From: a virus | Lineage: Duplodnaviria; Caudoviricetes | Length of the DNA: 64,000 nt | IMG/VR virus record: IMGVR_UViG_3300007214_000006 | Direction: 5' to 3' (one strand) | Notes under the pieces: generated by a model | Seen by the model: the letters and a program-made list of their open reading frames with translations, nothing else | What the model was told of the DNA's origin: nothing | Databases searched by the model: none | Made by a program: the position numbers and the translations under genes | Part shown: positions 1 through 64,000 of the stretch, one piece after another | Position numbering within the stretch: position 1 is the stretch's first letter | Layout of the letters: each line of letters starts with the position of its first letter

Positions 1-1488
1 TGCAATAATTCTTTGAGAAGAATCTAAACATAATAATTGATTTGTTTGATTAATATATGGCAATCTTAATGATGTTAAAACGGATACTACACCAGTTGTA
101 ACTATATTAGAGGCTCTTATCCCGACAGACGAATCATTACCAGTACTTGCTATAGAAATAGAAGAAGACCCTAAAGAAATATTACTGTTGTTAAAACTTA
201 TACTATCGCCAGAAGACGATATTTCTAATTTTGCGCCACCATTGGAAATCAATGTTAGATCTGGATCTGTACTAATAGTTGTTTTAGATAGTATTCCATC
301 AGAAACTACAAAATTTATTTGCCCATCTCCATTTACAACAGATTTAGTATTAGCTTCTATTGATGCATACGAAACTTTATTTCCGCTATTGTTTTTAGCA
401 GAGAAGGAAACCTTGCCAATCGTCCTGTTGTCGGCGTTATTTAATGAGTATGGATTTTTATATAAAGCTATGTGGGCGGGAAATTCGCATGAAGATTTAT
501 TTTCTAATCTTAGATCTTCATTGCATATATTATTTATAATATGAAAAACTGTGGCTGGTTTTATGCCGGATGGCATATTTAATCCAAATCGTCCATCGTG
601 AGTAAAGATCAAATTTCTAGAAGGATAATTGGGTAAGTTGCCACTGCCATATACTATAAAATTACCTGATTCTTTAGTTTGATTAAATATTGTATCAAAA
701 GATCCAGATGAAGGAATCACATTTTTAGCTAAATTTTCTGTAGAAGAACCAAATAAAATTTTATTATTATTTCCAACATAAGCATTAGCTCCAGCAAAAG
801 AACCCGCATCATTATACTGTAATGATCTATCATCTCCATGTGGTGTGCTTTGTGCAGAAAACGCTGATTCTGCATCGTAAGATAAAGTGGATGTATTACT
901 ATTATTGGTATTCAGTATCACCCAATCTTTGCCGGTTGACACAATAGAAGCATAATCATCATTTGATAAAGATAATAAATGGCTGTTCTCATATTTAATA
1001 GATAATGATCCCGATCCGATAACTTTAAAAAATATTTCTAATCCAATATTATTTTTAGGATTCAATAAGCATGCTTCTATATATCCGGTTGATGTATCAA
1101 CTATGTAAACTGTCTTTTTGTTATCAATAGTAAAATTATTATTTTTAACAGAAACATTATTAAATCCTGTATTAAAATTTAATGAATTTACAAACAAATA
1201 AAACTGTTTTGTTCCTCTATCAGAAAATTGAGTTTGATGATTATTATTTGATGAAGAAACCACCGTTCTATTTGTTATCACTATTGCAGAATCTCTTTTA
1301 TAAATTTCTCCAGCGCCAATTTCCCATTCTATTGTATTTGAATCTATAATATTTCTAGCTAAATATGGTATAGTAGATCCGATATGAGATTCGTTTAGAT
1401 TGTTATATCCTGGTAATGTATTTAATATGACTATATCATTATTATTATTAACAGAAAAAAGACATCCTATATTATCGAATATATGCAT
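1..1488 (-). CDS. Tail fibre/tail-associated protein, 3'-truncated at the window edge (>=496 aa; missing from the ORF track)
   Basis: Manual translation from ATG at 1488 (MHIFDNIGCLFSVNNNND...): the stretches I translated (1488-781 and 180-1) are open in one frame, and I did not check 181-780 codon by codon. Contains the GDDRSLQYNDAGSFAGA motif typical of fibre repeats and lies directly downstream of the TMP. Confidence 0.75.
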   Translation of the reverse strand, partial: MHIFDNIGCLFSVNNNNDIVILNTLPGYNNLNESHIGSTIPYLARNIIDSNTIEWEIGAGEIYKRDSAIVITNRTVVSSSNNNHQTQFSDRGTKQFYLFVNSLNFNTGFNNVSVKNNNFTIDNKKTVYIVDTSTGYIEACLLNPKNNIGLEIFFKVIGSGSLSIKYENSHLLSLSNDDYASIVSTGKDWVILNTNNSNTSTLSYDAESAFSAQSTPHGDDRSLQYNDAGSFAGANAYVGNNNKILFGSSTENLAKNVIPSSGSFDTIFNQTKESGNFIVYGSGNLPNYPSRNLIFTHDGRFGLNMPSGIKPATVFHIINNICNEDLRLENKSSCEFPAHIALYKNPYSLNNADNRTIGKVSFSAKNNSGNKVSYASIEANTKSVVNGDGQINFVVSDGILSKTTISTDPDLTLISNGGAKLEISSSGDSISFNNSNISLGSSSISIASTGNDSSVGIRASNIVTTGVVSVLTSLRLPYINQTNQLLCLDSSQRIIA

Positions 1489-1514
1489 AGTTTAAAGCTC
1501 ATTATAAAAGGGTG

Positions 1515-4500
1515 TTAGGCTTGATCAAAAGGATTAATTAGTGGCGCTCCTGCTGTTTGATTTAATGCTGTTAGTTCAGCAAATTTTTCTCTTATAGAAT
1601 CCATAGCAATATCTTGTAGATCTGGTGATAACTTATTCAATGCAGAATCTCCATTAATTATCACATTATGAGTATGTGTTACTGTTATAGTTATTTCCTG
1701 TGGTATAGCACTTAATCCGGCCAAAGTATCGGCTACGCTCTTAAGTCTATTGGTAAATTCACCAATCTTATTAAGAGTATCCGTATCAATAGATGATACA
1801 CCATTTGTAGTTGTTGTGGTCAAACCGCCACCAATAGCAGAGGATGCGTTTTGAAAACCCGTAGTGATAGCGCTTGTAATTTGGCCAAAGATATCACCCA
1901 TAAAAGAAGATAAATTGAAACTGCTATTATTTGCTGACGTTATACCAGCTGTTTCGTAATAGTTGGGGAATATAATCCCGCCGCCTGATAAATATTTTAC
2001 TATTCCTCCCCTGCTATAGTGGCCTTCATTTATAGCTTTTAGAACAGGTAGGTGCTTTTGAGTAGCAGCCCTATTAACTACAAATTCTCCGGGTGTTAGC
2101 ATCGCAGGAACGGTATCTGTGCCTCTTGGTTGATAATTAACTAATGCTCCTTTGCTAGCATAAACTACCCCTCCGTTTGACATGGTTGCTGTTTGTTGAG
2201 CTGCTTCTTCTGCTTTTTTAGTTTGTTCTTCTTTTAGTGCTCCTGTGGCAATAATTATTTGAGCAACTTGGTTTGCGGTAAGGGTGTCTCTTCCGTTTTC
2301 TAAATTTAATAATGGTTTATAAGATTGTGAAAATTCATTCCAGTTTTTACTACCCTCATCAGATTTCATTGCTTTTAAGGATGTTGCCAGAAATTTATAA
2401 TCAAGAGCTTCGACCCAATTATCGGAACGACCCAGCTCGGTATCGTTTGGCTCACCAGTTGCCATTCCAGTATTAACCAACCGATCAAATTGATGGAAAT
2501 ACCATTGTAGGCTTTCTAATCTGTCTATTTTTTCTTCTCTTAATGCATCAGTAGGAATAATAGATTCTCCGTATTTATTTTTTCCTGATGTATAGAATGA
2601 TATTAATTGATCAAATAGATTAGATCTAGTACCTATATCCGGAAAAACTCTTTGAGGATCAAGAGCTAATTCTCTAACCTTATTCCAACTATCAGGGGTA
2701 ACATCTTTTTCTACCTTGGCCTGTCCTGATGCTCCAAAAGCATAACTATCTCCTTTTGCAACTCCTAATGGATTGCCTTTTTCGTCAACCGGCTGTTCAT
2801 ATGCGGTGCTTGTCATACTGCCTGTTTTAATCATAATTTCTCTATTTATAATAGATTGTAATAATTCAGGAGATGCCCCGGTATAATTTTTGTAATATCT
2901 TATAACATTATTTCCTAAAGTGCTTTTTTCTATTAAAGGCTCACTAAATGCATCGTCCGCCATATTCACACCAAGATTTTGTAATAATTTAGCATCTTTA
3001 TTATTATATATCTCGGCAAATGCTGCCCTCCATGCATCTATACTGTGTCTAGCATAACTATCACTAGGAGCATTGGCGGGAATTTTGGAACTTATTGCAA
3101 TAGCTGTGTTTCCTATATCTGCTATAGTAGTAATGTCTTTTTGTAGTGCTTCCTGCACATTTTTGGGTGATGATGTTTTAGCTAATTTATAGAACGCTCT
3201 AGCCAATGTTATTCTTTTAGCATCATTTACTTTGGCTAATTCGTCCATAGAAAAATCAGACTTAACTGCTGAAATTGCTTTTTCTTTTTCTATTTTATCT
3301 AGATTTTTTTGTCTAGCCTCTAAAAATTTAGAAAAATCATATGGAACCTCGGGATGATCTTCATTAGATAATGTAAAAGGCTCGACATTTGGATATGATG
3401 AAGGATCAAGGAATTGGGTTGTTTTGAAATTTGTTTGCTCTCCAGATAAGATCTTAGTAAGGCTGTTATTTAGGTCGGTTGTCCAAATAACGCTGCCTTG
3501 AGGAATAATGCCACCAGCAAAAGGATTAACAGGACTAATATCGGGTGATTGTGGCTCTATAAAAGCGTACCTTGGGCTTATAGGCTCATCAGTGTATCTA
3601 CGTGAACCCATATTGAATTTAAGGCTTGGAGCTAGATATCTGCGATATGTAAATTGAAGACCATCTTTATTATATTCTTCAATTTTACTATTAACGTTTT
3701 TCTTAACTAGTTCAATATTATCTTGGATATTTCCAAAGACAGAATTATAGTCCTCGGGGGTAAAGCCAGCATCTGTCCAAGCGAAAGATTTAATGTTATT
3801 ATTCGCTAGATCTTTCAGCTTAATAAAGTCATCACCAGTTTCTGAAAAATTAAATGACTTTTGAGCTTTTAATGCTGATATTCGACCAGAATAGTCTGAC
3901 CATTTTTTACTGATATTTTCGTTATAAAGAGTTAATGGACTTTGGTATCCCTCTATTGTTTTATTGAACGGGGCGCTTGGGATAGTGTTATTAAATAAAT
4001 TTTGAAAGTTTGATATTCTCTCTTTATTTTTCAAAGACTCTTCTGTTTCTTTAAATGATTTTTTATCTTTTAAAATAGAATGTGTTGTTGTTAAATTTTC
4101 TTGTAAAATAAAAATTTTATTTAAATAATCGCTTAAATAGGACATAGAGTCACCAAGATCATCAGATACTATCTCTGTTGCAAAATTTTGATTTCGTAAT
4201 GGTTTTGCTGCTATTTTTGGCAAATAGTTTCCTCCTCCTATGTATTCGCCTGCATCAAACGTAACGGTATTAGAATTTCCGGCATTAGCTTTAAATAGAT
4301 CATTGACTTCTGATGGCAGCAATAAAGCCCCATCAGAAATATTAGAAGCAGATTGGGTCAGATTTTTAATCACCCATGTAACCTGATTATTTTTTAGTTT
4401 CTCTTCTTTTCCTGGACTTATTGTACCATCTGCATTACGTATTAAGGACGTTTTAGTATTTTTTGTTGAAACAGAAAAGGATGGTGATGCCTGATTTGGT

Positions 4501-7500
4501 TTTATCTTATTAAGATCATAAATTATTTTATTTTTTCTTGCTGTTATTAATTCACCATTATTTTTATCTATAAAAGGTAGCATTTCTGATATTTTATTTG
4601 TTTTTTCTATAATATCATTTAAAATTGCCGATCCTTCTTCTATGCTTAAAGATGTTGTTTGATTTGTAGCATCGTCAATCCATTTTCTAGATGGAAGCTC
4701 AGTGAATTTTCTGGATAATTTATGTTTACTTTGGAACTTTAATGGCACAGAGTTATTGCTTGTTGATTGAATTTCATCAACACCGGTACCGAGCCCCCAA
4801 AATAAAGATTTTCCTGTTATTAATCTGTTTATATTTTTAGGTCTATTTATATCTTTGTTTTCATATAATTCGTCTGATGATAATAAATCTTCTTGAGATC
4901 TTGAGCTTAAAGCATAACCAATATTATCAAAGAAATAAAATTTTTCTTTTGTAATATCATTAGCGTTAATATATTTCCAATTTATATTATCTAATTTTAT
5001 GCTTTTATTAGTCCTACTTGTCTGTTCGTAATCTCTTTCGGCTTTGTCTTCTCTTTCTTTTTCGTCAGCTATATTTGACCATTTCTCATCTACAGCAACG
5101 TATCCTCCATCAGCATAATATTTTACCCTACCTCCACTACTATATCCTCCACTATTAATTTTATTTAATAACGGTAAATGTTTTTGCGTTGCTGATCGAT
5201 TAACCACAAACTCGCCAGGAGTTAACATAGCAGGAACAGTATCTGTGCCTTTTGGCTGAAAATTTACTAATTGTCCAGCAGCAGCGTATATTATACCTCC
5301 TGAGCTGAAACCGTCTGCTCCCATAGCCCCTGGTTTATTTTCAACAACCTGTCTTAACAGTTTAATTTCGTTTACAACATCGTTTAATTGAGCTCCCTCA
5401 AAGGTAAATTTAAATGTACTCATTACTGATGCAAGTTTTGTGGCCGCTGTTTCTTCGGTATTTTTGGCTATGGCTAAATTTAAAAGACCAAGTTCTTTAT
5501 TTGCAAGTGCCTGTAAATCAACTGCTTTTTTATATTCGGCGATTGCTGCTTGCATCTCAGGGTCACCTTCTGGATTTCTTAATGACTGAAGGACCTCTGC
5601 CATCATAGAATTAACGCCAACACCACTCTCCATAAGCATGCTTTCCAAAACATTAGCTTTCATTTCGTTTTGTTTTTCGCCAAGAAATGGTGCTATCATA
5701 TTAAAAGCATCCAAACTTTCTTTTCTCTGTTCTGCACTACTACCAAAGTTAATTCCGCCCTGCATATTATTATTTAATCTGTCCATTGCCCTATTTAGCT
5801 GACTAAATTCTTGAGGACTACTAGTCACCAGCCTTTCGGCCATATTGACACCGGCCTGTCTTTTTTGTTGTATCTCATTAATCTTGGCCATTGCGATACT
5901 GGCCATTTCGGTATTGTCTGCCATGCTCTTTAATGCGTCATAATTTTCTCTAAGAGCAATATTTGTATTTCTTAGCCTGTCTTGCATTAATTTAAATTCG
6001 TCAGCTCCACCAAAACCTCTTTGGCCAGCAGTATTACTCATGCTTTGTTGAGTTGCTCTTCTATCTTCCAATCTTCTAATATTTTGAGCTATAGCTGCCG
6101 GATCAGTTATTCCTCCAGTTTGACTTCTAACTCCAGCAGTAGCAACGTTCATTTGATCTCTCAAAGATATCTCTTTTCCAAGAACTTTATCCAATTCCAT
6201 TTGACCTCTAATTTGTATATCAGAAGCTCTTCTCATTCTAGAATTAGCTTCTACTTGTAAATCAACCATTTGATTCATGCTATTTGCATAATCATTTAAT
6301 CCATTTTGCCAATGTTCTAATGCTTTGAGTGCTGCTTCTTGTGCTCTTCTTGTAGCATCCATAACTTTTCCAAGTTGAGGAACTTTTTCCATTAAATCTC
6401 CAAAATCTATCTTTTCATCACCCTTTTGTCTAATTTGTCCTATAGCTTCATTGACTTGCTTGCTTAGTTTTGCAGATAAATCTGGCGGTATTTTTAGGTC
6501 TTCGAGTGCTTTTGATATATTGCTTTGTATCCTGATTCCAATTTTTTCATTTCCAGCTGTTGGGTCTTCTTTTATCGTTTTGTTAATAGTTGACATTATA
6601 GTATCTTCTATCGCTCCTCCAGCTTGTAATAATCCTTTCATTGTTGCTGATTCTGATCCAAACATATTGGCTGCATTTTGTGCGGCAGATGCTCTCTCGG
6701 TTTTGTTGTAAGCCCTTGGGTTTTGTAACACATTCATGCTTTTTAACGCAACTTGACCAGCTTTTGCATTTCCAGACAAAGCAGATGCTGATAGCTCTGC
6801 TTGTTGACTTAAATTATTTAATTGAAAAACATTACGTCCAATAGCTTGTTCCATATTCTGAAACATTCTTTCTAAGCTATTTTGTAAATGATTTGCTGAT
6901 CTATTTAGCTCTTCCAAAGATTTTTCTTTTAGGATTTTTGTTTGAATTTCTCTAGCTTTTCTTTCACCGTTTGCTGCTATAATACCAGCGATCATTGCTG
7001 ATTTTTGTTCTTTTTGAATATTTGTGCTATTTTCAATATTCATAATCTGTTCTTGTACAGATGCGTCCGCTAAAGCAAGACTTCTAATAAAGGAGTCGAA
7101 CTGGGGTTTATTTTCTGTCTCCAGATCAGATATAGATGTTCCAGATTTAATATTACTAGTTAAAAATTGTTGAGTAGCCTCTGCTGCCCCACGAAAATCA
7201 GCAGCTCTATCTCTTGACTTTTGTGGAATTAATGTAGAATATTGTCTAGATAATCCTATATCTGACGAAGAGTATCCTAAAGAATTTTTATTGGACATTC
7301 CAAACATGTTTGATATCGGATCTTCTAGTGTTTGTATATACGAGCCAACGCCTTTTGAAAATAATACTTCTGATCTTTTATCTACATTTTCTCCATAATC
7401 AAAAAGATTTGCAAATCCTAATTGAGGTTTATTTTTTGCCGTTATAACATTTTCTGTCTGTCCTATGGTCTGCAATACCTGCGTCCTAGCTGTTTCTTTA

Positions 7501-10500
7501 ACGGATCTATCTTTTAAATTTTCAGAAAATTTTTGTAAACTATTATTTGTTATTTCTATTGATGTCTCTAATTTTTTTTGTTCTGACGATATTGCAAATT
7601 CTCTAGCGGCATTTTCAGCATCAATAAAGGCTTTTGTCAATCCTATTACTGCTGTCGTCACCATTGCAACTGGTCCAGCAAATTTGGCGATACCACCCAT
7701 ACCTTGTGTCATCTCACTAACCATAGACCCCATCATCACAGAGCTGCCTATGGCAGTAGTCGCTCCCTGAGTTAGCGATTGTGATCTTGCTTGACTTGCT
7801 GTTTTTGCTTCTCCTCCAGCAAACAAATCGCCTATCATCGGAATAGCCATACTTAGCATAAAAGCTCTATTCATTGCACTATTTTGTCTATCTCCAGATG
7901 ATCCGGCTGCTACTGCTCTTCCTCCTACAAGCCCACCATTGTTTCTTCTTCTATTCGCAGCATTTCCAGCTAAAATAGCTTGTGAACCAGCACCCCCTCT
8001 ACCAAATCCTGCGTCTATCAAAGCTTGTTTTCTTGCTGCTGGGTCTAATGCCCTAAAACTATCACTTTGAGTTAAATCTCTCATAGAAGCCGATGCTCTA
8101 CGACCAGCTGCAACAGGAGCAATTCTGCTATTGGCAGTTGTTTGAGCATTTCTTGCTTGTTCTTGTGAAGAAAATGGCATTACTCCAATATTTTTTAATG
8201 TGTCTGGTAATACATTAGAAACCAAATTTCTAGCCCTTAATCCAGTTGATCTTATTGCTCCTCCTATTCCTCCAAGTCTATTTTGTCTTATTCGTTGAAT
8301 TTCTTCTTGTCTATCTCGTCTCTTATCACTGGAGTATATACTATCATAATAATCTCTACCAGTTTGATTGCCTCCAGCGCGTCTCTTAGGATTATATCTA
8401 CTAGACGGTCCAGAAACATCAGTCATTATTGTTTTCAAGCCTTGCTTATACTGCATAACTGCTGTTTTTTTTGCTTGTGCTATCTCTTTATCTGATTTTA
8501 ATGACATTTTCATTAATTGATTCGTCACCTGAGCATCAGTTAGATTTACTCCATATTGTTTTAGAGCAGCTTGTTTTATTCTCAGTATTCTTTGATCGAT
8601 ATCTATTGTGTCTGTTGCATATTTTTTTTGTATAGCTTGTATTCTATCGTCTCTTTCTTGACGAATGTTTCTTCTTAATGTTCTAGCCTGTGGTGTTGCT
8701 TCTGCAGTTTGCTGTCTTTGTTGCTGTCTCCTTCTAATTCTGGCTCTAATTTTATCTTCTCTTTGTTGAAGAGCATCTGCTTCTCCAGCTCTTATATCAT
8801 ATGTCATACCAGATCTTATATATTGTCCTGGCTCTAATGGTCTAACAGTTGTTCCTCTCGCAAACTTCTGAACAACTCCACCATTATGATATTTATTTAA
8901 TTTATGGAGATTAGAATATCCTATAGCTTGAGCAGAATGTCTGTTAATAACATACTCGCCCTCTTGGGCCATGATGGGTATTTCTCCACCAGCAGCATAT
9001 CTACCTCTAGCTCTTAAATATTTTTTTTGCTCTGTGGTTCTACCTTCATAATCAGAACTTCCTAGTCCTTGTCTTTGTTTCCATGTTGCTATTCTGTCTT
9101 GTTTTTGCATTATGGAGCCCTGTACCTTTTCAAGCAATCCAGCAGGCCCCGTATAAGGTCTTAAAGATTTTGGCAGCTTTTGGCTTTCACTGGGAATTCC
9201 CCAATCAGTATAAAATAAATCGCCTTTTGCGTTTCTTTTTGTAAATTCAGCTATAGCTTCTTCTGGGGTTAATGTTTTACCAGTAACCTCTCTCATTGCT
9301 TTTACAACATCATCTTTTAAATATTTCGATCCTCCATGAGTTATCAATTCTGGTCCTGATTCAGGAGCGCCTCCCTCGCTTAATTTTTGTACGGCTCCAC
9401 CAAAAGCAAAACCTCTAGCTTTAAGATAATTAGTAATATTGCTGGGTATTTTGCCTCTTGGTCCAGTTAAGGTTCTTTTGGCATCAACGGGAATATTAGC
9501 AAGCAAAGAATTATTAAACCAATTTCTTGCTATGGTTGCGCCAAGACCATAAGGAAAGTCAACGCTTCTATGAATCTCAGCTTCTTGTGCCATTGCCCCA
9601 TATAGTTGGGGCGCAGTTTCTTTAAGATAAGAACTAATTTCATTTTGAAATTTAGCCCCCTGGCTATCTGCTATTGCTTTTTTAGAGGCTCTATCTTTAT
9701 CAAATGTTAGTCCATAAGTATATGATTTGATATTTGATGCTTTTGCGGCCATAATATTTTCTGCAGCATCATCAACAAACACACTCGAAGATGACCCGGC
9801 GGCTTCTAATATTGTGTTTGCTTTTGCTACTCCAACAGCCTTATCTGACATACCGCTTCCACCGACACCTCTAACATTACCAGCCGGTATTGGTAAACCC
9901 TTTGAAGCCAACCATGAGGCAATAGCTCCCATTGTATTTTGAGGTCTAGCACTTACAACATACATATTCGACAATAAAGAAGATAACTGATCTGGCATTC
10001 TCTTTCGAGTTTTATTAACCAAACGCACCAGACCAGACATTAATATGCTGGGTTTTGCTTTCTGTAAGCCTCTGGTTACCAAATCAAGATCACCAAAAGC
10101 TGTATAGTCTGGTTTTGTTCCCTTTTTAGCTTTGTATCCTATTGGATCTGTTTTAAGTGCTAGCGTCTTATCAAAATCAAAAAATGCCTTTGTTCCCGAA
10201 CCGCCAGATAAAGCCTCAAGAATACTTTTTGTTAATCTCTCATTATTTCTTTTTCTAACACCAGATAATTCTTCTCTTGTATATTCTTTATCTAATTTAG
10301 ATGCTATTGGAGCATTTTTTATATCTATATAATTAGGATCATTTAGTTGTAACGATTTTAGTCTTGCGGCTCTAGCTGCTTTATTTTTGTCTAATACGGC
10401 ACCAAAGACTCTAACAGTAACTGGTTCTCTTAATCCCGCGCTTAATACTAACTCTTCTGGTGGAAATGGGTTCCCAAACATACCAACAGCACCAAATAGC

Positions 10501-13412
10501 GTACCAATAGATGCTGCCGCTTGAGTAGCTTGTTGGTTTCCTTCTCTATTTTCGCTTGCTTTCTTATTGATTTTTTCTACATATTTTCTAATAACCAAGC
10601 GTTGAGCATTGGCTTCCATAGGATTTGGATTGCGTTTTCTTAATAGTTCATTTGCTGTAAGATCAACACCAGCGGATCTTAATATATCCTCTACGCCCAA
10701 AGCGGTTAATTCTCCAATTATTTTACTAGCTGGCAATTTTTCAGCATCGGATTCCGTAATATCTGCTAATATTTGCCTGGTTTTTCTTCCTGCTCTAGAT
10801 TTTCGTGGTTTTACAAATTCTCCAGCCATTAATTGTTGTCTATAATTGCTTGATATGTTTCTTGTTCTTTTTGGTCGATACAATAAAGATCTTTCGGTTT
10901 TTTCTATTTCTTCTTGAGATCTATATTCTACTGGTTGTCTTGTTTTTTTATTTTTTAATAAACCAGGAGTAGCATCTTCCATAACAATTAGATCACCAAT
11001 ATTAATATTATTTGGGTTTTTATCTAGTGCAGCAGGTCGTGCCTTATCCGCTATTATTTTTTCACTATTAGATCTTTCAAAAAGAACCGATCCTATTACT
11101 TTATCTAGTAAATCACGAGTTGATACTTGAGCATCTTTACTTTTTACTTCGACAGGAGTATTTCCTGAAATGCTAACACCGTCAACTCTAGAAAACTTAT
11201 TGCCTTTTTCTTGTTTATAGTAACCTAGAACATCTAAAATTCTTTCAAAACCTGTTCCTCTAGCTGAACTACCTTTACTACCTGTAGCTCCTCTATTACC
11301 AATATACATTTCTGTGACTTTTGGATTAATAGTTCTTGCTCTCTCAATTTGTTCTTCGGTTAAAACAACTTTTTGTCTTTTAATATTAGCCTCAATAGTA
11401 TCTTTAAGATTAAATCTCAAAGGTGGATTTTCTCTTCTTTTAATAGCTTTTTCTATACTTTCTCCAGATTTTTTATCATATGTGCTATCTATATTTCTAA
11501 CATATGGGGTGCTACTTTTTAATTGTGCTAATCCTCCTTGAGCAAACTTTTTTCTTCCACTAGCTATATCCGCAATATTAGACGGTCCAATAGTTTGTGT
11601 TGCTGCTTTTCTTATAACAAAACTACCTTCTGGTAAAGTAGTATAGAAACTATCACTATTTCCTTGACCAGGAACAATTCCTATTTTGCCTCCAGCAGCT
11701 TTTCTTTGTCTTTTATCGGCATAATTCATTTTTTTTAGAGTCGAAGTCCCAATACGAGCAGCTTCTTCAGGATATATAACTGCTTCTCCTGGCATAAGAG
11801 CAACAGGAACTCCAACACCTCCTCCTGCGGCATACTTTATATATCCCCCTGATTTTGCCCCACCTGGTCTTAATCCTCTCAAAAATCCTGTACCAAATTG
11901 TCTAATACTGCTAGCTCCTCTAAAAGCTGTCATTATAGCAAGTACAGGCAATACACCCTTAACACTATCTGCAACACTAATCAAAGCGCTAGCTAAACTC
12001 AGTGCTCCTTTTGCTAGTGCTTGGAATGTGTCACTACCTCCTATCTCTCTAAATAAAGCTAAAAATTCTTCTCTAACTTTTGCTGCTTGATTAGCCAAAG
12101 AAGCTTGTGCTTTTGCTGCATCAGCAGCTAATGAGCCTTGTCCTTGTTGAGCAACCCTCAAAGCATCTTGAGCTGTTGCGAACTGTTGAATAAGAGGAAT
12201 AACTTTACCGATTTGTCTGAACCCACCAAGCTCTTCTACAATTTCGCTAAATTTCAAATCTCTTGGATCAATACTATTTAACCCTTCACTTAATAATTGA
12301 ACAGCTTTATATGCCCCAACGAATTTACCCTCTGCGTCTGTTAAGTTAACTCCGAATTCTTTTAGAGCCTCAATCGTTCCGCCTCGTTGAATACGAGTAA
12401 AAATTGTTCTTAAGCCCGTAGCAATAGTTTCTGCGCTTTCACGAGTAGTAGCTCTTACGCTTGTAAAAACAGCAATAAACTCATTTAATGCATCTGTACC
12501 TTCACTAACTCCTCTACTAGCGCTAGCAAACACACCACCAGTTCTTTGAATAGCAGCAATAATATCACTAGCTTCAACAGCAAATTTTGCAGAAACCGCG
12601 TTTACTGCGCCAAGAGATTTTTCTAGATCGTTCGCACTAATTCCGAACTGTCTCATCAAAGCGATACTTCCTTCTACCGTCTGATTCATATTATCAAACG
12701 AAGGAGCCAAGCTACTAAGGGCCAAAGCCTTTAAAGCTCGTTCTGTGTCTCTTGCTGTTAAACCAGCTTGCGCTAATGTTAATGAAACATCTGTTAATTC
12801 ATTTGAACTAACACCCAAAGATGTTGATAACCCACTGATTGTTTTAGCTAGTTGTGATAATCCTGACGCTGATTCTCCAGTAACCTGTTGTAATTTAACA
12901 AATTGTCTATCGTATTCTATAAAAGCATCAATGCCTTTTCTGATAGCATTTGTTAATCCCATTATAGTACCAGCAGATAAACTAAATGCTGTAAATCTTC
13001 TTATTGCCAAGCCTGCTGTTCTCCCGAACTCGATCATTTCTGATGATGCGGCTCTCGTTTGTCTCGCGGTATTAGTCATTCCGGTAGCGGTATTATTAGC
13101 AGCTGCTGCTGTATTATTTAAGTTTCTATTTAATGCCGCAGCACCATTTCCAATAGATGATATTGCAGAACCGAACTGTCTAATAGCATTAGCGGCGTTG
13201 TTTGCATTATTAGTTGTGGCAGAAAGGTTGTTGTTCAGGGTTGTTAGCGCTGAATTTAACGAAGTAATATTTCTGGTGGTCGATGGGTTTATTCTGAGAT
13301 TAACATCACCAGTAACTGTACCTAATTGTCTTCTAATATCAGAAACTATATTTCTAACATTAGATGGTCCCCTAAGATTAATCTGCGCAGTTAAATTAAA
13401 TGCTGTTGCCAT
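1515..13412 (-). CDS. Tail tape measure protein (3965 aa) with embedded cargo domains
   Basis: N-terminal TP901-like TMP core (LQQVTGES...LTLAQAGL...VSAKFAVEASDI...ESAETIATGLRTIFTRI), long helical A/Q/K-rich tracts, repeated GTDTVPAMLTPGEFVVN motifs, and position after tail tube and chaperone genes. Confidence 0.93.
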   Translation of the reverse strand: MATAFNLTAQINLRGPSNVRNIVSDIRRQLGTVTGDVNLRINPSTTRNITSLNSALTTLNNNLSATTNNANNAANAIRQFGSAISSIGNGAAALNRNLNNTAAAANNTATGMTNTARQTRAASSEMIEFGRTAGLAIRRFTAFSLSAGTIMGLTNAIRKGIDAFIEYDRQFVKLQQVTGESASGLSQLAKTISGLSTSLGVSSNELTDVSLTLAQAGLTARDTERALKALALSSLAPSFDNMNQTVEGSIALMRQFGISANDLEKSLGAVNAVSAKFAVEASDIIAAIQRTGGVFASASRGVSEGTDALNEFIAVFTSVRATTRESAETIATGLRTIFTRIQRGGTIEALKEFGVNLTDAEGKFVGAYKAVQLLSEGLNSIDPRDLKFSEIVEELGGFRQIGKVIPLIQQFATAQDALRVAQQGQGSLAADAAKAQASLANQAAKVREEFLALFREIGGSDTFQALAKGALSLASALISVADSVKGVLPVLAIMTAFRGASSIRQFGTGFLRGLRPGGAKSGGYIKYAAGGGVGVPVALMPGEAVIYPEEAARIGTSTLKKMNYADKRQRKAAGGKIGIVPGQGNSDSFYTTLPEGSFVIRKAATQTIGPSNIADIASGRKKFAQGGLAQLKSSTPYVRNIDSTYDKKSGESIEKAIKRRENPPLRFNLKDTIEANIKRQKVVLTEEQIERARTINPKVTEMYIGNRGATGSKGSSARGTGFERILDVLGYYKQEKGNKFSRVDGVSISGNTPVEVKSKDAQVSTRDLLDKVIGSVLFERSNSEKIIADKARPAALDKNPNNINIGDLIVMEDATPGLLKNKKTRQPVEYRSQEEIEKTERSLLYRPKRTRNISSNYRQQLMAGEFVKPRKSRAGRKTRQILADITESDAEKLPASKIIGELTALGVEDILRSAGVDLTANELLRKRNPNPMEANAQRLVIRKYVEKINKKASENREGNQQATQAAASIGTLFGAVGMFGNPFPPEELVLSAGLREPVTVRVFGAVLDKNKAARAARLKSLQLNDPNYIDIKNAPIASKLDKEYTREELSGVRKRNNERLTKSILEALSGGSGTKAFFDFDKTLALKTDPIGYKAKKGTKPDYTAFGDLDLVTRGLQKAKPSILMSGLVRLVNKTRKRMPDQLSSLLSNMYVVSARPQNTMGAIASWLASKGLPIPAGNVRGVGGSGMSDKAVGVAKANTILEAAGSSSSVFVDDAAENIMAAKASNIKSYTYGLTFDKDRASKKAIADSQGAKFQNEISSYLKETAPQLYGAMAQEAEIHRSVDFPYGLGATIARNWFNNSLLANIPVDAKRTLTGPRGKIPSNITNYLKARGFAFGGAVQKLSEGGAPESGPELITHGGSKYLKDDVVKAMREVTGKTLTPEEAIAEFTKRNAKGDLFYTDWGIPSESQKLPKSLRPYTGPAGLLEKVQGSIMQKQDRIATWKQRQGLGSSDYEGRTTEQKKYLRARGRYAAGGEIPIMAQEGEYVINRHSAQAIGYSNLHKLNKYHNGGVVQKFARGTTVRPLEPGQYIRSGMTYDIRAGEADALQQREDKIRARIRRRQQQRQQTAEATPQARTLRRNIRQERDDRIQAIQKKYATDTIDIDQRILRIKQAALKQYGVNLTDAQVTNQLMKMSLKSDKEIAQAKKTAVMQYKQGLKTIMTDVSGPSSRYNPKRRAGGNQTGRDYYDSIYSSDKRRDRQEEIQRIRQNRLGGIGGAIRSTGLRARNLVSNVLPDTLKNIGVMPFSSQEQARNAQTTANSRIAPVAAGRRASASMRDLTQSDSFRALDPAARKQALIDAGFGRGGAGSQAILAGNAANRRRNNGGLVGGRAVAAGSSGDRQNSAMNRAFMLSMAIPMIGDLFAGGEAKTASQARSQSLTQGATTAIGSSVMMGSMVSEMTQGMGGIAKFAGPVAMVTTAVIGLTKAFIDAENAAREFAISSEQKKLETSIEITNNSLQKFSENLKDRSVKETARTQVLQTIGQTENVITAKNKPQLGFANLFDYGENVDKRSEVLFSKGVGSYIQTLEDPISNMFGMSNKNSLGYSSSDIGLSRQYSTLIPQKSRDRAADFRGAAEATQQFLTSNIKSGTSISDLETENKPQFDSFIRSLALADASVQEQIMNIENSTNIQKEQKSAMIAGIIAANGERKAREIQTKILKEKSLEELNRSANHLQNSLERMFQNMEQAIGRNVFQLNNLSQQAELSASALSGNAKAGQVALKSMNVLQNPRAYNKTERASAAQNAANMFGSESATMKGLLQAGGAIEDTIMSTINKTIKEDPTAGNEKIGIRIQSNISKALEDLKIPPDLSAKLSKQVNEAIGQIRQKGDEKIDFGDLMEKVPQLGKVMDATRRAQEAALKALEHWQNGLNDYANSMNQMVDLQVEANSRMRRASDIQIRGQMELDKVLGKEISLRDQMNVATAGVRSQTGGITDPAAIAQNIRRLEDRRATQQSMSNTAGQRGFGGADEFKLMQDRLRNTNIALRENYDALKSMADNTEMASIAMAKINEIQQKRQAGVNMAERLVTSSPQEFSQLNRAMDRLNNNMQGGINFGSSAEQRKESLDAFNMIAPFLGEKQNEMKANVLESMLMESGVGVNSMMAEVLQSLRNPEGDPEMQAAIAEYKKAVDLQALANKELGLLNLAIAKNTEETAATKLASVMSTFKFTFEGAQLNDVVNEIKLLRQVVENKPGAMGADGFSSGGIIYAAAGQLVNFQPKGTDTVPAMLTPGEFVVNRSATQKHLPLLNKINSGGYSSGGRVKYYADGGYVAVDEKWSNIADEKEREDKAERDYEQTSRTNKSIKLDNINWKYINANDITKEKFYFFDNIGYALSSRSQEDLLSSDELYENKDINRPKNINRLITGKSLFWGLGTGVDEIQSTSNNSVPLKFQSKHKLSRKFTELPSRKWIDDATNQTTSLSIEEGSAILNDIIEKTNKISEMLPFIDKNNGELITARKNKIIYDLNKIKPNQASPSFSVSTKNTKTSLIRNADGTISPGKEEKLKNNQVTWVIKNLTQSASNISDGALLLPSEVNDLFKANAGNSNTVTFDAGEYIGGGNYLPKIAAKPLRNQNFATEIVSDDLGDSMSYLSDYLNKIFILQENLTTTHSILKDKKSFKETEESLKNKERISNFQNLFNNTIPSAPFNKTIEGYQSPLTLYNENISKKWSDYSGRISALKAQKSFNFSETGDDFIKLKDLANNNIKSFAWTDAGFTPEDYNSVFGNIQDNIELVKKNVNSKIEEYNKDGLQFTYRRYLAPSLKFNMGSRRYTDEPISPRYAFIEPQSPDISPVNPFAGGIIPQGSVIWTTDLNNSLTKILSGEQTNFKTTQFLDPSSYPNVEPFTLSNEDHPEVPYDFSKFLEARQKNLDKIEKEKAISAVKSDFSMDELAKVNDAKRITLARAFYKLAKTSSPKNVQEALQKDITTIADIGNTAIAISSKIPANAPSDSYARHSIDAWRAAFAEIYNNKDAKLLQNLGVNMADDAFSEPLIEKSTLGNNVIRYYKNYTGASPELLQSIINREIMIKTGSMTSTAYEQPVDEKGNPLGVAKGDSYAFGASGQAKVEKDVTPDSWNKVRELALDPQRVFPDIGTRSNLFDQLISFYTSGKNKYGESIIPTDALREEKIDRLESLQWYFHQFDRLVNTGMATGEPNDTELGRSDNWVEALDYKFLATSLKAMKSDEGSKNWNEFSQSYKPLLNLENGRDTLTANQVAQIIIATGALKEEQTKKAEEAAQQTATMSNGGVVYASKGALVNYQPRGTDTVPAMLTPGEFVVNRAATQKHLPVLKAINEGHYSRGGIVKYLSGGGIIFPNYYETAGITSANNSSFNLSSFMGDIFGQITSAITTGFQNASSAIGGGLTTTTTNGVSSIDTDTLNKIGEFTNRLKSVADTLAGLSAIPQEITITVTHTHNVIINGDSALNKLSPDLQDIAMDSIREKFAELTALNQTAGAPLINPFDQA

Positions 13413-13430
13413 AAATATTCTCTAAAATAA

Positions 13431-13467
13431 TATAACCCCATAGCTATTAAATAGCCATGAGGTTATA
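13431..13467 (-). terminator. 17-bp hairpin (intrinsic terminator/attenuator-like) directly upstream of the TMP start
   Basis: Minus strand TATAACCTCATGGCTAT-TTA-ATAGCTATGGGGTTATA pairs fully (two G-U) and is followed by TTATTTT. Confidence 0.65.
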
Positions 13468-13494
13468 AGTAGGTTATAAAAACAAAAAGAATAA

Positions 13495-14361
13495 TTAGCT
13501 AGTAGATTCTGGTTGTGTGACTTCCTGTGAAACTTCTGATTGTGGTATTGTTTCATTTTTTTCTTCGTCCAGAATAATAGGATTCCCATTTTCGTCTAAG
13601 AATGGCTGTTGGTCAACAACATATTCTCCATCTTTGTCTACTCTGTTGCCAAATTTATCAATAAAGTTACCAGCATCATCAATAAATCTACCATTTTCAT
13701 CAACAAGCCTTCCTTCACTATCTATTAATCTTCCCTTTTTATCAATTAGTCTCAATTTATTATCTACAAATTTAAACTTTTTCAAAAATTTATTTTCTGG
13801 TAAATTACTTTCGTAATCATTATCCAAACCATACAGCATATTAGCTAAATTTTGAGCTCCCTGTATAGCAACCTGATCTGTTGATCTATTTAGGTAGTCT
13901 TCAAGACTAGAAAAATATGGCTGTTTAGTATCATTATACACCACACAAACACTGACTAAATAATTAAATCTAGCATTATCTGCTTGTCCTTCAGCACTAT
14001 GATTATCTAAACTTGTTCTAACACTAATTAGATCTCTTATTTCATCTCTTAATTGTTTCATTTTAATGGCTAAATCTTTAGCTTCATTTAAACTAAATCC
14101 TCCTTTAGCTAATCTTTTTTCTCCATCAAGCAATTCTTTTTGCAGACTAGTGAACTTAGCCTGTTTTTCATCGTTCCATAATCCTTGATCTTCTAAAAGA
14201 TCGTCAAGCTTTGCTCTAACAACGCTCTTGCTTTTGATAGCATCAGTAAAGGATTGATTATATACTTTCTGTCCTTCTCTCTGATCATTTAAAGAGGGGC
14301 TGCGAACTAAGAACTCTTTTTCTACATTATCAACCGTAACCTTGAAAGTTTTTGTTTTCAT
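13495..14361 (-). CDS. Putative tail assembly chaperone with C-terminal 7-aa DxxG repeats
   Basis: Immediately upstream of the TMP. Tandem IDKKGRL/IDSEGRL/VDENGRF/IDDAGNF/IDKFGNR/VDKDGEY. N-terminal half resembles 14665..15720. Confidence 0.6.
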   Translation of the reverse strand: MKTKTFKVTVDNVEKEFLVRSPSLNDQREGQKVYNQSFTDAIKSKSVVRAKLDDLLEDQGLWNDEKQAKFTSLQKELLDGEKRLAKGGFSLNEAKDLAIKMKQLRDEIRDLISVRTSLDNHSAEGQADNARFNYLVSVCVVYNDTKQPYFSSLEDYLNRSTDQVAIQGAQNLANMLYGLDNDYESNLPENKFLKKFKFVDNKLRLIDKKGRLIDSEGRLVDENGRFIDDAGNFIDKFGNRVDKDGEYVVDQQPFLDENGNPIILDEEKNETIPQSEVSQEVTQPESTS

Positions 14362-14687
14362 GACTGATTATCTCCTTTTGTATCGTTATCAAAACGAATT
14401 TCATAATTATATTTGTGACTGTTATTTTTTTCATTAATAAAATATTTATACATATTTTCTATAGCCGATCTAGTTTGATGGTTACCAAAATTTAATATAT
14501 CATGTCTAGCCTTTTGCCATAAATCATGATAATAATCTCCTAATTCATCCTCTTTTTCCCAGAGTTTTCCAAATGTTTCTTCGAATCTGGCTAAAGCGCC
14601 GATCATAATTGTTGTGCATTTTTTTTCTGTATCTTTGATTAGTTTATTTTGTTTATGATTCATATTATTTCTTTCTACTAGCAGCAT
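14358..14687 (-). CDS. Hypothetical protein in the tail operon (likely start 14663, MNHKQ)
   Basis: ORF track; ATGA-type overlap with the downstream gene. Confidence 0.6.
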   Translation of the reverse strand: MLLVERNNMNHKQNKLIKDTEKKCTTIMIGALARFEETFGKLWEKEDELGDYYHDLWQKARHDILNFGNHQTRSAIENMYKYFINEKNNSHKYNYEIRFDNDTKGDNQS

Positions 14688-15720
14688 TAAGTTGTGATAT
14701 GGTTTGTCTTAACTCTCTTTGAACATCTGGCAATTCTCCGTCATGTGCTTTTCCTTTTTGTTTTATAAATGCCATTTTTTCTTTTATTGCTAAACTAGAT
14801 TCAGGAGAATTCATTTCAGAAATACTGTTATAGTCTTGTTCATTTCCGCTCAAAAGAAATACTTCTCCTGAATTTTTTAGTCTTGGATTACTAGTATCAA
14901 ATTGGTTTTGTTTTTTGGTTTTTTCATTTTTTCGTTTTTGTAATATCATCCAACCATCCAATGCATCATCATCTTCTATAATATTTTCATCTGGACATTC
15001 TGGATGCTCATGAATATTGTCATACATTCTACTTATATTTAATAATGCTCTTTGTTCATCTGTCAATAATACTATTGGCTTATCAAATAATGTACAATAT
15101 TTAGAGCAATTCATATATGATCTCCAAATTTGACTTCTAGCAAGCATCTTATATGTTTCTGTAGAAATAATCAGTTTATCTATTTCTTGCACCAATGAAT
15201 TGAATAATGTTGACGAATTTTTAGAGGATTTAATATCATTATAATCAAACACTAATTCATTATCTCTATATAATGTGTGACATATAATATATTCATTTTT
15301 TAATGAACTAGCATATCCTTCTAAAGTATTAGAAATAAAATTTTGTTTAGTTAAATATATTTTATTAATTTGATTTTTAGTATTTTTTATATTATTTTTA
15401 ATCATTTTGATTTTAGATGGCAATAAAAAATTCTCAAATAATTCTACCTTAAGAGTATCTAGTTTTTTCTCCAAATCTTGCAGTGCTTTTTCTGTCTGAA
15501 AATTCCACAGTTCAATAGATATTAACAAATTTTTAGTATTTTCTTCTCTAAACCAATTATCAAATTTTTCTTCATTAAGAATATGATCATATAGTAAAGA
15601 AGATTGGTATTTAATATCTAGTGATGGAGAATGCAGAGAATATTCATTATCATTATAATAAAATATAGTCTTTCCTAATAATATCCTATTTAGAAGAATT
15701 TCTTTGTCATTGTCCGTCAT
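14665..15720 (-). CDS. Putative tail assembly chaperone, paralogue of 13495..14361
   Basis: Shares SPSL...LW...EGxA...Y(I/L)..C/V..YxD with 13495..14361 and lies between tail tube and TMP. Confidence 0.55.
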   Translation of the reverse strand: MTDNDKEILLNRILLGKTIFYYNDNEYSLHSPSLDIKYQSSLLYDHILNEEKFDNWFREENTKNLLISIELWNFQTEKALQDLEKKLDTLKVELFENFLLPSKIKMIKNNIKNTKNQINKIYLTKQNFISNTLEGYASSLKNEYIICHTLYRDNELVFDYNDIKSSKNSSTLFNSLVQEIDKLIISTETYKMLARSQIWRSYMNCSKYCTLFDKPIVLLTDEQRALLNISRMYDNIHEHPECPDENIIEDDDALDGWMILQKRKNEKTKKQNQFDTSNPRLKNSGEVFLLSGNEQDYNSISEMNSPESSLAIKEKMAFIKQKGKAHDGELPDVQRELRQTISQLNAASRKK

Positions 15721-15865
15721 TACTAATTTTTAGATCATTTCTTAGATCGCTGATAGTTTTGTCTTTTTCTTTCATCTGAGACTGTAATATGTCTATATAT
15801 TTTTGAGCATTATATATGTCTGCATATAATCTACCTATGAGATTATATAATTCATCATTATTCAT
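15707..15865 (-). CDS. Small coiled-coil protein (52 aa; not in the ORF track)
   Basis: Manual translation MNNDELYNLIGRLYADIYNAQKYIDILQSQMKEKDKTISDLRNDLKISNDGQ. Fills the gap and overlaps the next start. Confidence 0.65.
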   Translation of the reverse strand: MNNDELYNLIGRLYADIYNAQKYIDILQSQMKEKDKTISDLRNDLKISNDGQ

Positions 15866-15917
15866 GTTTCCTAATATCCTATCAATAAATATCTACTAAC
15901 ATATAAAACTATTTTAT

Positions 15918-17003
15918 TCAATTCTCAAATCTAAATGGTAAACTTGGCACATACTGAGGACTACCTACTGATTGTCCCACCGCCGAGCCAAATTGTGAAC
16001 CGTCACCGCTATATGATCCAGCAGCGGTCATACTAAAAGTATTATCTGTGGTAAAGCTATAACTAATCTCAACATTACCACCACCAGTATCCCCACCTGT
16101 ATAATTTACTGATTGTAGTTTATTCTTATTTCCAAGATCAATTGTTAATTTATCGCCACTACCACTACCGCATATAACAAACTTAATTGGATGGTTTGTG
16201 ATAGAACTGGTTCCGGTGCAACTATATTGTGTTTCACTAATACTTAGAAAATCACCAACCGTACCAATGCTTGTAATTTCAGTAGTAATTTCAACTGGAA
16301 AATTAACATATCTTAAGTAGGGCTCAAATTCTCCTAATGAATAGATAGCTTCACGACCAAGATCCATGCTTACAGTAACGTTACTAAGCACAGCATCTTT
16401 CATGCCGCCAGCACCTGTTGGGAAAACCGAACTATTATAATCAAATTTCCAGCGTCGTGCTGTAGCCGGTGCCTTAATAGCACTGGCAAATAAAGTATCT
16501 ACTGCACTAGGAACTTCCCAGCTCTTATTGTTTCCTATCAAAGTAACTTCTTCAGTGATATTTCCTTCCGTTGGGAAAGTATATGTAAAATTAGAAGCAT
16601 ATAACCCAGTGCATTTTACATAAGATTCAGGAACACCACTTGAACCGTATCCTGTATCATCATATACATTTAATTGTAAATTTACTCTATTGTTTGCACC
16701 GCCAACAAGACTCTGATAGGAGCAAGATGATACTCCTCCCATTGTCATTAAAAATAATGGCTTGGTACCATCAAAAACCTTATTAATGGTAACTTCAACT
16801 TCGGGATTATTCTCTATACTATCATACTGTTCTAATTGACCAAGTTGGAAAATCTTTTCAAGATTAAAATTAGTGTTAAGACCAACGCTTTGTATACCAC
16901 AAGGAACGAGTGTGTCAGAATCAACTGTTCCGTTCTCATTTACTGGATTTAGTTTTATGCCTTGTGTTGCGTAAAAAATTCTTTTATTGGCCATAATAAT
17001 CAC
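15918..17003 (-). CDS. Major tail tube protein
   Basis: Beta-rich 361 aa with QSVGLNTNFNLEKIFQLGQLE...PEVEVTINK and SNVTVSMDLGREAIYSLG. Position between tail completion genes and chaperones/TMP. Confidence 0.75.
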   Translation of the reverse strand: MIIMANKRIFYATQGIKLNPVNENGTVDSDTLVPCGIQSVGLNTNFNLEKIFQLGQLEQYDSIENNPEVEVTINKVFDGTKPLFLMTMGGVSSCSYQSLVGGANNRVNLQLNVYDDTGYGSSGVPESYVKCTGLYASNFTYTFPTEGNITEEVTLIGNNKSWEVPSAVDTLFASAIKAPATARRWKFDYNSSVFPTGAGGMKDAVLSNVTVSMDLGREAIYSLGEFEPYLRYVNFPVEITTEITSIGTVGDFLSISETQYSCTGTSSITNHPIKFVICGSGSGDKLTIDLGNKNKLQSVNYTGGDTGGGNVEISYSFTTDNTFSMTAAGSYSGDGSQFGSAVGQSVGSPQYVPSLPFRFEN

Positions 17004-17054
17004 TCCGATGTGTTGAGCGGTGATATGTTATACTTGCTGTTAACTATGAATTAT

Positions 17055-17060
17055 TACACC
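17055..17060 (-). promoter_or_regulatory. Putative late-promoter motif GGTGTA upstream of the tail tube gene
   Basis: TACACC on the + strand in the intergenic gap, 52 nt upstream of the ATG. The same motif precedes eight other minus-strand genes. Confidence 0.55.
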
Positions 17061-17071
17061 AATAAAAAGTA

Positions 17072-18022
17072 TTATGGATAAATTTTTATAGTCCAACGAA
17101 TGACTGAACTATGCAGAGTTGAAGATATACTGTTTATCTCAGATAATACAGAATTATGAATAACAAAAATATTTGACCTATATAAACTATTGTTCATAAT
17201 TTCGTTATAATATAATCCACTATTATTAATTTGACCTTTATTATCTAGCTTATAAACATTATCTTTTATAACCTTATTAATATCATATAAATATGATTCT
17301 CTGTCTTTTTGTATTAACAATATATCAGATATAGAGTCTCTTTGAGAAGCATTTTCTGTATATATATGCAATAATACATCCTGATCAATAATATTATCAA
17401 CACTACCTAATTGGTACGGAGTTTGAGATGTTCTAGCTATAGTCTCCACAATTATGCAGGGTAATTGGACTCTATGATTGGCCGTTATTATTTGCCCTTT
17501 ATTTTTTGCAGAAGCATCTGGATCATATGATAATCTTTGTAGTTCTCTCCACCATGAGCATTCATGAGCTGTATATGTTTGTATATATCTATAACTATAA
17601 TTTAATTTAATATTTGTTGATGGTGGTTTTGGCGACAAGAATATAATCTGTCCCATAGGGTAGTTTATAGAATAGTTGTTGGGGCTAATACCAGTTGGGC
17701 CTGGGACAAAAATATTGTTTATATATATGCCAGAAATAGGGGTCGGGCACCTATTATTATGGCACACGCCTGTTTCAAAAACCCAATCTTTTCTTGATCC
17801 TTCCCAAACCGTATTATTTGTTCTTGCTGGATCTTGAGATGGTTTTAAAGTCCCAAAATCTCCATTATATAATCCGCTAGTAGGAACATTAACATTGATA
17901 AATCCTCCTATACTTAAAAAACTATAATCTAAAAAACTTTTAAGATTATCTTCTAATTGGGATATAGACGGTTTATCTGATATATTTTGTATATTATGAA
18001 AACCTAAAAATATATTACTCAT
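17072..18022 (-). CDS. Tail terminator/tail completion-like protein
   Basis: Position directly before the tail tube gene; C-terminal LPCIIVE...DVLLHIYTENASQRDSISDIL pattern typical of tail terminators. Confidence 0.55.
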   Translation of the reverse strand: MSNIFLGFHNIQNISDKPSISQLEDNLKSFLDYSFLSIGGFINVNVPTSGLYNGDFGTLKPSQDPARTNNTVWEGSRKDWVFETGVCHNNRCPTPISGIYINNIFVPGPTGISPNNYSINYPMGQIIFLSPKPPSTNIKLNYSYRYIQTYTAHECSWWRELQRLSYDPDASAKNKGQIITANHRVQLPCIIVETIARTSQTPYQLGSVDNIIDQDVLLHIYTENASQRDSISDILLIQKDRESYLYDINKVIKDNVYKLDNKGQINNSGLYYNEIMNNSLYRSNIFVIHNSVLSEINSISSTLHSSVIRWTIKIYP

Positions 18023-18675
18023 AAGTTTCTTTCTAATATAGAATTTATGGTATTAATTAGGTCATTTTCTACAGACTCAATGGCTCTTGTTGTCCAATTA
18101 TTATTTGCCGTTCCAATAAATTCTGGTGGAACTCTCCAGTTTTTTGAACTGCTTATCATAATAGCATCACCAGATCTAGAATTAGGATTTGGCCCAAACT
18201 TTACTTGATAATTACGAATAATAATATCTGTACCTTTTAATAATAACCATTCTAACCATGGTAATCTATATCCCCTATCCTCATCAACAACATTAGCGCT
18301 ATCGTCAGACAATATACCTCCAAAAGTATCAGATGGTATCATTTTAATACTAATACCACCAATTAATCCAGTATTAATAATTTTTATGGGTAAAACTTCG
18401 ACTATTAAAGTATTAACTAAATTATCTATCACAATATTTACATTATTGATATTAGCTATACCAAATTCTTTTCTTAGCTGTCCAGAAGTTAGGGATTGAT
18501 ATTCTGGTTGAGATTGCAATGCTTTGGATATTATAATTTTAATAGCTTGTGTCAGAGGATTGATGCTTCTTTGTAATCCTGAAGATATTTTATTGGATAA
18601 ATTATTTAAAATTAAATTTCTGATTTCAGTATCTGATTCTAATAAGGAAATATTTAACCTCATTGTCTTCTCCAT
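18019..18675 (-). CDS. Neck/tail completion protein (HK97 gp10-like position)
   Basis: Synteny between the head-closure-like and terminator-like genes; overlapping start/stop codons. Confidence 0.45.
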   Translation of the reverse strand: MEKTMRLNISLLESDTEIRNLILNNLSNKISSGLQRSINPLTQAIKIIISKALQSQPEYQSLTSGQLRKEFGIANINNVNIVIDNLVNTLIVEVLPIKIINTGLIGGISIKMIPSDTFGGILSDDSANVVDEDRGYRLPWLEWLLLKGTDIIIRNYQVKFGPNPNSRSGDAIMISSSKNWRVPPEFIGTANNNWTTRAIESVENDLINTINSILERNL

Positions 18676-19160
18676 GTGGTTATTATATAATCTAAATCAC
18701 CTAAACCAGCAGGATTGACATCTTCTATTCTCTCGTAAAAAATATTTGGAACACTATCGACCATCAGAGCATTAGCATTTCTTATATCTAAAGTATGATT
18801 TTTATGACATATAGTTTGTATCGTACCATCTGGCACATTTATTGTTTTTGTGTTCATGTTTAAGAAATATTTGCTATCAAAAATTACAGCTAAATATATC
18901 TTTTTAGTAATATTATTATTTTGTTTACTTCCTATTCCCATACAAACAGGACATATTGTGTGATCTGGAAACGGTTCTGGTCCAGTATTATTATACAAGT
19001 TAGATGAAGCTTTTGTTATAGGATCATAAAAACAATTATTGCAATAATCTGCAGATCCATTATTGAATCTAAGAGTACATGAGTTTGTTAAACCGTTAGA
19101 GCTTAAAATATCATTAATCATTATTTTATATGTATTTTTTAATATATTATTAATAATCAT
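18660..19160 (-). CDS. Putative head-closure protein with CxxC motifs
   Basis: Synteny; CNNC and CPVC motifs. Confidence 0.45.
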   Translation of the reverse strand: MIINNILKNTYKIMINDILSSNGLTNSCTLRFNNGSADYCNNCFYDPITKASSNLYNNTGPEPFPDHTICPVCMGIGSKQNNNITKKIYLAVIFDSKYFLNMNTKTINVPDGTIQTICHKNHTLDIRNANALMVDSVPNIFYERIEDVNPAGLGDLDYIITTWRRQ

Positions 19161-19360
19161 GATGAATAAATAACTCCAATTATTTTAGGATCTTCTATAA
19201 TAGAAACTATTATATTTTGATATTCAATTCGTGATGAGGCGGATATTTTTTGTTGCCTTAATACTATTAACTGGTTTTGTTCTGTTTTAGCAATATCGCT
19301 ACTCACAGACGCATTCAGATATTCAGTATCCAAAGATGTGGTTGTGATTTGAACTCTCAT
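19157..19360 (-). CDS. Hypothetical protein (67 aa)
   Basis: ORF track; tightly packed in the operon. Confidence 0.55.
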   Translation of the reverse strand: MRVQITTTSLDTEYLNASVSSDIAKTEQNQLIVLRQQKISASSRIEYQNIIVSIIEDPKIIGVIYSS

Positions 19361-19362
19361 AT

Positions 19363-20436
19363 TTATGCTTCATATGGAGGGGGTTCATATGTAATAACCA
19401 TATGCCATCCAGATATGCTTCCCGATGAACCTATATCTTCGTCTCTGATAATCAAAGACCAGTTTCCAGAACAGCTGTATCCAACCAATCCGGTTATAGA
19501 AGTATCAAAATTCTCATAATTAATATTATCTAAAGTAAATTTATAATTTTGTTTTTTGTCTAAAATATTTAAATAATAATCATTAGAATTTCTGTTATTT
19601 AGGTATATGCTGGGTAGTGCTTTGTCAGAAAAGGCAAAGCTCAATCCACTACTTGGGTTATAATTTTTGATTTTATTGTGGCTAGATAATAATATTTTGT
19701 TTCCAGATGGCGGCACCAATATCATGGACAGATCTTGGGGATGAGAATGAGTTAATTTATCTATAGCTATTTCAATATTTGTAATTATTCCTGTATCCGG
19801 AATACTGATAGTACCACTAATGGAGCCCATATCTGGTATATTCATATATGGCCCAGAATACATTTTGCCAAACATGTCCATGCCTTGACATAGGTATCCA
19901 CAAAAATCTTCTTGTATAATATCACAAGGAGATATTGTTGTTGGCGTAGGAGTAGGCGTAGGATTCTCTCCAGTTGGTACGGGGGTACCTCCATCTCCAT
20001 CTTCAGATATATTGGTTCCATTGCTATCGTCACAAATAAGAGCATCGCACGGGGCGCAAATTCTTGAAGGATTGCCTCCAATACAATCTACAAAATTATT
20101 TGGAATAATCTCTATGCGTCCTGTGGAAATCCTTCTGCTATCTATGCTATCTGAATTAACATCTAAATCGTATACTGCGGATGTAAAAGTAAAATCTTTT
20201 GTTACAGAGGCTGGGAGGGACCATGTTATGAACCCGTCCGAACTTTTAGATAGAGTGTAATTATTACACGCTACTTCGCTACCATAAATTCTGACAACAT
20301 TAGTATTATCTTTCATTCTTAATCTAATACAATAATTAGTAAGATCTATGGGATTACTATTCACATCCAGATACTGAAATGTTATTTCAAAAAATGAACC
20401 TTGTTCTATAAAAAAATTATAAATTGCTGCTGCCAT
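19363..20436 (-). CDS. BppU-N-like virion protein fused through a PT linker to a proprotein-convertase P-domain-like fold
   Basis: N-terminus IEQGSFFEITFQYLDVNSNPIDLTNY, paralogous to 30939..31361. C-terminus ITNIEIAIDKLTHSHPQDLSMILVPPSG...GNWSLIIRDEDIGSSGSISGW matches the P-domain pattern. Confidence 0.65.
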   Translation of the reverse strand: MAAAIYNFFIEQGSFFEITFQYLDVNSNPIDLTNYCIRLRMKDNTNVVRIYGSEVACNNYTLSKSSDGFITWSLPASVTKDFTFTSAVYDLDVNSDSIDSRRISTGRIEIIPNNFVDCIGGNPSRICAPCDALICDDSNGTNISEDGDGGTPVPTGENPTPTPTPTTISPCDIIQEDFCGYLCQGMDMFGKMYSGPYMNIPDMGSISGTISIPDTGIITNIEIAIDKLTHSHPQDLSMILVPPSGNKILLSSHNKIKNYNPSSGLSFAFSDKALPSIYLNNRNSNDYYLNILDKKQNYKFTLDNINYENFDTSITGLVGYSCSGNWSLIIRDEDIGSSGSISGWHMVITYEPPPYEA

Positions 20437-20444
20437 AATATTCC

Positions 20445-20957
20445 CTAGAAAAATTCTCTCATAGTATTATAATTACTTCTTAACATATCTGGTGTAAAAT
20501 TATTCCCAACAAATGGACTAAGAACAGCTTTTGCCATAGTAGCCTGAGCTAAATCCCAATGAGCTGTTAATTCATCGTATGAAGCACATGGGCCATTGTT
20601 CAATAGTATTCTTAGTCCTTCCATACCTCCACCAACACTTAAACTAGCTGGACCTAATGCCGCCCTAACCCCATCCATAGCGGCTTTAGTTCTAATAGTA
20701 CTTTGATCAATAAAACATGCTGCTTTAAGGGAAACTAGACCAATAAAAATTTCATCTTTTGAGTCGGTAGGATCCGGACTAATAGACGGATTTGTTACAT
20801 CAATCGAATATGTTTGATCCAATGATACATCAAACTGGACATACTTAGCTGCTACAACAATTGTTTGCAATAGTCTTTCATCGCTATATTGTTGTTCTTC
20901 TCCAAAATCGTTTATTAATGTTCTAACGATAATTGGTAATTCTATGTTCCAAGCCAT
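20445..20957 (-). CDS. Head-tail connector/adaptor-like protein
   Basis: IVRTLINDFG...YSDERLLQTI resembles the gp6/gp15-like adaptor start (R.LIxD...FSDE); synteny; GGTGTA motif at 21004-21009. Confidence 0.55.
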   Translation of the reverse strand: MAWNIELPIIVRTLINDFGEEQQYSDERLLQTIVVAAKYVQFDVSLDQTYSIDVTNPSISPDPTDSKDEIFIGLVSLKAACFIDQSTIRTKAAMDGVRAALGPASLSVGGGMEGLRILLNNGPCASYDELTAHWDLAQATMAKAVLSPFVGNNFTPDMLRSNYNTMREFF

Positions 20958-21020
20958 GAGCAGCTCCTAAATTGGCTAAATAATAGTTCTATATAATAAT
21001 AAATACACCCAATAGTATTC

Positions 21021-21206
21021 TCAAAAGTTTTGTTCTAAAATAATCGAATCAATATTTTCTAAATAACTAGATACTACCATATTCACTTCTTCCTGAGTAG
21101 GATAGTGGTCAAATTTAAAAAATTGGGTTGAGTTTTCATCTATCTTGACTCGTACTCTGTATTTGTTTGCAGGATCAAGAAAAACTTCAGTAATGGTATA
21201 ATTCAT
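21021..21206 (-). CDS. Hypothetical protein (61 aa)
   Basis: ORF track; AGGAG RBS upstream. Confidence 0.6.
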   Translation of the reverse strand: MNYTITEVFLDPANKYRVRVKIDENSTQFFKFDHYPTQEEVNMVVSSYLENIDSIILEQNF

Positions 21207-21215
21207 AAAAACTCC

Positions 21216-23783
21216 TTACGCTTGTATTATAGTAATATCGTCTATATATCCAGTGTGCGTTGATCCTCCCCAACACTCTGCTAGTATTTCTACCACTCCA
21301 GTTTCTGTGGGAGTAAAATTTAAAGATACTTGTTCCCAAGTATCAGCAACGGCAGTCATACTACTTGTTATATCATTTGTTACTCCGGCTATTTGTCCAC
21401 CTTTTATTTTTAATCTAAAGGATAGAGCAGTATTGGTCCTTCTCATCCAGGCTTTAATAGTTACCAAGCTGTTTGCAGAAACTGCTGTGGTTGCTATTTT
21501 AAAATCTAGCGGATAACTAGATGTTCTCCAGGTAGCGTTAGTCGGAGCCATGGCCCATGCATATCCAGTATTACTATATCTAATAGAGGTTTGAGGTCTG
21601 ATTGTTCCGTAATCAGTAGTAACTAAATGATTATTTGCTGTATTATCATGATTGGTACTATATATGCGACTATTTCCTCCTCCGTAATGATCTGATTCTG
21701 TCGATTCGTTTATGATACAATTTTTGAGATAGTAGTCTCCGCCGAAAAGAAAGAATCCTGCACCTGTTCCGTTGTTATTGTTTGAAGTGGTGCAGTTAAC
21801 GAAGGTTTCACCTTTTGCTCCGTAGTATCTAACACCATTTGTTATATTATATCTAAAAGTGCAGTTTTGGAATATATTGTCTGTACCACCGCTCTCTGCA
21901 AAAACTCCATAACTACTTGTGTTTGCTGTAATATTATTAATTCTATTATTACTAAAGCCTTGAACAATATAGAAGGCCGCACTGGTGCAACTTTTAGATA
22001 TGACCTTTTGATAAATGTTACTATTATTTCCAAAAATATGACTTATGTTCGGTCCATTGTTTGAACACGATCTTATTTCAGTATATGTGTTAAAACTTGT
22101 AGCGCTATTAAAATCCATACCATAATCAGTATTTCCTATAGCATCCAAAAATCCGTGGGTAGAAGATTGATTAGTAATTAATCTTAATCCTCTCCCATAT
22201 CTTACGAATCCAAATTTATTTGTATTAACATAGTTTTTTGTATTTATCACAAGTGGGTATCCGAACCCATTTAATCCATCAAAATAAGTTATGAGATTTT
22301 GAGTACTCATATTGGTCCTATCCCATCCTCCCTCATAGTTAAAAGGAGCAGACACTGTTCCAGCCTCTTGAACTTCTTGTATAACAGAGCCAATAGCGGA
22401 ACCCATAACAGTTTTTATGGTTTCTCTTTTATATGTGGTTACAGTTTCTGTTGTTCCGTCGTATCCCAACCTTGGCGTAGTGCTCGAATAAATATTCCAA
22501 TTTGCTCCGTTGCCAAGAAAAATTCTAGTTCCTTTTATGCTCATAATAGGATACCAAAGTTCATCTGTCGTATTTTTGCTTATCAAAGATTGCAAACTAA
22601 GACTATCAGCGGATGAAGGAGCTTTGCAAGCAATAATATTGCTGATTAAAAAGGTTTGAGCGCCTCTGTCCGTATCAACGTACAAAGCAACGCTTGCTAT
22701 ACTGGTGCTCATTGCTGAACCAAGATCTATAGTGAATGGAACCCACTGATTTAGGGCCACTATGGCAGGAACAGCAAAAGTATGAACACTGGTCGCTCCA
22801 GCAGCATCGGAGCATAGTCTTATACTTATATCACCATTTACTGTTATTGTGCCAGCGGTTTGTTTGATAAAAAAACTGAGCTGTTGATAACCACTCAGAT
22901 TTAATGTTCCCGTGGCTTTATACGCAGCAAGTCCGGTAGTAAAAGAAGCCCCAACTGCTATGCTATCACAAACATCTCCCTCTTTTGTGTCAGTATCCAG
23001 CAGTGTGGCTGTAACATTTGTGCTAGCTGTCCATGCTGTTCTTCCTTCTCCTCTGTTACCATGACTCGCTATACTTTGAGTAACAGCAGATGCCAGAGTT
23101 ACTATTCTGTTGGTAATTTTTCTTAGTAACCCGCCAGAAGTCCATGCTCCTGTTCCTGTGGATCCGACAAGCTGACAAGTACTACCGCTTACTCCTGATA
23201 CTGTCCAGACACCATTTGTTCCAATATTACCAGCCGTTCCAGTAATAAGAACAGTATCTCCGTTGCTTATACCAAGTGTTGCCATTGTGCTAGCACAAGT
23301 TACAACTATAGGAGAAGCATTGGTTGCTGCAACAACGTTGGATGTCTGGTAATGAGAAGCGTCAGTCCAAGTGGCATTGCCTATGCTTGTGGGATCAGGA
23401 CTACCCATAACTCTTATTGTGTCACCGGGAACAAGTCTGTTTGAAGTGGCTCCTGTTGTGCTTATTGTTTTCCACCTTCCTCCTATGTAATATTGACGAG
23501 ATGAAGTATTGCTTAAGCCCGCTCCTCCGCTAATAGCGGCTATAGTCAAACTCGTGCTACTGACCCATGCTGTGATTACATAAGTTATATAAATATTAGG
23601 TATGCCGGAAGTATTTATGCTGATATATTGTCCTATCAAACTTCCGTCGTTAGGAAAATTAGCGCTGGCCGAACTAAAAGTTGAACCAGATATAGTGCCA
23701 TCTGTACCGCTAACAAGAACAGCAAAACTTGTTCCACCATAATTATCATTTCCATTTTCGTAGTCTACAAATAAAGTGGCCAT
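21216..23783 (-). CDS. Tail spike-like protein with a right-handed beta-helix region and a C-terminal carbohydrate-binding-like domain
   Basis: N/G/S/T-rich beta-helix-type repeats (NIFQNCTFRYNITNGVRY, ETFVNCTTSNNNNG); C-terminal TWEQVSLNFTPTETGVVEI...YIDDI. Confidence 0.6.
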   Translation of the reverse strand: MATLFVDYENGNDNYGGTSFAVLVSGTDGTISGSTFSSASANFPNDGSLIGQYISINTSGIPNIYITYVITAWVSSTSLTIAAISGGAGLSNTSSRQYYIGGRWKTISTTGATSNRLVPGDTIRVMGSPDPTSIGNATWTDASHYQTSNVVAATNASPIVVTCASTMATLGISNGDTVLITGTAGNIGTNGVWTVSGVSGSTCQLVGSTGTGAWTSGGLLRKITNRIVTLASAVTQSIASHGNRGEGRTAWTASTNVTATLLDTDTKEGDVCDSIAVGASFTTGLAAYKATGTLNLSGYQQLSFFIKQTAGTITVNGDISIRLCSDAAGATSVHTFAVPAIVALNQWVPFTIDLGSAMSTSIASVALYVDTDRGAQTFLISNIIACKAPSSADSLSLQSLISKNTTDELWYPIMSIKGTRIFLGNGANWNIYSSTTPRLGYDGTTETVTTYKRETIKTVMGSAIGSVIQEVQEAGTVSAPFNYEGGWDRTNMSTQNLITYFDGLNGFGYPLVINTKNYVNTNKFGFVRYGRGLRLITNQSSTHGFLDAIGNTDYGMDFNSATSFNTYTEIRSCSNNGPNISHIFGNNSNIYQKVISKSCTSAAFYIVQGFSNNRINNITANTSSYGVFAESGGTDNIFQNCTFRYNITNGVRYYGAKGETFVNCTTSNNNNGTGAGFFLFGGDYYLKNCIINESTESDHYGGGNSRIYSTNHDNTANNHLVTTDYGTIRPQTSIRYSNTGYAWAMAPTNATWRTSSYPLDFKIATTAVSANSLVTIKAWMRRTNTALSFRLKIKGGQIAGVTNDITSSMTAVADTWEQVSLNFTPTETGVVEILAECWGGSTHTGYIDDITIIQA

Positions 23784-24793
23784 TATTGATTCCTAGTAAG
23801 AGATGTTTGAAAAGTTTGCATAATTCCATAAAATGTATTTGCTTCACTTTGTGTCATCTCAGCCCCTATAGAATATCCTTGAATTCTTGTGGGACATAAT
23901 GATGATGCGACTCCTACATTATTTAGAGCGAATACATATAAGCTCCAACTAGATATTGGAAAAGAAACACTAGTAGTGTTAGTAGAATCTGTTCTAGAGG
24001 TTGAGCCATTAGTATACAAAACCATATTTGTAGAAGAGGTTCTTGTTACTAGATAGTGACCTCCACTATTAGTAGCAAATGACGCAACATTGGCAGGTGA
24101 CCAAAATCCACGAATAAGATTTATGCTATGGTTTATATCTATGCCTATTCCATTTGTCCCGTCAGCACCTCTAATTAAAACATTGGCTGCTGATGTTGAC
24201 ATCGCCCCTTTATGATAGCAACTAACGTGTCCAATAGTTCCTATCTGATTGATTGTAACGCCGGTATCTAAATATTTTGTGCTACCATCTCCCAATAATC
24301 CTCCAGATACTCCAGTTTCTGTATAGTCTCCACTAACAAAATTAAAATTCCTATCTCCATTAGCAAATCCATAAGGAGAGCTATTCCATCTTCTACCAAA
24401 GTAAATAGGAAGCAAGCACGAAGTTAAATTGCTGCCACAGAATAAATTAAGTCGATAAAATTTATCTCTTAATCCAGCACTGTCAATACTATTACAAAAA
24501 GTATTCATAGCATTTAATGTGCCAGAACTTGCGGATCCTCCATTAAGTATCCAAAATTCAAGATCAGGATTGTAGTTAGTTGGAAGAGAAGAATATGTTG
24601 AAGTTAATCGGTTATTAAAAGCAGTCACAAATGGTTGTGCTTTATGAATATAGTCTAAACTCCATGTATTCTCATTTTTAGCAACAACTTCGACATATGG
24701 TTGAGCTTTGTATACCACATCCATACTTAAGAGTTGACGTTTTTTAAGAAGTTTGGTCGATCTCTGATTAAAATTTTGTTTTGCACTAAACAT
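23783..24793 (-). CDS. Virion-associated protein with a lectin/ConA-like C-terminal domain
   Basis: GLLGDGSTKYLDTG...MVLYTNG...LYVFALN...YSIGAEMT pattern; internal KAQP(Y/F)V duplication near the N-terminus. Confidence 0.5.
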   Translation of the reverse strand: MFSAKQNFNQRSTKLLKKRQLLSMDVVYKAQPYVEVVAKNENTWSLDYIHKAQPFVTAFNNRLTSTYSSLPTNYNPDLEFWILNGGSASSGTLNAMNTFCNSIDSAGLRDKFYRLNLFCGSNLTSCLLPIYFGRRWNSSPYGFANGDRNFNFVSGDYTETGVSGGLLGDGSTKYLDTGVTINQIGTIGHVSCYHKGAMSTSAANVLIRGADGTNGIGIDINHSINLIRGFWSPANVASFATNSGGHYLVTRTSSTNMVLYTNGSTSRTDSTNTTSVSFPISSWSLYVFALNNVGVASSLCPTRIQGYSIGAEMTQSEANTFYGIMQTFQTSLTRNQ

Positions 24794-24795
24794 GA

Positions 24796-27700
24796 TTAAC
24801 CATAATTTTGAGAAAAACTACCATACCAATAAGAGCCATCACTAATAAAACTATATATATCTACTTTGCTAGCTAATATGGTGGCCGTTGGCGTGGCGCT
24901 ATCTGCCCACCTTACTCCACTAAAACTTGCAGTATAATTACCACTTCCGGTATTAAGAAACATTGTGAAACTCTTGCCGGCCGTTGTTGCTGGCATGGTA
25001 AAAGTGCAATTGCCCGTTAGTGTACAAGTATGCACAGTGCCACTAACTAAGCTTAATGTTTTGCTAGTGCCACTATTACCATTAGACACAACGCTTTCTG
25101 TGAAACTATCAAAAGTAAGATTTCCATCAATATTAACATCTCCAACCACATCAAGCTTGACTGATGGAGTGCTTGTTCCTATTCCAACACTGCCAACATA
25201 ATTAATACACATTCGTTCACTGATGTTATTAGCTAGACCCGTAAAAAAACGTAATTTGCCAGCATCATAACTGCTAGAATCTGTTCCGGCCGCTATAGCG
25301 GCTAATTCTCCAACATCATCATATTTATTATGAAATTTTAATACCACCCCACTCTCATTTGCATCATATATTTCTTTATAAAAATCAAAATCATGATCTG
25401 CTTTAATTTTTAAAGCTAAACTATTAGCGGTGAAAAATTCTATTGGAACAGAACTAATGTTACCTATTTGTAATTTAGCAACGTTAGAACCTTGTGTTAC
25501 AATCATGGCGCATCCGGCATCACTTGTATTACCACCATAATAACCATGCTGATACCCTGTGCCGTGAACGAAAAACTGCATCACATTATTTTCCCAGGCA
25601 TTAGAACTATTATTGCTTAGTGTGAACGAGCCCCTAGATGCTGCGTTAGTAACATTAAAATGAGCTAAATTAATATAGTCTGAGGATGTTGCATCGTTGA
25701 TCTGAAAAGGTTGGGACTGTGCAGCGCCTAATATTGTTCCTCCGGCACCGCCAGCAGAAATTGCTAGTTTAGCATTTGGGGCATTAGTGCCTATGCCGAT
25801 ACGGTCCGCACTAGCATCAAGAAAGAATAAATTACTATCGGTATCTCCTTCTATTCTAAAATCATTATTTGCTCCATCCTCATTGAACACGGCTGATCCT
25901 CTGATATCCAGAGTTGTTCCCGGAGAACTTGTTCCTATTCCCAGTCTATTATTTGTCGCATCCCAATATAATTGGCCGCTATCAGCAACTATTCCGCTAG
26001 CACTGTTCCAATATGCTATATGATTCGCAACACCGGTTCCGATAACAGGATTAACAATACTACTATTAATTGTAATAGTACCACTACCATTAGTTATGCT
26101 AATACCAGTACCAGCAGTGAGTGTATTAGCAGCTAAACTGGTGCCACTACCAATTAATAATTGGCCGTTACTATAAGTAGACCTATTTGTTCCTCCCTTG
26201 GCTACAGATAATACTCCAGTAATTTGAGAAGTATTAATATCGGAGAGTCTCGCTAAAGTGCCGCTGTCGGCTGGTAACTTAACAATAATATCATAACCAG
26301 GAGCATCTGACATTAATGTTGTAGAATATCCGACACCATTACTATCATTAACATCAAACTTTAGAATATCTCCATTGAACCCTGGGTCTATATTTCCTCT
26401 ATCTATTTGAAAACCAAATCCACCAGCCCCTATACTAAATCTAGCTGGTCCGCCAACATTTATACCATTAAAATTACCAGTATTACATACTAAATCATTT
26501 ATTCTCAAATTTCCATAAGTGCCAGGAGTATATATACCGCTGCTATTACTAGCTACTCCGCTACTCAACATTACGAATTGAGAAGCGCTAGTGTCCCAGC
26601 CCATAAATGCAGTTAAGGCCGTGCCTCTTATTAGTGCTAATCCTCTATCCAAAGTGTCTGTGGTTACTATATTACCACTAGCTAATCCTAGTGTGATAAT
26701 AGGATCCTCAATCTCCATGCGATCCACATTGGCAGTCACTACTGATCCATTAACTGTTAGGTTGCCACCAACAACCAAGTCACCAGAAAAATTACCACTA
26801 TTACTAGTTAACAATCCGCTAACACTTAATCCACTACTAAAAATACCATTACCTACAACGTGTAATTGGGAAGCTGGAAATTGTGTATTTATTCCTAATC
26901 TATTATTTGAACCAGTAGGAGTTATATATATAAAATCATTAATACTATTGATTTGAATATTAAAAACTTCTTGTCTTGTATAAGAAAATCCACCAGCACC
27001 ACCCTGGGTCCAACTGTTGAATTTAACTTTCCAATATCTATCTGATGGAATATGATTCATTATTAATTCTGAATCAACTATAAGATTACCAATATTACCT
27101 TCTCCCCATAAAGTATATAAATTATGATATGTTCTTGATTGAACATTGGTTAAATTATCCCATCCATCATTATTCCACACTGTGCCAGAAGGAGAAAAAA
27201 TGTAGCTCCAGCTATTTTCTTTAGCCAAATTATATATTGCTCCACCGGATCCTCTTGTAATAATTAATTCATTTGGTATTATTACATCATAATTATTAGA
27301 ATATGTATTATCTGGATGAGTATAACTAATTATAGGAGCAGAAAGATCGTCTTGTTTGCTATTTAGTTGAGTTTGCACATTGACAGCGTTAATACTTAAT
27401 GAAGTAAAATTTCCACTACTAGTTGGTACCCATAATCCACTAGCAGTATTGTATTGCAGGAACTGACCGTTAGTGACACCAGTAACAGCCACATCGTGTA
27501 ATTCTTCCAACTCGTATCCATTTTGAATTCTTACCTCAATAACGCCATCGGTTTGGTGTGTTCTTGTAATTGTGCCAATAGTCACAATATGACTAGGAGC
27601 ATATGGTTTTATACTCGTTAATCCTCCAGAAACTGTGGGACTCAAATACAAAACAGTACCATTAACATTGCCTTGAGGAGCAGATGGATTAAACTGATCT

Positions 27701-28203
27701 GTATTTAGACCACTTAATGCTCCAAAGACTATAACTTTACCTTCTTGGTTTATTCCAATGGTCTCATAAGTTAGTCCATAAGTTCCGGCACTACTAGCAT
27801 CTGTTGTTGCTATTGCTTTTTGTATTGTTGGTCTGTCTCCATGACCGCCATTGATATAAACGGCGGTCATCTTATTTATGGATGCTCCTGTGTTATTAAA
27901 AACTGTGGTTATCAAAGATTGAGCATGCTCAACAGATCCCGTAACAGATATAGTGGCAGATGAGCCATTAGAACCTAGTCCTATGGTAATATTATTTCCA
28001 GCTAATAGTCCTGTTGGATGTATAGCCGTATAATACAAATTATTCCAGCCAGATCCGTTTATTCCTATTTTTAATTTTCCGGTATCTGTTTCGTATCCTG
28101 GTTCACCGGTTGCTAATACAGAATTAGAATTTGTCCATTCTGTGGAAGTACCTTTTCTAAATTGTATATTATTATATCTTGGCATCTGCTTCCCATGATT
28201 CAA
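24796..28203 (-). CDS. Long tail fibre with an Mtd_N/hyaluronidase-type N-terminus (likely start 28185, MPRYN)
   Basis: IQFRKGTSTEW...LATGEPGYETDTGKLKIG; repeated NRLGIGT/RIGIGT/SVGIGT fibre motifs; C-terminal TCTLTGNCTF...KVDIYSFISDG module. Confidence 0.8.
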   Translation of the reverse strand: MNHGKQMPRYNNIQFRKGTSTEWTNSNSVLATGEPGYETDTGKLKIGINGSGWNNLYYTAIHPTGLLAGNNITIGLGSNGSSATISVTGSVEHAQSLITTVFNNTGASINKMTAVYINGGHGDRPTIQKAIATTDASSAGTYGLTYETIGINQEGKVIVFGALSGLNTDQFNPSAPQGNVNGTVLYLSPTVSGGLTSIKPYAPSHIVTIGTITRTHQTDGVIEVRIQNGYELEELHDVAVTGVTNGQFLQYNTASGLWVPTSSGNFTSLSINAVNVQTQLNSKQDDLSAPIISYTHPDNTYSNNYDVIIPNELIITRGSGGAIYNLAKENSWSYIFSPSGTVWNNDGWDNLTNVQSRTYHNLYTLWGEGNIGNLIVDSELIMNHIPSDRYWKVKFNSWTQGGAGGFSYTRQEVFNIQINSINDFIYITPTGSNNRLGINTQFPASQLHVVGNGIFSSGLSVSGLLTSNSGNFSGDLVVGGNLTVNGSVVTANVDRMEIEDPIITLGLASGNIVTTDTLDRGLALIRGTALTAFMGWDTSASQFVMLSSGVASNSSGIYTPGTYGNLRINDLVCNTGNFNGINVGGPARFSIGAGGFGFQIDRGNIDPGFNGDILKFDVNDSNGVGYSTTLMSDAPGYDIIVKLPADSGTLARLSDINTSQITGVLSVAKGGTNRSTYSNGQLLIGSGTSLAANTLTAGTGISITNGSGTITINSSIVNPVIGTGVANHIAYWNSASGIVADSGQLYWDATNNRLGIGTSSPGTTLDIRGSAVFNEDGANNDFRIEGDTDSNLFFLDASADRIGIGTNAPNAKLAISAGGAGGTILGAAQSQPFQINDATSSDYINLAHFNVTNAASRGSFTLSNNSSNAWENNVMQFFVHGTGYQHGYYGGNTSDAGCAMIVTQGSNVAKLQIGNISSVPIEFFTANSLALKIKADHDFDFYKEIYDANESGVVLKFHNKYDDVGELAAIAAGTDSSSYDAGKLRFFTGLANNISERMCINYVGSVGIGTSTPSVKLDVVGDVNIDGNLTFDSFTESVVSNGNSGTSKTLSLVSGTVHTCTLTGNCTFTMPATTAGKSFTMFLNTGSGNYTASFSGVRWADSATPTATILASKVDIYSFISDGSYWYGSFSQNYG

Positions 28204-28254
28204 AATATCCCATATATCATACTATAATAATAAATTTAATAAACTTGTCTATAT

Positions 28255-30573
28255 TTATGGGGTTCCACCATCTATAATAAAGTTTACTAAATATGTTGTA
28301 CTACTAACACCACTAATACTATTACTAACATAAGTAGCTTTAGAATCCCATGTTAATGAACCACTAATGCCACTCACTGTAATTAGTCTAGCAGCAAAGC
28401 TTTCATTATTATCTCTTAATACCACAGAATTACTACTGGTTGATGAACTAACTGAGTATCCATTATTTAGAGTAGTACCATCAGTTCCACTCCAAGTTGG
28501 AATATATCCACTTGTGCGACCAGCATATGCTATCATCTGAGAATTATTGCTTACATTATTTAAGCTTAAATCAGATTTAAGATTACTAATGCTTCGTGCT
28601 GTTATGGTATGTAAACCATTTGTTGGATCTGTGCCTGTAAATACTGGTATAAAAGTACTAGTGGTGCTGGTACTTGGTACGGTATATCTAATAGATTTCT
28701 TAAAATCGAAAGTACCGGACACATTACTATCAAAAACTAGATTATTTGCAAGTCCTTGCCAAGAAATGGTTGCGGTATCAGAGCCATCTTGGAATGTTAA
28801 GGTACCAGTTCCATTACTCAAAGTTTTAATGCCAACATTGGTCGTGGATCCATTATCAAATGTTTTGACACCACTAACTGTCTGAGTGCCAGTTACTATT
28901 ACCACAACATTAGTATCAACAGCCACAGTGTCACTCAGAACACTAATACCATATCCTGCACCAACATTCAAAGTTGGATTACCGCTTAAAGATAGCGCAG
29001 TGCTACCATCCAAGCCGCTACCAGGAGTTATGGTTCTATCGGATGCTAGTTTATTATTTAGTTGAGTTTGAATGCTACTACTAACACCACTCAAATGACT
29101 AAGTTCTGTTAGTGTTGGAGATCCTGTGGATACAAGTTGTTTATTACCATCAAATATTGCTATAGTACTGTTTGTGGCACCAGTAACAAAGATATTACTT
29201 CCACTAATAGCTCCAGTACTAACTAATGATCCGAGTTTGATGCGACCAAGAGTTCCAGCACCATAATCATTACCATCAATAGTGCCAGTGGTGGAACTAA
29301 GAAAAGAGAATTCGCTATTTTGAGAGTCCCATCCCATGAAACCTGTGGTTGCGGCGCCAGCACCACCCCAATACCTAAATAAAATGCCTCTGTCTAATCC
29401 ATCATTAATGATAGTTCCTGTACCGCCAAGGGTAATAACAGGATCCTCAACTTGCATAGTTGAAACATTAGCTGTTATAGTATCTCCTCCGATAACAAGA
29501 TTTCCGCCAACAGTAACATCTCCTGTTGTTGTTAAGCTCGTGATACTAAGATTCGGATTGAGACCAACAGAAGGATTGCCTAAAACTCCATCTCCATTAC
29601 CTATCCATATATTGGTACCACTAGCTCCTATGGTTCTAGCAAGTATATTGGTTCCTGATCTTGTTATCAAACCATTAGTGCTTAGATTATGAAGAGCTAA
29701 TGCCTGACCACTAAGAGATAGTGTCGCAGAATTATTTATAAAATCTAATCTAAGTCCAGTACTAGCAACCAGGGCCGTATCAACACAACTGGCCACACCA
29801 CTACAGAAATTTGTAATATCTGTATAAACATGCTGATGTCCACTTAAGCTAACAGGAAAAACATCAATTCCTACTGTGCCTCCTGATGGTCCAACAAGAG
29901 GAGTATTTGAAAAATATGTGTTACCTTTGAAAACAGTAGGATCGCCAGAATACGTAATTGCACCTCTAGCATATATATCAGAAACAAGGGTGATATCAAT
30001 AGCTCCACCAAGAACCAACTCTCCATTAACAAACAAATCATCTGTTGTTACTCTACCACTACCTCCATGGATAAATACTCCGCTATATCCTGATATAACT
30101 ATACTTTGTCCACTAGCTGGTCCACTAGTATAAAAAGTATTGCCACTCACGCTATTTGTAATGCTAGTTATACCGGTAATATTGCTTTTTAAACCTATAG
30201 TAAAACCACTACCGCTAGGATGAGTTAAGCCATTTCCTCCAACAGAATATTGACTTAATGTTATGTTGCTTCCAGAAGATAATGGGCTATGTATGGTATA
30301 CTTATTAGTTGAACTATCAAAAATAGTACCTATACCGCTACCAGGATTAAGATCAGATCCTCCTGCGTATGGTAGATTTATCCATGTAGCTAATGATCCA
30401 TCTATGTATTTACCTATTTTAAATCTACCAGTATCAATTTCGTATCCAATTTCACCCTCTTCTAGTTGTATAGAGTTAGTCCATTTGACTCCTGTTGGGG
30501 TGCTACCAATTACACCGCTAGCATAACTTGATGAATAACCTCTTCTTACTTGAATTCTAGTATTAACTGGCAT
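28255..30573 (-). CDS. Second tail fibre with an Mtd_N-type N-terminus
   Basis: RIQVRRG...LEEGEIGYEIDTGRFKIG; shares the GGNL...EDP(I/V)ITLG...DRG...FMGWD module with 24796..28203; ends IIDGGTP. Confidence 0.8.
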   Translation of the reverse strand: MPVNTRIQVRRGYSSSYASGVIGSTPTGVKWTNSIQLEEGEIGYEIDTGRFKIGKYIDGSLATWINLPYAGGSDLNPGSGIGTIFDSSTNKYTIHSPLSSGSNITLSQYSVGGNGLTHPSGSGFTIGLKSNITGITSITNSVSGNTFYTSGPASGQSIVISGYSGVFIHGGSGRVTTDDLFVNGELVLGGAIDITLVSDIYARGAITYSGDPTVFKGNTYFSNTPLVGPSGGTVGIDVFPVSLSGHQHVYTDITNFCSGVASCVDTALVASTGLRLDFINNSATLSLSGQALALHNLSTNGLITRSGTNILARTIGASGTNIWIGNGDGVLGNPSVGLNPNLSITSLTTTGDVTVGGNLVIGGDTITANVSTMQVEDPVITLGGTGTIINDGLDRGILFRYWGGAGAATTGFMGWDSQNSEFSFLSSTTGTIDGNDYGAGTLGRIKLGSLVSTGAISGSNIFVTGATNSTIAIFDGNKQLVSTGSPTLTELSHLSGVSSSIQTQLNNKLASDRTITPGSGLDGSTALSLSGNPTLNVGAGYGISVLSDTVAVDTNVVVIVTGTQTVSGVKTFDNGSTTNVGIKTLSNGTGTLTFQDGSDTATISWQGLANNLVFDSNVSGTFDFKKSIRYTVPSTSTTSTFIPVFTGTDPTNGLHTITARSISNLKSDLSLNNVSNNSQMIAYAGRTSGYIPTWSGTDGTTLNNGYSVSSSTSSNSVVLRDNNESFAARLITVSGISGSLTWDSKATYVSNSISGVSSTTYLVNFIIDGGTP

Positions 30574-30594
30574 TGTTTCCCCTTTGTTTTAAAT

Positions 30595-30951
30595 TTATGG
30601 ATTACCACAATCAAATTCATACTGATCTAAATATCCATCTAAACCCACATTGTTATTACCCCAAAGAAGACTATCAACATGCACCGCAGCATTATCTGTT
30701 AAAAATTCAGTGATATAATTTCCCAATCCGTCTATTCTGCTATAATGTAAATTACCACTAATTTTACTCATGGGTATATTATCAGGTAAGTCGCTCCAAA
30801 GAATTTTTTCTGTATTAACAATTTCTATATTAAAACTTTCTGATCTTTCTATTTCAATATTATTAATATTTTCTATAAAACTAGTACTAACATCCAAATA
30901 ATGAATTGTTGGTTCTAATATTTCCAAAGTAAAATCGCTCATGTGGCACAC
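30595..30951 (-). CDS. Hypothetical virion protein (likely start 30942, MSDF)
   Basis: ORF track; ATGA overlap with the upstream gene; ends FDCGNP like the fibre termini. Confidence 0.6.
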   Translation of the reverse strand: MCHMSDFTLEILEPTIHYLDVSTSFIENINNIEIERSESFNIEIVNTEKILWSDLPDNIPMSKISGNLHYSRIDGLGNYITEFLTDNAAVHVDSLLWGNNNVGLDGYLDQYEFDCGNP

Positions 30952-31361
30952 TCCAATCCAGAACCAGACTGACTGTATCTCTTTACCAAATTAATTGTGC
31001 CAAATAGTATTCTAACTGTATATTTACCACCTTCATTAATGGTTCCATCACCATAAAAAGGTTCATTTGATTGTAATTCAAGATCATATTTTGCAGTTGT
31101 AAAATTAAATTGATTGGTTGTATGGGAAGGCAACATAAAAGTTAACTTTCCAGCCTCATCATTAATTATAAACTTATATACACCCTGATTAGTAATATTA
31201 TCAGAGCTGAAAATTTGTAATAGTCCTGTGTTAGTTTTCCATGTTAACCTAGCGCAATAATTGGTCAAATCTATAGGTATACCAGCAGAATCTTTATAAA
31301 TAATACTGAGTTTAAAAGATGATCCTTGTTCTATAGCAAAATCATATTTGCTTGCTGCCAT
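30939..31361 (-). CDS. BppU-N-like protein
   Basis: YDFAIEQGSSF...PIDLTNYCARL...KYDLEL...RILFGTI pattern; paralogue of the N-terminus of 19363..20436. Confidence 0.6.
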   Translation of the reverse strand: MAASKYDFAIEQGSSFKLSIIYKDSAGIPIDLTNYCARLTWKTNTGLLQIFSSDNITNQGVYKFIINDEAGKLTFMLPSHTTNQFNFTTAKYDLELQSNEPFYGDGTINEGGKYTVRILFGTINLVKRYSQSGSGLECAT

Positions 31362-31407
31362 AGTAATAATGCCTTTATATTTTAAGAGTATACTATTAAA
31401 TACACCT

Positions 31408-31443
31408 AAAAAAAAAGGCCAGCCGGGTTGGCTAGCCTTTAAT
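31408..31443 (-). terminator. Rho-independent terminator after the major capsid gene
   Basis: Minus strand AAAGGCTAGCC-AACCC-GGCTGGCCTTT followed by a T run. The late motif (TACACC, 31401-31406) lies directly beyond it. Confidence 0.9.
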
Positions 31444-31470
31444 TTTTAGATATAAAGATTATCTAATAGA

Positions 31471-32481
31471 TCATAGAGATCCAAGGATTACCCTACGATT
31501 ATCTAGAACAGCAAAGCCCTGTTCAGCCCAACCGTAGAAGCCAGCTCTCTTTTGACGATGTAGTGTTTCATCCTCAAAGATCTGAACTTGTTCACGAACT
31601 GGCATAATGAAACTGTCTCTCTTGCGTAGATCAAGACCAACAACAATTTCACTATCACCCTGTGGTAGTGTGGCTTGTAGAACATTGCTATAAAATAGCT
31701 GATATTCTTGTCCAACACCCAACTCATCTCTATCGTGTAGATTAACACCGAAGACTCTATTAAGAGTGCCGTCAGCGGCTGTATAGATCTCACGACGTGT
31801 AATTTCGTCGATTTGATCGATACCCCAGTTACGGATATCTTCCATAGCTTCTGGACTAACATAAAGGTCTGTCAAGATACCACGGTTGGTACTAGCACTA
31901 TTACCGCCGCCATTTCTACGCATGACAGTCTTTAATAGACTTACTAACCTCTTGGTAAATTGATTCGCTGAAGCATCGCTATCGTATACAACGATATTAC
32001 GATCAACAGCAGCAGCAAGAATAGTGTGCCAACCGTCATCATTCATTTTCTTAACAAATGAACCTTCTAGCACTTCCATGGCACGACCAACAACATCCCA
32101 TCGAGCATCACGAGCATACTTTAGTAAGTAGTCGATTGATGATCCTATGTCATAGGTTGGAACCATAACATAGTCACTCTCAATATGCTTCTCAGGAATA
32201 TAGCCGTGATTAGGAATCGTATAGGCTACAAAGTCTTTTTCTGTTCCAGGAGCTAGGAAATCTAGTGGAAACTCAGGAGTAGCACCTTGTTGAAGCTGAA
32301 TAGGCTCAAAGATGCCATCTAGAATATCACCACTAAGAAGACCTTTTCTCAATGGAAGCTCTAGCGCTTTTGCAAATTCTGCATTGGCAGCAAGAGCAAC
32401 TTCTCTGTTTTGCGAGCCAGAACGAACAAGAAGTTCTGTTAATTCTGGCGAAGGCTGAAATCTTTCTGTTTTTGCTGACAT
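31471..32481 (-). CDS. Major capsid protein (HK97 fold)
   Basis: 336 aa after protease and decoration genes and followed by a strong terminator; LYVSPEAMEDIR, GFYGWAEQGFAVLD. Confidence 0.85.
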   Translation of the reverse strand: MSAKTERFQPSPELTELLVRSGSQNREVALAANAEFAKALELPLRKGLLSGDILDGIFEPIQLQQGATPEFPLDFLAPGTEKDFVAYTIPNHGYIPEKHIESDYVMVPTYDIGSSIDYLLKYARDARWDVVGRAMEVLEGSFVKKMNDDGWHTILAAAVDRNIVVYDSDASANQFTKRLVSLLKTVMRRNGGGNSASTNRGILTDLYVSPEAMEDIRNWGIDQIDEITRREIYTAADGTLNRVFGVNLHDRDELGVGQEYQLFYSNVLQATLPQGDSEIVVGLDLRKRDSFIMPVREQVQIFEDETLHRQKRAGFYGWAEQGFAVLDNRRVILGSL

Positions 32482-32495
32482 TTTTTTCTCCCTTA

Positions 32496-32954
32496 TCAGG
32501 TGATATTGATATCTACTTTGACATAACCATCAGAATCTTTGCCGCCAAGGAATCTTCCAACTTTGGTGCTATCTGTACTAACAGTTGTTAACTTGCCTGT
32601 GTTATCATAATAAGCATCAGCACCAGCTGTTGGGGATACTCCAGTGGCAACTACGTTAGTAGTAACTTGACCCTGACGTAGTAGAGTAACTTTACCACCA
32701 ACTTGCATTTCGTCACGGAACCAATTAATGTGTTGTCTTGTTAGATCAAGATTAACAACATCGTTCAGTAATAGACCAGCTGGTTTTGTTCCAGCTAGAA
32801 CTCCGGTTGGATATGTTACAACAGCATTAGCATCATCCATTGAAACACCAGATCCACTGGTTAGATGAACGACCACGCCGCCTCTTTCAGCAACTGTGTT
32901 CATGAAGTATGAAATGTCTGTGTAAGCTTCGATACGATCTGGTTTAAGAGCCAT
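32496..32954 (-). CDS. Capsid decoration/cement protein
   Basis: 152 aa, beta-rich, between scaffold and capsid; GKVTLLRQGQVTTN...GRFLGGKDSDGYVKVDINI. Confidence 0.7.
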   Translation of the reverse strand: MALKPDRIEAYTDISYFMNTVAERGGVVVHLTSGSGVSMDDANAVVTYPTGVLAGTKPAGLLLNDVVNLDLTRQHINWFRDEMQVGGKVTLLRQGQVTTNVVATGVSPTAGADAYYDNTGKLTTVSTDSTKVGRFLGGKDSDGYVKVDINIT

Positions 32955-32968
32955 TTTATTCTCCCTTA

Positions 32969-34498
32969 TTAGAGTTTTTTACCTAATCTGCTGGAAACAA
33001 ATTCTACTAATGCTGCTCTGGTGGTTTCGGCAGAATCATCTACTTCTCCACCAACACCAAGATTAACTTGTTCTTCGACTTCAACATTTTCTAAAGCGGC
33101 TTCGGTTATAACTTCAGTTTTTTTGACCTCTTCAGTAATTTCTTCTGATTTGGTCTTCATATCTTCTGTTTTAACCTTCTTTTTCATAACAGCAGCTAAT
33201 GATGTGACTGCTTCAAAAGTTTCGTCGTCTAAAGATTCAAGTTTGTCTACTGTGGCTTGAGCTTCTTCATTGTCTAAGCCATTTTCTATAAGAGCAGCCA
33301 TTCTTTTCATCTTCTTTTCTTTTTTCATCATTTCTTCTTCTTTACCCTTGTATGCTGCGATAACTTCTAAAGCAGCATCGAGTTCAGACTTGGTTTTTTT
33401 ATATTCTTCCATTTTTTCTTTCATGTCTTCGTCAGCTTTTTTAGCAGCTAATTCTTTTTCAGAATTAAGTAATTCTAGCGCTGCTGTTATCTCAGCTATC
33501 TTAGCTTCATGGTTTTTTATTGTTTCATTATTTGCCTTGATAACGTCTTCTAGAGATGCGATTGTGTCTGAGGCTGATTGAGCTGTTTTAGCCTCCATAG
33601 CTTCTATCTTGGATTTGATTTCGGCTACATCTTTTATTACTGGATCTAAATCTAAACTCATGATATTGTTCTCCATGCTATTGGTTAACTGACTATCAGA
33701 TACACCTGATAATGAAAAATCTTCATTTTTTTCGAGCAAAATATTTTCTAATTGTGCGGAGGATGACTTATTGGTGAAAATAATGCTATCTGGATTAGCT
33801 GGTTTATTTACAAATCCTTTGCCAGAAAACGTTATATTCCTCAATACTCTACCAATTTTATAGTCTTGATGTTCTCCTAAGCCACCGTATGCTCTTAAAT
33901 ATTTTGTTAAATATGCTGTTTCATTGTTTCTGGCTAAGATTTTATATTGATTTGTACTTTTATTTAATAACCCATAATCAAACCCTTTGAATAAGCATTC
34001 CATACTAACATATTTTTGGCCACTTTCAATTTCTGCTATTAATTTTTCTGATCGTTCTCTTAATTCTGGACTAGAAAAAGCTTTATATATTACTGATCCA
34101 GTTAATATATGATATTTATCTGGTAAATTTTCTAAGGGAGTATTCGAGTCAATCAAAATGCCATCTTCTGTGATTGGATAGTTAGAAACAATGTGGCCAA
34201 TTATTGTGCTTTCATCGTGCTCCAAATTAGTGGGTTTATCTTCTGGGGTGTTTTTAGCTAGCCAAATTTCTGCTTTATCAAATATATCATCGTTTTTATT
34301 CCAGCTAGAAGTAACTAAAATAGATTGAACATAATATAGATCTTGATCATCTAACGAAGCTATACTTTTTATATGCTTCATAGTATTTGTTAAATTATTA
34401 TCAGAACAAGGTTCTGCAATAGCAGCATAAGATATTGATGCAGAGGATCTTATAAGATTTTCAAGACCATCATCATATTCTTGTTGAAATATATGCAT
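32969..34498 (-). CDS. Prohead protease fused to an acidic coiled-coil scaffold
   Basis: N-terminal NKNDDIF...KPTNLEHD...IIGH...VSMEC...FSGKGFVNKPANPDS; C-terminal E/K-rich coiled coil; position between portal and capsid. Confidence 0.8.
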   Translation of the reverse strand: MHIFQQEYDDGLENLIRSSASISYAAIAEPCSDNNLTNTMKHIKSIASLDDQDLYYVQSILVTSSWNKNDDIFDKAEIWLAKNTPEDKPTNLEHDESTIIGHIVSNYPITEDGILIDSNTPLENLPDKYHILTGSVIYKAFSSPELRERSEKLIAEIESGQKYVSMECLFKGFDYGLLNKSTNQYKILARNNETAYLTKYLRAYGGLGEHQDYKIGRVLRNITFSGKGFVNKPANPDSIIFTNKSSSAQLENILLEKNEDFSLSGVSDSQLTNSMENNIMSLDLDPVIKDVAEIKSKIEAMEAKTAQSASDTIASLEDVIKANNETIKNHEAKIAEITAALELLNSEKELAAKKADEDMKEKMEEYKKTKSELDAALEVIAAYKGKEEEMMKKEKKMKRMAALIENGLDNEEAQATVDKLESLDDETFEAVTSLAAVMKKKVKTEDMKTKSEEITEEVKKTEVITEAALENVEVEEQVNLGVGGEVDDSAETTRAALVEFVSSRLGKKL

Positions 34499-34509
34499 TA
34501 TATTAACTC

Positions 34510-36711
34510 CTAGATATTATTGTACACCATACAATAATAAGATATTTTAGCCTGTTTTTGCTGATCTGATGATAAAGGTTCTGACTGTTCTGATGATACC
34601 TGTTTGATCCATTTTTGATAATTGTTATATATAATAGAATTTTTATGAGAATCGATGTCTGCTATATTTTTGTTTAACATCAAATTGATATTAGAGTTTG
34701 GTTCAAGAGATAGGAATAATTTTGTCTTAAATTTTTCTATTTCTTTCGTTTCTTCGGCCGATAAACTTCTTAAGTCTTTTTTGCCATAAAAATCTAACAT
34801 TATAGGGTTAACTATTTGATTGATCTGATCTTGAGCTTTTATAGCCCATATCATAATAGAGGCACCGGTTTGCGGGGAAAAAGTCTTAGATTTTCTTTGT
34901 GTTTGATCCTTAGAGTTTTTTGGGCGACCTTGTTGTGGCTGACCAGATAACGATTCTGGCGAATCGTTTGCCAACTTAGTTGGCTTAGAGGGCAATCCTG
35001 GTATTTGTGGAGTTTTTAATTCTATCGCATTTTTTTCTCCACTCTTTTTCTTTTCTAATTCCAAACCTATTTGGCTAGGAGAAACAATACCTGTTTGTAA
35101 TGCAATTTTTCTTAATGAATTCTCAAATTCTGGATCAAACCATGGGCCAGCTTTTTGAACCATACGATTACTATCTCTTTCTCTATTTTCTCTATTAAGT
35201 CTATTCTTTTCTATATCGGGATCGAATCCAAATCTTGTTTGTAATAATTCATCGCTAATTAGATTTCTATCTGCTAGTTGTACTAATAATGCTTTTTCTG
35301 AATCTTCATTACTCAAGTCCATTCTATCAAACTCTATTTTAGCTGGGTATTTAAAACCCATAGCTTTTTGTACTAAGGCTATTTCTTGTTCCCAAAATTC
35401 TACTAGTACATCTCTACCATATTGTAATCTTTGTGTTAAAGTTTTTAGACTTATGAAATTATTTGTTGTTCCAGCTGCTCCAAAGGTGCCTGTTAGTGTT
35501 GGAGGAATTCCTAATCCAGCATAAACAGCATTAAGATGTGGTACATATTTTCCTTCTCCTAAAAAGTTATGTACATTAGTATTGCTTTCTATTAATTCTA
35601 TATCTGGACCCCATATTAGGTCCATTGTTCCTCCGCCAACATTGTTACCTAGAATACTAGCTAATTTGGATGTTGCTGCTTTTGTGGGGGCTATTTTGTG
35701 TTCTAAATTTCCAAGCTTAAAAATTCTTATATTACTAATAGCCCCATCTAATGCTGACATATCTGCTAATTTTAATTTTTCTATTACGGCAATATCATCC
35801 ATAATAGCATATATCATTGGATAGGCCCAGCTTTGCCAATCATCTTTTTTGTAATGAAACACTAAAGTTTTGTCAGAATCTAATGGATATCCTTTTTTAA
35901 TTTTAGCTGCTTCTATTATTTGTGATGGTAAATTTGCTACTACCTTTTTTTCTGCCTCTGTTTTAGGATTATTAATAATTTTTCTCAATGAGGGAGGAAC
36001 CTGTAATTCGTAGGTCTTGTTGGCAACAAAAGAAGACAAAGCCCCTGCTGTAACATCAACAAATACTGGATCTATAAAAGTATATTTCCAAGGTATTTCT
36101 CTCTTTTCAATGTTTGTCTCGTCAGTGTCATTAATAACAAGATCTGGTGATCCTAAACTCTTATATAATTTATCTGTAATTTTTAGATTAATTTTTGCTG
36201 TTCTGCGATCTATAACTATATTCCCACTTTTATATAGATTATTTAAAAATCTTTCGCTCCTATCTTTACCGTTAATCTTTTTGAACCATCTTCTATAAAA
36301 TCTTTCTATTCTTTTATTTCTATGTACTAATCTAATGCCTTGACTAGCAAAATCTCCCATAAGATCGACAACGTTTTTAACCAGACCAACTCTTTGATAT
36401 ATTTCTTCTGCTTTTTTTAAAATTAATTTTATTTTTATAGGAGGAGCTTCTTCTGGTCTAAAATTATAGTAATCTTGTTTTGTTAATCCTGGGCGACCTC
36501 CTGTTGGACCGTCTAGATTAGAAAAATCCATACGATATCTACCATACGAAGCAATAGATTTGTCTATTAGCGTAAATTCATCCAAAGAGGCCCCAGAATT
36601 TCTTAAAGCCTCTTTTTTGCTTTCTAGATCATCTCCCCATGTGATATAGGCTTCTTGTGGGATAACGGAAGCATTATTTATAATATCATCTTTAGTTTTT
36701 CTTTTAGCCAT
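34510..36711 (-). CDS. Portal protein
   Basis: 733 aa between TerL and the protease; helical core (VKNVVDLMGDF, RIFKLG, GIPPTLTG, IEFDRMDL). Confidence 0.8.
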   Translation of the reverse strand: MAKRKTKDDIINNASVIPQEAYITWGDDLESKKEALRNSGASLDEFTLIDKSIASYGRYRMDFSNLDGPTGGRPGLTKQDYYNFRPEEAPPIKIKLILKKAEEIYQRVGLVKNVVDLMGDFASQGIRLVHRNKRIERFYRRWFKKINGKDRSERFLNNLYKSGNIVIDRRTAKINLKITDKLYKSLGSPDLVINDTDETNIEKREIPWKYTFIDPVFVDVTAGALSSFVANKTYELQVPPSLRKIINNPKTEAEKKVVANLPSQIIEAAKIKKGYPLDSDKTLVFHYKKDDWQSWAYPMIYAIMDDIAVIEKLKLADMSALDGAISNIRIFKLGNLEHKIAPTKAATSKLASILGNNVGGGTMDLIWGPDIELIESNTNVHNFLGEGKYVPHLNAVYAGLGIPPTLTGTFGAAGTTNNFISLKTLTQRLQYGRDVLVEFWEQEIALVQKAMGFKYPAKIEFDRMDLSNEDSEKALLVQLADRNLISDELLQTRFGFDPDIEKNRLNRENRERDSNRMVQKAGPWFDPEFENSLRKIALQTGIVSPSQIGLELEKKKSGEKNAIELKTPQIPGLPSKPTKLANDSPESLSGQPQQGRPKNSKDQTQRKSKTFSPQTGASIMIWAIKAQDQINQIVNPIMLDFYGKKDLRSLSAEETKEIEKFKTKLFLSLEPNSNINLMLNKNIADIDSHKNSIIYNNYQKWIKQVSSEQSEPLSSDQQKQAKISYYCMVYNNI

Positions 36712-36767
36712 AATTTTTGATTATATCTTAATGAAATTGTAATTTGATTATATTTATATTATACACT

Positions 36768-38795
36768 TTATCTATAAATTCCGCTATATATATCATCATT
36801 TGCTCCGCCAACAAACCAATCAGGACCCTTATACATATTCCCATCGGTTTTATAGGAATCTTTTGCATTGGCTCCTATAACATCATAATCAACTGATTTA
36901 AAAGACCTATTTATTTGTCTAGCTAACATATTAGCTATTAATAAAGAGCTATATCTATCTTTTCTCATTCTTCCTCTTTTGCCTCCAGGCAGTTTAGTTT
37001 CTGGAGTATCCCATCTATCTCTTGCGTTAGGCCCAGTGCTGGTTTGAGTCATTACAATAGTTGTTAATTCATTTTTTAATTCTTCTATTTCTAATATACA
37101 CTCACTTAAACTATCATATAATGGACTAAGATCATCAGCAAATATATCTTTGCCATCACTCTCCATAGCTAAACCTAGAGTTAAGTTATCAAAAGCTGGA
37201 AATAATAATACTTTATCTTCTAAGTCTTTACGTAATCCATGATTAGCCTGACTAGTCCATTCTGCTTTGGCAAATTGTACTAATTCGAGAATATGTAATC
37301 CTTGTTGATTGTCTGTATCCTTAGTTTTGTCTAAGTCTATAATTGGCCATATTAATTGTTCGCCTTGTTCCAGTTTTCCTGGATCATGTAAAGCTTCTTC
37401 TATAGCTACTCCACCTCCTTGTGCGTCCATACCTATCTTGATTGGATTAAAAGTCTTCATCAAATTTCTAATTTTTCTGGCACAAAATCCATAAAAATCA
37501 TGATCTTCTACTAATCCTTTTTTGAGTCTTTCTTTAAAATTATTGCGATTTGTAGTCCAGCAATATACTATTTTATTATAATCTGCATTAACTTCAATAA
37601 TTACGATACTAAAATTATCTTGTTCACTTGCTGGGTCTATCCCATATACATATTGTTTTTTATGGTCTCCGCGTACCATGGCTTCGAATATTAATGGTTT
37701 ATCGTTAACTATGATATTTGTATTTGAAACTACACAGCTTTCTATTAAACTTCTACGAAAGAAACCCTCACTATCTTTTACAAAACACGCAGCATATTCC
37801 ATATTATATATGCCAGTATGTATTGTAGCTTTCGCTCTACTAACTTGCTTATCATCCATAAATCCTTTTGGAATTAATTCGTATGGTATTCTAATAATAC
37901 TATAGTCTTTCCAATTAAAATTATTCGGAACATCACCTTTAAAAATATCTTGAAGTTTTTGCTGGTCTCCTTTACTTTCTATAATAGCTTTGTATCTTTT
38001 CCAATAACTAGCAAAATGTTTAAAATCATAATCAGCCGTACCACTAATGATAGCTTGATTTCCCATCTTGGTATTTAATACTTCTAAATCATTATTCCAT
38101 ATTCCAGCTTTAATCATAGCTTGTTTACGAGCTTCTTCCTTTACGTTTTGTATAGGACTAGCGCTAACCGCAGCGAAACCAGCAACAACAGTCTCATAAA
38201 TATCCGGACTAATACTAGCAAACTCGTCCGCAATAATAATATGTGCTCTTAATCCTCTAATTTTGCTGCCATCACCCATAGGGATAGCTATGGTCCAACT
38301 GTCTCCAAGTCTCATTGTGCATCTATCAACATCTCTTCTAGGACCATCATCATTACTGCTAAAAATACTTCTCAAAATTGGACTATTTCTCCAAATAGTT
38401 TCCATATATTCAAAAATAATTTTACTTTGTCTAAATGCTGCTCCCACAACAACAATTTTTGTTCCTGGGAAAAAAGCACATTTTAAAACAGAATATAGGG
38501 CTAATAAAAAACTTTTTCCCCAACCACGACTAGCTACATACATTGGAAATGGTCGTATCCAAAATTCTTGAATAATAGCAATCTGTATAGGATGAAGTTC
38601 TATATTAAATAGTAATTTACAAGTTGTTCCTATATACTTAGGATTTCTTAAAAGTTTTATTAGATGTAAATCTGGATTTTCTATATCCTCTTCTTGTCTG
38701 CGTATCATCGGATTATCAATGATACTCAAAGAAGATAAATCTCCTAATCCAAGCCAAGCGTCATCAAAATTGCTTAACAAATCATGATTGGGCAT
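36768..38795 (-). CDS. terL: Terminase large subunit
   Basis: Walker A ASRGWGKS, Walker B IIADEF, RNase H-like YGIDPASEQD and IGMDAQGGG. Confidence 0.93.
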   Translation of the reverse strand: MPNHDLLSNFDDAWLGLGDLSSLSIIDNPMIRRQEEDIENPDLHLIKLLRNPKYIGTTCKLLFNIELHPIQIAIIQEFWIRPFPMYVASRGWGKSFLLALYSVLKCAFFPGTKIVVVGAAFRQSKIIFEYMETIWRNSPILRSIFSSNDDGPRRDVDRCTMRLGDSWTIAIPMGDGSKIRGLRAHIIIADEFASISPDIYETVVAGFAAVSASPIQNVKEEARKQAMIKAGIWNNDLEVLNTKMGNQAIISGTADYDFKHFASYWKRYKAIIESKGDQQKLQDIFKGDVPNNFNWKDYSIIRIPYELIPKGFMDDKQVSRAKATIHTGIYNMEYAACFVKDSEGFFRRSLIESCVVSNTNIIVNDKPLIFEAMVRGDHKKQYVYGIDPASEQDNFSIVIIEVNADYNKIVYCWTTNRNNFKERLKKGLVEDHDFYGFCARKIRNLMKTFNPIKIGMDAQGGGVAIEEALHDPGKLEQGEQLIWPIIDLDKTKDTDNQQGLHILELVQFAKAEWTSQANHGLRKDLEDKVLLFPAFDNLTLGLAMESDGKDIFADDLSPLYDSLSECILEIEELKNELTTIVMTQTSTGPNARDRWDTPETKLPGGKRGRMRKDRYSSLLIANMLARQINRSFKSVDYDVIGANAKDSYKTDGNMYKGPDWFVGGANDDIYSGIYR

Positions 38796-39357
38796 TTTTT
38801 GATTTTAATCTACGAGAAGTTTTTATCGCTCTTGAAACTATCATTTTTGCTACAGTTTCTATGAAAGGAAGTTTTCTTTTTTCGCTTTCTTGTTTTAACC
38901 ATCCAAGAATAGTAGTCATATTTTGTTCGCACCAATCATTGCCTTTTTCATTCATTTCTATAGCATGTCGTTTGCAGCTACAAGTTGGTGTGGTTTTAAT
39001 ACCCATAGCAGCTATCATACCAGACAATATGCTTCCCGGACCATCTGGATCAGATTCTAAAGTTTTGGGAAATAATGATTGTAGATATGTTTGTGGATCA
39101 TCACCTAGTTTGCTCAATAATATAGATTCTAGATTGTCTATTGTTAAATTTAGAACATTTGTATGATTTTGTAATCCATCGACTAACATGATAGGAGAAG
39201 GAATTCCGACAATCTGTGCATACATAGTATTATTCGTGGGTCTAATTATGTATGTAACATCTAATTCGGAATATGTAGTTGGTTCAGGATGTACTATTTT
39301 ACCATTAGTGTGAGTATATGGTGGTTGTTTGATGGTGACTTCTTTATTTAGTTTCAT
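38782..39357 (-). CDS. Hypothetical protein with a C-terminal CSC...WC helical domain
   Basis: ORF track; overlaps both neighbours. Confidence 0.65.
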   Translation of the reverse strand: MKLNKEVTIKQPPYTHTNGKIVHPEPTTYSELDVTYIIRPTNNTMYAQIVGIPSPIMLVDGLQNHTNVLNLTIDNLESILLSKLGDDPQTYLQSLFPKTLESDPDGPGSILSGMIAAMGIKTTPTCSCKRHAIEMNEKGNDWCEQNMTTILGWLKQESEKRKLPFIETVAKMIVSRAIKTSRRLKSKNAQS

Positions 39358-39841
39358 CTTGTTTCTCCTTTTTATTAAGTATTTCTTCTATATAATAGAT
39401 TTTTTTTAATATATATTCTGCCATTTTTTGAGCATTGGACGAATCGCCACAAAAATATACTATGATATTGTGATTAATCTGCAACTCCAAAATATTTTTA
39501 ATAAGAAAGGCTGGAGTAATCTTGATTTTATCCCATAATCTTTTAGGAACAGTACTACCTATCGGATAAATTAATAAGTCTTCTAAATCAAATTCTAATA
39601 ATAAAAATGAGTATTTCATATTACTCAGTCTAGAAACAACATCAATAAATCTGCTTTCAACTACATTATTAGCAAACTCACTAGCGCTTTTCTTTCTTTC
39701 TATGCATACAATGTTTTCCAATCCTTCTACACTATAGTCTCCGGTATCAAGTTTTCGATGCGCTATCGCATGATGAGGAAAATCCCACGGTTGCTGTTCT
39801 CTTGTGTCTATAACAATTATAAAATCATTATGATTGGCCAT
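39344..39841 (-). CDS. ERCC4/XPF-family nuclease domain protein
   Basis: IVIDTREQ...LDTGDYS...CIERKK signature. Confidence 0.88.
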   Translation of the reverse strand: MANHNDFIIVIDTREQQPWDFPHHAIAHRKLDTGDYSVEGLENIVCIERKKSASEFANNVVESRFIDVVSRLSNMKYSFLLLEFDLEDLLIYPIGSTVPKRLWDKIKITPAFLIKNILELQINHNIIVYFCGDSSNAQKMAEYILKKIYYIEEILNKKEKQDETK

Positions 39842-40103
39842 TTTTTTTACTCGCTACTATTTTTAAAAAAATAGATTCGTATATATGCTCCAATCCTTTT
39901 ATTAGTTTATGATGGTATGAACAAAGAGTAATACCATTATCTATAGTAAATCTTAAACCAATATTATTTGCCCATGTTTTAATATGGTGAGCATTAAGTT
40001 TTCTTTTTAAATTACACTGTGGCCATTGGCATTGGAAATTATCTCTTTTATATACGTCTTGTCTCCATTTTTTATATATAGGATCTTGAAAATTTCTATT
40101 CAT
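39828..40103 (-). CDS. HNH endonuclease
   Basis: WRQDVYKRDNFQCQ..C...AHHIK...DNGITLCSYHH. Confidence 0.9.
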   Translation of the reverse strand: MNRNFQDPIYKKWRQDVYKRDNFQCQWPQCNLKRKLNAHHIKTWANNIGLRFTIDNGITLCSYHHKLIKGLEHIYESIFLKIVASKKNGQS

Positions 40104-41088
40104 ATTTAGATTTTTCTATATCAGAAATAACCATGTCTTGCACCAAATCATCAAAAGATATTTTTGGCTTCCAATTAAGAACTTTTCTTGCTTTATTAGA
40201 GACACCTCTTAAAAATTCAACTTCGGCTGGTCTATATAACTCTTGATCAATTTCTATATGGTCTAAATAATTTAAGTTAACAACCTTAAAAGCTTTTTCT
40301 AAAAATTCTTCGACAGTATGAGATTCTCCTGTGCTTATAACAAAATCATCCGGAGTATCGCTTGTAAGCATTAGTTTCATAGCCTCAACATAATCTTTAG
40401 CGTGTCCCCAATCTCTTACGGCTTTAATATTACCCAATTTTAATTTAACGTCTGTTTTTTTATTTACTAATTCGCCGATATATTTAGTAATTTTTCTAGT
40501 AACAAAATTCTCTCCTCTTCTTGGACTTTCATGATTGAATAATATGCCACTAGTAGCATATAAATTATATGCTTCTCTATAGATTTGAACCATTCTGTGA
40601 CTAGCTAATTTAGCCACAGCATAAGGACTTTGAGGTAAAAATGCGGTATTTTCATCTTGATATTTTTTGCCATCAATATCTAAAAGATAATTACGACCAA
40701 ACATCTCACTAGTACTAGCTTGATAAAATCTGGTTGTAGAAGAAAATTTTCTTATATTTTCTAAAATATTTATCACTCCTACAGAATTAATTTCGAATGT
40801 TGTTGTTGGTTGCTTAAAGCTAGTTGAAACATGACTTTGAGCTGCTAAATTATAAAAATGATGGGGTCTATGTTTGGTGATTATATTTACACAATCAGAA
40901 GGATCGGTAATATCGAATTCTTCTAATATAATTTTTTTATTATCTAATAAATGTTTTATTCTCTGAAAATTAGTATTACTACTCCGTCTATATAGCCCAA
41001 CAACAGAATAACCAGTGCGCAATAACAATTCTGCTAAATAACTACCGTCTTGACCAGTAATCCCAGTAATAGCTGCTGTTTTCATCAT
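40096..41088 (-). CDS. gmd: GDP-mannose 4,6-dehydratase
   Basis: ITGITGQDGSYLAELL, YNLAAQSHV, YQASTSEMFG, SPYAVAK, FNHESPRRGENFVTRKIT, RDWGHAKDYV. Confidence 0.96.
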   Translation of the reverse strand: MMKTAAITGITGQDGSYLAELLLRTGYSVVGLYRRSSNTNFQRIKHLLDNKKIILEEFDITDPSDCVNIITKHRPHHFYNLAAQSHVSTSFKQPTTTFEINSVGVINILENIRKFSSTTRFYQASTSEMFGRNYLLDIDGKKYQDENTAFLPQSPYAVAKLASHRMVQIYREAYNLYATSGILFNHESPRRGENFVTRKITKYIGELVNKKTDVKLKLGNIKAVRDWGHAKDYVEAMKLMLTSDTPDDFVISTGESHTVEEFLEKAFKVVNLNYLDHIEIDQELYRPAEVEFLRGVSNKARKVLNWKPKISFDDLVQDMVISDIEKSKYE

Positions 41089-41900
41089 GATTCTATAGTA
41101 TCCGGAGTTAAAAAGGGTTTATCTAAAACGCTGTCCTGATATTGATGATATTCGGCTAGTTTATTTTTATTTTTTTCTGTGGCTATAGCTAATATTTCCA
41201 TTTCTTTGCCTTCTTTTTCTCTGATTGTTTCGTCTTCGAGCATTCTTATTAATCCTATCCAACTACTTTTTCCATCTTCTATTCTTTTGATTCTTTGTTC
41301 TCTTGTTGCTTTTAGATCTTTACTAATTTTTTGTTGTTCATTAAGTAATTTTGTATATTCGTTAGTATAATTTGCTATACTATTTCTAGCAAAACTAAGT
41401 TGAGTCTCTAAATTAGCTAGTTTTGGAATATCTCTTTGGTCCTCTGGTTTCTCGTATTCTGTATCAACTAATTTTTGAAGTTTGTCTGTTTCGGCAATAT
41501 GTCTTTTTCTTTCTTTCATGCTTCTATTTATAAGGATATCTATTGTTATAAATTGTTTAATTTGTAGTTCTTCTGCTGGTAAAACATCTTCACGGAACTG
41601 TTGTATTAATCCAACCCAAGTATCTTCAAAGTATTCCAACTCTCCGGTATCACTATCAAATTGTCTAACAATTTCTGACCAAAATGTTTTAGTATATAAT
41701 TTTCTTTTAAGAATTTCTAAATCTTTTAAGTTTTCGCTAGATGATATATTATTTTCTTTAATGTATCTATTAATGGGATCCTTATTTCTATTTAGTGATT
41801 CTGCAATCTCTTCAATAGATAATACCATTATATTATCTCTAATAAATTTTTCTTCTTCTAAGCTTAACTGTCCTCTTTTTTTAGGTAAATTTTTTGACAT
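41085..41900 (-). CDS. HTH plus coiled-coil protein (possible terminase small subunit or regulator)
   Basis: N-terminal LSLEEEKFIRDN...SIEEIAESLNR helix-turn-helix pattern; C-terminal coiled coil; in the operon upstream of TerL. Confidence 0.45.
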   Translation of the reverse strand: MSKNLPKKRGQLSLEEEKFIRDNIMVLSIEEIAESLNRNKDPINRYIKENNISSSENLKDLEILKRKLYTKTFWSEIVRQFDSDTGELEYFEDTWVGLIQQFREDVLPAEELQIKQFITIDILINRSMKERKRHIAETDKLQKLVDTEYEKPEDQRDIPKLANLETQLSFARNSIANYTNEYTKLLNEQQKISKDLKATREQRIKRIEDGKSSWIGLIRMLEDETIREKEGKEMEILAIATEKNKNKLAEYHQYQDSVLDKPFLTPDTIES

Positions 41901-42514
41901 TATTTTTCATTTTTAAGGTTATTAACAATTGATTCTATATGATTTTGTAATTTTTTAAGTTGTTGTTTTGGTATTTTTTCTCCATGCTTTAATCTTAGAT
42001 AACTTTCCCTGAACTCCGGTTGTATATTTTCATCTAATAATTTTATTATTTCGTGATTTTGCATTTTTGAATCAAAACTTTTATTATTACTGATGTCGTA
42101 TTCTATATATGATGGCTGCATAATATTTTTTTTCGCAATATTTCTCGATGCCCAGGTTGAATACAAATCGCAATCGTCTTTATTTGCATATTTGGAACAC
42201 TGGTTTTTTGATTGTTTATAGTTTGGATCATACAAAGGACATGTTAAACAAGGAATGTCTGGTCTTTGGTAATTATTTCTCTTATAATTAAACAATCTAT
42301 TTCTAACATGAGTCCATAAAAAATTTTCTAATGGTCTAGTATTGTCGTATTTTTCTAAACCTTCTAAAGCAAAAATAGCCGCTTGCTGTTTCATATCTTC
42401 AATATCGTGATACCCAAAACGAAACTTATGAGCTAATCTTTTGCCTATATTATCTAGTACTCTTAAAAAATCTTCTTCAGAAACTTGATTATTAGTTTTC
42501 TTTTTTTTGTTCAT
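41900..42514 (-). CDS. Phage sigma70-like factor with a Cys4 insert
   Basis: Region-2-like DIEDMKQQAAIFALEGLEKYD...NFLWTHVRNRLFNYKR, then C-x2-C-x13-C-x8-C, then a short degenerate region 4. Confidence 0.75.
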   Translation of the reverse strand: MNKKKKTNNQVSEEDFLRVLDNIGKRLAHKFRFGYHDIEDMKQQAAIFALEGLEKYDNTRPLENFLWTHVRNRLFNYKRNNYQRPDIPCLTCPLYDPNYKQSKNQCSKYANKDDCDLYSTWASRNIAKKNIMQPSYIEYDISNNKSFDSKMQNHEIIKLLDENIQPEFRESYLRLKHGEKIPKQQLKKLQNHIESIVNNLKNEK

Positions 42515-42644
42515 TTAATAATTCTGCTATAGCTTTGCCCTCTGGTAAGTCTAACTCCGACGCAATAGCATTATCAGAAACATCACAGCCGGATGCTCTA
42601 ATAAATAACACAGAATCAACTAAATTAATTTCTTCTTTTTTCAT
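42492..42644 (-). CDS. Small protein (50 aa; not in the ORF track)
   Basis: Manual translation MKKEEINLVDSVLFIRASGCDVSDNAIASELDLPEGKAIAELLNEQKKEN; AGGAG RBS upstream. Confidence 0.6.
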   Translation of the reverse strand: MKKEEINLVDSVLFIRASGCDVSDNAIASELDLPEGKAIAELLNEQKKEN

Positions 42645-42679
42645 AAAAACTCCTTGCACGAAACTTGTCAACCTTTAGT

Positions 42680-42707
42680 ATAATAAGGTTGATATGTTTT
42701 TAGTCAA
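42680..42707 (-). promoter_or_regulatory. Possible sigma70 promoter for the sigma-factor/packaging operon, inside a divergent intergenic region
   Basis: Minus strand TTGACT-N16-TATTAT. It overlaps a + strand TATAAT (42679-42684) that may serve the divergent genes. Confidence 0.4.
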
Positions 42708-42732
42708 TATATATTAAAAAGGAACACATTTT

Positions 42733-42972
42733 ATGGCTAATTATAAAAAATGGTCAAATGCGGAACTAGATTTTATTCAAAATAATCATAATCTACTATG
42801 TGATGAAGCATTAGCTTCAAAATTAAGTCAAATGACGAGTCAAAATATTAGTACTGCTATGGTTCGTCGCCAAAGAAGGAAATTATCTTTAAAAAAGAAT
42901 AGAGGGCGCCCAAAAAAAATTATATCGAATAATATAACACAAGTATCCGATAGTAGTGTTGTTGAAGCATGA
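42733..42972 (+). CDS. Small HTH-like DNA-binding protein
   Basis: KWSNAELDFI...DEALASKL...STAMVRRQRRKL pattern with a basic RGRPKK tail; AAGGA RBS. Confidence 0.6.
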   Translation: MANYKKWSNAELDFIQNNHNLLCDEALASKLSQMTSQNISTAMVRRQRRKLSLKKNRGRPKKIISNNITQVSDSSVVEA

Positions 42973-43274
42973 TTACTAAAAAAATAATACTATGTATTGC
43001 GATATGTTGTTGTATGGGAGCGGGGTGGTGTCAGCCAAAACAGATAATCCCACCACAAATAATACCTCAACAAGTTATAGTATATAGTGGACATGCTTCG
43101 TACTATGGATATTATTCTCATTATTACGCACCGGTTGTAACACAAAATATTAGATATTATCCATATATTGAAAATAGATTAGAATATAAGCCTATTATGT
43201 ATTATAATACATATGTAATTCCACATTACAATTATCAAGATAGTTATATCTATCCATACTATTTTAATTATTGA
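42969..43274 (+). CDS. Tyr/Pro-rich small protein with a signal-peptide-like N-terminus
   Basis: MITKKIILCIAICCCMGAGWC followed by YYGYYSHYYAP...; ATGA overlap with the upstream gene. Confidence 0.55.
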   Translation: MITKKIILCIAICCCMGAGWCQPKQIIPPQIIPQQVIVYSGHASYYGYYSHYYAPVVTQNIRYYPYIENRLEYKPIMYYNTYVIPHYNYQDSYIYPYYFNY

Positions 43275-43888
43275 TATAAACTAAAATTAAAATTATTATA
43301 TAATATTTTATAGTTTAATGGAACAGTAATATTCTCGGCAAATTGTGAATTCAAGATAATTGTTTGCGAATTTGGCCATAATGATGTAAAGAACTGAACC
43401 ATAGGATCTGTATAAATATAATAATCTATCTTAGTACCATTTATATAGGATGGGAAACTATTATTAGTTTTCCATTCTATATATTTTTTTATATCTTTGG
43501 TATATATGACTACGTCTATATCTTTATGATTGGATACTCCTTGTACTATAATAGAGCCAGTTAATCCGATATCCACAAACCAGTCTTGGTTTTGTATAAA
43601 AGATCTCAGTGTTTCATTAATTATATTCCATATATCTGGAACTATTATAGTTGTTTTTATCTTATATTTTTGAATAACTTCGGATATAAAATTTTTATCA
43701 TATCTTCTATGAAAACATTTTTTTAAAAATATTGGATCTTCTTGATTATCTAAATAAATATGCTGCGGACAGCTGTTATTACAAAATAAATAAGATGTAT
43801 TAACTATATGTCCTAATCTACATGATTGATATGAGCATGCTGTTGGAGAATTATTGTTATATCGAAACTGACAATCAAATTTATACAT
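43268..43888 (-). CDS. Pol-beta-type nucleotidyltransferase-like protein with a Cys-rich N-terminus
   Basis: IGLTGS-x9-DID plus a downstream KIDYY acidic residue. Start 43888 is preferred over 43912 because it follows the upstream stop. Confidence 0.6.
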   Translation of the reverse strand: MYKFDCQFRYNNNSPTACSYQSCRLGHIVNTSYLFCNNSCPQHIYLDNQEDPIFLKKCFHRRYDKNFISEVIQKYKIKTTIIVPDIWNIINETLRSFIQNQDWFVDIGLTGSIIVQGVSNHKDIDVVIYTKDIKKYIEWKTNNSFPSYINGTKIDYYIYTDPMVQFFTSLWPNSQTIILNSQFAENITVPLNYKILYNNFNFSLYQ

Positions 43889-43890
43889 TA

Positions 43891-45507
43891 TTAACCAATA
43901 TTTTCTAACCATTCTATGGACAAATCATACATACTGACTGATCCTGAATCCTGGTTACCAGCATCAATCCAAGATATATGATATAAATCTCTACTAAAAT
44001 TACCATCAATATTAGTGCAGCATACGATATCAAAAAAATTAGTAGTAGACAGCATTGATGGAGTCATTCCACAACTAGCTAGATTCAGCCAGTCTTGAGA
44101 CTCTGGATTGGAATGTATAGGAATAATGTTGGTTATAAGCGGCATAGCCGCCTCATCACATAAGCAACATTGTGCCACACATTGACTACTTGTTGGAGTT
44201 GGTGTTGGAGTTAAGGCTGGAGTTGGAGTTAAGGTAGCGGTTGGGGTTGGAGTTGGCGTTGGCGTTGGAGTTAAAGGAGGAGGAGGAGGAGGAGGAACAC
44301 AAGGACCGGGTTCAGCATCGTCACAATCTATAGTAAGCACAGGTTTAAGTTGAATCATTCCTGGTGCTATGCACGAAGCAAATAAAATATCTCTACTATT
44401 GTCGCTAATTCTTTCTCCAACCAAAACTATAAATGTTGTACCATCATGACAATCATCTATTAAACAAGATAATCCTACTTGTGCTCCAACTAAATCATTG
44501 CTGTTAGAAACGGTAAGAGTAAAAGAATCTGTCCTCTCCATTGTATAATAATTACCATGTATCTGTTGCATTACCGGAATAAATCCTGGAATTGGTATTA
44601 CTGGATCTATACCAACACAATCTCCTGTATATACATAACTAGGATTTACCTCTTTGACTATGGCCTCCATAAGGCTTCCTAAATTATCCATACATATACT
44701 TTTATCCGCTTGTATTATTGTATTATTAGTTAGTTTTAAAAATGGTTTAAAAGGAGTCCTACTACAGATGTGTCCAGCGCCACATGTAACTTGGACTGGA
44801 TAGCTTATTCCGGGGATATTTATTTTTCTGGTCTTGTAGAGATAAATAGCATAACCGTAAATAGTATTTTTATACTGGATTAATGTTATACCAGATGCAC
44901 AAATTGGAGAATTGGACTGAGGTATACATTCGGGAGGATCAACACAAGCGCACGACGCAGGATCAAAAACTTGAACTCCTGAACAAGGTACATTGCAATC
45001 AAAAGGATTACCGACTCCGCCTCCGCCTCCGCCTCCGCCTCCGCCTCCGCCTCCGCCACTATTACAAACAAATGGATTATTAATATTATTTTCTATAATA
45101 CTTAAAGTATAATTTTTTGGATAAACAGTATCAACCGTTTCATTTCTACTAATATGATTATGTGAACCCAAATTATAAACAATAGCTAATTTTTGGTCAC
45201 AAAATGTGTATGTGTTTGTGATTGGATATCCTGATTCAAACTTATTATTTAATATATCATATTTAAAATTTCTAATAGATTGAGGAGTCCAATTAATGGT
45301 TACAGATCTAGCATTATTATTTGATGTTGTATCCCCAGGATTATAGGTATTAGCATCATTATTGTCTAATAATGTTTTATGATATCTTATATTAAGGCTA
45401 GTATCTGGTAAAATACCAGTATTTTGTATTGTTTCTGAATGATTATAATAGGCCAAATCATTCTGTTTATTTGGTAACAAACCACTATTGATAATATATT
45501 TTGACAT
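43891..45507 (-). CDS. Cys-rich modular protein: family-A N-domain, Gly12 linker, Cys-rich middle, Pro7/PT linker, C-terminal Cys domain
   Basis: N-terminus paralogous to 47296..48030; (CCTCCG)n tract at about 45016-45058; GGTGTA motif at 45554-45559. Confidence 0.75.
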   Translation of the reverse strand: MSKYIINSGLLPNKQNDLAYYNHSETIQNTGILPDTSLNIRYHKTLLDNNDANTYNPGDTTSNNNARSVTINWTPQSIRNFKYDILNNKFESGYPITNTYTFCDQKLAIVYNLGSHNHISRNETVDTVYPKNYTLSIIENNINNPFVCNSGGGGGGGGGGGGGGVGNPFDCNVPCSGVQVFDPASCACVDPPECIPQSNSPICASGITLIQYKNTIYGYAIYLYKTRKINIPGISYPVQVTCGAGHICSRTPFKPFLKLTNNTIIQADKSICMDNLGSLMEAIVKEVNPSYVYTGDCVGIDPVIPIPGFIPVMQQIHGNYYTMERTDSFTLTVSNSNDLVGAQVGLSCLIDDCHDGTTFIVLVGERISDNSRDILFASCIAPGMIQLKPVLTIDCDDAEPGPCVPPPPPPPLTPTPTPTPTPTATLTPTPALTPTPTPTSSQCVAQCCLCDEAAMPLITNIIPIHSNPESQDWLNLASCGMTPSMLSTTNFFDIVCCTNIDGNFSRDLYHISWIDAGNQDSGSVSMYDLSIEWLENIG

Positions 45508-45577
45508 AATTTTGTACTATTACTAATAAAATGTTGATAGATTATAATAAATATACACCATAAAAATATAGTAATGT

Positions 45578-47278
45578 TTATGGTATCAAATCAATAATTA
45601 GTCCTAATGAATAACAACATACTGCTGGGGGTGGCGTATGGGATGGAGTGGGGGTGCAAGTGGGAGTGTGGGTGGGAGTATAAGATGGAGTAATTGAAAT
45701 AGTAGGAGTTAGAGTAGGAGTAATAGTAGTAGTAGGCGTAATAGTAGGAGTAGGCGTAGGAGAAGCACCAATAGTTTTTGATGGCGTGGGTGTCGGAGTC
45801 TGAGTTTTTGTTGTAGTAGTCGTAGGCGTTGGAGTACTTGTTTCACTAATAGTAGGAGTCTGCGTGCTGGTTGGGGTTTTAGTAGGGGTTGTGGTGGGAG
45901 TTGGAGTAGCAGATGGGTTTGGATTTGGGGTTGGCAAATTGGGTATCAAATTATTGCACATACTACCACCAGCACTAAATAAATACGTATCATGATCGTT
46001 ATATGCATCAAGTATTAAAAGAAAATTGTCTGATGCTTCGAATATATATGGAACAGCTTCAGATCCACTGAATCTATTTTTAGGTCCTGATAGTGGTATC
46101 CAACCACTAACATAATCTGTTCCTGGAATAGTAACGAAATTAACTAATTCACTACTATTTAGTAGTATACCATTAACTTTGATGCTAGCTAATGCATTAT
46201 TCTTGATAGCAATTAGAGCATAATATTGTGGACCATCATAATTCATCCGATAAGGAAGTGGAGGAAGTGCTATCGTATATCTTTTTGATAATCTATTAAA
46301 TGGAAAAATAGCATTTATTGATGGATCACCAAGGCAAGCACGCCCTGGGAGGTCTGGTCCACAACCTCTTTTTATTTGATACACAAATATAGGGTATCTT
46401 GCTTTGATGATAGTTGGACTAGTTACAGATAATTTTTCATAACTTTGATATTGTTGTAATGTTACTGATTGATCATTGATAGAAATTATATTATTATTGT
46501 CTACAGATAAAATCTTAAAAGCATCTCCAAGATCACCATTAATACGATTTTGTACATTATTATAATTTTGTGTTAATGGTAAAATAAAAGTTGTATCAAA
46601 ATATTTATATCCATATATTTGACAAATTTGAGGATTACATGCTCCTCCTACCCAAGCATAACACTCGGTGTCTAAAAAAACAGCTATTTTTTCTTTACTT
46701 TCTATCTTAAGTGCCTTATCGAAGCCGCTAGGATATTTAATTTTTACCGCTTGTAAATTTTGTAATGTATATTCTAGAACAGTGTTGCCAGTAACTTTAA
46801 TTGTATTATTATTTGAAGTACTAATTATATTCACATAATTAGCCCACGGTCTGCCAGCTGAAGGAAATGGACATATATAATATAATCTAGATAATTGTTC
46901 TATGGGTAATAATGGTGTTCCATTAGAAGCCGCTTCCATACGCAATAAATAATGACATGTAATAGCTTTATTTGATATTATTTTTATGCCCCTATAACTT
47001 GGTACATGTTCTTGAGAAAAATACATACTAAGATATTGATTGTTAGGCAATTTATAAAAACCTATATTATTAGAGTTTATAATTGCTGTGTAAGCTTCTC
47101 CAAAATATTCAATAGACACCACTGTTCCTGGTTCTCCAAGAAAGTATATATAATTTTCAAAAAGATGGTAGAACGCAGGCAAATCAACCAAATAGTGACC
47201 TGGAAAAGCAAAATAAAATTCTTTACTTAAACAAGTGTCTGTCTGTGATTGTGCTTGTATGTTATTTGAAATATCCAT
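45578..47278 (-). CDS. IgGFc-binding (FCGBP N-terminal)-like domain protein with a long PT linker
   Basis: ALKIESKEKIAVF, FKILSVDNNNIISIN...PTIIKARYPIFVYQ...GDPSINAIFPFNRLSKRYTI...ASIKVNG; ends CCYSLGLIIDLIP. Confidence 0.65.
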   Translation of the reverse strand: MDISNNIQAQSQTDTCLSKEFYFAFPGHYLVDLPAFYHLFENYIYFLGEPGTVVSIEYFGEAYTAIINSNNIGFYKLPNNQYLSMYFSQEHVPSYRGIKIISNKAITCHYLLRMEAASNGTPLLPIEQLSRLYYICPFPSAGRPWANYVNIISTSNNNTIKVTGNTVLEYTLQNLQAVKIKYPSGFDKALKIESKEKIAVFLDTECYAWVGGACNPQICQIYGYKYFDTTFILPLTQNYNNVQNRINGDLGDAFKILSVDNNNIISINDQSVTLQQYQSYEKLSVTSPTIIKARYPIFVYQIKRGCGPDLPGRACLGDPSINAIFPFNRLSKRYTIALPPLPYRMNYDGPQYYALIAIKNNALASIKVNGILLNSSELVNFVTIPGTDYVSGWIPLSGPKNRFSGSEAVPYIFEASDNFLLILDAYNDHDTYLFSAGGSMCNNLIPNLPTPNPNPSATPTPTTTPTKTPTSTQTPTISETSTPTPTTTTTKTQTPTPTPSKTIGASPTPTPTITPTTTITPTLTPTISITPSYTPTHTPTCTPTPSHTPPPAVCCYSLGLIIDLIP

Positions 47279-47295
47279 AAATTTATTTTTCTATT

Positions 47296-48030
47296 TTAAG
47301 ATACATATTGGCATGAGTATAATCTAACAATAGCTGTGGATGCTTCATCACTAAAAAATGGTATTTCTATATCGGTTTGTAGACTGGTAATAGTGTGTAT
47401 ATTAATCCAATCAGATAATGGTATAGACATATTATCAAAAAATTTAATCTGTAATAATAAACATACTGTTGGAATAGCAGAAACTATAACACGAACTTTG
47501 TGTACAGAGTTTTCAAAAAAATAACTAATACTATTAGTGAAATCACACATCTCTGGTGGTCCAATGATTGGATCATCAGGCTCTATCCTGCAATCTAATG
47601 TGTGTTCAGATTTATTAACTGTGGTAAATTGATAATTTATCGGATAAGATAATAAACTATCAGAAAATCTTGTCCAATGAGTATTACCAGCTTGAAATAC
47701 TATAGAAATTTTTTGATTACATAAATTATATGAATCTATAATTGGATAGTTTTCATAAAATTTATTTGTAAATATATTATATGAAAAATTTCTAATAGAT
47801 TGAGGAGTCCAATCAATAGTTACTGATCTAGCGTCGTTGTTTGATGTGAGATTGTTATCTTTATAAGTAATACTATTAAAATTTTGATCAAATAGTGTTT
47901 TATGATATCTTATATTATAATTAGTATTTTGTAAAATCCCAGTATTTTTTATTGTTTCTGAACGATTGTAATATGAGGAATAGTTCTGACTATTTATAGG
48001 TAAACTGCTATCAATAATATATTTAGACAT
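47296..48030 (-). CDS. Two-domain protein: family-A N-domain plus family-B domain
   Basis: N-terminus matches 43891..45507 (RYHKTL, ARSVTI.WTPQSIRNF); C-terminus CLLLQIKFFD...PLSDW...VRLYSC matches the N-termini of 48053..50164 and 50358..51713. Confidence 0.75.
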   Translation of the reverse strand: MSKYIIDSSLPINSQNYSSYYNRSETIKNTGILQNTNYNIRYHKTLFDQNFNSITYKDNNLTSNNDARSVTIDWTPQSIRNFSYNIFTNKFYENYPIIDSYNLCNQKISIVFQAGNTHWTRFSDSLLSYPINYQFTTVNKSEHTLDCRIEPDDPIIGPPEMCDFTNSISYFFENSVHKVRVIVSAIPTVCLLLQIKFFDNMSIPLSDWINIHTITSLQTDIEIPFFSDEASTAIVRLYSCQYVS

Positions 48031-48052
48031 AATATTTTAGCCATTTTAAACA

Positions 48053-50164
48053 TTAATATGGAGATATTAATGCATACACCGTATCTTTATTCGGAATAAA
48101 CGTAGGCGAAGGCTTAATAAATTCACCAGGTTTCCAAATTATATTGGTATACGGAAAATCTTTTACATGATTCAAAACATTATTGGAATTATTTTTAAAT
48201 AAAGCAAATTTAAAATATGATCTAATCCAGTCTCTAATATCATTAGTAGTTGGAGTATCAAAATTTACAATATTAATTAATGATCCATTAGCAATATTAG
48301 CAGTTGATCTAGCTATACCATCAATTACAGGAAATACTCTGCCATCAGGATGAGAATTTTTTATATAATATAAACTATGTTTAGGATAATATTTATAAAA
48401 TACATTAAATTGTGGATTATTTACTAAAGATTCTTCTGGATCATTTATCAATTTACTTACAGGATACCAAGATCTGCTAAATTCATCCCAGGCATAATTT
48501 GGCCATCCAAGATACATCATTTGTAATATTTCAGTTGGACATTCTATTTTATCTATATTTATAGTGGATCCCCTAGGGGAGATATCAGTAATATTTATCT
48601 GAGGCAATGTTTCAATTCTTATAGACGGAGCATAAGAACATTGCTGATTAGATCCACAGCAATATACTGGGGTTTGAGTTGGCAAAGGTGTTCTAGAAGG
48701 CACTGGGGTATTTATATCAGGACAATTTTGACTGCTGAAAGAAAGTCGTCCAGTATTAAACTCATAAGTATATGAACCTATACAATCTGTCTCTTCACAG
48801 GTATAATCCAATGTTGGCACAAGAGTTAATGGAAATCTATAGGATGTTAAAAGTGTTCCTCCTATATTATTAAATATATATGATTCATTCATATCCTCAA
48901 CCATTATTCCATCTTTATATGCATATACTGTCATATTCGTATATCCATTGCCCTTCTCTGCAAACCAATTTGCTCTAGCAACTAAGGTAATTTTGTTTAC
49001 ATTAAAATTTTCTTTTATTTTTTTTATGTCTATATATATTTCTTCATTTCCAAGAATTCCAGTATTATCTCCAGCCCAATATATAAATGGCGGATCATAA
49101 GCGCCGAAACTACGAGAAGGACAATATCCTAGTTTTTTACTAATATAAGGATATATTAAATAGGATATAGTATCTAAATCTTGTCCAGCATTTACGGGCA
49201 TAGTATATCTAAAAACTAAATAATCTGCTCCTATAATATTAGGAGGATCTCCAGATGCTGGGCGAGAAATACTTGGTGTTGGTGTTGGCGTTCGAGTTTG
49301 TGTTCTTGTGATGGTTGGTGTGATAGTTTGTGTTATTGTCGGAGTGGGGGTTCTTGTAATAGTGGCAGTTATTGAGGTGGTAGGAGTGGGTGTTGGAGAT
49401 GCTCCAATAGATCTAGATTGGGTTGGAGTCAATGTGTTTGTACTTGTTATTGTTGGAGTTTGTGTTATAGTTGGCGTAATACTTAACGTTGGTGTGACTG
49501 TTGGAGTATTTGAAGCAGTAATTGTTATGGTGGGTGTTGGCGTTATGGTCGGCGTTACAGTTGTTGTTGGTGTTCTAGTCGGATCAGAAGTAGGTCTAGG
49601 TGTTTTAGTAATAGTAGTGGTATTAGTTATTGTCGGAGTAATCGTTGGAGTGCGAGTAACAGTTGGAGTAGGAGAAGGAATTATACACTCATAAGCACAT
49701 AAATTTGCTAAAATATCACAAGTTTCTGTATTATGTGTAATATCTAACCTTAATCGTCTAGGAATCATAATAGGATTATATGAACCACTTATATTTTCAG
49801 TATCTTTTGGTCTGACAAACGGATTATTAACATTAAATGGCGTTGATCCACATTGTTCAGATACTGGCATATCTTTGGGAATAATATCACAAGGTAAATC
49901 CGGATCCGGAGGATCAGCGTCCTCACAGCAATAAAGTAGTCTAAATTCTAAGTATGCTGTATTTTCTAATAAATAAATAATAGTATCTGTCTCAAGAGCA
50001 TCTATATATGCAATAGCAATCCAGTCTGACAGACTGATATCATCAGAATCATAGAATTTAACTTGAGCAACTAAACATTGCTTAAGTTCAGATAATATAA
50101 TTTTTAAAGATAATAAGTTATCTTTTATAGAATGATTTAGGATATAAGGTATATTGCATAACAT
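48053..50164 (-). CDS. Modular protein: family-B domain, PT linker, inserted domain, family-C domain
   Basis: Collinear paralogue of 50358..51713 with about 190 extra aa (DLDT...YWAGDNTG..GNEEIYID). Confidence 0.75.
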   Translation of the reverse strand: MLCNIPYILNHSIKDNLLSLKIILSELKQCLVAQVKFYDSDDISLSDWIAIAYIDALETDTIIYLLENTAYLEFRLLYCCEDADPPDPDLPCDIIPKDMPVSEQCGSTPFNVNNPFVRPKDTENISGSYNPIMIPRRLRLDITHNTETCDILANLCAYECIIPSPTPTVTRTPTITPTITNTTTITKTPRPTSDPTRTPTTTVTPTITPTPTITITASNTPTVTPTLSITPTITQTPTITSTNTLTPTQSRSIGASPTPTPTTSITATITRTPTPTITQTITPTITRTQTRTPTPTPSISRPASGDPPNIIGADYLVFRYTMPVNAGQDLDTISYLIYPYISKKLGYCPSRSFGAYDPPFIYWAGDNTGILGNEEIYIDIKKIKENFNVNKITLVARANWFAEKGNGYTNMTVYAYKDGIMVEDMNESYIFNNIGGTLLTSYRFPLTLVPTLDYTCEETDCIGSYTYEFNTGRLSFSSQNCPDINTPVPSRTPLPTQTPVYCCGSNQQCSYAPSIRIETLPQINITDISPRGSTINIDKIECPTEILQMMYLGWPNYAWDEFSRSWYPVSKLINDPEESLVNNPQFNVFYKYYPKHSLYYIKNSHPDGRVFPVIDGIARSTANIANGSLINIVNFDTPTTNDIRDWIRSYFKFALFKNNSNNVLNHVKDFPYTNIIWKPGEFIKPSPTFIPNKDTVYALISPY

Positions 50165-50260
50165 ATTTATGGTAGTCTCCTAATATTTTATAACAACCAA
50201 TTATTATATGTATATTTACATATAATAGCAACACAATGATTTATATAAACACAAAAATTA

Positions 50261-50344
50261 TTATGGGATAATGGTTATTATTTGAGTTAATGAATAACAA
50301 CAATTGTCATCTGGATCACTCTGAATTTTTATATTATTTTGCAT
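50261..50344 (-). CDS. Micro-ORF (27 aa) carrying a CCYSL C-terminal motif
   Basis: MQNNIKIQSDPDDNCCYSLTQIITIIP; the tail matches CCYSLGLIIDLIP at the end of 45578..47278. Confidence 0.45.
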   Translation of the reverse strand: MQNNIKIQSDPDDNCCYSLTQIITIIP

Positions 50345-50357
50345 ATTTAAAACCTTA

Positions 50358-51713
50358 TTAACATGGTACTAATACAACATAAACAGTATCGTCTCTGGGA
50401 GTAAACATCCAATTAGGCATCATTGCGTCTCCAGGAAACCAGTGTATATCAGTATATTCCCAGTAGCCGATATATTTTAGATTATTTGCTGTTCGTGGTA
50501 GACTTGTGTCTCGAATATCTAATTTATGAAATCTAAAGGATTTTTCTACCCATGCTCTTACGTCATCAGAGGTGCTATCATTAAAATTCTTTATTTTTAT
50601 TAAAGAATATTCAGGTAAGTCTAGAGTCAAATAACTAATGCCATCTATACTTGGGGTATCTGTGATTCCATAACTATTATGTGTATATAATTCAAATCTT
50701 TTAAAGCCAGCTGTGCCTGGATTGTCATCTTTACCAAAGTGTGGCACATCATAAGGAGAAAGACCATAAAAGTTCAGAAGTTTATAATTGCAAATCTCCT
50801 CAACATCTATAGGAACGCCTGTTTTTGCAGTTGAAAAATTTTTAGCTGGTAATGATGATATATGCACAAATGGAGCAAATCCGCAACCGACATACCTAGC
50901 AAAATTATTACAGCACTGATAATCGCTAGGGACCTTTCTTTTTGGTGTTTTTGTTGGGGTCGGAGTTGCTGTGCGAGTTAGAGTTGGAGTTACGGTTCTT
51001 GTGGGAGTTAGAGTTGGAGTAACACTAATTGTAGGAGTAACGGAAGCTGTAGGTGTAGGAGAAGCCCCTGGTGATTTTGTTACTGTTGGTGTTGGAGTCG
51101 ATGTTGATGTGACTGTTAATGATGGTGTTACTGTTGGAGTAACGCTAATAGTAGGTGTTAGGGTTGGCGTTGGAGTATTTGTTTGCGTAGGTGTTGGGGT
51201 TGGTGATGGAACAATACATCTAATGCTACACAAATGAACAGATAGATCGCATGTGTTTAAATTATGGTCAATAGTTAGTTTTATATTTCTGGGAATCATT
51301 ATAGGATTAAATGGATTATTTAATCTATCAGTATCTTTGGGTCTTACGTATCCGTCTGTAATACTGAATGGAGTTGATCCACAAGCATTTAAGATAGCAT
51401 CCGGGCCATCTGCTTTAATCGTATCGCACGGAACATCGTCTAGTGGTGGATCAGGATCTGAAACTGAACAACATGAATAAAGTCTAAATTCTATTTTTGA
51501 TGTTTGATTATCCAAAAGTAATTGTATTTCTGTTTCTAAGCCGAATATATATGCAACATCCACCCATTCTGTAATAGGATTATTAGATAAATCATAAAAT
51601 TTAGCCTGTAAAGCTAAACACTTTAATAAGTTAGAAATAGTTAATTTTAAAAATAACGTATTGTCTTCAATACGATGATCTAAAATATATGATATTGAAC
51701 ATTGTGTAGCCAT
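50358..51713 (-). CDS. Modular protein: family-B domain, PT linker, family-C domain
   Basis: Shares CGSTPF...VRPKDT...NPIMIPR and IDGI...D(I/V)R.W...DTVY with 48053..50164. Confidence 0.75.
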
Positions 51714-51730
51714 TTATATTTTTGGTTTAT

Positions 51731-52498
51731 TTATGCAACATACGAGAAATTATTACAACAATTTACTATCCTAATAAACTCTGTACTAGACATTTCTCCA
51801 TTAATGATAATATTTTCCCAGAATGTCCAATCATTATAAACATGTCTCCATCTAATAGGAACGCGGTATCTTATATGTATATAGGAATTATTTTTAATTT
51901 GTGTGCTCGGATATAAGAATATATCAAAATAGTCTTCATTAATATGGTATGTAAATGTTCCAAGAACAACTTGAGGATTAGTGCTACTTATTAGCTGTGG
52001 TCCTTGTGTTACTGACCAGTTAAGAATATATTCTCCGGTGTAATCAATTGGAATACATTCTATACAATCATCAGCAATTGATGGTTTAACAATATCCAAA
52101 GGATTCTGCATAGGAAATGATGTGCTTTGATTAATAGTACTACTTGTCCAAGATGTGCTACCATGAGTAAATACGCTAGACACCCTTTGGTAGCAAAGAG
52201 GATAAGTTACAACATTTGGATATCCTCGGTTAAACTTAGCTGTAAATATATTAAATTTAGATTCTCTTATAGCTCTTGGGCTTTCGTTAATAATTATTTT
52301 TTCTGCATCGTTATCTAACTTACCAGATTTATCATCAAATGAAAGAGTACCAGAATCTTTAATAATATTATGACTATACTTAATATTATTTTTATTAAGT
52401 TGGTGCTCTTGTTTTTTTACTGATTGGAATTTATTAAAGCTGGGTCCTGCCTGAGTATTTTGAGGATTATCTATAATACTATTATGAAATATAAACAT
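51731..52498 (-). CDS. Divergent family-A protein
   Basis: DNDAEKIIINESPRAIRESKFNIFTAKF.RGYP...LCYQRV aligns with NNDARSVTIDWTPQSIRNFSYNIFTNKF.ENYP...LCNQKI. Confidence 0.7.
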   Translation of the reverse strand: MFIFHNSIIDNPQNTQAGPSFNKFQSVKKQEHQLNKNNIKYSHNIIKDSGTLSFDDKSGKLDNDAEKIIINESPRAIRESKFNIFTAKFNRGYPNVVTYPLCYQRVSSVFTHGSTSWTSSTINQSTSFPMQNPLDIVKPSIADDCIECIPIDYTGEYILNWSVTQGPQLISSTNPQVVLGTFTYHINEDYFDIFLYPSTQIKNNSYIHIRYRVPIRWRHVYNDWTFWENIIINGEMSSTEFIRIVNCCNNFSYVA

Positions 52499-52507
52499 TG
52501 TACTGGC

Positions 52508-53863
52508 CTAACCGCAGGATTTACAAAAATTATCACATAAAGATTGAGGATTGATTAATCCAGGAGTAGAGCCGTTATCTGTTATTATGTTTCCACTTTC
52601 TCGTGCTCCAGGAGATACTTCTACATATCCAAAGTCTCTTAACAAACCAATGGATAAATCTGTTATAATTGGATTATTGTCTCTGATATAAGTTTTAACC
52701 ATCATTTCATTAACTATACCATTAGCATCAGGTCTATCTAAATAATAAACAAACGCAGCATTCGGGGTTACAGCATCAAAACAGGTTTGAACCGATGATC
52801 TTGGTCTATAATTATTTTCCCAATGTTTAAGAGCGCTACCAGCAGAACCAGTAGACTCAACTGGAACAAAATGCCTAGTACCTACTGGTCTATTATTTGC
52901 TATTCTATTATACGCAGTAGCAGCAAAAGGATATTCTGATGGTATTAATCTAGGAAAATCACCCAAATTAAATATTGGTGTTCCTGCGCATCTACCATCC
53001 GTACTTGTAAAACTGATTCTAACATCCGGCAAAGTTAATCCTCCTATGCCCAAAGCATGCCCAAGCTCATGAGTTAGTATGTTTACCCAATCATTATAAG
53101 TATAATTGCTTGGTGCTAGTCCAATAAATTTAGAGGAATTAAGTTCTAGTGAAAATTTTGTAGAAAATTTAGGTGGTTTTCTGGTTGTTTGTACACCTGG
53201 CGCCCAGGAATAGTATATAATCGCATCTTGATGAACAAGTGTTTGAGCTATCCACGTTGCTGCTGGATCACTGGTTGTTGAAAAATTAACTAATCTTACT
53301 CCTTCGTATGCTGGATATTCCTCAATCAAAAAATCTGGAATTCTAACAAGATTATTCCATCTATTAGCAGCAGCAATTAAAGCATTTTTATAAGTTACAA
53401 AATTACTTGGTATATTGTTAAAAGAATTAATATTAAATATATGTTGTCTATTCGTTACGATTATAGTAGCATTATTAGATGTTAAAGTAGTAACAGAAAT
53501 ATCTTTAGTTGATCCTTTATATCTTATTCTATATGTAATAATACATCTAAATAATCTACCATTTCTAGCAGCAGTAGCGGGCAACGACAAACTATCAGAA
53601 AAAACAGAATTAGGCGACGATGAACCCCATGTGCTAGGTATAGCTGTATTTTTTGTTACAGTTCTGTTTGAGGATATCCACCCAGGAGTTCCGGCTATTC
53701 TGTATTGCCAATCATATGTTATTCTAAAATCATAGTATAATGCTGGTCCTGGTGCTGGAAATGGATCGCTTGGAGGTATTTGATTAACACCAACTGTTAA
53801 TGTGAAAGTTGATCCAAGCTTAACAGATAATGATGGCGGTTGAGCTATAATTGTTGGTGGCAT
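52508..53863 (-). CDS. Ig-like domain plus leishmanolysin (M8)-like zinc metalloprotease
   Basis: Ig-like PPTIIAQPPSLSVKLGSTFTLTV...WQY...FRCII; HELGH (53057-53071), GSAGSALKHWE and NEMM Met-turn. Confidence 0.75.
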   Translation of the reverse strand: MPPTIIAQPPSLSVKLGSTFTLTVGVNQIPPSDPFPAPGPALYYDFRITYDWQYRIAGTPGWISSNRTVTKNTAIPSTWGSSSPNSVFSDSLSLPATAARNGRLFRCIITYRIRYKGSTKDISVTTLTSNNATIIVTNRQHIFNINSFNNIPSNFVTYKNALIAAANRWNNLVRIPDFLIEEYPAYEGVRLVNFSTTSDPAATWIAQTLVHQDAIIYYSWAPGVQTTRKPPKFSTKFSLELNSSKFIGLAPSNYTYNDWVNILTHELGHALGIGGLTLPDVRISFTSTDGRCAGTPIFNLGDFPRLIPSEYPFAATAYNRIANNRPVGTRHFVPVESTGSAGSALKHWENNYRPRSSVQTCFDAVTPNAAFVYYLDRPDANGIVNEMMVKTYIRDNNPIITDLSIGLLRDFGYVEVSPGARESGNIITDNGSTPGLINPQSLCDNFCKSCG

Positions 53864-53874
53864 AAATTAAACCT

Positions 53875-54165
53875 TTATGGTACGAAGTTAATTATTGCAG
53901 AAATTGGGCCATACGGGTTATAAGGATTTGTTGGAGTAGGATCTGGCGTGGACGGTGGGCATTGAAAAATAGGACCGTTAAGAGATAATGCAAAATTTGC
54001 AGCATCTTGCGACGGAACTCTCTGATTATTTTTTATTTCGTTGGTTATTCTATTAAGACCACCTCTGTTAGCTTCAGAAATTTTTGATGAATTCGGTGGA
54101 CTATGAAATGTTTCTGAAGAATGAACAGATTGATTATGGAAATATGTAGGTTTATAAGGTTTCAT
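53875..54165 (-). CDS. Small Pro-rich protein (likely start 54165, MKPYKPTY; 96 aa)
   Basis: An ATGA overlap with the upstream stop favours 54165 over the track start at 54222. Confidence 0.55.
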   Translation of the reverse strand: MKPYKPTYFHNQSVHSSETFHSPPNSSKISEANRGGLNRITNEIKNNQRVPSQDAANFALSLNGPIFQCPPSTPDPTPTNPYNPYGPISAIINFVP

Positions 54166-54563
54166 GGTCTGGATAGTCCTGGTACGGGAGTAACGGATGG
54201 ATTTGAACTTACTGATGGACATAGAACGCCAAGTGTTACTGTTATTGGCCCTTTTGTTGTATCAATAACTTTTCTGCCTTCACTTCCTGGTTTTAATATA
54301 TTATTTATTGCTTTTTTATAAACTTCTGCTGCTTTATCGGCAGGAATACCATTCGGATATTGTCTCTCTAAATTTTTCATCATTTTATCAAGAGCTGTGC
54401 TTTCGTATATTACCTTATCTCCTTGAATTACTCTGATAACTCTATCTTTATCCTTACCTCCTGTTGGAGGATCAGGACAATTCTTATAGTCATTTTCATT
54501 TTTTCCAACAGAATCTTCTAATTTATCATTTGGAATATCGTTGCAATCATTTGGAATAGGCAT
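54162..54563 (-). CDS. Hypothetical protein (133 aa)
   Basis: ORF track; GGAG RBS. Confidence 0.65.
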   Translation of the reverse strand: MPIPNDCNDIPNDKLEDSVGKNENDYKNCPDPPTGGKDKDRVIRVIQGDKVIYESTALDKMMKNLERQYPNGIPADKAAEVYKKAINNILKPGSEGRKVIDTTKGPITVTLGVLCPSVSSNPSVTPVPGLSRP

Positions 54564-54566
54564 ACC

Positions 54567-54905
54567 TTAACTCTCCTTAACAAAAGTTTTTTGATATAAT
54601 TTATATACTATGCCATCATCAAAATGATCAACGCCAAATTCTCTGTTAAGCGCTCTAGTAAAATCTACTCCAAATTCTAATTCATATGGATAAGAAAAAT
54701 TACTTAGATATTTGTCTTGCTCTGTGAGTTGATTTAGAACATTTTTATCTATATCATTTCTATCATAATAAATTCTATTATTATTACAATAATATGTGTT
54801 AGTGGGAGGAAATTCTGTGGAACTTAAATCCCAAACATCGAATGGATCTAATAATGGTGGAGATGGCACAACAGCTGGGTCTGGCTTTGGTACATGTATT
54901 GGCAT
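54567..54905 (-). CDS. Hypothetical protein (112 aa)
   Basis: ORF track; AGTGTA late motif at 54942-54947. Confidence 0.65.
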   Translation of the reverse strand: MPIHVPKPDPAVVPSPPLLDPFDVWDLSSTEFPPTNTYYCNNNRIYYDRNDIDKNVLNQLTEQDKYLSNFSYPYELEFGVDFTRALNREFGVDHFDDGIVYKLYQKTFVKES

Positions 54906-54988
54906 ATAATTTTTCCTATAAAAGTAATATCACTATAATTATACACTACTTTTAAAAATTTATAATAGAATTAAGTATTGATAACTTT

Positions 54989-55324
54989 TTAATTATTTAT
55001 TGTTTTCCATGGATTAGCTAGCCATAGGCTATATTGATGAGGAAACAAATTTGCTAACTTAGCCTCTGGAATAGTATCATTATCTAAAGTTGATGATTTT
55101 TTATTAGATGATACTATTTTACTTTTATTTAAGATTCTATCATTACTAAAAGATAAGTTTGAATAATTATCTTTTAAAGAAACATTATCTATTTTTGGTA
55201 AAGTAATCTCAAAATTATAGCCATATTTATTATTCACACTTATTTTATCGTTATAATTATTCCAAGACAATATTGGAGCATCATAACCAGTATCAATTTT
55301 ATTTTTAATATCATAGATGGGCAT
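54989..55324 (-). CDS. Small family-D protein
   Basis: Shares IY.IK...Y and ITLP...F(S/A)NDRIL with 61044..61355. Confidence 0.65.
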   Translation of the reverse strand: MPIYDIKNKIDTGYDAPILSWNNYNDKISVNNKYGYNFEITLPKIDNVSLKDNYSNLSFSNDRILNKSKIVSSNKKSSTLDNDTIPEAKLANLFPHQYSLWLANPWKTINN

Positions 55325-55407
55325 AAAATATATCCTTTTATTAGGTTATTAAATTAATTACAACGGTTTACATAATCTCTGAAATCCCGTCTCATATCGA
55401 AAAAGCG

Positions 55408-58400
55408 TTATTCTAGACTATCACAAAACGCGCAATACGCAACACAATCTCCATCACAACAGCGTCTTTGTTCAGCATAATCAAAAAATAGAAATTCAGC
55501 CATTCGTGTGTCTGGATTAATTCTATAGTATACGCATTTACCTGTTTGTACATCAATACCAGGACCATCCCATTGAAAAGGACCAGTCAAGTTAGGATCA
55601 TAAGCCGGTGCCGCGGGACAGCAAATTGGAAAATGATTCGTACAAGGTTCATCTCCGTTAAGAGGTGGATCTCTTAGAAGTACAGTGCCCATGCTTATGG
55701 GAAATCCTTCTGGACATACTGGACAAATATCTGGCGGGGGGTTATGACATGGCTCACAAGGGTGACAACAATCACAACTTGGCCAACCAACTGGCATGGT
55801 TTGTAAAGAACCATCATCTCTATAACCTCTTCTCCAATATCTATGATCTGTTTGTTTTGTGTCTCCGCAAGATTCTTCATAGGTACCATTCCATTCACAA
55901 AAACTAAAACCAGGAGCACACTGTTTGAGTTGTGATATTGCTGGTTGGTCGGATAGTTCTTTTAATCTGGATTGTAACAATCCTATAGTCGCAGAGATTC
56001 CAACTATCATAGCCTCAATACCAGCCATTTTCATTACATAGGCTGCTATTTTAGAGGCTAACTTAGCTAGCTCTCCCGTTAAACGTTTTACCGCCATGTC
56101 CATTTGTTTTTCAAATTTCCAAGCTCTCATTACTGCCCGTACAAGGGGTTCTATACCAGGAGCTTTTCTCCAGCCAGTTGGAAAATGAAAAATTGGGCGA
56201 CCATTTTCACCGGTTTCAATAAATGATCCTTCAAAAATATCTCTATCTAGATAATTATTAACAAATTTTGTAAGATTATTTAGAGTATCTGCATATTCTC
56301 GTTTTGCTTGAGCCCAGGATGTTTGTGCCGAAAGTAGATCAGCTTCTTTGGCGGTGCGTTGACCAATTAAGCTTGCATACCCAGCTTTAAGGCCGCCAAG
56401 TATTTTATGCAACGCTGCTAATGTTCCTAATAATGCTGCTAATGTTCCTAATATATATAATAATTCTCCTTTATCTATATAGGTTTCATAACATCCGCAT
56501 TCGTCTGTAAAAGCGTCATTAAGATTAAACCCGCCTCTGGTATAAAAGGGATTTTCACAAGGAAGAAAGACTGGATCAGGAACAAAAGATATTGGTAGCA
56601 TTGCTAGTATTGCATCAACAGATTCTAGTGGCAATAAATTATCTTGTACATCTTGAACAGTTAAAGTCTGCTCTGACGATACTGCAGCCGAAGCTATAGC
56701 AGATGATACCGCAGATGCTACACTACTAAGACTACCTTTATCTCCTTTAGCATTAACAAAATAACCTCTATATGAGCCAGCAGAAATTTGAACATCAAAT
56801 TGTGTTCCTTGGTAATTACCGTATTGAACCATGCTACCAAAACCGGATGGAGCAAATCTAAATACACTAGTCTTAACACTGGTTTGTGTTGATAGATCTA
56901 TAAGATCTCCTTGAGATCCAGCATCTATCAATGGCTGATTTAAAAATCCGTCCTCTGGATCATAATATGTGATAGTTGATGATGTATCAGAGCATATTAG
57001 TTTGCCACTAGATATAACATATGGTACAGATACAATGGATCCATCGCTAGATAGTGTTAATAGTTCTGATCCTGGAGTATATGAGGTTGGAACAGAAATA
57101 CTGAAACTAGATGGTTTAGCAGTAGTTCCTATGGTAGAAAAAGTAAAAGAATTATCATCACTAGAAATGTATAGTGTGCCGGTATTGGATATTGAACCAA
57201 AAGTTATTGTTGTGTCAGAGTCATAAGAAACACTAACATTGGTGCCGGTTGGTATTGTTGTTGGGATATCTGTGTCTATATTCTGAGAAAGATAAATACA
57301 TGAAGTATCTTTATAGAAATTTCTAGCAGCACCAGTATTAAAGTCTGCTAACCATTGATCATAGTTTCCAAATTTGCATTTTTGAGCATAAAATACAGAT
57401 CCGCTCGGATTAGCGATAGTTTTTCCATAAAGCCAAGATCCACTAGCAGGACAATTGCCTGTGGTATATGTATAAGATAATTCTCTATCAGTAGTATATT
57501 CTTGACATGTTTCTTCTGTTCCAGCAATAACTGTTCCATCTTCTACAAAACAGCAACCACTACCCAACCATATTGGATAGCTAAATTCACCAACTCCGTT
57601 ATTTGAAACACTCGCTACGGTAACATATTGATTGTCTAAAGGTCCATCAAATTCAAACTGATTAATTAATAAACCCGGAACATCATTTTCTGCTGGTATA
57701 GGTCCTATTCTGGATGGTTTGGTATTTACGCCATTAAAACGAAAAATATAACCAATATCAGCATCTTCGCCTGGTCGTTTTGGTGTTGGTAAAACTGTTA
57801 ATATTGTTCTAACCGGTACAGTATCTGATACTTCATAACTCATTATAGAGGGCGGTGCTGGAATATTTGGTTCCGAAGCATATATTAGGATATTTTCGTC
57901 CGTACCAAAAATAATTGTAGAATTTATTTCTACAGGTATTTCCTCTGCTGGTTTAACCACTCTGGATGATAATGTTCCATACCCATCAATTATTAATACT
58001 TTATTATAATTAAATTCTGGAACTGTGATATATGATCCTGATAAATCACTTGCAGATGAGAACATTACCATTTTCGAGGAGGTAGTAAAGTATCTTGTTA
58101 GAGGCACAGTAATAGAACTATTAGTGAGTGGTAAATATACATTTATTTTAGTGCCATATATCTGCGTTGCCCTCGATCTAATAACAGTATCAAAAACAAA
58201 TAAATCCTCTTGGTTCTCTATTTCATTGTTTATAATACTAGTATCAATAGGTCTAATAAAATTTATATCTGGTCTGAGTCCTTCTGTAACTAGTCCAGAA
58301 ATTTTTGGTTTAAAATTATTATACCATTGAATAATAGGATGATTAGAATCAGATGTTGAACAATCGTTATTGTATAGATAAGTTAATAACTTTTGCTCAT

Positions 58401-58704
58401 CTGGTCTTAAGTAATAAATATTTGTAGGATCATTTTCGTCATAAATAAGAGTAGATCCATCATTTTCGCTTCCGGATAGGTTCTGATCACAAGGTATAAT
58501 ATCTTTGATACGATATTGGTTTTGTGCCCACCAAGGATCACTAGGAGATTTATTTACAATCTCTGGCGTTACCGGTAATTCTAAATTAGTATTGTTTCCA
58601 TTGCACTCAAGAGTATATACTGGTGATTTGTATAATACCAAAAAACAATCATTATCTTGAGATGCTGGTAGTTTATTGTTAAAATTAGTAAAAAAAGTTG
58701 CCAT
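55408..58704 (-). CDS. Large Cys-rich multidomain protein (FN3-like region, hydrophobic coiled-coil region, Cys-rich C-terminus)
   Basis: QYVTVASVSNNGVGEFS (FN3-like), GCCF motif, LLYILGTLAALLGTLAALHKILGG, many CxxC; GGTGTA motif at 58742-58747. Confidence 0.7.
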   Translation of the reverse strand: MATFFTNFNNKLPASQDNDCFLVLYKSPVYTLECNGNNTNLELPVTPEIVNKSPSDPWWAQNQYRIKDIIPCDQNLSGSENDGSTLIYDENDPTNIYYLRPDEQKLLTYLYNNDCSTSDSNHPIIQWYNNFKPKISGLVTEGLRPDINFIRPIDTSIINNEIENQEDLFVFDTVIRSRATQIYGTKINVYLPLTNSSITVPLTRYFTTSSKMVMFSSASDLSGSYITVPEFNYNKVLIIDGYGTLSSRVVKPAEEIPVEINSTIIFGTDENILIYASEPNIPAPPSIMSYEVSDTVPVRTILTVLPTPKRPGEDADIGYIFRFNGVNTKPSRIGPIPAENDVPGLLINQFEFDGPLDNQYVTVASVSNNGVGEFSYPIWLGSGCCFVEDGTVIAGTEETCQEYTTDRELSYTYTTGNCPASGSWLYGKTIANPSGSVFYAQKCKFGNYDQWLADFNTGAARNFYKDTSCIYLSQNIDTDIPTTIPTGTNVSVSYDSDTTITFGSISNTGTLYISSDDNSFTFSTIGTTAKPSSFSISVPTSYTPGSELLTLSSDGSIVSVPYVISSGKLICSDTSSTITYYDPEDGFLNQPLIDAGSQGDLIDLSTQTSVKTSVFRFAPSGFGSMVQYGNYQGTQFDVQISAGSYRGYFVNAKGDKGSLSSVASAVSSAIASAAVSSEQTLTVQDVQDNLLPLESVDAILAMLPISFVPDPVFLPCENPFYTRGGFNLNDAFTDECGCYETYIDKGELLYILGTLAALLGTLAALHKILGGLKAGYASLIGQRTAKEADLLSAQTSWAQAKREYADTLNNLTKFVNNYLDRDIFEGSFIETGENGRPIFHFPTGWRKAPGIEPLVRAVMRAWKFEKQMDMAVKRLTGELAKLASKIAAYVMKMAGIEAMIVGISATIGLLQSRLKELSDQPAISQLKQCAPGFSFCEWNGTYEESCGDTKQTDHRYWRRGYRDDGSLQTMPVGWPSCDCCHPCEPCHNPPPDICPVCPEGFPISMGTVLLRDPPLNGDEPCTNHFPICCPAAPAYDPNLTGPFQWDGPGIDVQTGKCVYYRINPDTRMAEFLFFDYAEQRRCCDGDCVAYCAFCDSLE

Positions 58705-58793
58705 CTGTAATCTCCTAAAAATTTATATATTTATATTGAAATACACCAACACTCATATGGTTAAAATTATATAAAATGATCAAAATTTATATT

Positions 58794-59876
58794 TTAATCA
58801 TCTAAGCATAGAGTGAGCGTTGTGGCACCATTGTTGTCTTCGTTACATTCTAAAGTTTGATTAGCATCAACACAATTATCGCATCCGGCTGTTTTTACCC
58901 ACATTTGTGAACCTCCGTCACATTGCCAATAGCAATCTCCACAACATTTTTCATACTCCTCTTTAACTTTGGAACAATTAGTGATTTTAGCGGACACGGC
59001 CGATGCTCCAGTTAAAGGATTAGTTATTCCTATGCCAAAAGGTGGAGCACTTTTTTGGGTAAAAAAGCCATCCATAACAGGAACTCTTAATTTCCATGAT
59101 ACTTGTCCATAACTATTTTGATATGTGTCTTTGAAAGTATACTCAATATATACGGTGTCACCTATCTTTATGCATTCAAGACCCACTAATAGTATAGCAT
59201 GATTTGTTTTTCCAATATTATCACAGTTTAATTTTTCAATAACAGATAGTGGTTCCTTTAATCTTGATACTGTGTAAGTTGGTACCTCTCCTGGTGGACC
59301 AATTCCATAAATAGCACCAGAGATAAACTCACCAAAATCATCGGGTAGTCTAGCACCATCAATAGCACACATAATTGGACCATCATTACAAAGAGTACTA
59401 GAAATTTGTCCTATTGTTTTTGGTTGTTTATTTATTATTTGGTAAGTTGCCGTAACATAGCATTTGATAGATGGATCACATGGTGGCCCATCATTAGATT
59501 GAGTAGCTTCACTGCATTTAACTGGAATTTTTAGCTCACTATTATTTAAAAAAAATGCATAACTTTTAAATGCTTTGGTGATCTTTTCTTTAAGAGCATC
59601 ACCATCAAATTGTGGATTTTTTTGTTTCTCACAATTTATATAAATATCAATCCATGTGCTAAAAGCATCTGGCAATGATTGACTATTAATAGCCGCCTCG
59701 TTACATTTTAAAATGCTGCTATAATCAATATTAATATCACATGATGCTGCTAAAGATTGTAGCAGAGTGTTGGTCATGCATGTTAGTTGATCTATTCCGT
59801 CTATTCTCTGTTCTATGTTTAATTTTGTTTCAAGAGTCTCACATGTTTTTAGGCTATTACAATCTGGTTGTGACAT
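58794..59876 (-). CDS. Cys-rich hypothetical protein (360 aa)
   Basis: ORF track; C-terminal CCGDCYWQC...CDNC...C. Confidence 0.7.
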   Translation of the reverse strand: MSQPDCNSLKTCETLETKLNIEQRIDGIDQLTCMTNTLLQSLAASCDINIDYSSILKCNEAAINSQSLPDAFSTWIDIYINCEKQKNPQFDGDALKEKITKAFKSYAFFLNNSELKIPVKCSEATQSNDGPPCDPSIKCYVTATYQIINKQPKTIGQISSTLCNDGPIMCAIDGARLPDDFGEFISGAIYGIGPPGEVPTYTVSRLKEPLSVIEKLNCDNIGKTNHAILLVGLECIKIGDTVYIEYTFKDTYQNSYGQVSWKLRVPVMDGFFTQKSAPPFGIGITNPLTGASAVSAKITNCSKVKEEYEKCCGDCYWQCDGGSQMWVKTAGCDNCVDANQTLECNEDNNGATTLTLCLDD

Positions 59877-59878
59877 AC

Positions 59879-60133
59879 TTATTCTACAGCTCCTTGATAT
59901 GTTATCATAATATTAGGTGATGGTTGAGCGCCATGTTGTGGTATTGTGGGGTGTCTGGTTTCTCCAAGTGCTACAAATAAGCCTGTTGATGTTAATATAT
60001 ATATTCCGGTTATATCGTTTATTTTTTTGGGGGGTTTGATAAGCATATATTGTCTTTGTGTGGCAAATAATTTCCACCCTATGGGAAGAGAATCATAATC
60101 AGAATTTTCTTGAGTTTTTATATTATATATCAT
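59879..60133 (-). CDS. Small protein with a family-D-like N-terminus
   Basis: MIYNIKTQENSDYD resembles MPIYDIKNKIDTGYD. Confidence 0.6.
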   Translation of the reverse strand: MIYNIKTQENSDYDSLPIGWKLFATQRQYMLIKPPKKINDITGIYILTSTGLFVALGETRHPTIPQHGAQPSPNIMITYQGAVE

Positions 60134-60142
60134 ATTGATTTC

Positions 60143-61042
60143 CTATTGTCCCCCACCTTCAGCATCACATCCTTCTGGGCATTCACAAGGAGGATTATCT
60201 CCTGGCGCAACATTATCACAAACACATTCTAAATATGTATTGTATACTGGTTCGTTGCAATATTCATGACAAGGCACACATGTTATATCTCCAAATGGTT
60301 GTGACTCAAACGGATAAGACTTTAAGACTCCGAAAGTATTAACAAAATTTGTTGCGCTAGTATAACCAGTTGGGCCACCAAATACCATACCTTTGAAATA
60401 TGGATCTTGATCAAGATCTTTTATATATGGAAAGGGACCCACTAATCCATTTGGACAACCACCAAACGATGTTTCGTCTTTTAGACATCCAACCCACCAT
60501 TTTGTGCAAGCAGAACAATCACTATTGGGAGGTAACGGTTCTATGCTATATCGTTGGAAAAATGTATATAATTCTACATCTCCTACAATTCCTAAACGAG
60601 ATGCTATTGTAGCTAATATTGTTTCTATTGTGGGGCTAAGTACCAGACCTGGTTTAGTAAGTACTGTGTCGAGAATATACGCTTCTTCAGGAGATATATT
60701 CTCACAAAAAGAAGAACCAGAAGTATTTTTTGGAATAAAACAATATAAACTGAATGGATCGCCGTTTTCAAGATCATCACAAGCAACCCATCTGTTCCAC
60801 GGAGGATTTCCTCTTAGTACTGGAGGTATAAAAACATCAGGATCAATAGTACCTTTGGTTGGGGGTTTGGGTATATATAACTTGGGATTTGCTGGATCTA
60901 AATAACCACCATCATAAAAAAACCAAACACAAATTGGTTCACGATTAACATTGGGAGGATCATTACGACCAGGAGGAGGCAAAGGTGGTTTGGGTTGTGG
61001 AGCAAAAGTGGGTTCGTCTGGTGGTCTGGGATTATATGTCAT
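60143..61042 (-). CDS. Pro/Cys-rich hypothetical protein (299 aa)
   Basis: ORF track; PPPPG N-terminus and Cys-rich C-terminus. Confidence 0.7.
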   Translation of the reverse strand: MTYNPRPPDEPTFAPQPKPPLPPPGRNDPPNVNREPICVWFFYDGGYLDPANPKLYIPKPPTKGTIDPDVFIPPVLRGNPPWNRWVACDDLENGDPFSLYCFIPKNTSGSSFCENISPEEAYILDTVLTKPGLVLSPTIETILATIASRLGIVGDVELYTFFQRYSIEPLPPNSDCSACTKWWVGCLKDETSFGGCPNGLVGPFPYIKDLDQDPYFKGMVFGGPTGYTSATNFVNTFGVLKSYPFESQPFGDITCVPCHEYCNEPVYNTYLECVCDNVAPGDNPPCECPEGCDAEGGGQ

Positions 61043-61043
61043 G

Positions 61044-61355
61044 TTAGTTTTTTATTCTTTTGGGTGTGGGTTTATGAATATTATTCGATAATGGCACTAT
61101 TGAAGATAATTTTATAACATCTATAATATCATTGATTTTAGGACTCTTAGAATCATCACTACTAATAATATAGCTATTTGATAATATACGATCATTAGCA
61201 AATAATAATAACGTGTTGGTACCAGGAAGATTAATATCTGGTAAATCTATGGTATATGGGGAATAATAAATGTTCTGATTGCTTTGTTTTAGTTGTTCAG
61301 AATTTATTTCTGAAATGTTATAGTCTCTTTGGTATGCTATGTTGTATAGGTTCAT
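61044..61355 (-). CDS. Small family-D protein, first gene of the Cys-rich late cluster
   Basis: FANDRIL motif; GGTGTA motif at 61401-61406. Confidence 0.65.
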   Translation of the reverse strand: MNLYNIAYQRDYNISEINSEQLKQSNQNIYYSPYTIDLPDINLPGTNTLLLFANDRILSNSYIISSDDSKSPKINDIIDVIKLSSIVPLSNNIHKPTPKRIKN

Positions 61356-61658
61356 GTTGTTTTTTAAAAATAATGATGAATAAAAATACTATTAAAATAG
61401 TACACCTTATCATTTTAAAATAGGTTATGCAGATTGTGTGGGTTTGTGCTCATGGTGCTATGCATCTTATAGATATTAGAAAAATATATCTATGTTACCA
61501 GAATAGTAAGGATCATAAGAATAGTATTATGGGTTTAATAGATAGGATTAGGTGATACTTTTATATTTTTGAGTGCTTATTGTTTATGGATGTCCTTGCG
61601 ATTTTTATAAATACTAGAATATTCAAATAAGAAATGAAAAAACCCCCTAGTTCATATA

Positions 61659-61850
61659 CGCCCGCATTTTTGACGTAAGTTATTGCCTCGCAAGGGTTTG
61701 CGTCAAGTTCAGATAGCAAATGGTGTGCCAAATGGCCAAAAAATGTTTGGCATGATATTTGCTGCTAGCAACCTTACGGTATTGTAAGCAAGATTTTTGT
61801 TGACCTCTCAAGATGGTTTGGTATAATGCCGATATAAGAGAAAAGGGAAA
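61659..61850 (+). repeat. Early regulatory cassette, copy 1 (lacks palindrome A)
   Basis: CGCCCGCATTTTTGA, palindrome B 61674-61702, sigma54-like pair 61715-61731(-)/61747-61763(+), CTTAC-N6-GTAAG, TTGACC-N16-TATAAT (61800-61827). Confidence 0.85.
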
Positions 61851-61853
61851 CAA

Positions 61854-62009
61854 ATGCTCAACATCTACAACGACTACAACGATCCCGATCAAACCTATGA
61901 TGAGAATGTAGAAACTATCTGGATCAGTCCCTGCTGCGGATTCGAGGTAGAAAATACCGAAACCGTTTGCCCAAACTGCGACCATACCATTGTGCCTCTT
62001 GCCTCTTGA
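61854..62009 (+). CDS. Small acidic zinc-ribbon protein (51 aa; not in the ORF track)
   Basis: MLNIYNDYNDPDQTYDENVETIWISPCCGFEVENTETVCPNCDHTIVPLAS, directly after the cassette-1 promoter and RBS. Confidence 0.7.
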   Translation: MLNIYNDYNDPDQTYDENVETIWISPCCGFEVENTETVCPNCDHTIVPLAS

Positions 62010-62060
62010 CTCTGAATCTTTTCTCGGTTAGACTTACCCTAAACCCCAAAGGATAGCATC

Positions 62061-62267
62061 ATGAGCAACGACTTTGTTTACAACATGAGCGAAATCAACG
62101 AAGAGGAAATCGTGAAGGGATGGGATGAAATCAACGACGAGGCGGATTATATTCCGGGTTTGGACGATGGGGAGGGATATGATCCGATCATGGGCGACGA
62201 TGACGAATGGCTCGACACGGACGACGAATGGCTCGACGATTTTCAGGGCGAGGAAGATTTTGCCTGA
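62061..62267 (+). CDS. Highly acidic small protein (DNA-mimic candidate)
   Basis: 27 of 68 residues are D/E, with one K and no R; DDEWLD occurs twice. Confidence 0.7.
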   Translation: MSNDFVYNMSEINEEEIVKGWDEINDEADYIPGLDDGEGYDPIMGDDDEWLDTDDEWLDDFQGEEDFA

Positions 62268-62304
62268 AATAAATATTCCGGCATAGCGTTTGCTGGGCAA
62301 GATC

Positions 62305-62540
62305 GACGTAAAGCCTTACGCTATAAGGACTTACGGCGATTTTTCGCCCGCCGAATCGACGTAAGTTGTTATGCATCAACACTTTACGTTCAATGGCCAC
62401 AGCAAACCTTGTGCCAAAAATACTTTATTCTATGGTACGCTATTTGCTCTCGCAACCTTACGATATTGTAAGGAAAGATTTTGCTTGCAAGTTGAAGATA
62501 GACCCGTATAATGCCGATATAGAAAGAAACGGAGAAAGAA
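62305..62540 (+). repeat. Early regulatory cassette, copy 2
   Basis: Palindromes A 62307-62335 and B 62360-62388, sigma54-like pair 62401-62417(-)/62432-62448(+), TTGCAA-N16-TATAAT (62485-62512), GGAG RBS. Confidence 0.9.
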
Positions 62541-62542
62541 AA

Positions 62543-62779
62543 ATGGAAATGATCGTGGGACAGGTTGCCAAGGTTGAATACGCTACGGGCGAGAAGTTTA
62601 TCGGTGAGATTGTGAAGGTTCGCACGATGCCCGAACAAATCGAGGTTTTCGGCGTTGGCCCTACTGGCGTGTTGCAGAATCGTGTGCTGTTCACGGTTCA
62701 CGACGAGAGCGTAGGCTATCGTTCGCTCTATGTTGACAAGTGTGCTAGAATCGAAACGTTGACCCTTCAAACCCTCTGA
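62543..62779 (+). CDS. Small beta-rich protein (78 aa; start corrected from 62366)
   Basis: MEMIVGQVAKVEYATGEKFIGEIVKV...; ATG 8 nt after GGAG and downstream of the cassette-2 promoter. The longer track ORF runs through the repeat. Confidence 0.7.
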   Translation: MEMIVGQVAKVEYATGEKFIGEIVKVRTMPEQIEVFGVGPTGVLQNRVLFTVHDESVGYRSLYVDKCARIETLTLQTL

Positions 62780-62790
62780 AAAGAAAAAAA

Positions 62791-62991
62791 ATGAGCGTCT
62801 CCGAAATGATCTGCGAACTCGAATCCTATGGTATGATCGTTCAGCGTGTGCCGAACCAACCGAACACTCTGCACGTTGACGGCTACCATCCCCCTCATTG
62901 TAAGGGGTTGCCCGATTGGCTATGGGAATGCCCCGGTTGGGGGGTATCGTCGTGTGGCATTTCAAGGGTATTCCTGTTCAGGGTAGGATAA
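62791..62991 (+). CDS. Hypothetical protein (66 aa)
   Basis: ORF track; follows the previous gene after 11 nt. Confidence 0.55.
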   Translation: MSVSEMICELESYGMIVQRVPNQPNTLHVDGYHPPHCKGLPDWLWECPGWGVSSCGISRVFLFRVG

Positions 62992-63014
62992 CCCCCCATT
63001 AGGGGTACGAGCTT

Positions 63015-63248
63015 GATGTAAAGCCTTACGCTGTAAGGACTTACAACAAGTTTTCGCCCGCATTTTTGACGTAAGTGCTTACAGGATAACGACTTAGAGC
63101 AAATCGCCATAGCAAACAGCATACCAAGGAATAAAAGTTTCTTTGGTACAACTTTTGCTGCTAGTAACCTTACGATATTGTAAGAAAGATTTTGCTTGCA
63201 ATCTAAAGTGACCGCTGTATAATGCCGATATAGAAAGCAAAGGAGAAA
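63015..63248 (+). repeat. Early regulatory cassette, copy 3
   Basis: A 63017-63045, B 63070-63098, sigma54-like pair 63111-63127(-)/63143-63159(+), TTGCAA-N16-TATAAT (63196-63223), AGGAG RBS. Confidence 0.9.
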
Positions 63249-63249
63249 G

Positions 63250-63465
63250 ATGATGAACGAAAATATCAAGAGTGCGATTCGGCAGATTTGGGGAAGCGAG
63301 AGTCACCAGATTTCCCTGCTGCTAACGCCGCAAGGTGTGTTGTATGCCGAGTGCGAGTCTACGATGGATCGTCGCAGGCTCACGGAAAGCAACTACCGTG
63401 AAGTGCTGAACGATATGTTCTACGATTACTGCGTGGAAAACGCGGCTTGGATGGGAGTCTCATGA
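63250..63465 (+). CDS. Hypothetical early protein (71 aa)
   Basis: ORF track; AGGAG RBS; downstream of the cassette-3 promoter. Confidence 0.7.
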   Translation: MMNENIKSAIRQIWGSESHQISLLLTPQGVLYAECESTMDRRRLTESNYREVLNDMFYDYCVENAAWMGVS

Positions 63466-63481
63466 CCACCTACTAGGGGGG

Positions 63482-63510
63482 TTGCGGAGACAAAAAAAGT
63501 TTCGTACACT
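63482..63510 (+). promoter_or_regulatory. Possible weak sigma70-type promoter
   Basis: TTGCGG-N17-TACACT upstream of 63537. Confidence 0.35.
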
Positions 63511-63536
63511 ACATCATCACCAAGAGGAAAAAAGAA

Positions 63537-63866
63537 ATGACCACCAAGTTCAAGATCATCGAAGATGCCAAGCGTCAGGCTCGCATGTGCTTTGTGGGAA
63601 TCGCAATCCCTCACCAGCCTACGCTTGCTGCGGGAGAGTACGGCCCGATTCGTTCGGAAAAGATTCTCAAGTTCAATCGCTCCGCGTTGCGGAATATCGG
63701 CAAGAAAAAGATAGAAAAGGCTGACCCCCGCTTCAAGGGGGGTGACGATCTCATGATCGTGAAGGTTGGCAAGCCCGGCTCCGCCGAAAGGGTGGCCGCT
63801 CTGGCCGAACAGTATGCTGCGATCCTCGCCTGCGGCGAGGAGGTATCCCCCTTCTCGGAGGGGTGA
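63537..63866 (+). CDS. Hypothetical early protein (109 aa)
   Basis: ORF track; GAGG RBS. Confidence 0.7.
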   Translation: MTTKFKIIEDAKRQARMCFVGIAIPHQPTLAAGEYGPIRSEKILKFNRSALRNIGKKKIEKADPRFKGGDDLMIVKVGKPGSAERVAALAEQYAAILACGEEVSPFSEG

Positions 63867-63894
63867 ACAAGCGTACACTAGTGTACAAAGATTC

Positions 63895-64000
63895 GACGTA
63901 AACCCTTGTGGCACAAGGACTTATGGCGATTTTTCGCCCGCATTTTTGACGTAAGTGCTTGTGACATAACGACTTACGTTCAATGCTAATAGCAAACCGC
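63895..64000 (+). repeat. Early regulatory cassette, copy 4 (truncated by the window end)
   Basis: A 63897-63925, B 63950-63978, and the start of the AGCAAA element at 63991, with the same spacings as the other copies. Confidence 0.88.

Follow-up and report, generated by a model that had tools for sequence, protein, structure and literature searches.

Tape measure proteins (TMPs) act as rulers and DNA conduits of phage tails, exit the tail ahead of the DNA, and sometimes carry a wall-degrading insert. In TM4 gp17, T5 pb2, and SPbeta YomI, an enzyme domain embedded in the TMP is used at entry. The mt3 insert of TM4 gp17 is an experimentally characterised hydrolase that includes W853, and removal of this 114-amino acid insert shortened the tail by ~20 nm (PMC1796659); such inserts may therefore contribute to the length of the ruler as well. 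In T5 pb2, a cut behind R1127 releases the muralytic part (PMC10038345). Lambda gpH is cut during tail assembly within a Gly-rich region, at about residues 690–710, to give gpH* and gpHC, with the exact site and the protease unknown (PMC12617516).

The protein studied here, P0001, is encoded in a window of 64,000 nucleotides of DNA from a virus of the Caudoviricetes. The gene and the domain by which it was classified are located as follows.

1515..13412, minus strand: the whole TMP gene (P0001), a single open reading frame of 3965 amino acids.
12261..12845, minus strand: PhageMin_Tail domain (Pfam), residues 190–384, within the conserved N-terminal core (residues 1–517).

P0001 is a TMP, as the original prediction had it, of the TP901 or PhageMin_Tail type. 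Residues 190–384 match PF10145 (E 1e-21, 78 bits against a cutoff of 33), and the protein also matches the TMP PHROGs 4211, 167, 28, and 4704 (E 2e-24). The N-terminal core has a mean identity of 56% over ~138 relatives. When the whole protein and nine pieces of it were searched against Pfam at E values up to 10, PhageMin_Tail was the only match, and the enzyme domains described below are invisible to Pfam. The gene follows genes for proteins of 351, 109, and 288 amino acids and precedes a fibre-like gene of 1967 amino acids, an order also found in a relative. The 30 genes around the TMP match almost nothing in PHROGs and Pfam, with those adjacent to it matching no PHROG or Pfam tail family, and because of this a siphovirus-like reading of the tail module draws on gene sizes and order only. 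The source is best explained as a huge, uncultivated long-tailed phage. A published large aquatic phage lineage consists of different phages with no identified TMP.

A motif profile was run over the 3965-amino acid protein, with 200 shuffles of the protein as the control. It located exactly five copies, at 39–115 bits versus at most 3.2 bits in the shuffles.

11685..11861, minus strand: motif copy M1, residues 518–576, degenerate (49 bits), at the same position in all relatives.
11523..11696, minus strand: motif copy M2, residues 573–630, degenerate (39 bits).
8841..8999, minus strand: motif copy M3, residues 1472–1524 (62 bits).
5094..5315, minus strand: motif copy M4, residues 2700–2773, full form (115 bits).
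1971..2189, minus strand: motif copy M5, residues 3742–3814, full form (108 bits), the last copy, as in all relatives.

These positions agree with the roughly five intervals predicted at the outset. The motif follows the pattern YAxGG ... G(T/S)D(T/S)VPAMLTPGEFVV ... L..IN ... GG, with a core of P-A-x-(L/V)-x-x-G-E-(F/Y)-V between its Gly boxes. The short (F/Y)AxGG boxes expected between the motifs do exist, but most are Gly-rich flanks of the motif itself, and the lone one (FAFGG, residues 1335–1339) scores 0.8 bits, which is not significant. M4 and M5 are 66% identical as proteins and only 62% identical as DNA, have a longest common nucleotide run of 12, and use different codons at 27 of 49 identical residues. 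The copies are therefore maintained by protein-level selection and do not stem from recent duplication. The motif alone is predicted to be disordered. A single complex prediction of three motif copies as a homotrimer gave a score of 0.03 with a chain pLDDT of ~35, and speaks neither for nor against a clasp formed by the motif. One motif copy searched against the PDB gave no meaningful match, and only a profile of 73 copies succeeded. A LysM-like reading of the motif is unsupported, as the intimin LysM was only the fourth PDB match (E 0.58) and Pfam LysM did not match.

The 73-copy profile matches Douge gp16 twice (E 3e-13), TM4 gp17 at residues 704–766 (E 3.5e-10), directly ahead of the mt3 hydrolase insert, and lambda gpH at residues 750–785 (E 4e-5). 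The motif was found by tblastn in 182 deposited phage records. It is not special to this protein: it is the C-terminal motif of lambda gpH, widespread in TMPs, and by these profile matches is an ancient TMP element common to lambda gpH, TM4 gp17, and Douge gp16, and so not new. The lambda copy has both Gly boxes (FATGG ... PAGIVHRGEFVF ... YATGG, ~residues 731–785) and closely follows a hydrophobic Gly-rich stretch, not far from the C-terminal end that binds the hub. Unlike P0001 with its five copies and its relatives with up to ten, which have long modules between them, lambda gpH has one copy in 853 amino acids and no known enzymatic activity (PMC12617516). The Pfam model of the lambda C-terminus did not match single motif copies. 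The profile found no motif in T5 pb2, in which the sequence following R1127 (AEGG ... GE ... VV) bears a loose likeness, by eye only. Nodularia phage vB_NspS-kac68v161 and Thermus phage P74-26 resemble P0001 in having TMPs several thousand residues long. The Nodularia TMP (3310 amino acids) has two tandem motif copies near residues 903–1017 and no domains detected by Pfam, and differs from the present family in having no string of 4–10 motif-bounded modules.

More than 870 homologous TMPs occur in metagenomes, counted at lengths of 3000–6800 amino acids, with the family as a whole spanning 3000–7800. All 120 relatives examined have 4–10 motif copies in the same order, with the first copy always after the PhageMin_Tail core and the last always 100–280 amino acids from the C-terminus; the pieces between motifs group into 89 clusters. 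The order in the family is an N-terminal TP901-type core, M1 and M2, a variable bay A, M3, and a conserved helix-rich body with a hydrophobic stretch, followed by M4, a segment C conserved in position, M5, zero to five further variable modules that each end in a motif, and a short C-terminal tail. Two variable bays thus alternate with conserved segments in this plan, and bay A alone ranges from 164 to 2566 amino acids. In P0001, homology to relatives falls just past M2, with coverage dropping at residues 600–650.

Alignment of related TMPs, the check suggested with the original prediction, showed whole motif-bounded modules being swapped, appearing, or vanishing between close relatives. P0050 and P0051 differ by one module whose ends lie within motif copies. 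Between P0018 and P0019, identity is 95% as far as the M5 copy, beyond which they diverge, and P0009 and P0011 are 93% identical to residue 646 (the end of M2), after which there is no long match until the last motif copy. Homology breakpoints fell within the motif ±15 amino acids in 358 of 802 cases versus 88 expected (45–48% versus 11% expected among high-identity pairs), an enrichment that arises partly by construction, since the motif is where conserved segments border variable ones. The motif is a junction for the insertion, loss, and replacement of modules in this TMP family. The expectation that it marks module boundaries and exchange points thus holds for whole motif-bounded modules, but the domains within bay A (D1–D4, below) vary independently with no full motifs between them, and the motif is therefore not the sole junction. 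What is new is the architecture, that is, motif-bounded modules in TMPs of 3000–7800 amino acids, and not the motif.

The conserved segments of P0001 and its C-terminal end are these.

5316..8840, minus strand: segment B, residues 1525–2699 (1175 amino acids), the conserved TMP body, assigned by composition (cluster 1, in 120 of 120 relatives).
2190..5093, minus strand: segment C, residues 2774–3741 (~970 amino acids; cluster 2, in 113 of 120 relatives, 870–1090 amino acids).
1515..1970, minus strand: C-terminal tail, residues 3815–3965, conserved (cluster 3, in 104 of 120 relatives).

By composition, segment B is rich in helix formers and poor in aromatic residues, with a hydrophobic Gly-rich stretch near residues 1860–1960, and the alignment with phrog_28 extends into it, to residue 1980. 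It looks like an ordinary helix-rich TMP, to judge its helicity from composition. Segment C keeps its position and length and has a non-helical composition, while its sequence evolves fast: most relatives are 13–18% identical, and only the last ~250 amino acids are well conserved. Searches of segment C against Pfam, by PDB sequence profile, and by ESM Atlas features gave no usable match. The C-terminal tail is presumed to be the hub-binding end, by analogy with the TMPs of Douge, lambda, and T5, whose C-terminal ends have been resolved (PMC12617516 for lambda; PMC10038345 for T5). The protein had been described as a string of cargo domains, with motifs that bracket non-helical, enzyme-bearing segments. 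The first description suits bay A, which is variable and carries enzymes, but not segments B and C, which belong to a fixed plan and are not swapped. The second applies to M2–M3 and, from its composition and lack of a known fold, probably to the non-helical character of M4–M5, but not to M3–M4.

Bay A of P0001 contains four domains.

10878..11564, minus strand: D1, residues 617–845, a PD-(D/E)xK-like nuclease domain (alignment, model with pLDDT 78, fold matches).
10233..10877, minus strand: D2, residues 846–1060 (215 amino acids), long helices and a three-stranded sheet (model pLDDT ~95).
9393..10232, minus strand: D3, residues 1061–1340, a HAD phosphatase core (~1071–1280) with a helical C-terminal extension (fold, catalytic residues).
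9000..9392, minus strand: D4, residues 1341–1471, a small module preceded by the lone FAFGG box (in 18 of 120 relatives).

D3 is the commonest carried module, present in 71 of 120 relatives (59%). The model of its HAD domain (pLDDT 90.8) has the four HAD motifs in order, DxDx(T/V), S/T, K, and DD, and the catalytic residues D1079, D1081, T1083, (S/T)AR1156, K1197, D1214, and D1215 show little or no variation across 68 sequences with only ~30% identity elsewhere; both Asp motifs are kept in 82 of 88 copies of D3. Nearly all of the best 50 Foldseek matches in the PDB belong to the HAD superfamily, with AphA the best (E 1.4e-4, probability 1.00), and all 50 VIA matches listed are HAD-fold proteins. 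The best of these is the 3'-phosphatase of T4 Pnkp (Z 12.4, rmsd 3.1 over 131 of 142 residues), with class C acid phosphatases at Z 11.0–11.6 and AphA at Z 10.8; Pnkp1 and PNKP-type clusters are also among the matches in AFDB. Sequence-profile matches in the PDB are almost all HAD-superfamily phosphatases, again with AphA the best, at a marginal best E of 0.016. The model of D3 is thus that of a confidently folded HAD domain of the T4 Pnkp or class B–C acid phosphatase type with a complete catalytic set, which bears out the predicted phosphatase as a domain of this protein.

T4 Pnkp and the acid phosphatases of classes B and C belong to the DDDD group of the HAD superfamily, and the domain has the fold of these enzymes and their motifs DxDxT, S/T, K, and DD. 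Unlike them, it sits inside a structural virion protein, behind the 215-amino acid D2, and is unaccompanied by a kinase: Pfam scans of P0001 detected neither a kinase domain nor a P-loop family. An end-healing enzyme of the T4 Pnkp type was rejected on this ground, as P0001 resembles the phosphatase half only. D2 occurs in 42 of 120 relatives, and in the 50-odd relatives whose domain order was checked it immediately precedes D3 on the N-terminal side. No known fold matched D2, and every fold match of the D2–D3 model covers only its HAD part. A tblastn search of deposited phage genomes with the D2–D3 module gave no match. Small stand-alone homologues of D1 and D3 matched only DUF2608 in Pfam, below threshold.

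D1 is rarer, being present in 10 of 120 relatives (8%). In an alignment (A3) of 18 sequences, D744 and E755 never vary, E723 scarcely does, and position 757 holds K in all but two sequences, which have R there. The model has the element order alpha-beta-beta-beta-alpha-beta. Its fold matches are weak (Foldseek E of at least 0.04; VIA Z of at most 3.6), but three libraries return mostly PD-(D/E)xK-type nucleases. Most of the 31 VIA matches are nucleases of this fold, the AFDB matches are dominated by restriction-endonuclease and Mrr names, and the fold matches include FAN1 VRR-NUC, CdiA-CT, Hjc, type II restriction enzymes, and Mrr. These weak but consistent matches suggest that D1 is a putative PD-(D/E)xK-like domain, which may have nuclease activity. 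Two segments were candidates for nuclease signatures. The first is D1, in which the conserved E...D...ExK residues and weak fold matches are in keeping with a nuclease-like segment. The second, residues ~1240–1335, was rejected: it is modelled as helices with a single strand (model residues 396–487) and has no four-stranded sheet, and Foldseek and VIA searches with the model returned no nuclease matches.

The conservation in these two domains bears on the alternative that the inserts serve chiefly to lengthen the ruler or as inert filler, being former enzymes kept for TMP length with no catalytic role. The tail shortening seen on deletion of 114 amino acids in TM4 is what the length of the insert would predict (PMC1796659), and segment C of the present family keeps its 870–1090 amino acids while drifting to the low identities given above, both as filler would. 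Filler, however, would not hold catalytic residues fixed, and those of the HAD domain and the acidic residues of D1 are invariant or nearly so across the 68 and 18 aligned sequences, respectively. The length of bay A among relatives also varies so widely that length appears unconstrained there. We consider a filler role very improbable.

A second question is where such enzymes would act. The class B and C acid phosphatases work outside the cytoplasm, and FCP1-type HADs work on proteins. The HAD domain could be acid phosphatase-like and dephosphorylate envelope or periplasmic substrates so that the tail tip or DNA conduit can cross, as a counterpart of the peptidoglycan hydrolase inserts in other TMPs. 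Class C and B acid phosphatases and a plant vegetative storage protein lie within 1–1.6 Z of the top structural match (Z 10.8–11.7), AphA is the best match by both Foldseek and sequence profile, and the TMP inserts characterised so far are all wall-acting (PMC10038345, PMC1796659). An action on the envelope nevertheless seems somewhat unlikely to us: the top structural match is the 3'-phosphatase of T4 Pnkp, accompanied by the Pnkp1 and PNKP-type clusters in AFDB, the neighbouring D1 is nuclease-like, and bay A of one relative, P0086, matches the ADP-ribosyltransferase exoenzyme family PF03496 (E 1.9e-9). Known phage ADP-ribosyltransferases act in the cytoplasm. A Pfam search of 78 variable modules from relatives matched only EF-hands, one SHD1, and one LYR-like entry. 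The present family thus differs from TM4, T5, and SPbeta, with their wall-acting inserts, in carrying a HAD phosphatase and a PD-(D/E)xK-like domain, and an ADP-ribosyltransferase in one relative. A literature search, limited to one library of papers, found no TMP with an ADP-ribosyltransferase, HAD, or nuclease insert.

As TMPs exit the tail ahead of the DNA, the bay A domains are most likely delivered into the envelope or cytoplasm of the host as infection begins, before phage genes are expressed. The ruler protein thus probably also carries enzymes into the host. Precedents exist for pre-made enzymes delivered with a genome or toxin, and for several modules on one chain: T4 Alt is a virion-delivered phage enzyme that travels in the head, and MARTX is a multi-effector toxin with repeated processing sites and its own protease domain. 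Unlike T4 Alt, which is head-borne, the enzymes of P0001 reside in the tail ruler. Unlike MARTX, P0001 has no detected protease domain, and its processing is only proposed.

By analogy with lambda and T5, the motif regions would be the likeliest sites for processing of the chain into pieces. The lambda gpH motif begins near residue 731, within ~20–40 residues of the estimated cut, and the link between motif and cleavage in lambda is circumstantial, being one of position. The explanation as a whole, a TMP of this plan that delivers its bay A enzymes and is probably processed at the motifs, we consider reasonably probable. Extended to the whole protein, the analogy would make the giant TMP a virion-borne polyprotein in which each motif is a processing site, with tail assembly or ejection releasing a channel-forming body and interchangeable enzymes (phosphatase, nuclease, ADP-ribosyltransferase, and dozens of uncharacterised modules) that act before phage gene expression. 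The lineage would re-equip itself by swaps at the motifs, and the same process would explain the conversion of lambda gpH to gpH*. We regard this full scheme as unlikely.

The motif may instead be an assembly element and not a cut site, serving in chaperone, lumen, or hub docking or as a register clasp, with the TMP staying one chain and modules being exchanged at the motif only because it is conserved enough to tolerate joins. Its protein sequence is conserved between very distant phages, as would be expected of a contact with conserved tail parts, and its first and last copies keep their places after the PhageMin_Tail core and near the C-terminal end. TMP cleavage, moreover, has been documented for lambda and T5 only (PMC12617516). 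Yet copy number ranges from 4 to 10 among members of one family, which a fixed partner would not readily explain, and the estimated lambda cut lies close to the motif. The map of the Douge TMP does not resolve the motif regions and shows no structural role for them, and in lambda gpHC the N-terminal part is likewise unresolved (PMC12617516). An assembly role alone is a possibility that we put at somewhat less than even. The position of the motif next to the unmapped cut in lambda gpH makes cleavage a question that motif mutants of lambda, TM4, or T5 could address.

In this very large family of huge-phage TMPs, not described before, the ruler appears to double as a vehicle for many different modules. 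Related TMPs in this family, at 3000 to 7800 amino acids, differ by whole globular inserts, which raises the question of how such a ruler sets tail length. If the domains are delivered, phages would have, in addition to proteins packaged in the head, a tail-borne route for ready-made effectors directed against the nucleic acids, signalling, or defences of the host.

The tape measure protein (TMP) P0001 is encoded by one open reading frame (ORF), which encloses the whole interval of the original prediction.

1515–13412, minus strand: TMP ORF P0001, 3965 amino acids

Its sole Pfam domain is PhageMin_Tail (PF10145, E 1e-21, residues 190–384), and its N-terminal part matches four PHROG tape-measure families. 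ORFs of 351, 109, and 288 amino acids precede the TMP gene and a large tail-fibre-like gene follows it, as is the case around the TMP of the closest relative (158-kb contig); these neighbors match no known family in PHROGs or Pfam. The identical protein occurs on four contigs, the longest being 222 kb. We take P0001 to be the TMP of a huge uncultivated phage. A non-contractile tail is probable, given that the tube-sized gene has no sheath-sized gene beside it. The 109- and 288-amino acid ORFs overlap by 4 nt (13495–14687, minus strand) at the position expected for tail-assembly chaperones, just upstream of the TMP gene. Neither has a PHROG match, and a pair of 100 and 288 amino acids is kept at the equivalent position in the relative's locus.

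Three further features were observed elsewhere in the window.

24796–28203, minus strand: 1135-amino acid ORF with an N-terminal Major tropism determinant domain (PF18454, E 3e-12)
45578–47278, minus strand: 566-amino acid ORF with an IgGFc-binding-protein domain (PF17517, E 3e-23)
62001–64000: G+C of up to 0.48, versus 0.28–0.39 over the remaining window

The first of these may encode a receptor-binding fibre of the kind diversified by diversity-generating retroelements, and the second lies within a long same-strand run of ORFs without family matches.

Starting from the two best copies of the Gly-box-flanked motif, an iteratively built profile finds exactly five copies in P0001 (39–115 bits), at coordinates agreeing with those originally predicted; the top score in 200 shuffles of P0001 was 3.2 bits.

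M1: residues 518–576
M2: residues 573–630
M3: residues 1472–1524
M4: residues 2700–2773
M5: residues 3742–3814

Between M4 and M5, identity is 66% in protein and 62% in DNA, the longest shared nucleotide run is 12, and 27 of 49 identical residues are encoded by different codons. It is thus protein-level selection that maintains the motif copies. The (F/Y)AxGG boxes are also present, but most are flanks of the motif itself rather than separate elements between motifs.

A search with all of P0001 returned more than 870 proteins of 3000–6800 amino acids, nearly all with PF10145 only, and a separate search found family members of up to 7872 amino acids. All 120 of the relatives retrieved have 4–10 motif copies in a fixed order. 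When these were split at each motif, the resulting pieces grouped into 89 clusters and gave one common plan, of which P0001, with five motifs, is the minimal form.

Common plan of 120 giant TMPs
N-terminal core: cluster 0, 120/120 relatives
M1/M2: between the N-terminal core and bay A
Bay A: variable, 164–2566 amino acids, between M2 and M3
Segment B: cluster 1, 120/120 relatives, about 900–1540 amino acids, after M3
Segment C: cluster 2, 113/120 relatives, 870–1090 amino acids, between M4 and M5
Extra modules: 0–5 after M5, with a motif after each
C-terminal tail: cluster 3, 104/120 relatives

Modules are thus strung between copies of a conserved motif, although not every segment is the non-helical cargo that had been proposed. 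Segment B, with many helix formers, few aromatics, and a hydrophobic Gly-rich stretch near residues 1860–1960, looks by composition like ordinary TMP body. Segment C appears globular in composition and has no match in Pfam, a PDB profile search, or the ESM Atlas; it is constant in place and length, with identity down to 13–18% outside its last ~250 residues, and so belongs to the fixed part of the plan rather than to swappable cargo.

Elsewhere, the family swaps modules at the motif, one of the roles that the original prediction offered for it. Close relatives differ by entire modules that end within motif copies. One additional module is present in P0050 as compared to P0051 (264 amino acids) and in P0017 as compared to P0024. 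P0018 and P0019 are 95% identical as far as their M5 copy and have different modules beyond, and P0009 and P0011 share 93% identity through residue 646, where M2 ends, with no long match thereafter until the last motif copy. The similarity of P0001 itself to relatives is 56% up to M2, drops just after, and shows further peaks at M4 and M5. Across all pairs, 358 of 802 breakpoints (distinct internal ends of matches of ≥70% identity and ≥200 amino acids) fall within 15 amino acids of a motif, versus 88 expected, and the enrichment is unchanged at other thresholds. Part of this excess is inherent in the plan, the motif being where conserved segments adjoin variable ones; it is nonetheless the pattern expected of a junction.

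Iterative within-family searches divided residues 617–1470 of bay A into four independently occurring units, counted here in the unbiased set of 120 relatives.

D1: residues 617–845, 10/120
D2: residues 846–1060, 42/120
D3: residues 1061–1340, 71/120
D4: residues about 1336–1470, 18/120

At the D1/D2 border, an LMAGEFV stretch (residues 868–880, about 10773–10811) resembles a remnant of the motif core; it receives no score from the motif profile, and the D2 consensus of relatives begins with a Gly box. When the entire bay was searched against 1.84 billion representatives, 61 matches were obtained, nearly all within other giant TMPs and a few in small stand-alone proteins. The D2–D3 module was absent from deposited phage genomes by tblastn.

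The predicted phosphatase was borne out. The D2–D3 model (pLDDT 90.8) matches almost only HAD enzymes in the PDB by Foldseek, including AphA (E 1.4e-4), phosphoserine phosphatase, and T4 Pnkp phosphatase, with FCP1-homology, PNKP, and RNA-repair HAD families added among AFDB clusters. The top VIA-align match is T4 Pnkp 3'-phosphatase (Z 12.4, rmsd 3.1, 131/142 residues), followed by class C and class B acid phosphatases and Pnkp1 (Z 10.8–11.7), and all 50 matches listed have the HAD fold. A sequence profile likewise finds almost only HAD phosphatases, with marginal E values. Across 68 sequences with ~30% identity elsewhere, D1079, D1081, R1156, K1197, D1214, and D1215 do not vary. From sequence and model, we regard the D3 HAD phosphatase as real and probably active, with its catalytic residues evidently under selection; D2 and the helical stretch behind the HAD core have no match. 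As to its target, nucleic-acid ends are indicated by the top structural match, T4 Pnkp, and by the nuclease-like neighbor, and the envelope by the relatives among acid phosphatases.

The claim of nuclease cargo finds partial support. The D1 model (pLDDT 78) has the element order α-β-β-β-α-β, with E723, D744, E755, and K757 conserved. It has no strong structural match; most of the 31 PDB chains with Z ≥2 are PD-(D/E)xK-fold nucleases, including FAN1 VRR-NUC, CdiA-CT, Hjc, type II restriction enzymes, and viral cap-snatching endonucleases, and the weak Foldseek lists (PDB and AFDB) contain many restriction endonucleases and Mrr or toxin REase domains. D1 is quite likely a distant PD-(D/E)xK domain. 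The second nuclease candidate in bay A comes out helical in the model and lacks support. In the relative P0086, the bay that holds the phosphatase in P0001 contains an ADP-ribosyltransferase exoenzyme domain at residues about 1156–1370 (PF03496, E 1.9e-9, above the Pfam cutoff). Pfam recognized almost nothing in 78 representative variable modules of relatives.

The motif extends beyond this family. One copy retrieved 182 deposited phage records by tblastn, mostly annotated TMPs of Gordonia, Mycobacterium, Nodularia, Ralstonia, Burkholderia, and other phages. The 2157-aa TMP of Gordonia phage Sidious has three clear copies (967–1029, 1649–1696, and 1978–2037) and one weak, with no Pfam domains between them; repeated use is therefore not limited to the giant family. 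In the PDB sequence set, a 73-copy profile matched three TMPs: Mycobacteriophage Douge gp16 (962–1028 and 1411–1473, E 3e-13), lambda gpH (750–785, E 4e-5), and, weakly, that of JBD30. The resolved part of the Douge protein is limited to residues 1658–1699; hence no structure has yet shown the motif. The full lambda element (~731 to 785) runs from FATGG through PAGIVHRGEFVF to YATGG, directly C-terminal of a hydrophobic Gly-rich stretch. According to a 2025 structural study, lambda gpH is cleaved in this Gly-rich region to gpH* (about residues 1–710) and gpHC, residues ~690–817 of which are unresolved, and the exact cut site and protease are stated as not known (PMC12617516). In TM4 gp17, the motif (704–766, E 3.5e-10) immediately precedes mt3, an experimentally characterized peptidoglycan-hydrolase insert that includes W853. 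Published deletion of the 114-amino acid mt3 insert shortened the tail by ~20 nm, so TMP inserts may count as ruler length too. T5 pb2 is cut after R1127, releasing a muralytic piece (PMC10038345). The motif profile finds no motif in pb2; AEGG and then GE...VV follow the cut (1127–1150), a loose likeness to the motif start that overlaps a reported metallopeptidase signature.

The TMPs of lambda and T5 are cleaved during assembly, and in T5 the cut liberates an enzyme piece. By analogy, the motif regions would be the best candidates for TMP processing sites, with a role as docking elements about equally plausible. The observation behind the original prediction thus stands, and its interpretation of the TMP as a modular effector vehicle is supported in part. 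The motif itself is a known sequence of well-studied TMPs, and we found no description in the literature of it as a repeated module boundary. What is new relative to known TMPs with an embedded enzyme is the plan with multiple motif copies, how large the family is, and that its inserted enzymes are non-lytic. TMPs occupy the tail lumen and exit before the DNA, and some bear entry enzymes. Given this behavior elsewhere, and the module plan, exchange, and conserved catalytic residues of at least one enzyme here, the enzymes of bay A would be carried to the host envelope or cytoplasm when infection starts.

Follow-up and report, generated by a model that had tools for sequence, protein, structure and literature searches.

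Branched complexes of several receptor-binding proteins are known from the Ackermannviridae (TSP1-4, of the CBA120 type) and from the Klebsiella phages KP32, K11 and KP34, and are put together from an anchor domain, a branching domain and a docking peptide (PMC11414711, PMC6872550, PMC13352976). The DNA studied here comes from an uncultured freshwater phage; the window, which is the whole stretch that was analysed, is 64,000 nucleotides long. In it, 17 genes, all on the minus strand and running from position 61355 down to 43268 (about 18 kb), resemble the branched complexes in that the genes for several predicted receptor-binding proteins are neighbours, distal heads that can be swapped are joined to conserved N-terminal anchor or adaptor modules, some members are anchor-less and would be recruited via a partner, and cassettes are exchanged between otherwise near-identical phages. 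The block differs from them in lacking any sequence or fold match to their anchor or branching domains and in having no beta-helix depolymerase, proteases taking the place of glycanases. Its heads are carried on long Thr/Pro stalks, its proteins are rich in cysteine, its genes lie about 30 kb from the tail genes, and its attachment to the particle is presumptive. We tentatively read the block as coding for accessory host-surface proteins that form a modular anchor-adaptor-cargo set and probably sit on the virion; in function, it is most likely an exchangeable kit with which the host surface is gripped.

Decoration proteins of the T4 Hoc type are Ig-like. Mycobacteriophages have glycosylated virion proteins (Freeman et al. 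2023, PMC10527164, as cited in PMC12619734). In mycobacteriophage and Hoc-type systems, phage-encoded glycosyltransferases modify structural proteins, and surface-exposed Ig-like or adhesin domains are dispensable for assembly. For the block, glycosylation and surface exposure are presumed features, and its architecture of anchor, adaptor, stalk and head, like its Cys content, is unlike either. The record encodes GT2 and GT1 genes and gmd, and the Thr/Pro stalks may gain a sugar coat from the phage's own glycosyltransferases.

The block is located between early-gene cassettes and the packaging operon, with a coding fraction of 96.6%. A sequence-only reading had described about 19 co-oriented genes; the co-orientation stands, while the count comes down to 17 open reading frames of at least 80 amino acids, beyond which the block contains no other free reading frame of at least 30. 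The density of cysteines is as had been noticed: 165 of 5837 residues (2.83%), versus 84 of 13314 (0.63%) in the remaining window proteins (Fisher p 2e-31). Among orthologues, 28 of the 33 cysteines of g55408 and 11 of the 14 of g50358 are invariant, compared with 15–24% of other residues; the cysteines are under structural constraint. They may form disulfides, although many are in CxxC-type clusters and could equally bind metal; thiol oxidase, thioredoxin and DsbA were not found in the record. In the whole 123-kb record, the four stalks densest in Pro/Thr all belong to block proteins (g43891, g45578, g48053 and g50358). The GASPTPT motif, reported as common to the linkers, is present in three of these four, with one copy per stalk (at residue 504 of g45578, 254 of g48053 and 216 of g50358), and is absent from the remainder of the record. 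Its codons differ synonymously among the copies, the motif being kept at the protein level, and across four phages there are ten copies, one per carrying stalk. A Kyte-Doolittle heuristic, used in place of a dedicated predictor, finds no N-terminal hydrophobic segment in the cluster proteins, in line with the reported absence of signal peptides; lacking an export signal, the products would fold in the cytoplasm.

The motif RGTGTA occurs 24 times on the minus strand, and eight copies are intergenic, although intergenic DNA makes up 4.6% of the total (binomial 7e-6); all eight lie 42–57 nt ahead of an ATG. Four belong to the head and tail module (36767, 31406, 21009 and 17060) and precede its portal, head-tail and tail genes; TerL, the major capsid protein (MCP, phrog_2522) and the tape measure protein (PhageMin_Tail) were identified among the structural neighbours. 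The other four are in the block, before the same four genes as had been named earlier: at 61401–61406, 51 nt before g61044; at 58742–58747, 43 nt before g55408; at 54942–54947, 42 nt before g54567; and at 45554–45559, 52 nt before g43891, the last two sites being kept in L006, L009 and L011. As the motif is common to the block and to the portal, head and tail genes, late expression, claimed previously, is a fair inference. The block genes would be read from the same class of promoter as the structural genes, possibly served by the sigma-like protein encoded at 41900–42514. The separateness of the block from the canonical tail genes is confirmed by the distance of about 30 kb to the tape measure gene.

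At least four related phages carry the block in synteny, and gene order and flanks are identical across independent assemblies (L006, L009/L010, L011/L012, L023 and L024) drawn from IMG/VR, NCBI and ENA. An assembly chimera or a non-phage insertion, which might be suspected from the switch in sign of the GC skew across 44–54 kb, is thus ruled out, and the phage origin of the block is secure. This explanation was in any case exceedingly improbable, given that the G+C content equals that of the remaining window, that the promoter motif is common to the rest of the phage and that the skew is explained by C-rich Pro/Thr codons on the coding strand.

When compared with phage G001, the genes from sigma to capsid are 83–97% identical (MCP 97%, TerL 90.5%), while the block proteins are 31–76% identical, and the change from one level to the other comes abruptly at the sigma gene; variability is similar in the Mtd_N fibre cassette (40–61%). 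The block evolves much more quickly than the other parts of the virus. Turnover was compared among phages with cores about 90% identical. The five-gene core from g54989 to the protease gene g52508 is present in all relatives compared, L006 and L011 have in addition a family A-fused S1-like protease and an S8 subtilase, and the M8-like protease is present in two copies in each of these two phages. Such hypervariability, with cassette turnover, divergence much faster than in core genes and early-gene cassettes next door, also fits a host-takeover or anti-defence island with no structural or adsorption role. We regard this as very unlikely, considering the promoter motif common to the block and the structural genes, the absence of any defence-related domain by Pfam, and the large size of the proteins, whose adhesin, protease and stalk features are typical of extracellular proteins.

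The upstream half of the block (61355–54989) has neither stalks nor recognised binding domains in the window phage. It starts with g61044 (61044–61355; 103 amino acids, no cysteines), which has orthologues in L011/L023 and L024 and is a paralogue of g54989 (39% identity over 69 residues, E 2e-7). The next protein, g60143 (60143–61042; 299 amino acids, 15% Pro, 5.4% Cys), ends in a CxxC-rich module and has a 35% identical orthologue in L024 and a weak match to a 418-residue protein of L011 (E 2e-4). The genes g59879 (59879–60133; 84 amino acids) and g58794 (58794–59876; 360 amino acids, 6.1% Cys) are always paired, and g59879 is 52–59% identical in L006, L009 and L024. The C-terminal module of g58794 is Cys-rich; the L006 orthologue has a Thr/Pro stalk in its place. 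The largest and fastest-evolving protein of the block, g55408 (55408–58704; 1098 amino acids), has conserved Cys-rich islands on either side of a variable helical stretch, inside which a TM-like helix (residues 748–769) is located, and it also has a helical hairpin. It is 29–34% identical to its orthologues, compared with 97% for the MCP, has only two matches among 5.8e9 proteins and has no match in Pfam, PHROG or PDB. The half ends in g54989 (54989–55324; 111 amino acids), the first member of the five-gene core.

The TM-like helix of g55408 is less fitting for a fibre than for a protein with an internal or membrane-active role, and the 17 genes may belong to more than one system, since in the loci fetched from the distant phages L007 and L008 family A genes are not accompanied by the upstream half. 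The downstream genes (54905–43268) could then be a fibre kit and the six upstream genes a separate, Cys-rich set that is metal-binding or membrane-active, for example a device for penetrating the envelope, or proteins that are internal or ejected. The upstream promoters at 61406 and 58747, the CxxC-rich modules, the lack of Thr/Pro stalks in the window phage and the absence of g55408 between g60143 and g54989 in L024 would all agree with this. Nevertheless, we think such a division rather unlikely: in all close relatives the halves adjoin each other in the same orientation, the stalked g58794 orthologue of L006 links them in style, and the five-gene core straddles the boundary between them.

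Beyond this boundary, the core continues with g54567 (54567–54905; 112 amino acids) and g54162 (54162–54563; 133 amino acids), which are among the best-conserved and the best-conserved of the cluster proteins, respectively (62–80% and 70–79%), and with the small, Pro-rich g53875 (53875–54222; 115 amino acids). The last member, g52508 (52508–53863; 451 amino acids), is predicted to consist of an Ig-like N-terminal domain and a leishmanolysin-like zinc metalloprotease. As in the bacterial leishmanolysin-like (MEROPS M8) metallopeptidases, there are an HExxH motif, a distant invariant His and an invariant Met (H265, E266, H269, H347 and M388, invariant across 17 homologues). PF01457 is matched by three of the 17 homologues (best E 5.4e-7), and a weak match to matrilysin is centred around the HExxH motif. 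The Atlas fold neighbours are mostly Peptidase_M8, with a TM-score of only 0.42–0.44, and the N-terminus leads to Ig_3; several of the M8 neighbours are fused to Big or Calx-beta domains, where g52508 is fused to an Ig-like one. In contrast to the M8 enzymes, g52508 itself is below every Pfam threshold, is phage-encoded without an export signal and has a short C-x3-C-x2-C tail. Of the domains named in the sequence-only reading, Ig, FN3 and Peptidase_M8 give no Pfam match for any cluster protein, even at E 10. The M8-like assignment is supported indirectly, by the residues, homologues and folds just described, while for Ig and FN3 what is left is a weak fold likeness, the generic beta-sandwich character of family B (Z 5–6.5), together with Atlas neighbours.

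The four internal paralogous families that had been noticed, A to D, were all recovered (BLASTP E 2e-42 to 2e-8), and g61044 with g54989 adds a fifth. Family A is a new N-terminal domain: it has 63 representative clusters among 1.84e9 proteins, begins within the first 60 residues in most matches and is carried by proteins of 200–1100 amino acids. It starts with a conserved peptide of about 60 residues, which is disordered in the model, and continues into a small beta core; it would dock several different proteins onto one site. Its C-terminal cargo in relatives includes BspA-LRR, Peptidase_S8, FGE-sulfatase and Sortilin-Vps10 domains. In L007, giant family A genes occupy the corresponding place ahead of sigma, ERCC4 and TerL, and in L008 family A genes adjoin a giant gene with multiple FGE-sulfatase domains.

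In the window, family A is combined with a B-like domain in g51731 (51731–52498; 255 amino acids) and with B in g47296 (47296–48030; 244 amino acids), both proposed adaptors, the Ig-like B domain of which would recruit cargo without family A. The putative cargo proteins are g50358 (50358–51713; 451 amino acids), composed of B, C, a stalk and a D head, and g48053 (48053–50164; 703 amino acids), with B, C, a stalk, a phrog_24956 domain, a short second stalk and a D head; the latter is present only in the window phage, L009 and L024. The genes for g51731 and g50358 are together in the window phage, L006, L009 and L024 and jointly absent from L011/L023. Domain sharing and this joint gain and loss fit proteins that assemble together, as had been suggested. 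Complex prediction for g51731 with residues 1–170 of g50358 gave a weak pass, with a median score of 0.58 against 0.24 for the best control, at least 25% of contacts in agreement between runs and a partner pLDDT of at least 56. Among the solved complexes, 58 of 80 reached the mark, as did two of 110 mismatched pairs; those that reached it at scores of 0.60 or less were only seven of the 80, and both passing mismatches. The prediction hints at binding of adaptor to cargo.

Late products that are not virion-bound, namely soluble adhesins and proteases freed at lysis, could remove or cover receptors on debris and nearby cells, or loosen a layer of protein or matrix and so let progeny escape and spread. 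Release would be via lysis, given the lack of export signals. Proteases recur in the slot (M8-like, S1-like and S8), the block is separate from the tail genes, and comparison with PHROG, Pfam and solved structures links no cluster protein to tail fibres, spikes, decoration proteins or baseplate proteins. However, an anchor-type domain on many different cargoes and the co-occurrence of adaptor and cargo are hard to explain for free enzymes, and the long stalks suggest tethering; free products are therefore an unlikely explanation. In the favoured anchor-adaptor-cargo arrangement, which would be attached to the virion, the heads at the stalk ends (IgGFc_binding, D, the phrog_24956 domain, the g43891 sandwich and the M8-like protease; in relatives, S1-like and S8 proteases and LRR, FGE-sulfatase and Sortilin-type domains) would bind or cut host surface material, and cassette exchange with rapid divergence would retune the kit to changing hosts.

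The presence of adhesin-like and protease-like domains on Thr/Pro stalks is supported, most directly by g45578 (45578–47278; 566 amino acids), which is made up of an IgGFc_binding head, a stalk of about 110 residues and a 13-residue CC tail conserved in three orthologues. Its Pfam match (E 2.8e-23, 83.1 bits versus a cut-off of 25.6) is the sole direct one among the domains named earlier. An A-B gene of the g47296 type precedes the IgGFc gene in the window phage, L006, L009 and L011/L023, and A-B adaptors would perhaps recruit this protein too, through the CC tail. Two further genes follow, overlapping by 22 nt. The first, g43891 (43891–45507; 538 amino acids), has the commonest family A architecture among relatives, with the anchor, a Gly run, a Cys-rich segment, a beta-sandwich (residues 205–400, confidently modelled with AF2 pLDDT 75–97), a stalk and an alpha/beta C-terminal domain; it has no significant fold match. 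The second, g43268 (43268–43912; 214 amino acids), has a Cys-rich N-terminus and a nucleotidyltransferase-like G-S-x10-D-x-D motif, an assignment that finds no support in Pfam or PDB, and in L008, distant as it is, a gene of this type also comes after a g43891-like one. Residues 11–450 of g45578 resemble T9SS surface proteins of the Bacteroidota/FCB group (PF17517), its Atlas fold neighbours being Bacteroidota T9SS surface proteins with TM-scores of 0.79–0.86. Thr/Pro linkers are common in T9SS-type IgGFc_binding cell-surface proteins. Unlike these, g45578 lacks both a signal peptide and any Por_Secre_tail or CHU_C sorting domain, and ends in the stalk and the conserved CC tail. For the host there is a hint, and only that, towards the Bacteroidota.

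The block on the minus strand at 43268–61355 comprises 17 ORFs of at least 80 residues, fewer than the about 19 genes first counted; together they cover 96.6% of the interval and leave no other free ORF. The window spans bases 57333–121332 of an IMG/VR phage record of 122,965 bp. Proteins identical to those of g55408 (1098 residues; genes are named by their left coordinate), g52508 (a protease-like protein) and g50358 are also carried by a contig of 222,380 bp, so the phage genome is probably larger than the record, jumbo-sized, and the record a fragment of it. On the minus strand, in order of transcription, early-gene cassettes (64000–61659) are followed by the block (61355–43268) and, beyond a pair of plus-strand genes, by a Sigma70_r2-like gene (41900–42514; Pfam E-value 3.9e-5, slightly below the Pfam cut-off), gmd, an ERCC4 nuclease gene, TerL (36768–38795), the probable portal, the MCP (31471–32481, phrog_2522), a fibre cassette with an Mtd_N protein (24796–30573) and a tape measure protein of 3965 residues. 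The sigma-like gene is the first of an overlapping operon (41900–42757, minus strand, at its start) that runs through gmd and ERCC4 to TerL. No tRNA or Rfam family was found. TerL identity peaks at 26–27%, with Bacillus siphophages, which leaves the phage without a cultured relative. Neither the block (megablast) nor g45578, the IgGFc_binding protein (tblastn), matched anything among 50,697 phage records. The Moraphages (PMC12619734) were rejected as the lineage, as they have contractile T4-like tails.

In related phages the block is found in the same order and with the same flanks, in loci from IMG/VR (L006, L023 and L024), NCBI (L009/L010) and ENA (L011/L012). This synteny in independent assemblies excludes an assembly chimera or a non-phage insertion. 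Compared with G001, the phage of locus L006, the core proteins are well conserved (sigma-like 93%, TerL 90.5%, portal 89%, MCP 97% and gmd 82% identity), while those of the block are 31–76% identical: g55408 32%, the protease 40%, g58794 41%, g43891 45%, the two A-B adaptors (g47296 and g51731) 71–73%, g54162 72% and g54567 76%. Identity shifts sharply at the sigma gene. Similar variability marks the Mtd_N fibre cassette (24796–30573, minus strand), at 40–61%, against 89–97% for the head genes that flank it. The genes at 13495–23783 have almost no counterpart in the 52-kb record of G001.

Gene content was compared among five phages with about 90% identical cores. All five contain g54989, g54567, g54162, g53875 and the protease gene. 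The adaptor g51731 (A-B') and g50358 (B-C-stalk-D) are present together in our phage, L006, L009 and L024 and absent together from L011/L023, and g48053 is restricted to ours, L009 and L024. The adaptor g47296 is always followed by the IgGFc gene, g43891 and g43268, a group that is entirely absent from L024. Extra genes in L006 and L011 encode an S8 subtilase and a family A protein in whose sequence a trypsin-like H/D/S signature can be read, and both loci have a second metalloprotease copy. In L024, g55408 is absent from its usual place and could lie past the contig end. A search of 5.8e9 proteins returned just two matches to g55408, and the Atlas no usable one. The block's upstream half may be a module of its own, especially g55408, which has a TM-like helix. 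Such a division into two separate modules, one of the two main rivals of the virion-mounted reading set out below and partly overlapping with it, is unlikely in our estimate.

The sequence-only reading had noted dense cysteine, four internal paralogous domain families and no signal peptides, and all three observations hold. Cysteine accounts for 2.83% of residues in the block, as opposed to 0.63% in the window's remaining proteins (Fisher p 2e-31). It is the best-kept residue in two families, being invariant at 28 of 33 positions in the g55408 family (other residues, 15%) and at 11 of 14 in the B-C-stalk-D family (other residues, 24%). Many of the cysteines lie in CxxC-type runs, and searches of the incomplete 123-kb record turned up no Erv1/ALR thiol oxidase, thioredoxin or DsbA, so both disulfides formed after lysis and metal sites are possible. 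A heuristic scan revealed no N-terminal hydrophobic stretch in any block protein. BLASTP places family A in the first approximately 140 residues of g43891, g47296 and g51731; family B, of about 80 residues, at the C-terminus of g47296 and the N-terminus of g48053 and g50358; family C, also of about 80 residues, after B in g48053 and g50358; and family D in the last approximately 190 residues of the same two proteins. A fifth paralogous pair, g61044 and g54989, can be added. No further copies of the paralogous families were found elsewhere in the record.

The RGTGTA motif, proposed earlier as shared by this block and the capsid and tail genes, is real: intergenic DNA, 4.6% of the sequence, contains 8 of its 24 minus-strand copies (p 7e-6). 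Each of the eight lies 42–57 nt ahead of a start codon, with an A/T-rich, TATA-like element after it. In the block, g61044, g55408, g54567 and g43891 have one apiece, and the other four precede the probable portal and head-tail or tail-region genes at 30939, 20445 and 15918. With the motif common to four cluster and four structural genes, the block shares the promoter motif of the structural class. Orthologous intergenic sites in L006, L009 and L011 also carry it, 35–46 nt before the ATG. Simple sigma-70 and terminator scans of the block did no better than shuffled sequence. Upstream of the Sigma70_r2-like gene there are two sigma-70-like hexamer pairs and no RGTGTA; judged from motifs, this layout would fit a phage sigma factor that is made earlier and reads the RGTGTA promoters.

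Family A is present in three proteins of the window and four of L006. A profile of the A-B proteins retrieved 63 representative clusters among 1.84 billion proteins. The match mostly begins within the first 60 residues of proteins of 200–1100 residues, and their C-terminal cargo includes BspA-type LRR, subtilase, FGE-sulfatase (C-type-lectin fold), Sortilin/Vps10 and FNIP repeats. The corresponding slot of the distant relative L007, upstream of sigma, ERCC4, TerL and portal, is taken up by three giant genes, one or more of which contain family A; in L008, another distant relative, the family A genes are directly followed by a gene (9022–13341) for a protein of over 1440 residues with four FGE-sulfatase stretches. 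Phage receptor-binding proteins have an analogous build, with a conserved docking module at the N-terminus and cargo that varies.

AF2 models the first approximately 65 residues of family A as disordered, though they are conserved between paralogues, followed by a small beta core at residues 65–140 (pLDDT 80–90 in g47296). The models have pLDDT 62 for g47296 and 67 for g43891; the central domain of g43891, residues 205–400, is confidently modelled as a beta-sandwich with pLDDT 75–97. For this sandwich, and likewise for the C-terminal alpha/beta domain, no known relative was convincing. Fold searches with the whole g47296 and g43891 models (BFVD, PDB, PDB-wide, AFDB clusters and Atlas) gave nothing above the range of common arrangements, the best match being a PLAT/LH2-like sandwich with a Z-score of 5.2, and profile searches of alignments A5, A6, A7 and A8 against PDB sequences gave nothing meaningful. 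In PHROGs, only phrog_15511, of unknown function, recurs among 60 family A proteins; its match in g48053 and g50358 falls on the Thr/Pro stalk. Family B superposes on FN3 and Ig sandwiches with Z-scores of 5.0–6.5 and r.m.s.d. of 2.8–3.4 over 72–84 aligned residues, which is within the range of common arrangements; the models suggest an Ig/FN3-like sandwich, with Z only 5–6.5.

Co-assembly of the cluster proteins had been suggested; for g51731 and residues 1–170 of g50358, complex prediction supports binding weakly. The runs reached the mark with a median score of 0.58 (best control 0.24), share at least 25% of their contacts and have partner pLDDT values of at least 56. For comparison, 58 of 80 solved complexes and 2 of 110 mismatches get to the mark, but a score of 0.60 or less at the mark was obtained for only 7 of the 80 solved complexes, and for both passing mismatches.

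When the whole record was scanned for stretches with at least 20 Pro or Thr within 30 residues, only four such stalks were found, in g43891, g45578, g48053 and g50358. The linkers had been described as sharing a GASPTPT motif. This applies to three of the proteins, with one copy per stalk, but not to g43891, whose stalk is without it; the motif is absent from the rest of the record. Every stalk of the B-C-stalk-D orthologues has one copy too, and so do the IgGFc orthologues from L006 and L009, unlike the one from L011, which makes 10 occurrences over four phages. The three copies of our phage differ in synonymous codons, which rules out gene conversion as their source. Together with the recurrence in the stalks of orthologues, this argues that the island is kept by selection at the protein level, not by recent DNA exchange. 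Given the glycosyltransferases and gmd of the phage, sugar-coating of the stalks is plausible.

Among the domain names proposed earlier (IgGFc-binding-like, Ig, FN3 and M8 protease), IgGFc_binding is confirmed by Pfam, but no cluster protein matches an Ig, FN3 or M8 model, even at an E-value of 10. The protein g45578 matches PF17517 with 83.1 bits (cut-off 25.6) over model positions 3–280 of 297, and its Atlas fold neighbours all have PF17517, with TM-scores of 0.79–0.86. The nearest cellular relatives of this head are Bacteroidota T9SS surface proteins. The phage protein itself lacks the marks of a T9SS-secreted adhesin: no N-terminal hydrophobic segment and no Por_Secre_tail or CHU_C sorting domain (Pfam) were found, and it ends in the stalk and a 13-residue tail. 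The Atlas taxa give a weak hint that the host is possibly one of the Bacteroidota, with which the G+C content of 33% agrees; a profile search of genome contigs with the IgGFc alignment revealed no relative.

In g52508, the HExxH zinc site (H265, E266 and H269) and, from sequence comparison, the distant H347 and M388, candidates for the third zinc ligand and the Met-turn, are invariant among 17 homologues. The protein itself does not match PF01457 even at an E-value of 10, three of the 17 homologues do match this Peptidase_M8 model (best E-value 5.4e-7), and its Atlas model has mainly M8 proteins as fold neighbours, with TM-scores of 0.42–0.44. As the PF01457 threshold is not reached and the TM-scores are in this range, we term it M8-like and do not count it as a member of MEROPS M8. 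Its N-terminus has Ig_3 neighbours in the Atlas, with TM-scores of 0.25–0.30. Heads such as these could also belong to late enzymes and adhesins that act free, not bound to the virion, to which we assign a low probability.

The last gene of the block, g43268 (43268–43912, minus strand), overlaps g43891 by 22 nt. Its product has five invariant cysteines in the N-terminal part, and a G-S-x10-D-x-D motif and a later K-I-D-Y-Y-I that are invariant in five orthologues. Nucleotidyltransferases of the Pol-beta type are recognised by G-S-x(9–13)-D-x-D with a downstream acidic residue and by a profile match; Pfam and PDB profile searches gave no match, and in its motifs the protein resembles a minimal enzyme of this type. 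In the distant L008, a g43268 homologue also follows a g43891-like gene, with identities of 48% for g43268 and 31% for g43891. The g43268 product may act on that of g43891, either by modifying it or as a factor in its assembly.

Our tentative view, held at somewhat below even probability, is that the block encodes accessory host-surface interaction proteins that assemble with each other and are probably mounted on the virion. It draws on the late-type promoters, the layout of anchor and cargo, the stalked heads of adhesin and protease type, the joint inheritance of adaptor and cargo genes, and a pace of divergence similar to that of the fibre cassette. Closest in architecture are the branched multi-RBP systems of Ackermannviridae and Klebsiella phages (PMC11414711, PMC6872550, PMC13352976). 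As in those complexes, neighbouring proteins share an N-terminal anchor or adaptor and differ in their distal domains, a likeness that is an architectural analogy only: whole-model searches of BFVD, PDB and Atlas gave no significant match between family A and their anchor or branching domains. Unlike them, the block has long Thr/Pro stalks, a high cysteine content and proteases instead of glycanases, and it lies, as had been remarked, far from the canonical tail genes.

A fuller version, which we consider improbable, would be a new kind of virion appendage. Family A would be a universal docking peptide plus domain and B an Ig-like adaptor, and together they would hang exchangeable, mucin-like, sugar-coated Thr/Pro stalks on the particle. 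The cysteine-locked heads would include working metallo- and serine proteases, a protein-cutting counterpart to polysaccharide-depolymerase tailspikes, whose target would be a protein coat of the host, for instance an S-layer or a carpet of Bacteroidota T9SS adhesins; the invariant GASPTPT island would be a processing, priming or hinge site.

If the proteins are on the particle, they would represent a third way to exchangeable host-recognition gear, beside the swapping of tail-fibre tips and branched tailspike complexes, with a portable N-terminal anchor family as yet unannotated in Pfam and PHROGs, long and probably glycosylated stalks, and proteases as heads. They would then help to explain how protein-rich cell surfaces are crossed by phages of uncultured freshwater bacteria, possibly Bacteroidota, and metagenomes could be screened for accessory receptor-binding genes by means of a defined anchor domain. 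Otherwise the block remains a clear case of an island of late genes that changes many times faster than its 90–97% identical core.

Some smaller features were also observed. The block is separated from the sigma-like gene by a divergent two-gene unit (42733–43274, plus strand) encoding a basic protein of 79 residues and a protein of 101 residues whose N-terminus resembles that of a signal-bearing protein or lipoprotein and whose body is very rich in Tyr. A pair of matching sizes (78 and 100–103 residues) is located at the same site in L009 and L011; the L006 ORF list contains the 103-residue ORF only. In L006, the proteins of 6442–7209 and 16382–18496 share a further shuffled domain, extending from about Y-G-C-N to a C-terminal cysteine. 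It is found in the N-terminal extension of the g54567 orthologue and in a 704-residue family A protein, after a protease-like part with a trypsin-like His/Asp/Ser signature that is undetected by Pfam. The small proteins g54989, g54567 and g54162 are consecutive (54162–55324, minus strand) and each starts with Met-Pro-Ile, as do the L006 orthologues of g54989 and g54162.

Follow-up and report, generated by a model that had tools for sequence, protein, structure and literature searches.

Why does one intergenic sequence recur between the small genes at one end of a phage contig, and what are its many parts for? The stretch analysed here, called the window, is 64,000 nucleotides of the phage contig under study (IMG/VR record IMGVR_UViG_3300007214_000006; G000 below, where G001-G003 and L numbers denote related loci). 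A 240-bp intergenic cassette occurs in it four times, the last copy being truncated where the window stops. A further 1,633 bp of contig lie beyond that point and carry the remainder of copy 4, a fifth and diverged copy, and additional simple promoters; window end and tail together hold five cassettes and simple promoters in 4 kb. An earlier note on the window had described these repeats as regulatory cassettes that each head one or two small genes, analogous to the promoter-early stem-loops (PeSLs) of T4-type phages. This description is supported, and all the cassette elements that it listed were found where it had placed them.

All cassettes lie in a GC-richer (~47%) island at the end of a phage contig of 32% GC. 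The step in composition is sharp and lies 4 kb from the contig end, and no cassette motif was found in the 119-kb AT-rich bulk of the contig.

61650..64000, on to the contig end (window-equivalent 65633), + strand: start of the small-gene island, ~47% GC, from composition

The island genes are all on the + strand, divergent from the AT-rich late genes on the left. In three of four metagenome runs the tail is present without the AT-rich flank, and the junction is bridged by one metagenome contig (run X3) with 2 mismatches. The same island is present in four complete relatives with genomes of 161-223 kb, where it measures ~18 kb and has 10-11 modules, and in three other relatives it adjoins terminases that are 76-79% identical. 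Because these relatives and complete genomes carry the same island, the junction is genuine and not an assembly artefact. No T4-like match was found among the structural ORFs, and the nearest cultured match of the terminase, in Bacillus siphophages, is only 26% identical. The phage is a large uncultured freshwater phage, not T4-like.

Each cassette is a composite of two imperfect palindromes (A and B), one or two boxes of sigma54 type, a CCTTACG..GTAAGG palindrome and a sigma70-type promoter with a conserved GCCGATAT start region. The elements in the window are as follows.

61672..61700, + strand: cassette 1, palindrome B (motif scan, copy alignment)
61716..61730, - strand: cassette 1, backward sigma54-type -24/-12 box, TGGCAC-N5-TTTGC (box scan)
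61748..61762, + strand: cassette 1, forward sigma54-type box, TGGCAT-N5-TTTGC, back-to-back with the backward box
61773..61788: cassette 1, CTTAC-N6-GTAAG palindrome, centre ~54 bp before the predicted sigma70 start
61800..61835, + strand: cassette 1, sigma70-type promoter TTGACC/16 nt/TATAAT (-35/-10: 61800-61827) and GCCGATAT
62296..62351, + strand: cassette 2, palindrome A (core 62305-62333), hairpin of -20.6 kcal/mol, then TTTTT, then CGCCCGC; predicted terminator of unit 1
62358..62386, + strand: cassette 2, palindrome B, 53 bp after A
62402..62447: cassette 2, back-to-back sigma54-type boxes (- strand 62402-62416; + strand 62433-62447)
62457..62472: cassette 2, CTTAC-N6-GTAAG palindrome
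62485..62520, + strand: cassette 2, sigma70-type promoter TTGCAA/16 nt/TATAAT (-35/-10: 62485-62512) and GCCGATAT
63006..63061, + strand: cassette 3, palindrome A (core 63015-63043), hairpin of -18.8 kcal/mol, then TTTT, CGCCCGC
63068..63096, + strand: cassette 3, palindrome B, 3' arm decayed, without a stable fold
63112..63158: cassette 3, back-to-back sigma54-type boxes (- strand 63112-63126; + strand 63144-63158)
63169..63184: cassette 3, CTTAC-N6-GTAAG palindrome
63196..63231, + strand: cassette 3, sigma70-type promoter TTGCAA/16 nt/TATAAT (-35/-10: 63196-63223) and GCCGATAT
63886..63941, + strand: cassette 4, palindrome A (core 63895-63923), then TTTTT, CGCCCGC
63948..63976, + strand: cassette 4, palindrome B, hairpin of -16 kcal/mol
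63992..64000, - strand: cassette 4, backward sigma54-type box, truncated (continues beyond the window)

Copy 1 has no palindrome A because the island begins there; of the linker only the CGCCCGC end (61659-61665) is kept at the island edge. In copy 4, beyond the window, a TGTCAA-N6-TTGACA palindrome replaces the forward box and the CTTAC palindrome, and is followed by TTGCAA..TATAATGTCGATAT. The backward box is paired with a forward one in the first three copies. The A/B palindromes start at seven + strand sites (61672, 62305, 62358, 63015, 63068, 63895 and 63948) against 0.12 expected per window, TGGYAY-N5-TTGC boxes occur six times in the window, three per strand and all inside cassettes (0.36 expected), and CTTAC-N6-GTAAG is found only at 61773, 62457 and 63169, its centre near -54 relative to the predicted sigma70 start. 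The A-to-B distance is exactly the 53 bp reported earlier in all three copies that have both. Two other distances are as constant as had been claimed, at slightly different values: 43 bp rather than 41 between B (GACGTAA) and AGCAAA in 4/4 copies, the reference base being different, and 74 bp rather than 75 between the TGG of the plus box and TATAAT in 3/3. With such an anatomy, the cassette is indeed more elaborate than a bare repeated promoter.

Are the copies simply recent duplicates? Tandem copies with uniform divergence, which would have spoken against the earlier note, are not what is seen. Pairwise identity among copies is 0.88-0.90 in the 5' arms of the palindromes and 0.93 in the -10 and start region, versus 0.21-0.43 in the palindrome loops (7-bp cores) and 0.47 in the promoter spacer. 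The pattern of conserved motifs and drifting spacers points to functional constraint rather than recent duplication. Beyond the window, besides the fifth copy, the A/B module gave 437 matches, spread over 75 of the sequences searched (G000 and related loci) and mostly in gene-sense orientation, and it is conserved in at least 54 loci. Across the family the two palindromes keep an 11-7-11 layout and the linker sequence is free, while A and B are 53 bp apart in 352 of ~370 pairs (52 bp in 12, 54 bp in 3). This is the only near-invariant spacing family-wide, and the B-to-box distance varies by at least 6 bp in relatives. The proposed helical phasing of four turns between B and the box thus fails in relatives. 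Some relatives fill the A/B slot with a different palindrome pair, CTGCCA-N3-TGGCAG, which looks more like swappable protein-binding sites.

The 3' half of the cassette has the features of a strong early promoter. Each copy matches the sigma70 consensus at 10-11 of 12 positions, and there is a UP-like, A/T-rich AAAGATTTT stretch and a purine-rich leader. In relatives, 178 unique promoters with an RYCGATAT start region lie on the sense strand, 15-30 nt before ATG, versus 1 on the antisense strand. By these marks a strong sigma70-like early promoter and Shine-Dalgarno sequence, as in PeSLs, probably precede the small ORFs. Palindrome A and the linker, listed earlier as the start of the cassette, are present, although part of them is better read in G000 as a hairpin and U-tract terminator of the preceding unit: the three A palindromes fold at -20.6, -18.8 and -14.8 kcal/mol (z-scores -3.6, -4.7 and -2.5) with U4-5 after each. 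Family-wide, the hairpins are weak (means of -10 kcal/mol for A and -6.6 for B), a T-run of at least 4 follows A in 18% and B in 34% of copies, mutual information of the paired palindrome columns is ~0 with no covariation, and Rfam gave no match at E<=1. Since the hairpins are weak family-wide and do not covary, a plain terminator leaves the CGTAA..TT..AA..TTACG pattern and the strict 53 bp unexplained.

The genes between the cassettes are short.

61854..62009, + strand: 51-aa Cys4 zinc-ribbon-like ORF, first gene of unit 1 (no match in a family search)
62006..62034, + strand: simple internal sigma70-type promoter TTGACT/17 nt/TAGACT, without an upstream module
62061..62267, + strand: 68-aa very acidic ORF, second gene of unit 1
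62543..62779, + strand: 78-aa ORF of family F5, behind cassette 2
62791..62991, + strand: 66-aa putative ORF, second gene of unit 2
63250..63465, + strand: 71-aa ORF of family F2
63537..63866, + strand: 109-aa ORF of family F1

Most island ORFs have no family match; one small gene matches Kyano_Gp96. The acidic 68-aa protein and the zinc ribbons are plausible candidates for host takeover or anti-defence. No other island gene is as well conserved as F1, which has at least 208 relatives in IMG/VR. It closes its unit, directly before a module, in G000-G003; most gene orders of the wider family, though not all, have a strict module behind it.

The units are heavily shuffled among phages, as had been supposed. 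The 65 related loci show 57 different gene orders, and F1 alone has at least 20 different right-hand neighbours. The probability that a neighbour is kept is 0.10 across a module versus 0.21 elsewhere. In one clean case, the loci L016 and L024 are 92-96% identical and are set apart by precisely one 367-bp unit, which reaches from module to module; L024 retains a single module there, a chimera that matches the left parent up to B and the right parent after B. Metagenome contigs of the G000 stretch also jump by 690 and 1607 bp from one cassette to the equivalent position in another, at joints that are weak, with sides of 20-21 nt. Synteny breaks are also frequent away from strict modules, and other indels between close relatives have their end points outside modules. 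Tyrosine, serine and Y1 recombinases (PF00589, PF00239, PF01797) were searched for with positive controls and none was found in G000 and the four complete relatives; neither were genes for sigma54, an enhancer-binding ATPase or a Fis-type HTH protein in these four. With these results and the variable 7-bp cores, the multi-protein regulatory or recombination platform suggested in the earlier note is not directly supported.

We consider it probable that these are cassettes of the PeSL kind, each an insulating terminator and promoter, that recombine by homology in a phage outside the T4 group and bear extra palindromic and sigma54-type sites. The 240-bp repeats would be the boundary cassettes of an island of early or accessory small genes. 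Their 5' half would close the preceding transcription unit with palindrome A, a long imperfect hairpin with a U4-5 tract in G000, followed exactly 53 bp later, across the GC-rich linker, by palindrome B. Their 3' half would open the next unit with a strong host sigma70-type promoter, made up of the A/T-rich UP-like stretch, a -35 element, a 16-17 nt spacer, TATAAT, the GCCGATAT start region and the purine-rich leader. Two inserts that lie between these halves appear to be optional: a sigma54-type -24/-12 box aimed back at the previous unit, with its forward partner in copies 1-3, and the CCTTACG..GTAAGG palindrome locked ~54 bp before the sigma70 start. The conserved cassette sequences recur every 0.4-1 kb and are therefore patches of homology, between which general recombination could delete, insert and swap self-contained, transcriptionally insulated units. 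We infer that the cassettes start and end transcription, and that shared sequence, not a dedicated enzyme, drives their recombination. The sigma54-type boxes are a part of the cassette that a terminator-promoter reading does not explain.

An unlikely alternative that makes these boxes central is dual sigma70/sigma54 control, with TGGCAC-N5-TTGC boxes as true binding sites of the host RpoN holoenzyme. The forward box, 61 nt before the sigma70 start, would serve as an enhancer-dependent promoter. The activator sites would be palindromes A and B, which stand five turns from each other at ~87 and ~140 bp upstream of this promoter. The backward box would hold an inactive closed complex as a roadblock or insulator, or give a short antisense RNA over B and A. 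An inactive sigma54 holoenzyme that sits on DNA, often at odd places, has precedent (PMC4591121). The boxes are bipartite and contain GG-N10-GC within TGGCAC-N5-TTGC (family consensus TTTGGCAC..ATTTGCT); their -24 and -12 parts are conserved, and the N5 is free and not complementary between paired boxes. Besides their excess in the window, they concentrate in the island of complete relatives. Homologues of F5 and F3 in relatives lie 47-51 nt behind single forward boxes (F5 in G002 and G003 at 47 nt, in place of a sigma70 promoter), and these boxes are preceded at ~87 nt by GTAGCA-N3-TGCTAC palindromes. Two palindromes of this kind and a sigma54 promoter also lie beside an NtrC-type activator gene in a bacterial MAG. 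However, G000 has no GTAGCA-N3-TGCTAC site, and sigma54, its activator and a Fis-type HTH protein, not found in the four complete relatives, would all have to be supplied by the host. A and B stand at distances from the forward box that suit an activator, yet mostly occur without boxes (~260 of 437 modules have none), and the box-to-B spacing varies. Two of the three forward boxes in the window read TGGTAC, and in the sampled loci a forward box lies at promoter distance from only 12 genes, versus 108 genes with sigma70-type promoters. The paired boxes are also similar to the CTGCCA-N3-TGGCAG palindromes found in relatives, and their reader could thus be another dimeric protein.

It is similarly doubtful that the family runs a dedicated cassette system, in which junctions actively insulate, regulate and perhaps promote early-gene exchange instead of being passive patches of homology. 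Unit junctions would then be marked by a protein-binding palindrome pair with fixed geometry around a GC-rich linker. An unrecognised protein of phage or host would read lineage-specific palindromes (CGTAA..TTACG or CTGCCA-N3-TGGCAG), and host RpoN holoenzyme would be parked at the back-pointing -24/-12 boxes as insulator or switch.

Much less likely is a site-specific system, integron-like or dif-module-like, in which A and B are crossover or synapsis sites of a dedicated, as yet unrecognised recombinase of phage or host and units move as circles. The 11-7-11 geometry, a rigid 53-bp pairing kept over hundreds of copies despite a free linker, the alternative palindrome types that other lineages put in the same slot and the crossover inside B at the resolved natural junction would suit it. 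That junction is a single case, though, and no tyrosine, serine or Y1 recombinase is encoded in the four complete genomes. The 7-bp cores are the least conserved part and differ between copies, which is incompatible with strand exchange across a common overlap, and the other indels of close relatives end outside modules.

We give equally little credence to an RNA-level element, in which A, the linker and B (with the paired boxes) act as folded RNA at the 3' ends of unit transcripts or as antisense RNA, for example as processing sites, REP-like 3' stabilisers or put/nut-like antitermination signals. Most elements in G000 fold well above shuffled controls, and the modules have a preferred orientation relative to genes. 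A:C mismatches outnumber G:T (819 versus 494), which slightly favours pairing in an antisense RNA, and on the minus strand B folds more stably (p = 6e-5). The 3' arm of A and the 5' arm of B are complementary at 2.68 of 4 positions versus 2.26 in shuffles, but this excess looks like two linked sub-family haplotypes. The lack of an Rfam match and of covariation, the weak hairpins across the family and a linker without conserved fold also disfavour folded RNA; specific stem bases are conserved and loops are free, the opposite of most protein-recognised hairpins. Finally, an assembly chimera of AT-rich phage and unrelated GC-richer DNA, which the sharp GC step and the runs without the AT-rich flank might suggest, or recent neutral tandem duplication is scarcely credible, already contradicted by the island in complete relatives and beside the related terminases, the bridging contig, the contrast of motifs and spacers and the conservation in at least 54 loci.

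Early or host-takeover regions of SPO1, T5 and T7 contain many small genes behind a row of strong host-type early promoters and terminators, and that of T7 has intergenic hairpins as well. The island resembles them in its small-gene block with predicted host-type promoters and terminators; a repeated double palindrome at fixed spacing or sigma54-type boxes are not known there. Integron attC and Xer dif sites are similar in that imperfect 11-7-11-like palindromes bound small gene cassettes of variable order, whereas here there is no recombinase gene, the cores vary, each unit has its own promoter, and the junction evidence fits homology-driven exchange. REP/BIME elements (REPINs) share imperfect palindrome pairs, a fixed-length linker, a place at 3' ends of transcription units and many copies. 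In contrast, the present elements are in a phage in which no RAYT/Y1 transposase was found, stand in tandem register rather than as one long hairpin, and are coupled to promoters. Enhancer-dependent sigma54 promoters of the glnAp2/NtrC type are matched by the GG-N10-GC boxes, by the palindromic sites ~87-130 bp upstream and short leader to ATG in relatives, and by the identical site layout in the bacterial MAG. The boxes of the window differ in being back-to-back, one aimed away from any gene, and in that the forward box lies ~100 nt before ATG, upstream of a sigma70 promoter, in a phage with neither the GTAGCA-N3-TGCTAC sites nor a recognised activator or sigma54 gene.

The closest counterpart is the PeSL, known from the T4-type phages RB49/phi1, PST/T4 and nt-1/KVP40, in which exchange of units by recombination between cassettes was shown experimentally (PMC2839356, PMC4122927). 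Both are dispersed intergenic cassettes in a hyperplastic region of small ORFans. In both, a stem-loop that belongs to the preceding unit (a predicted one here) is followed by an A/T-rich stretch, then by a strong early promoter of sigma70 type and a Shine-Dalgarno sequence. In both, close relatives differ by a unit with two flanking cassettes versus one chimeric cassette, and no dedicated recombinase is known. The cassettes described here, known from sequence, differ in their carrier, which is not a T4-type myovirus, in being ~4x longer and in their confinement to one GC-richer island. They have two fixed-sequence imperfect palindromes at a fixed 53 bp in place of a single G/C-rich stem-loop, and sigma54-type boxes and a promoter-locked palindrome are added. 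The carriers form a large, widespread family of uncultured freshwater phages (160-220 kb, at least 208 related contigs), whose hundreds of junctions offer a ready natural resource for studying the shuffling of anti-host genes by phages. The PeSL idea of self-contained terminator-promoter cassettes that make early accessory genes exchangeable would extend beyond T4-type phages. Two features go beyond the known PeSL model: the double palindrome, whose 53-bp spacing is almost never broken, and the many sigma54-type boxes, from which it seems that the RpoN polymerase of the host may be used, or deliberately occupied, by lytic phages.

The repeated cassette at the right end of the window is confirmed and lies far beyond chance. 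Four cassettes fall within the window, which spans 57333-121332 on an IMG/VR phage contig of 122,965 bp with a completeness rating of 82%. The last one is truncated by the window end; the contig supplies the remainder of copy 4 and, past the window, a diverged copy 5 and simple promoters of the same type. On the plus strand of this region seven A/B palindromes were found against 0.12 expected per window, the cassettes contain six sigma54-type boxes (TGGYAY-N5-TTGC) against 0.36 expected, and each sigma70-type pair of hexamers agrees with the consensus at 10-11 of 12 positions. The A-to-B distance is 53 bp in all three copies, as first described. Two further spacings had been reported, 41 bp from B to AGCAAA and 75 bp from the forward box to TATAAT. 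Their constancy stands (4/4 and 3/3), while the values become 43 bp by our reference base and 74 bp by our count. The constant 74-75 bp results from adding two distances that are each locked, 24 from box to palindrome and 51 from palindrome to -10. The described contrast between motif and spacer was upheld and divergence is not uniform: pairwise identity among copies is 0.88-0.90 in the palindrome 5′ arms, 0.93 in the -10 plus start region and 0.78 in the backward box, against 0.21-0.43 in the two 7-nt palindrome cores and 0.47 in the promoter spacer.

The contig has about 32% GC and switches sharply to about 47% at window position 61650, where large minus-strand genes on the left give way to solely small plus-strand ORFs on the right. 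This GC-richer tail takes up the rest of the contig, which ends 1,633 bp past the window. When the contig was searched for TTCGCCCGC, GACGTAAG, CTTAC-N6-GTAAG, TGGYAY-N5-TTGC (either strand) and TATAATGCCGATAT, all cassette motifs were confined to the tail, with none in the 119-kb bulk. An Rfam scan of the tail gave no match, and among ten island ORFs compared with Pfam and PHROGs only one had a match.

Window 61650 to contig end; 142-160 kb of related contig G008; 155 kb through 12 kb of related contig G009: GC-richer island
Window 62061-62267, plus strand: very acidic 68-aa ORF with a DDEWLD duplication, without family match
L095:4543-4854 (window-equivalent 64710-65021), plus strand: 103-aa ORF, the sole match (Pfam Kyano_Gp96, E 2e-10; phrog_554)
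Window 1515-13412, minus strand: 3,965-aa ORF

The 103-aa ORF is a small gene that T4-like cyanophages also have, although the remainder of the phage is not T4-like. A taxonomy search with structural ORFs gave no useful family, the best cultured terminase being only 26% identical. The acidic 68-aa ORF looks like a small early protein of the DNA-mimic or anti-defence kind.

The cassette is not restricted to this contig. A cassette-derived pattern matched contigs from other metagenomes, and three contig groups (G001/G005, G002 and G003) share the A-linker-B module and have terminases 76-79% identical to that of the window. A search of IMG/VR with F1, the 109-aa protein that is best conserved in the island, gave at least 208 related places, and four of the contigs are rated complete (161-223 kb). 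In two of these, examined over their whole length, a single island of about 18 kb and 42-46% GC stands in a genome of 33-35% GC, and 10-11 modules fall within or next to it. The AT/GC junction is bridged, with 2 mismatches, by one contig from public freshwater metagenomes. Thus, an assembly chimera is ruled out by the relatives that carry the module, the junction-bridging contig and the islands in complete genomes. Other metagenome runs contain the tail at 90-99% identity without the AT-rich flank of our contig, and no protein similarity between the flanks was found. This fits an island that related phages share while differing in the genes next to it. No RNA run was found to contain the tail stretch.

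Throughout the phage family, a single island of about 18 kb at 42-47% GC, against 32-35% elsewhere, holds all small plus-strand genes, a gap of 12-15 points inside one lytic-type genome. In G008 and G009 the recorded "direct terminal repeats" measure 123 and 127 bp, as an assembly k-mer overlap would. They point to circular assemblies, carry no information on physical genome ends and do not show that the island is terminal.

Family comparison resolves the cassette into a composite of separable parts. An A-linker-B profile has 437 non-overlapping matches, spread over 75 of the sequences searched, mostly in gene-sense orientation, and about 119 of them also have the backward box. Consecutive pairs of the core TAA-N4-YT-N7-AW-N4-TTR are 53 bp apart in 352 cases, 52 bp in 12 and 54 bp in 3. 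The 28-nt linker is 68% GC and folds no better than shuffles.

For the palindromes themselves, double-stranded protein-binding sites fit the sequences better than RNA hairpins. In our contig palindrome A folds at -20.6, -18.8 and -14.8 kcal/mol (z-scores -3.6, -4.7 and -2.5), with four or five U behind it, in keeping with a predicted terminator of the preceding unit. Family-wide, mean fold energies are -10 (A) and -6.6 kcal/mol (B), a T-run follows A in 18% and B in 34% of copies, and a plain terminator does not explain the pattern. Covariation is absent from both hairpins (mutual information of paired columns about 0), and two mismatches within the stem are themselves conserved. The kept bases are CGTAA, TT, AA and TTACG, with a free loop. 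Complementarity between the A 3′ arm and the B 5′ arm is 2.68 of 4 against 2.26 in shuffles, an excess that looks like two linked sub-family haplotypes. Mismatches are A:C in 819 cases vs G:T in 494, and in a strand test for RNA pairing B was slightly stabler on the minus strand, a small effect. In seven loci A and B are replaced by 36 pairs of another palindrome around a 13-14 nt GC-rich linker.

L045, L061, L078, L079, L080, L094 and L052 (e.g., right after the F1 stop, locus position about 4330): CTGCCA-N3-TGGCAG pairs

Half-sites that are conserved and symmetric about a free centre, together with rigid pairing and swappable site types, would favour sites bound by protein. L017 is a hybrid with one CGTAA..TTACG and one CTGCCA-N3-TGGCAG palindrome. 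The F1 gene is often directly before the module. That F1 might bind the palindromes is a guess, since its AlphaFold model is of medium confidence (pLDDT 73, pTM 0.36) and has no PDB match at E<=0.001. An IHF-like reading of the TAA-N4-TTG half-sites agrees with the consensus at only 6 of 9 positions. A small perfect palindrome, GTACAC-TA-GTGTAC, lies at window 63876-63889, past the F1 stop codon and ahead of palindrome A; many family phages have equivalents in this gap, with variants GTACA..TGTAC and GTATAC.

Another palindrome, CCTTACG-N4-TTGTAAGG, is present in 85 units at a fixed position relative to the promoter, with the -35 element at +29, the -10 at +51 and its centre about 54 bp upstream of the predicted start; it often comes right after B with no boxes between. 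The promoter pattern (TTGACA/TTGCAA, 16-17 nt, TATAAT/TAGAAT, RYCGATAT) is found 178 times uniquely in sense and once in antisense in the family, and these RYCGATAT-type sigma70 promoters are 15-30 nt upstream of ATG.

The boxes could be read as sigma54 promoters. They are bipartite, with TGGCA and TTGC conserved; the middle five bases are free, and those of paired boxes do not complement each other, so that the pairs are not simply hairpin stems. Related loci have 122 sense and 145 antisense boxes, and in complete genomes boxes concentrate in the island. A subset of sense boxes in relatives, which lie 45-50 nt before ATG and are preceded by GTAGCA-N3-TGCTAC palindromes at a distance of about 87 nt, looks in sequence like textbook enhancer-dependent promoters. 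These head homologues of island families F5 (G002/G003) and F3 (G001), which in the window are headed by sigma70 promoters; the promoter type switches between phages in five gene families. However, the window itself speaks against the sigma54 reading: our contig has no GTAGCA-N3-TGCTAC palindrome, one box of every pair faces away from any gene, and the forward boxes are about 100 nt before ATG, two of them reading TGGTAC. The phages also lack genes for sigma54, its activator ATPase and Fis-type HTH proteins; with working controls, no sigma54 activator domain, sigma54 DNA-binding domain or HTH_8 was found in our contig and four complete relatives. In relatives the backward box is 25-31 nt from B and is therefore not phase-locked. 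Sigma54 holoenzyme is known to occupy many sites outside promoters without being active (PMC4591121). A roadblock or parking role at the boxes would be conceivable.

A scan of a bacterial genome collection for the relatives' enhancer-plus-promoter layout gave six matches, near chance level. One is convincing, although not proof of host, in a Pseudobdellovibrionaceae MAG (L117) with an adjacent NtrC-type gene.

L117:4975-5069, minus strand: two TGTAGCA-N3-TGCTACA palindromes and a TGGCACGGGTCTTGC promoter
L117:5117-6631, plus strand, and L117:1435-4853, minus strand: flanking ORFs

The palindromes, of the type found upstream of sigma54-type promoters in relatives of our contig, and the sigma54 promoter sit in the gap that separates a divergently oriented NtrC-type activator gene from a response-regulator/hybrid-kinase operon. 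This arrangement means that the GTAGCA-N3-TGCTAC site type exists as a bacterial enhancer.

Gene content between modules varies strongly. The 65 loci around F1 have 57 gene orders, with at least 20 different neighbours on each side of F1, and small gene blocks, mostly module-bounded, recur at different places. A right-hand neighbour is kept in another phage with probability 0.10 across a strict module and 0.21 without one. The clearest case is that of L016 and L024 (92-96% identical): in L016 one small gene lies between two modules that are 367 bp apart, where L024 has a single module. From the upstream gene end over A and linker to the B 5′ arm, the L024 module equals the left one of L016, and after B it matches the right one. 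This is the pattern described for deletion and insertion mediated by PeSL, the promoter-early stem-loop cassettes of T4-type phages (PMC2839356). With these gene orders and this chimeric module, the inference of exchangeable units in the earlier note holds. On the window stretch, metagenome contigs skip from cassette 1 to 2 and from 2 to 4 at equivalent positions, a weak signal with 20-21 nt on one side. Other close-relative indels have end points outside modules. L047 and L050 (97% identical) differ by a segment of about 1.06 kb between copies of a direct repeat distinct from the A/B module; thus, other island repeats also serve as recombination end points.

L047:4785-4844; L050:4786-4845 and 5904-5963: 60-nt direct repeat

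Neither Y1 transposase, tyrosine integrase nor resolvase was found in our contig and four complete relatives, where controls worked. Because complete relatives lack tyrosine, serine and Y1 recombinases and the 7-bp cores are variable, homology-driven exchange of units is the simpler mechanism. The "multi-protein or recombination platform" once suggested for the cassettes is unproven.

Taken together, the best-supported reading, somewhat more probable than not, is that the cassettes are PeSL-like elements of a non-T4 phage family, in which a terminator/insulator joined to a promoter drives small early or accessory genes and makes them exchangeable. The analogy with PeSL that had been drawn at the outset holds. 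Two features are outside the PeSL model: the near-invariant 53-bp double palindrome with its lineage-specific alternatives, and the abundant sigma54-type boxes.
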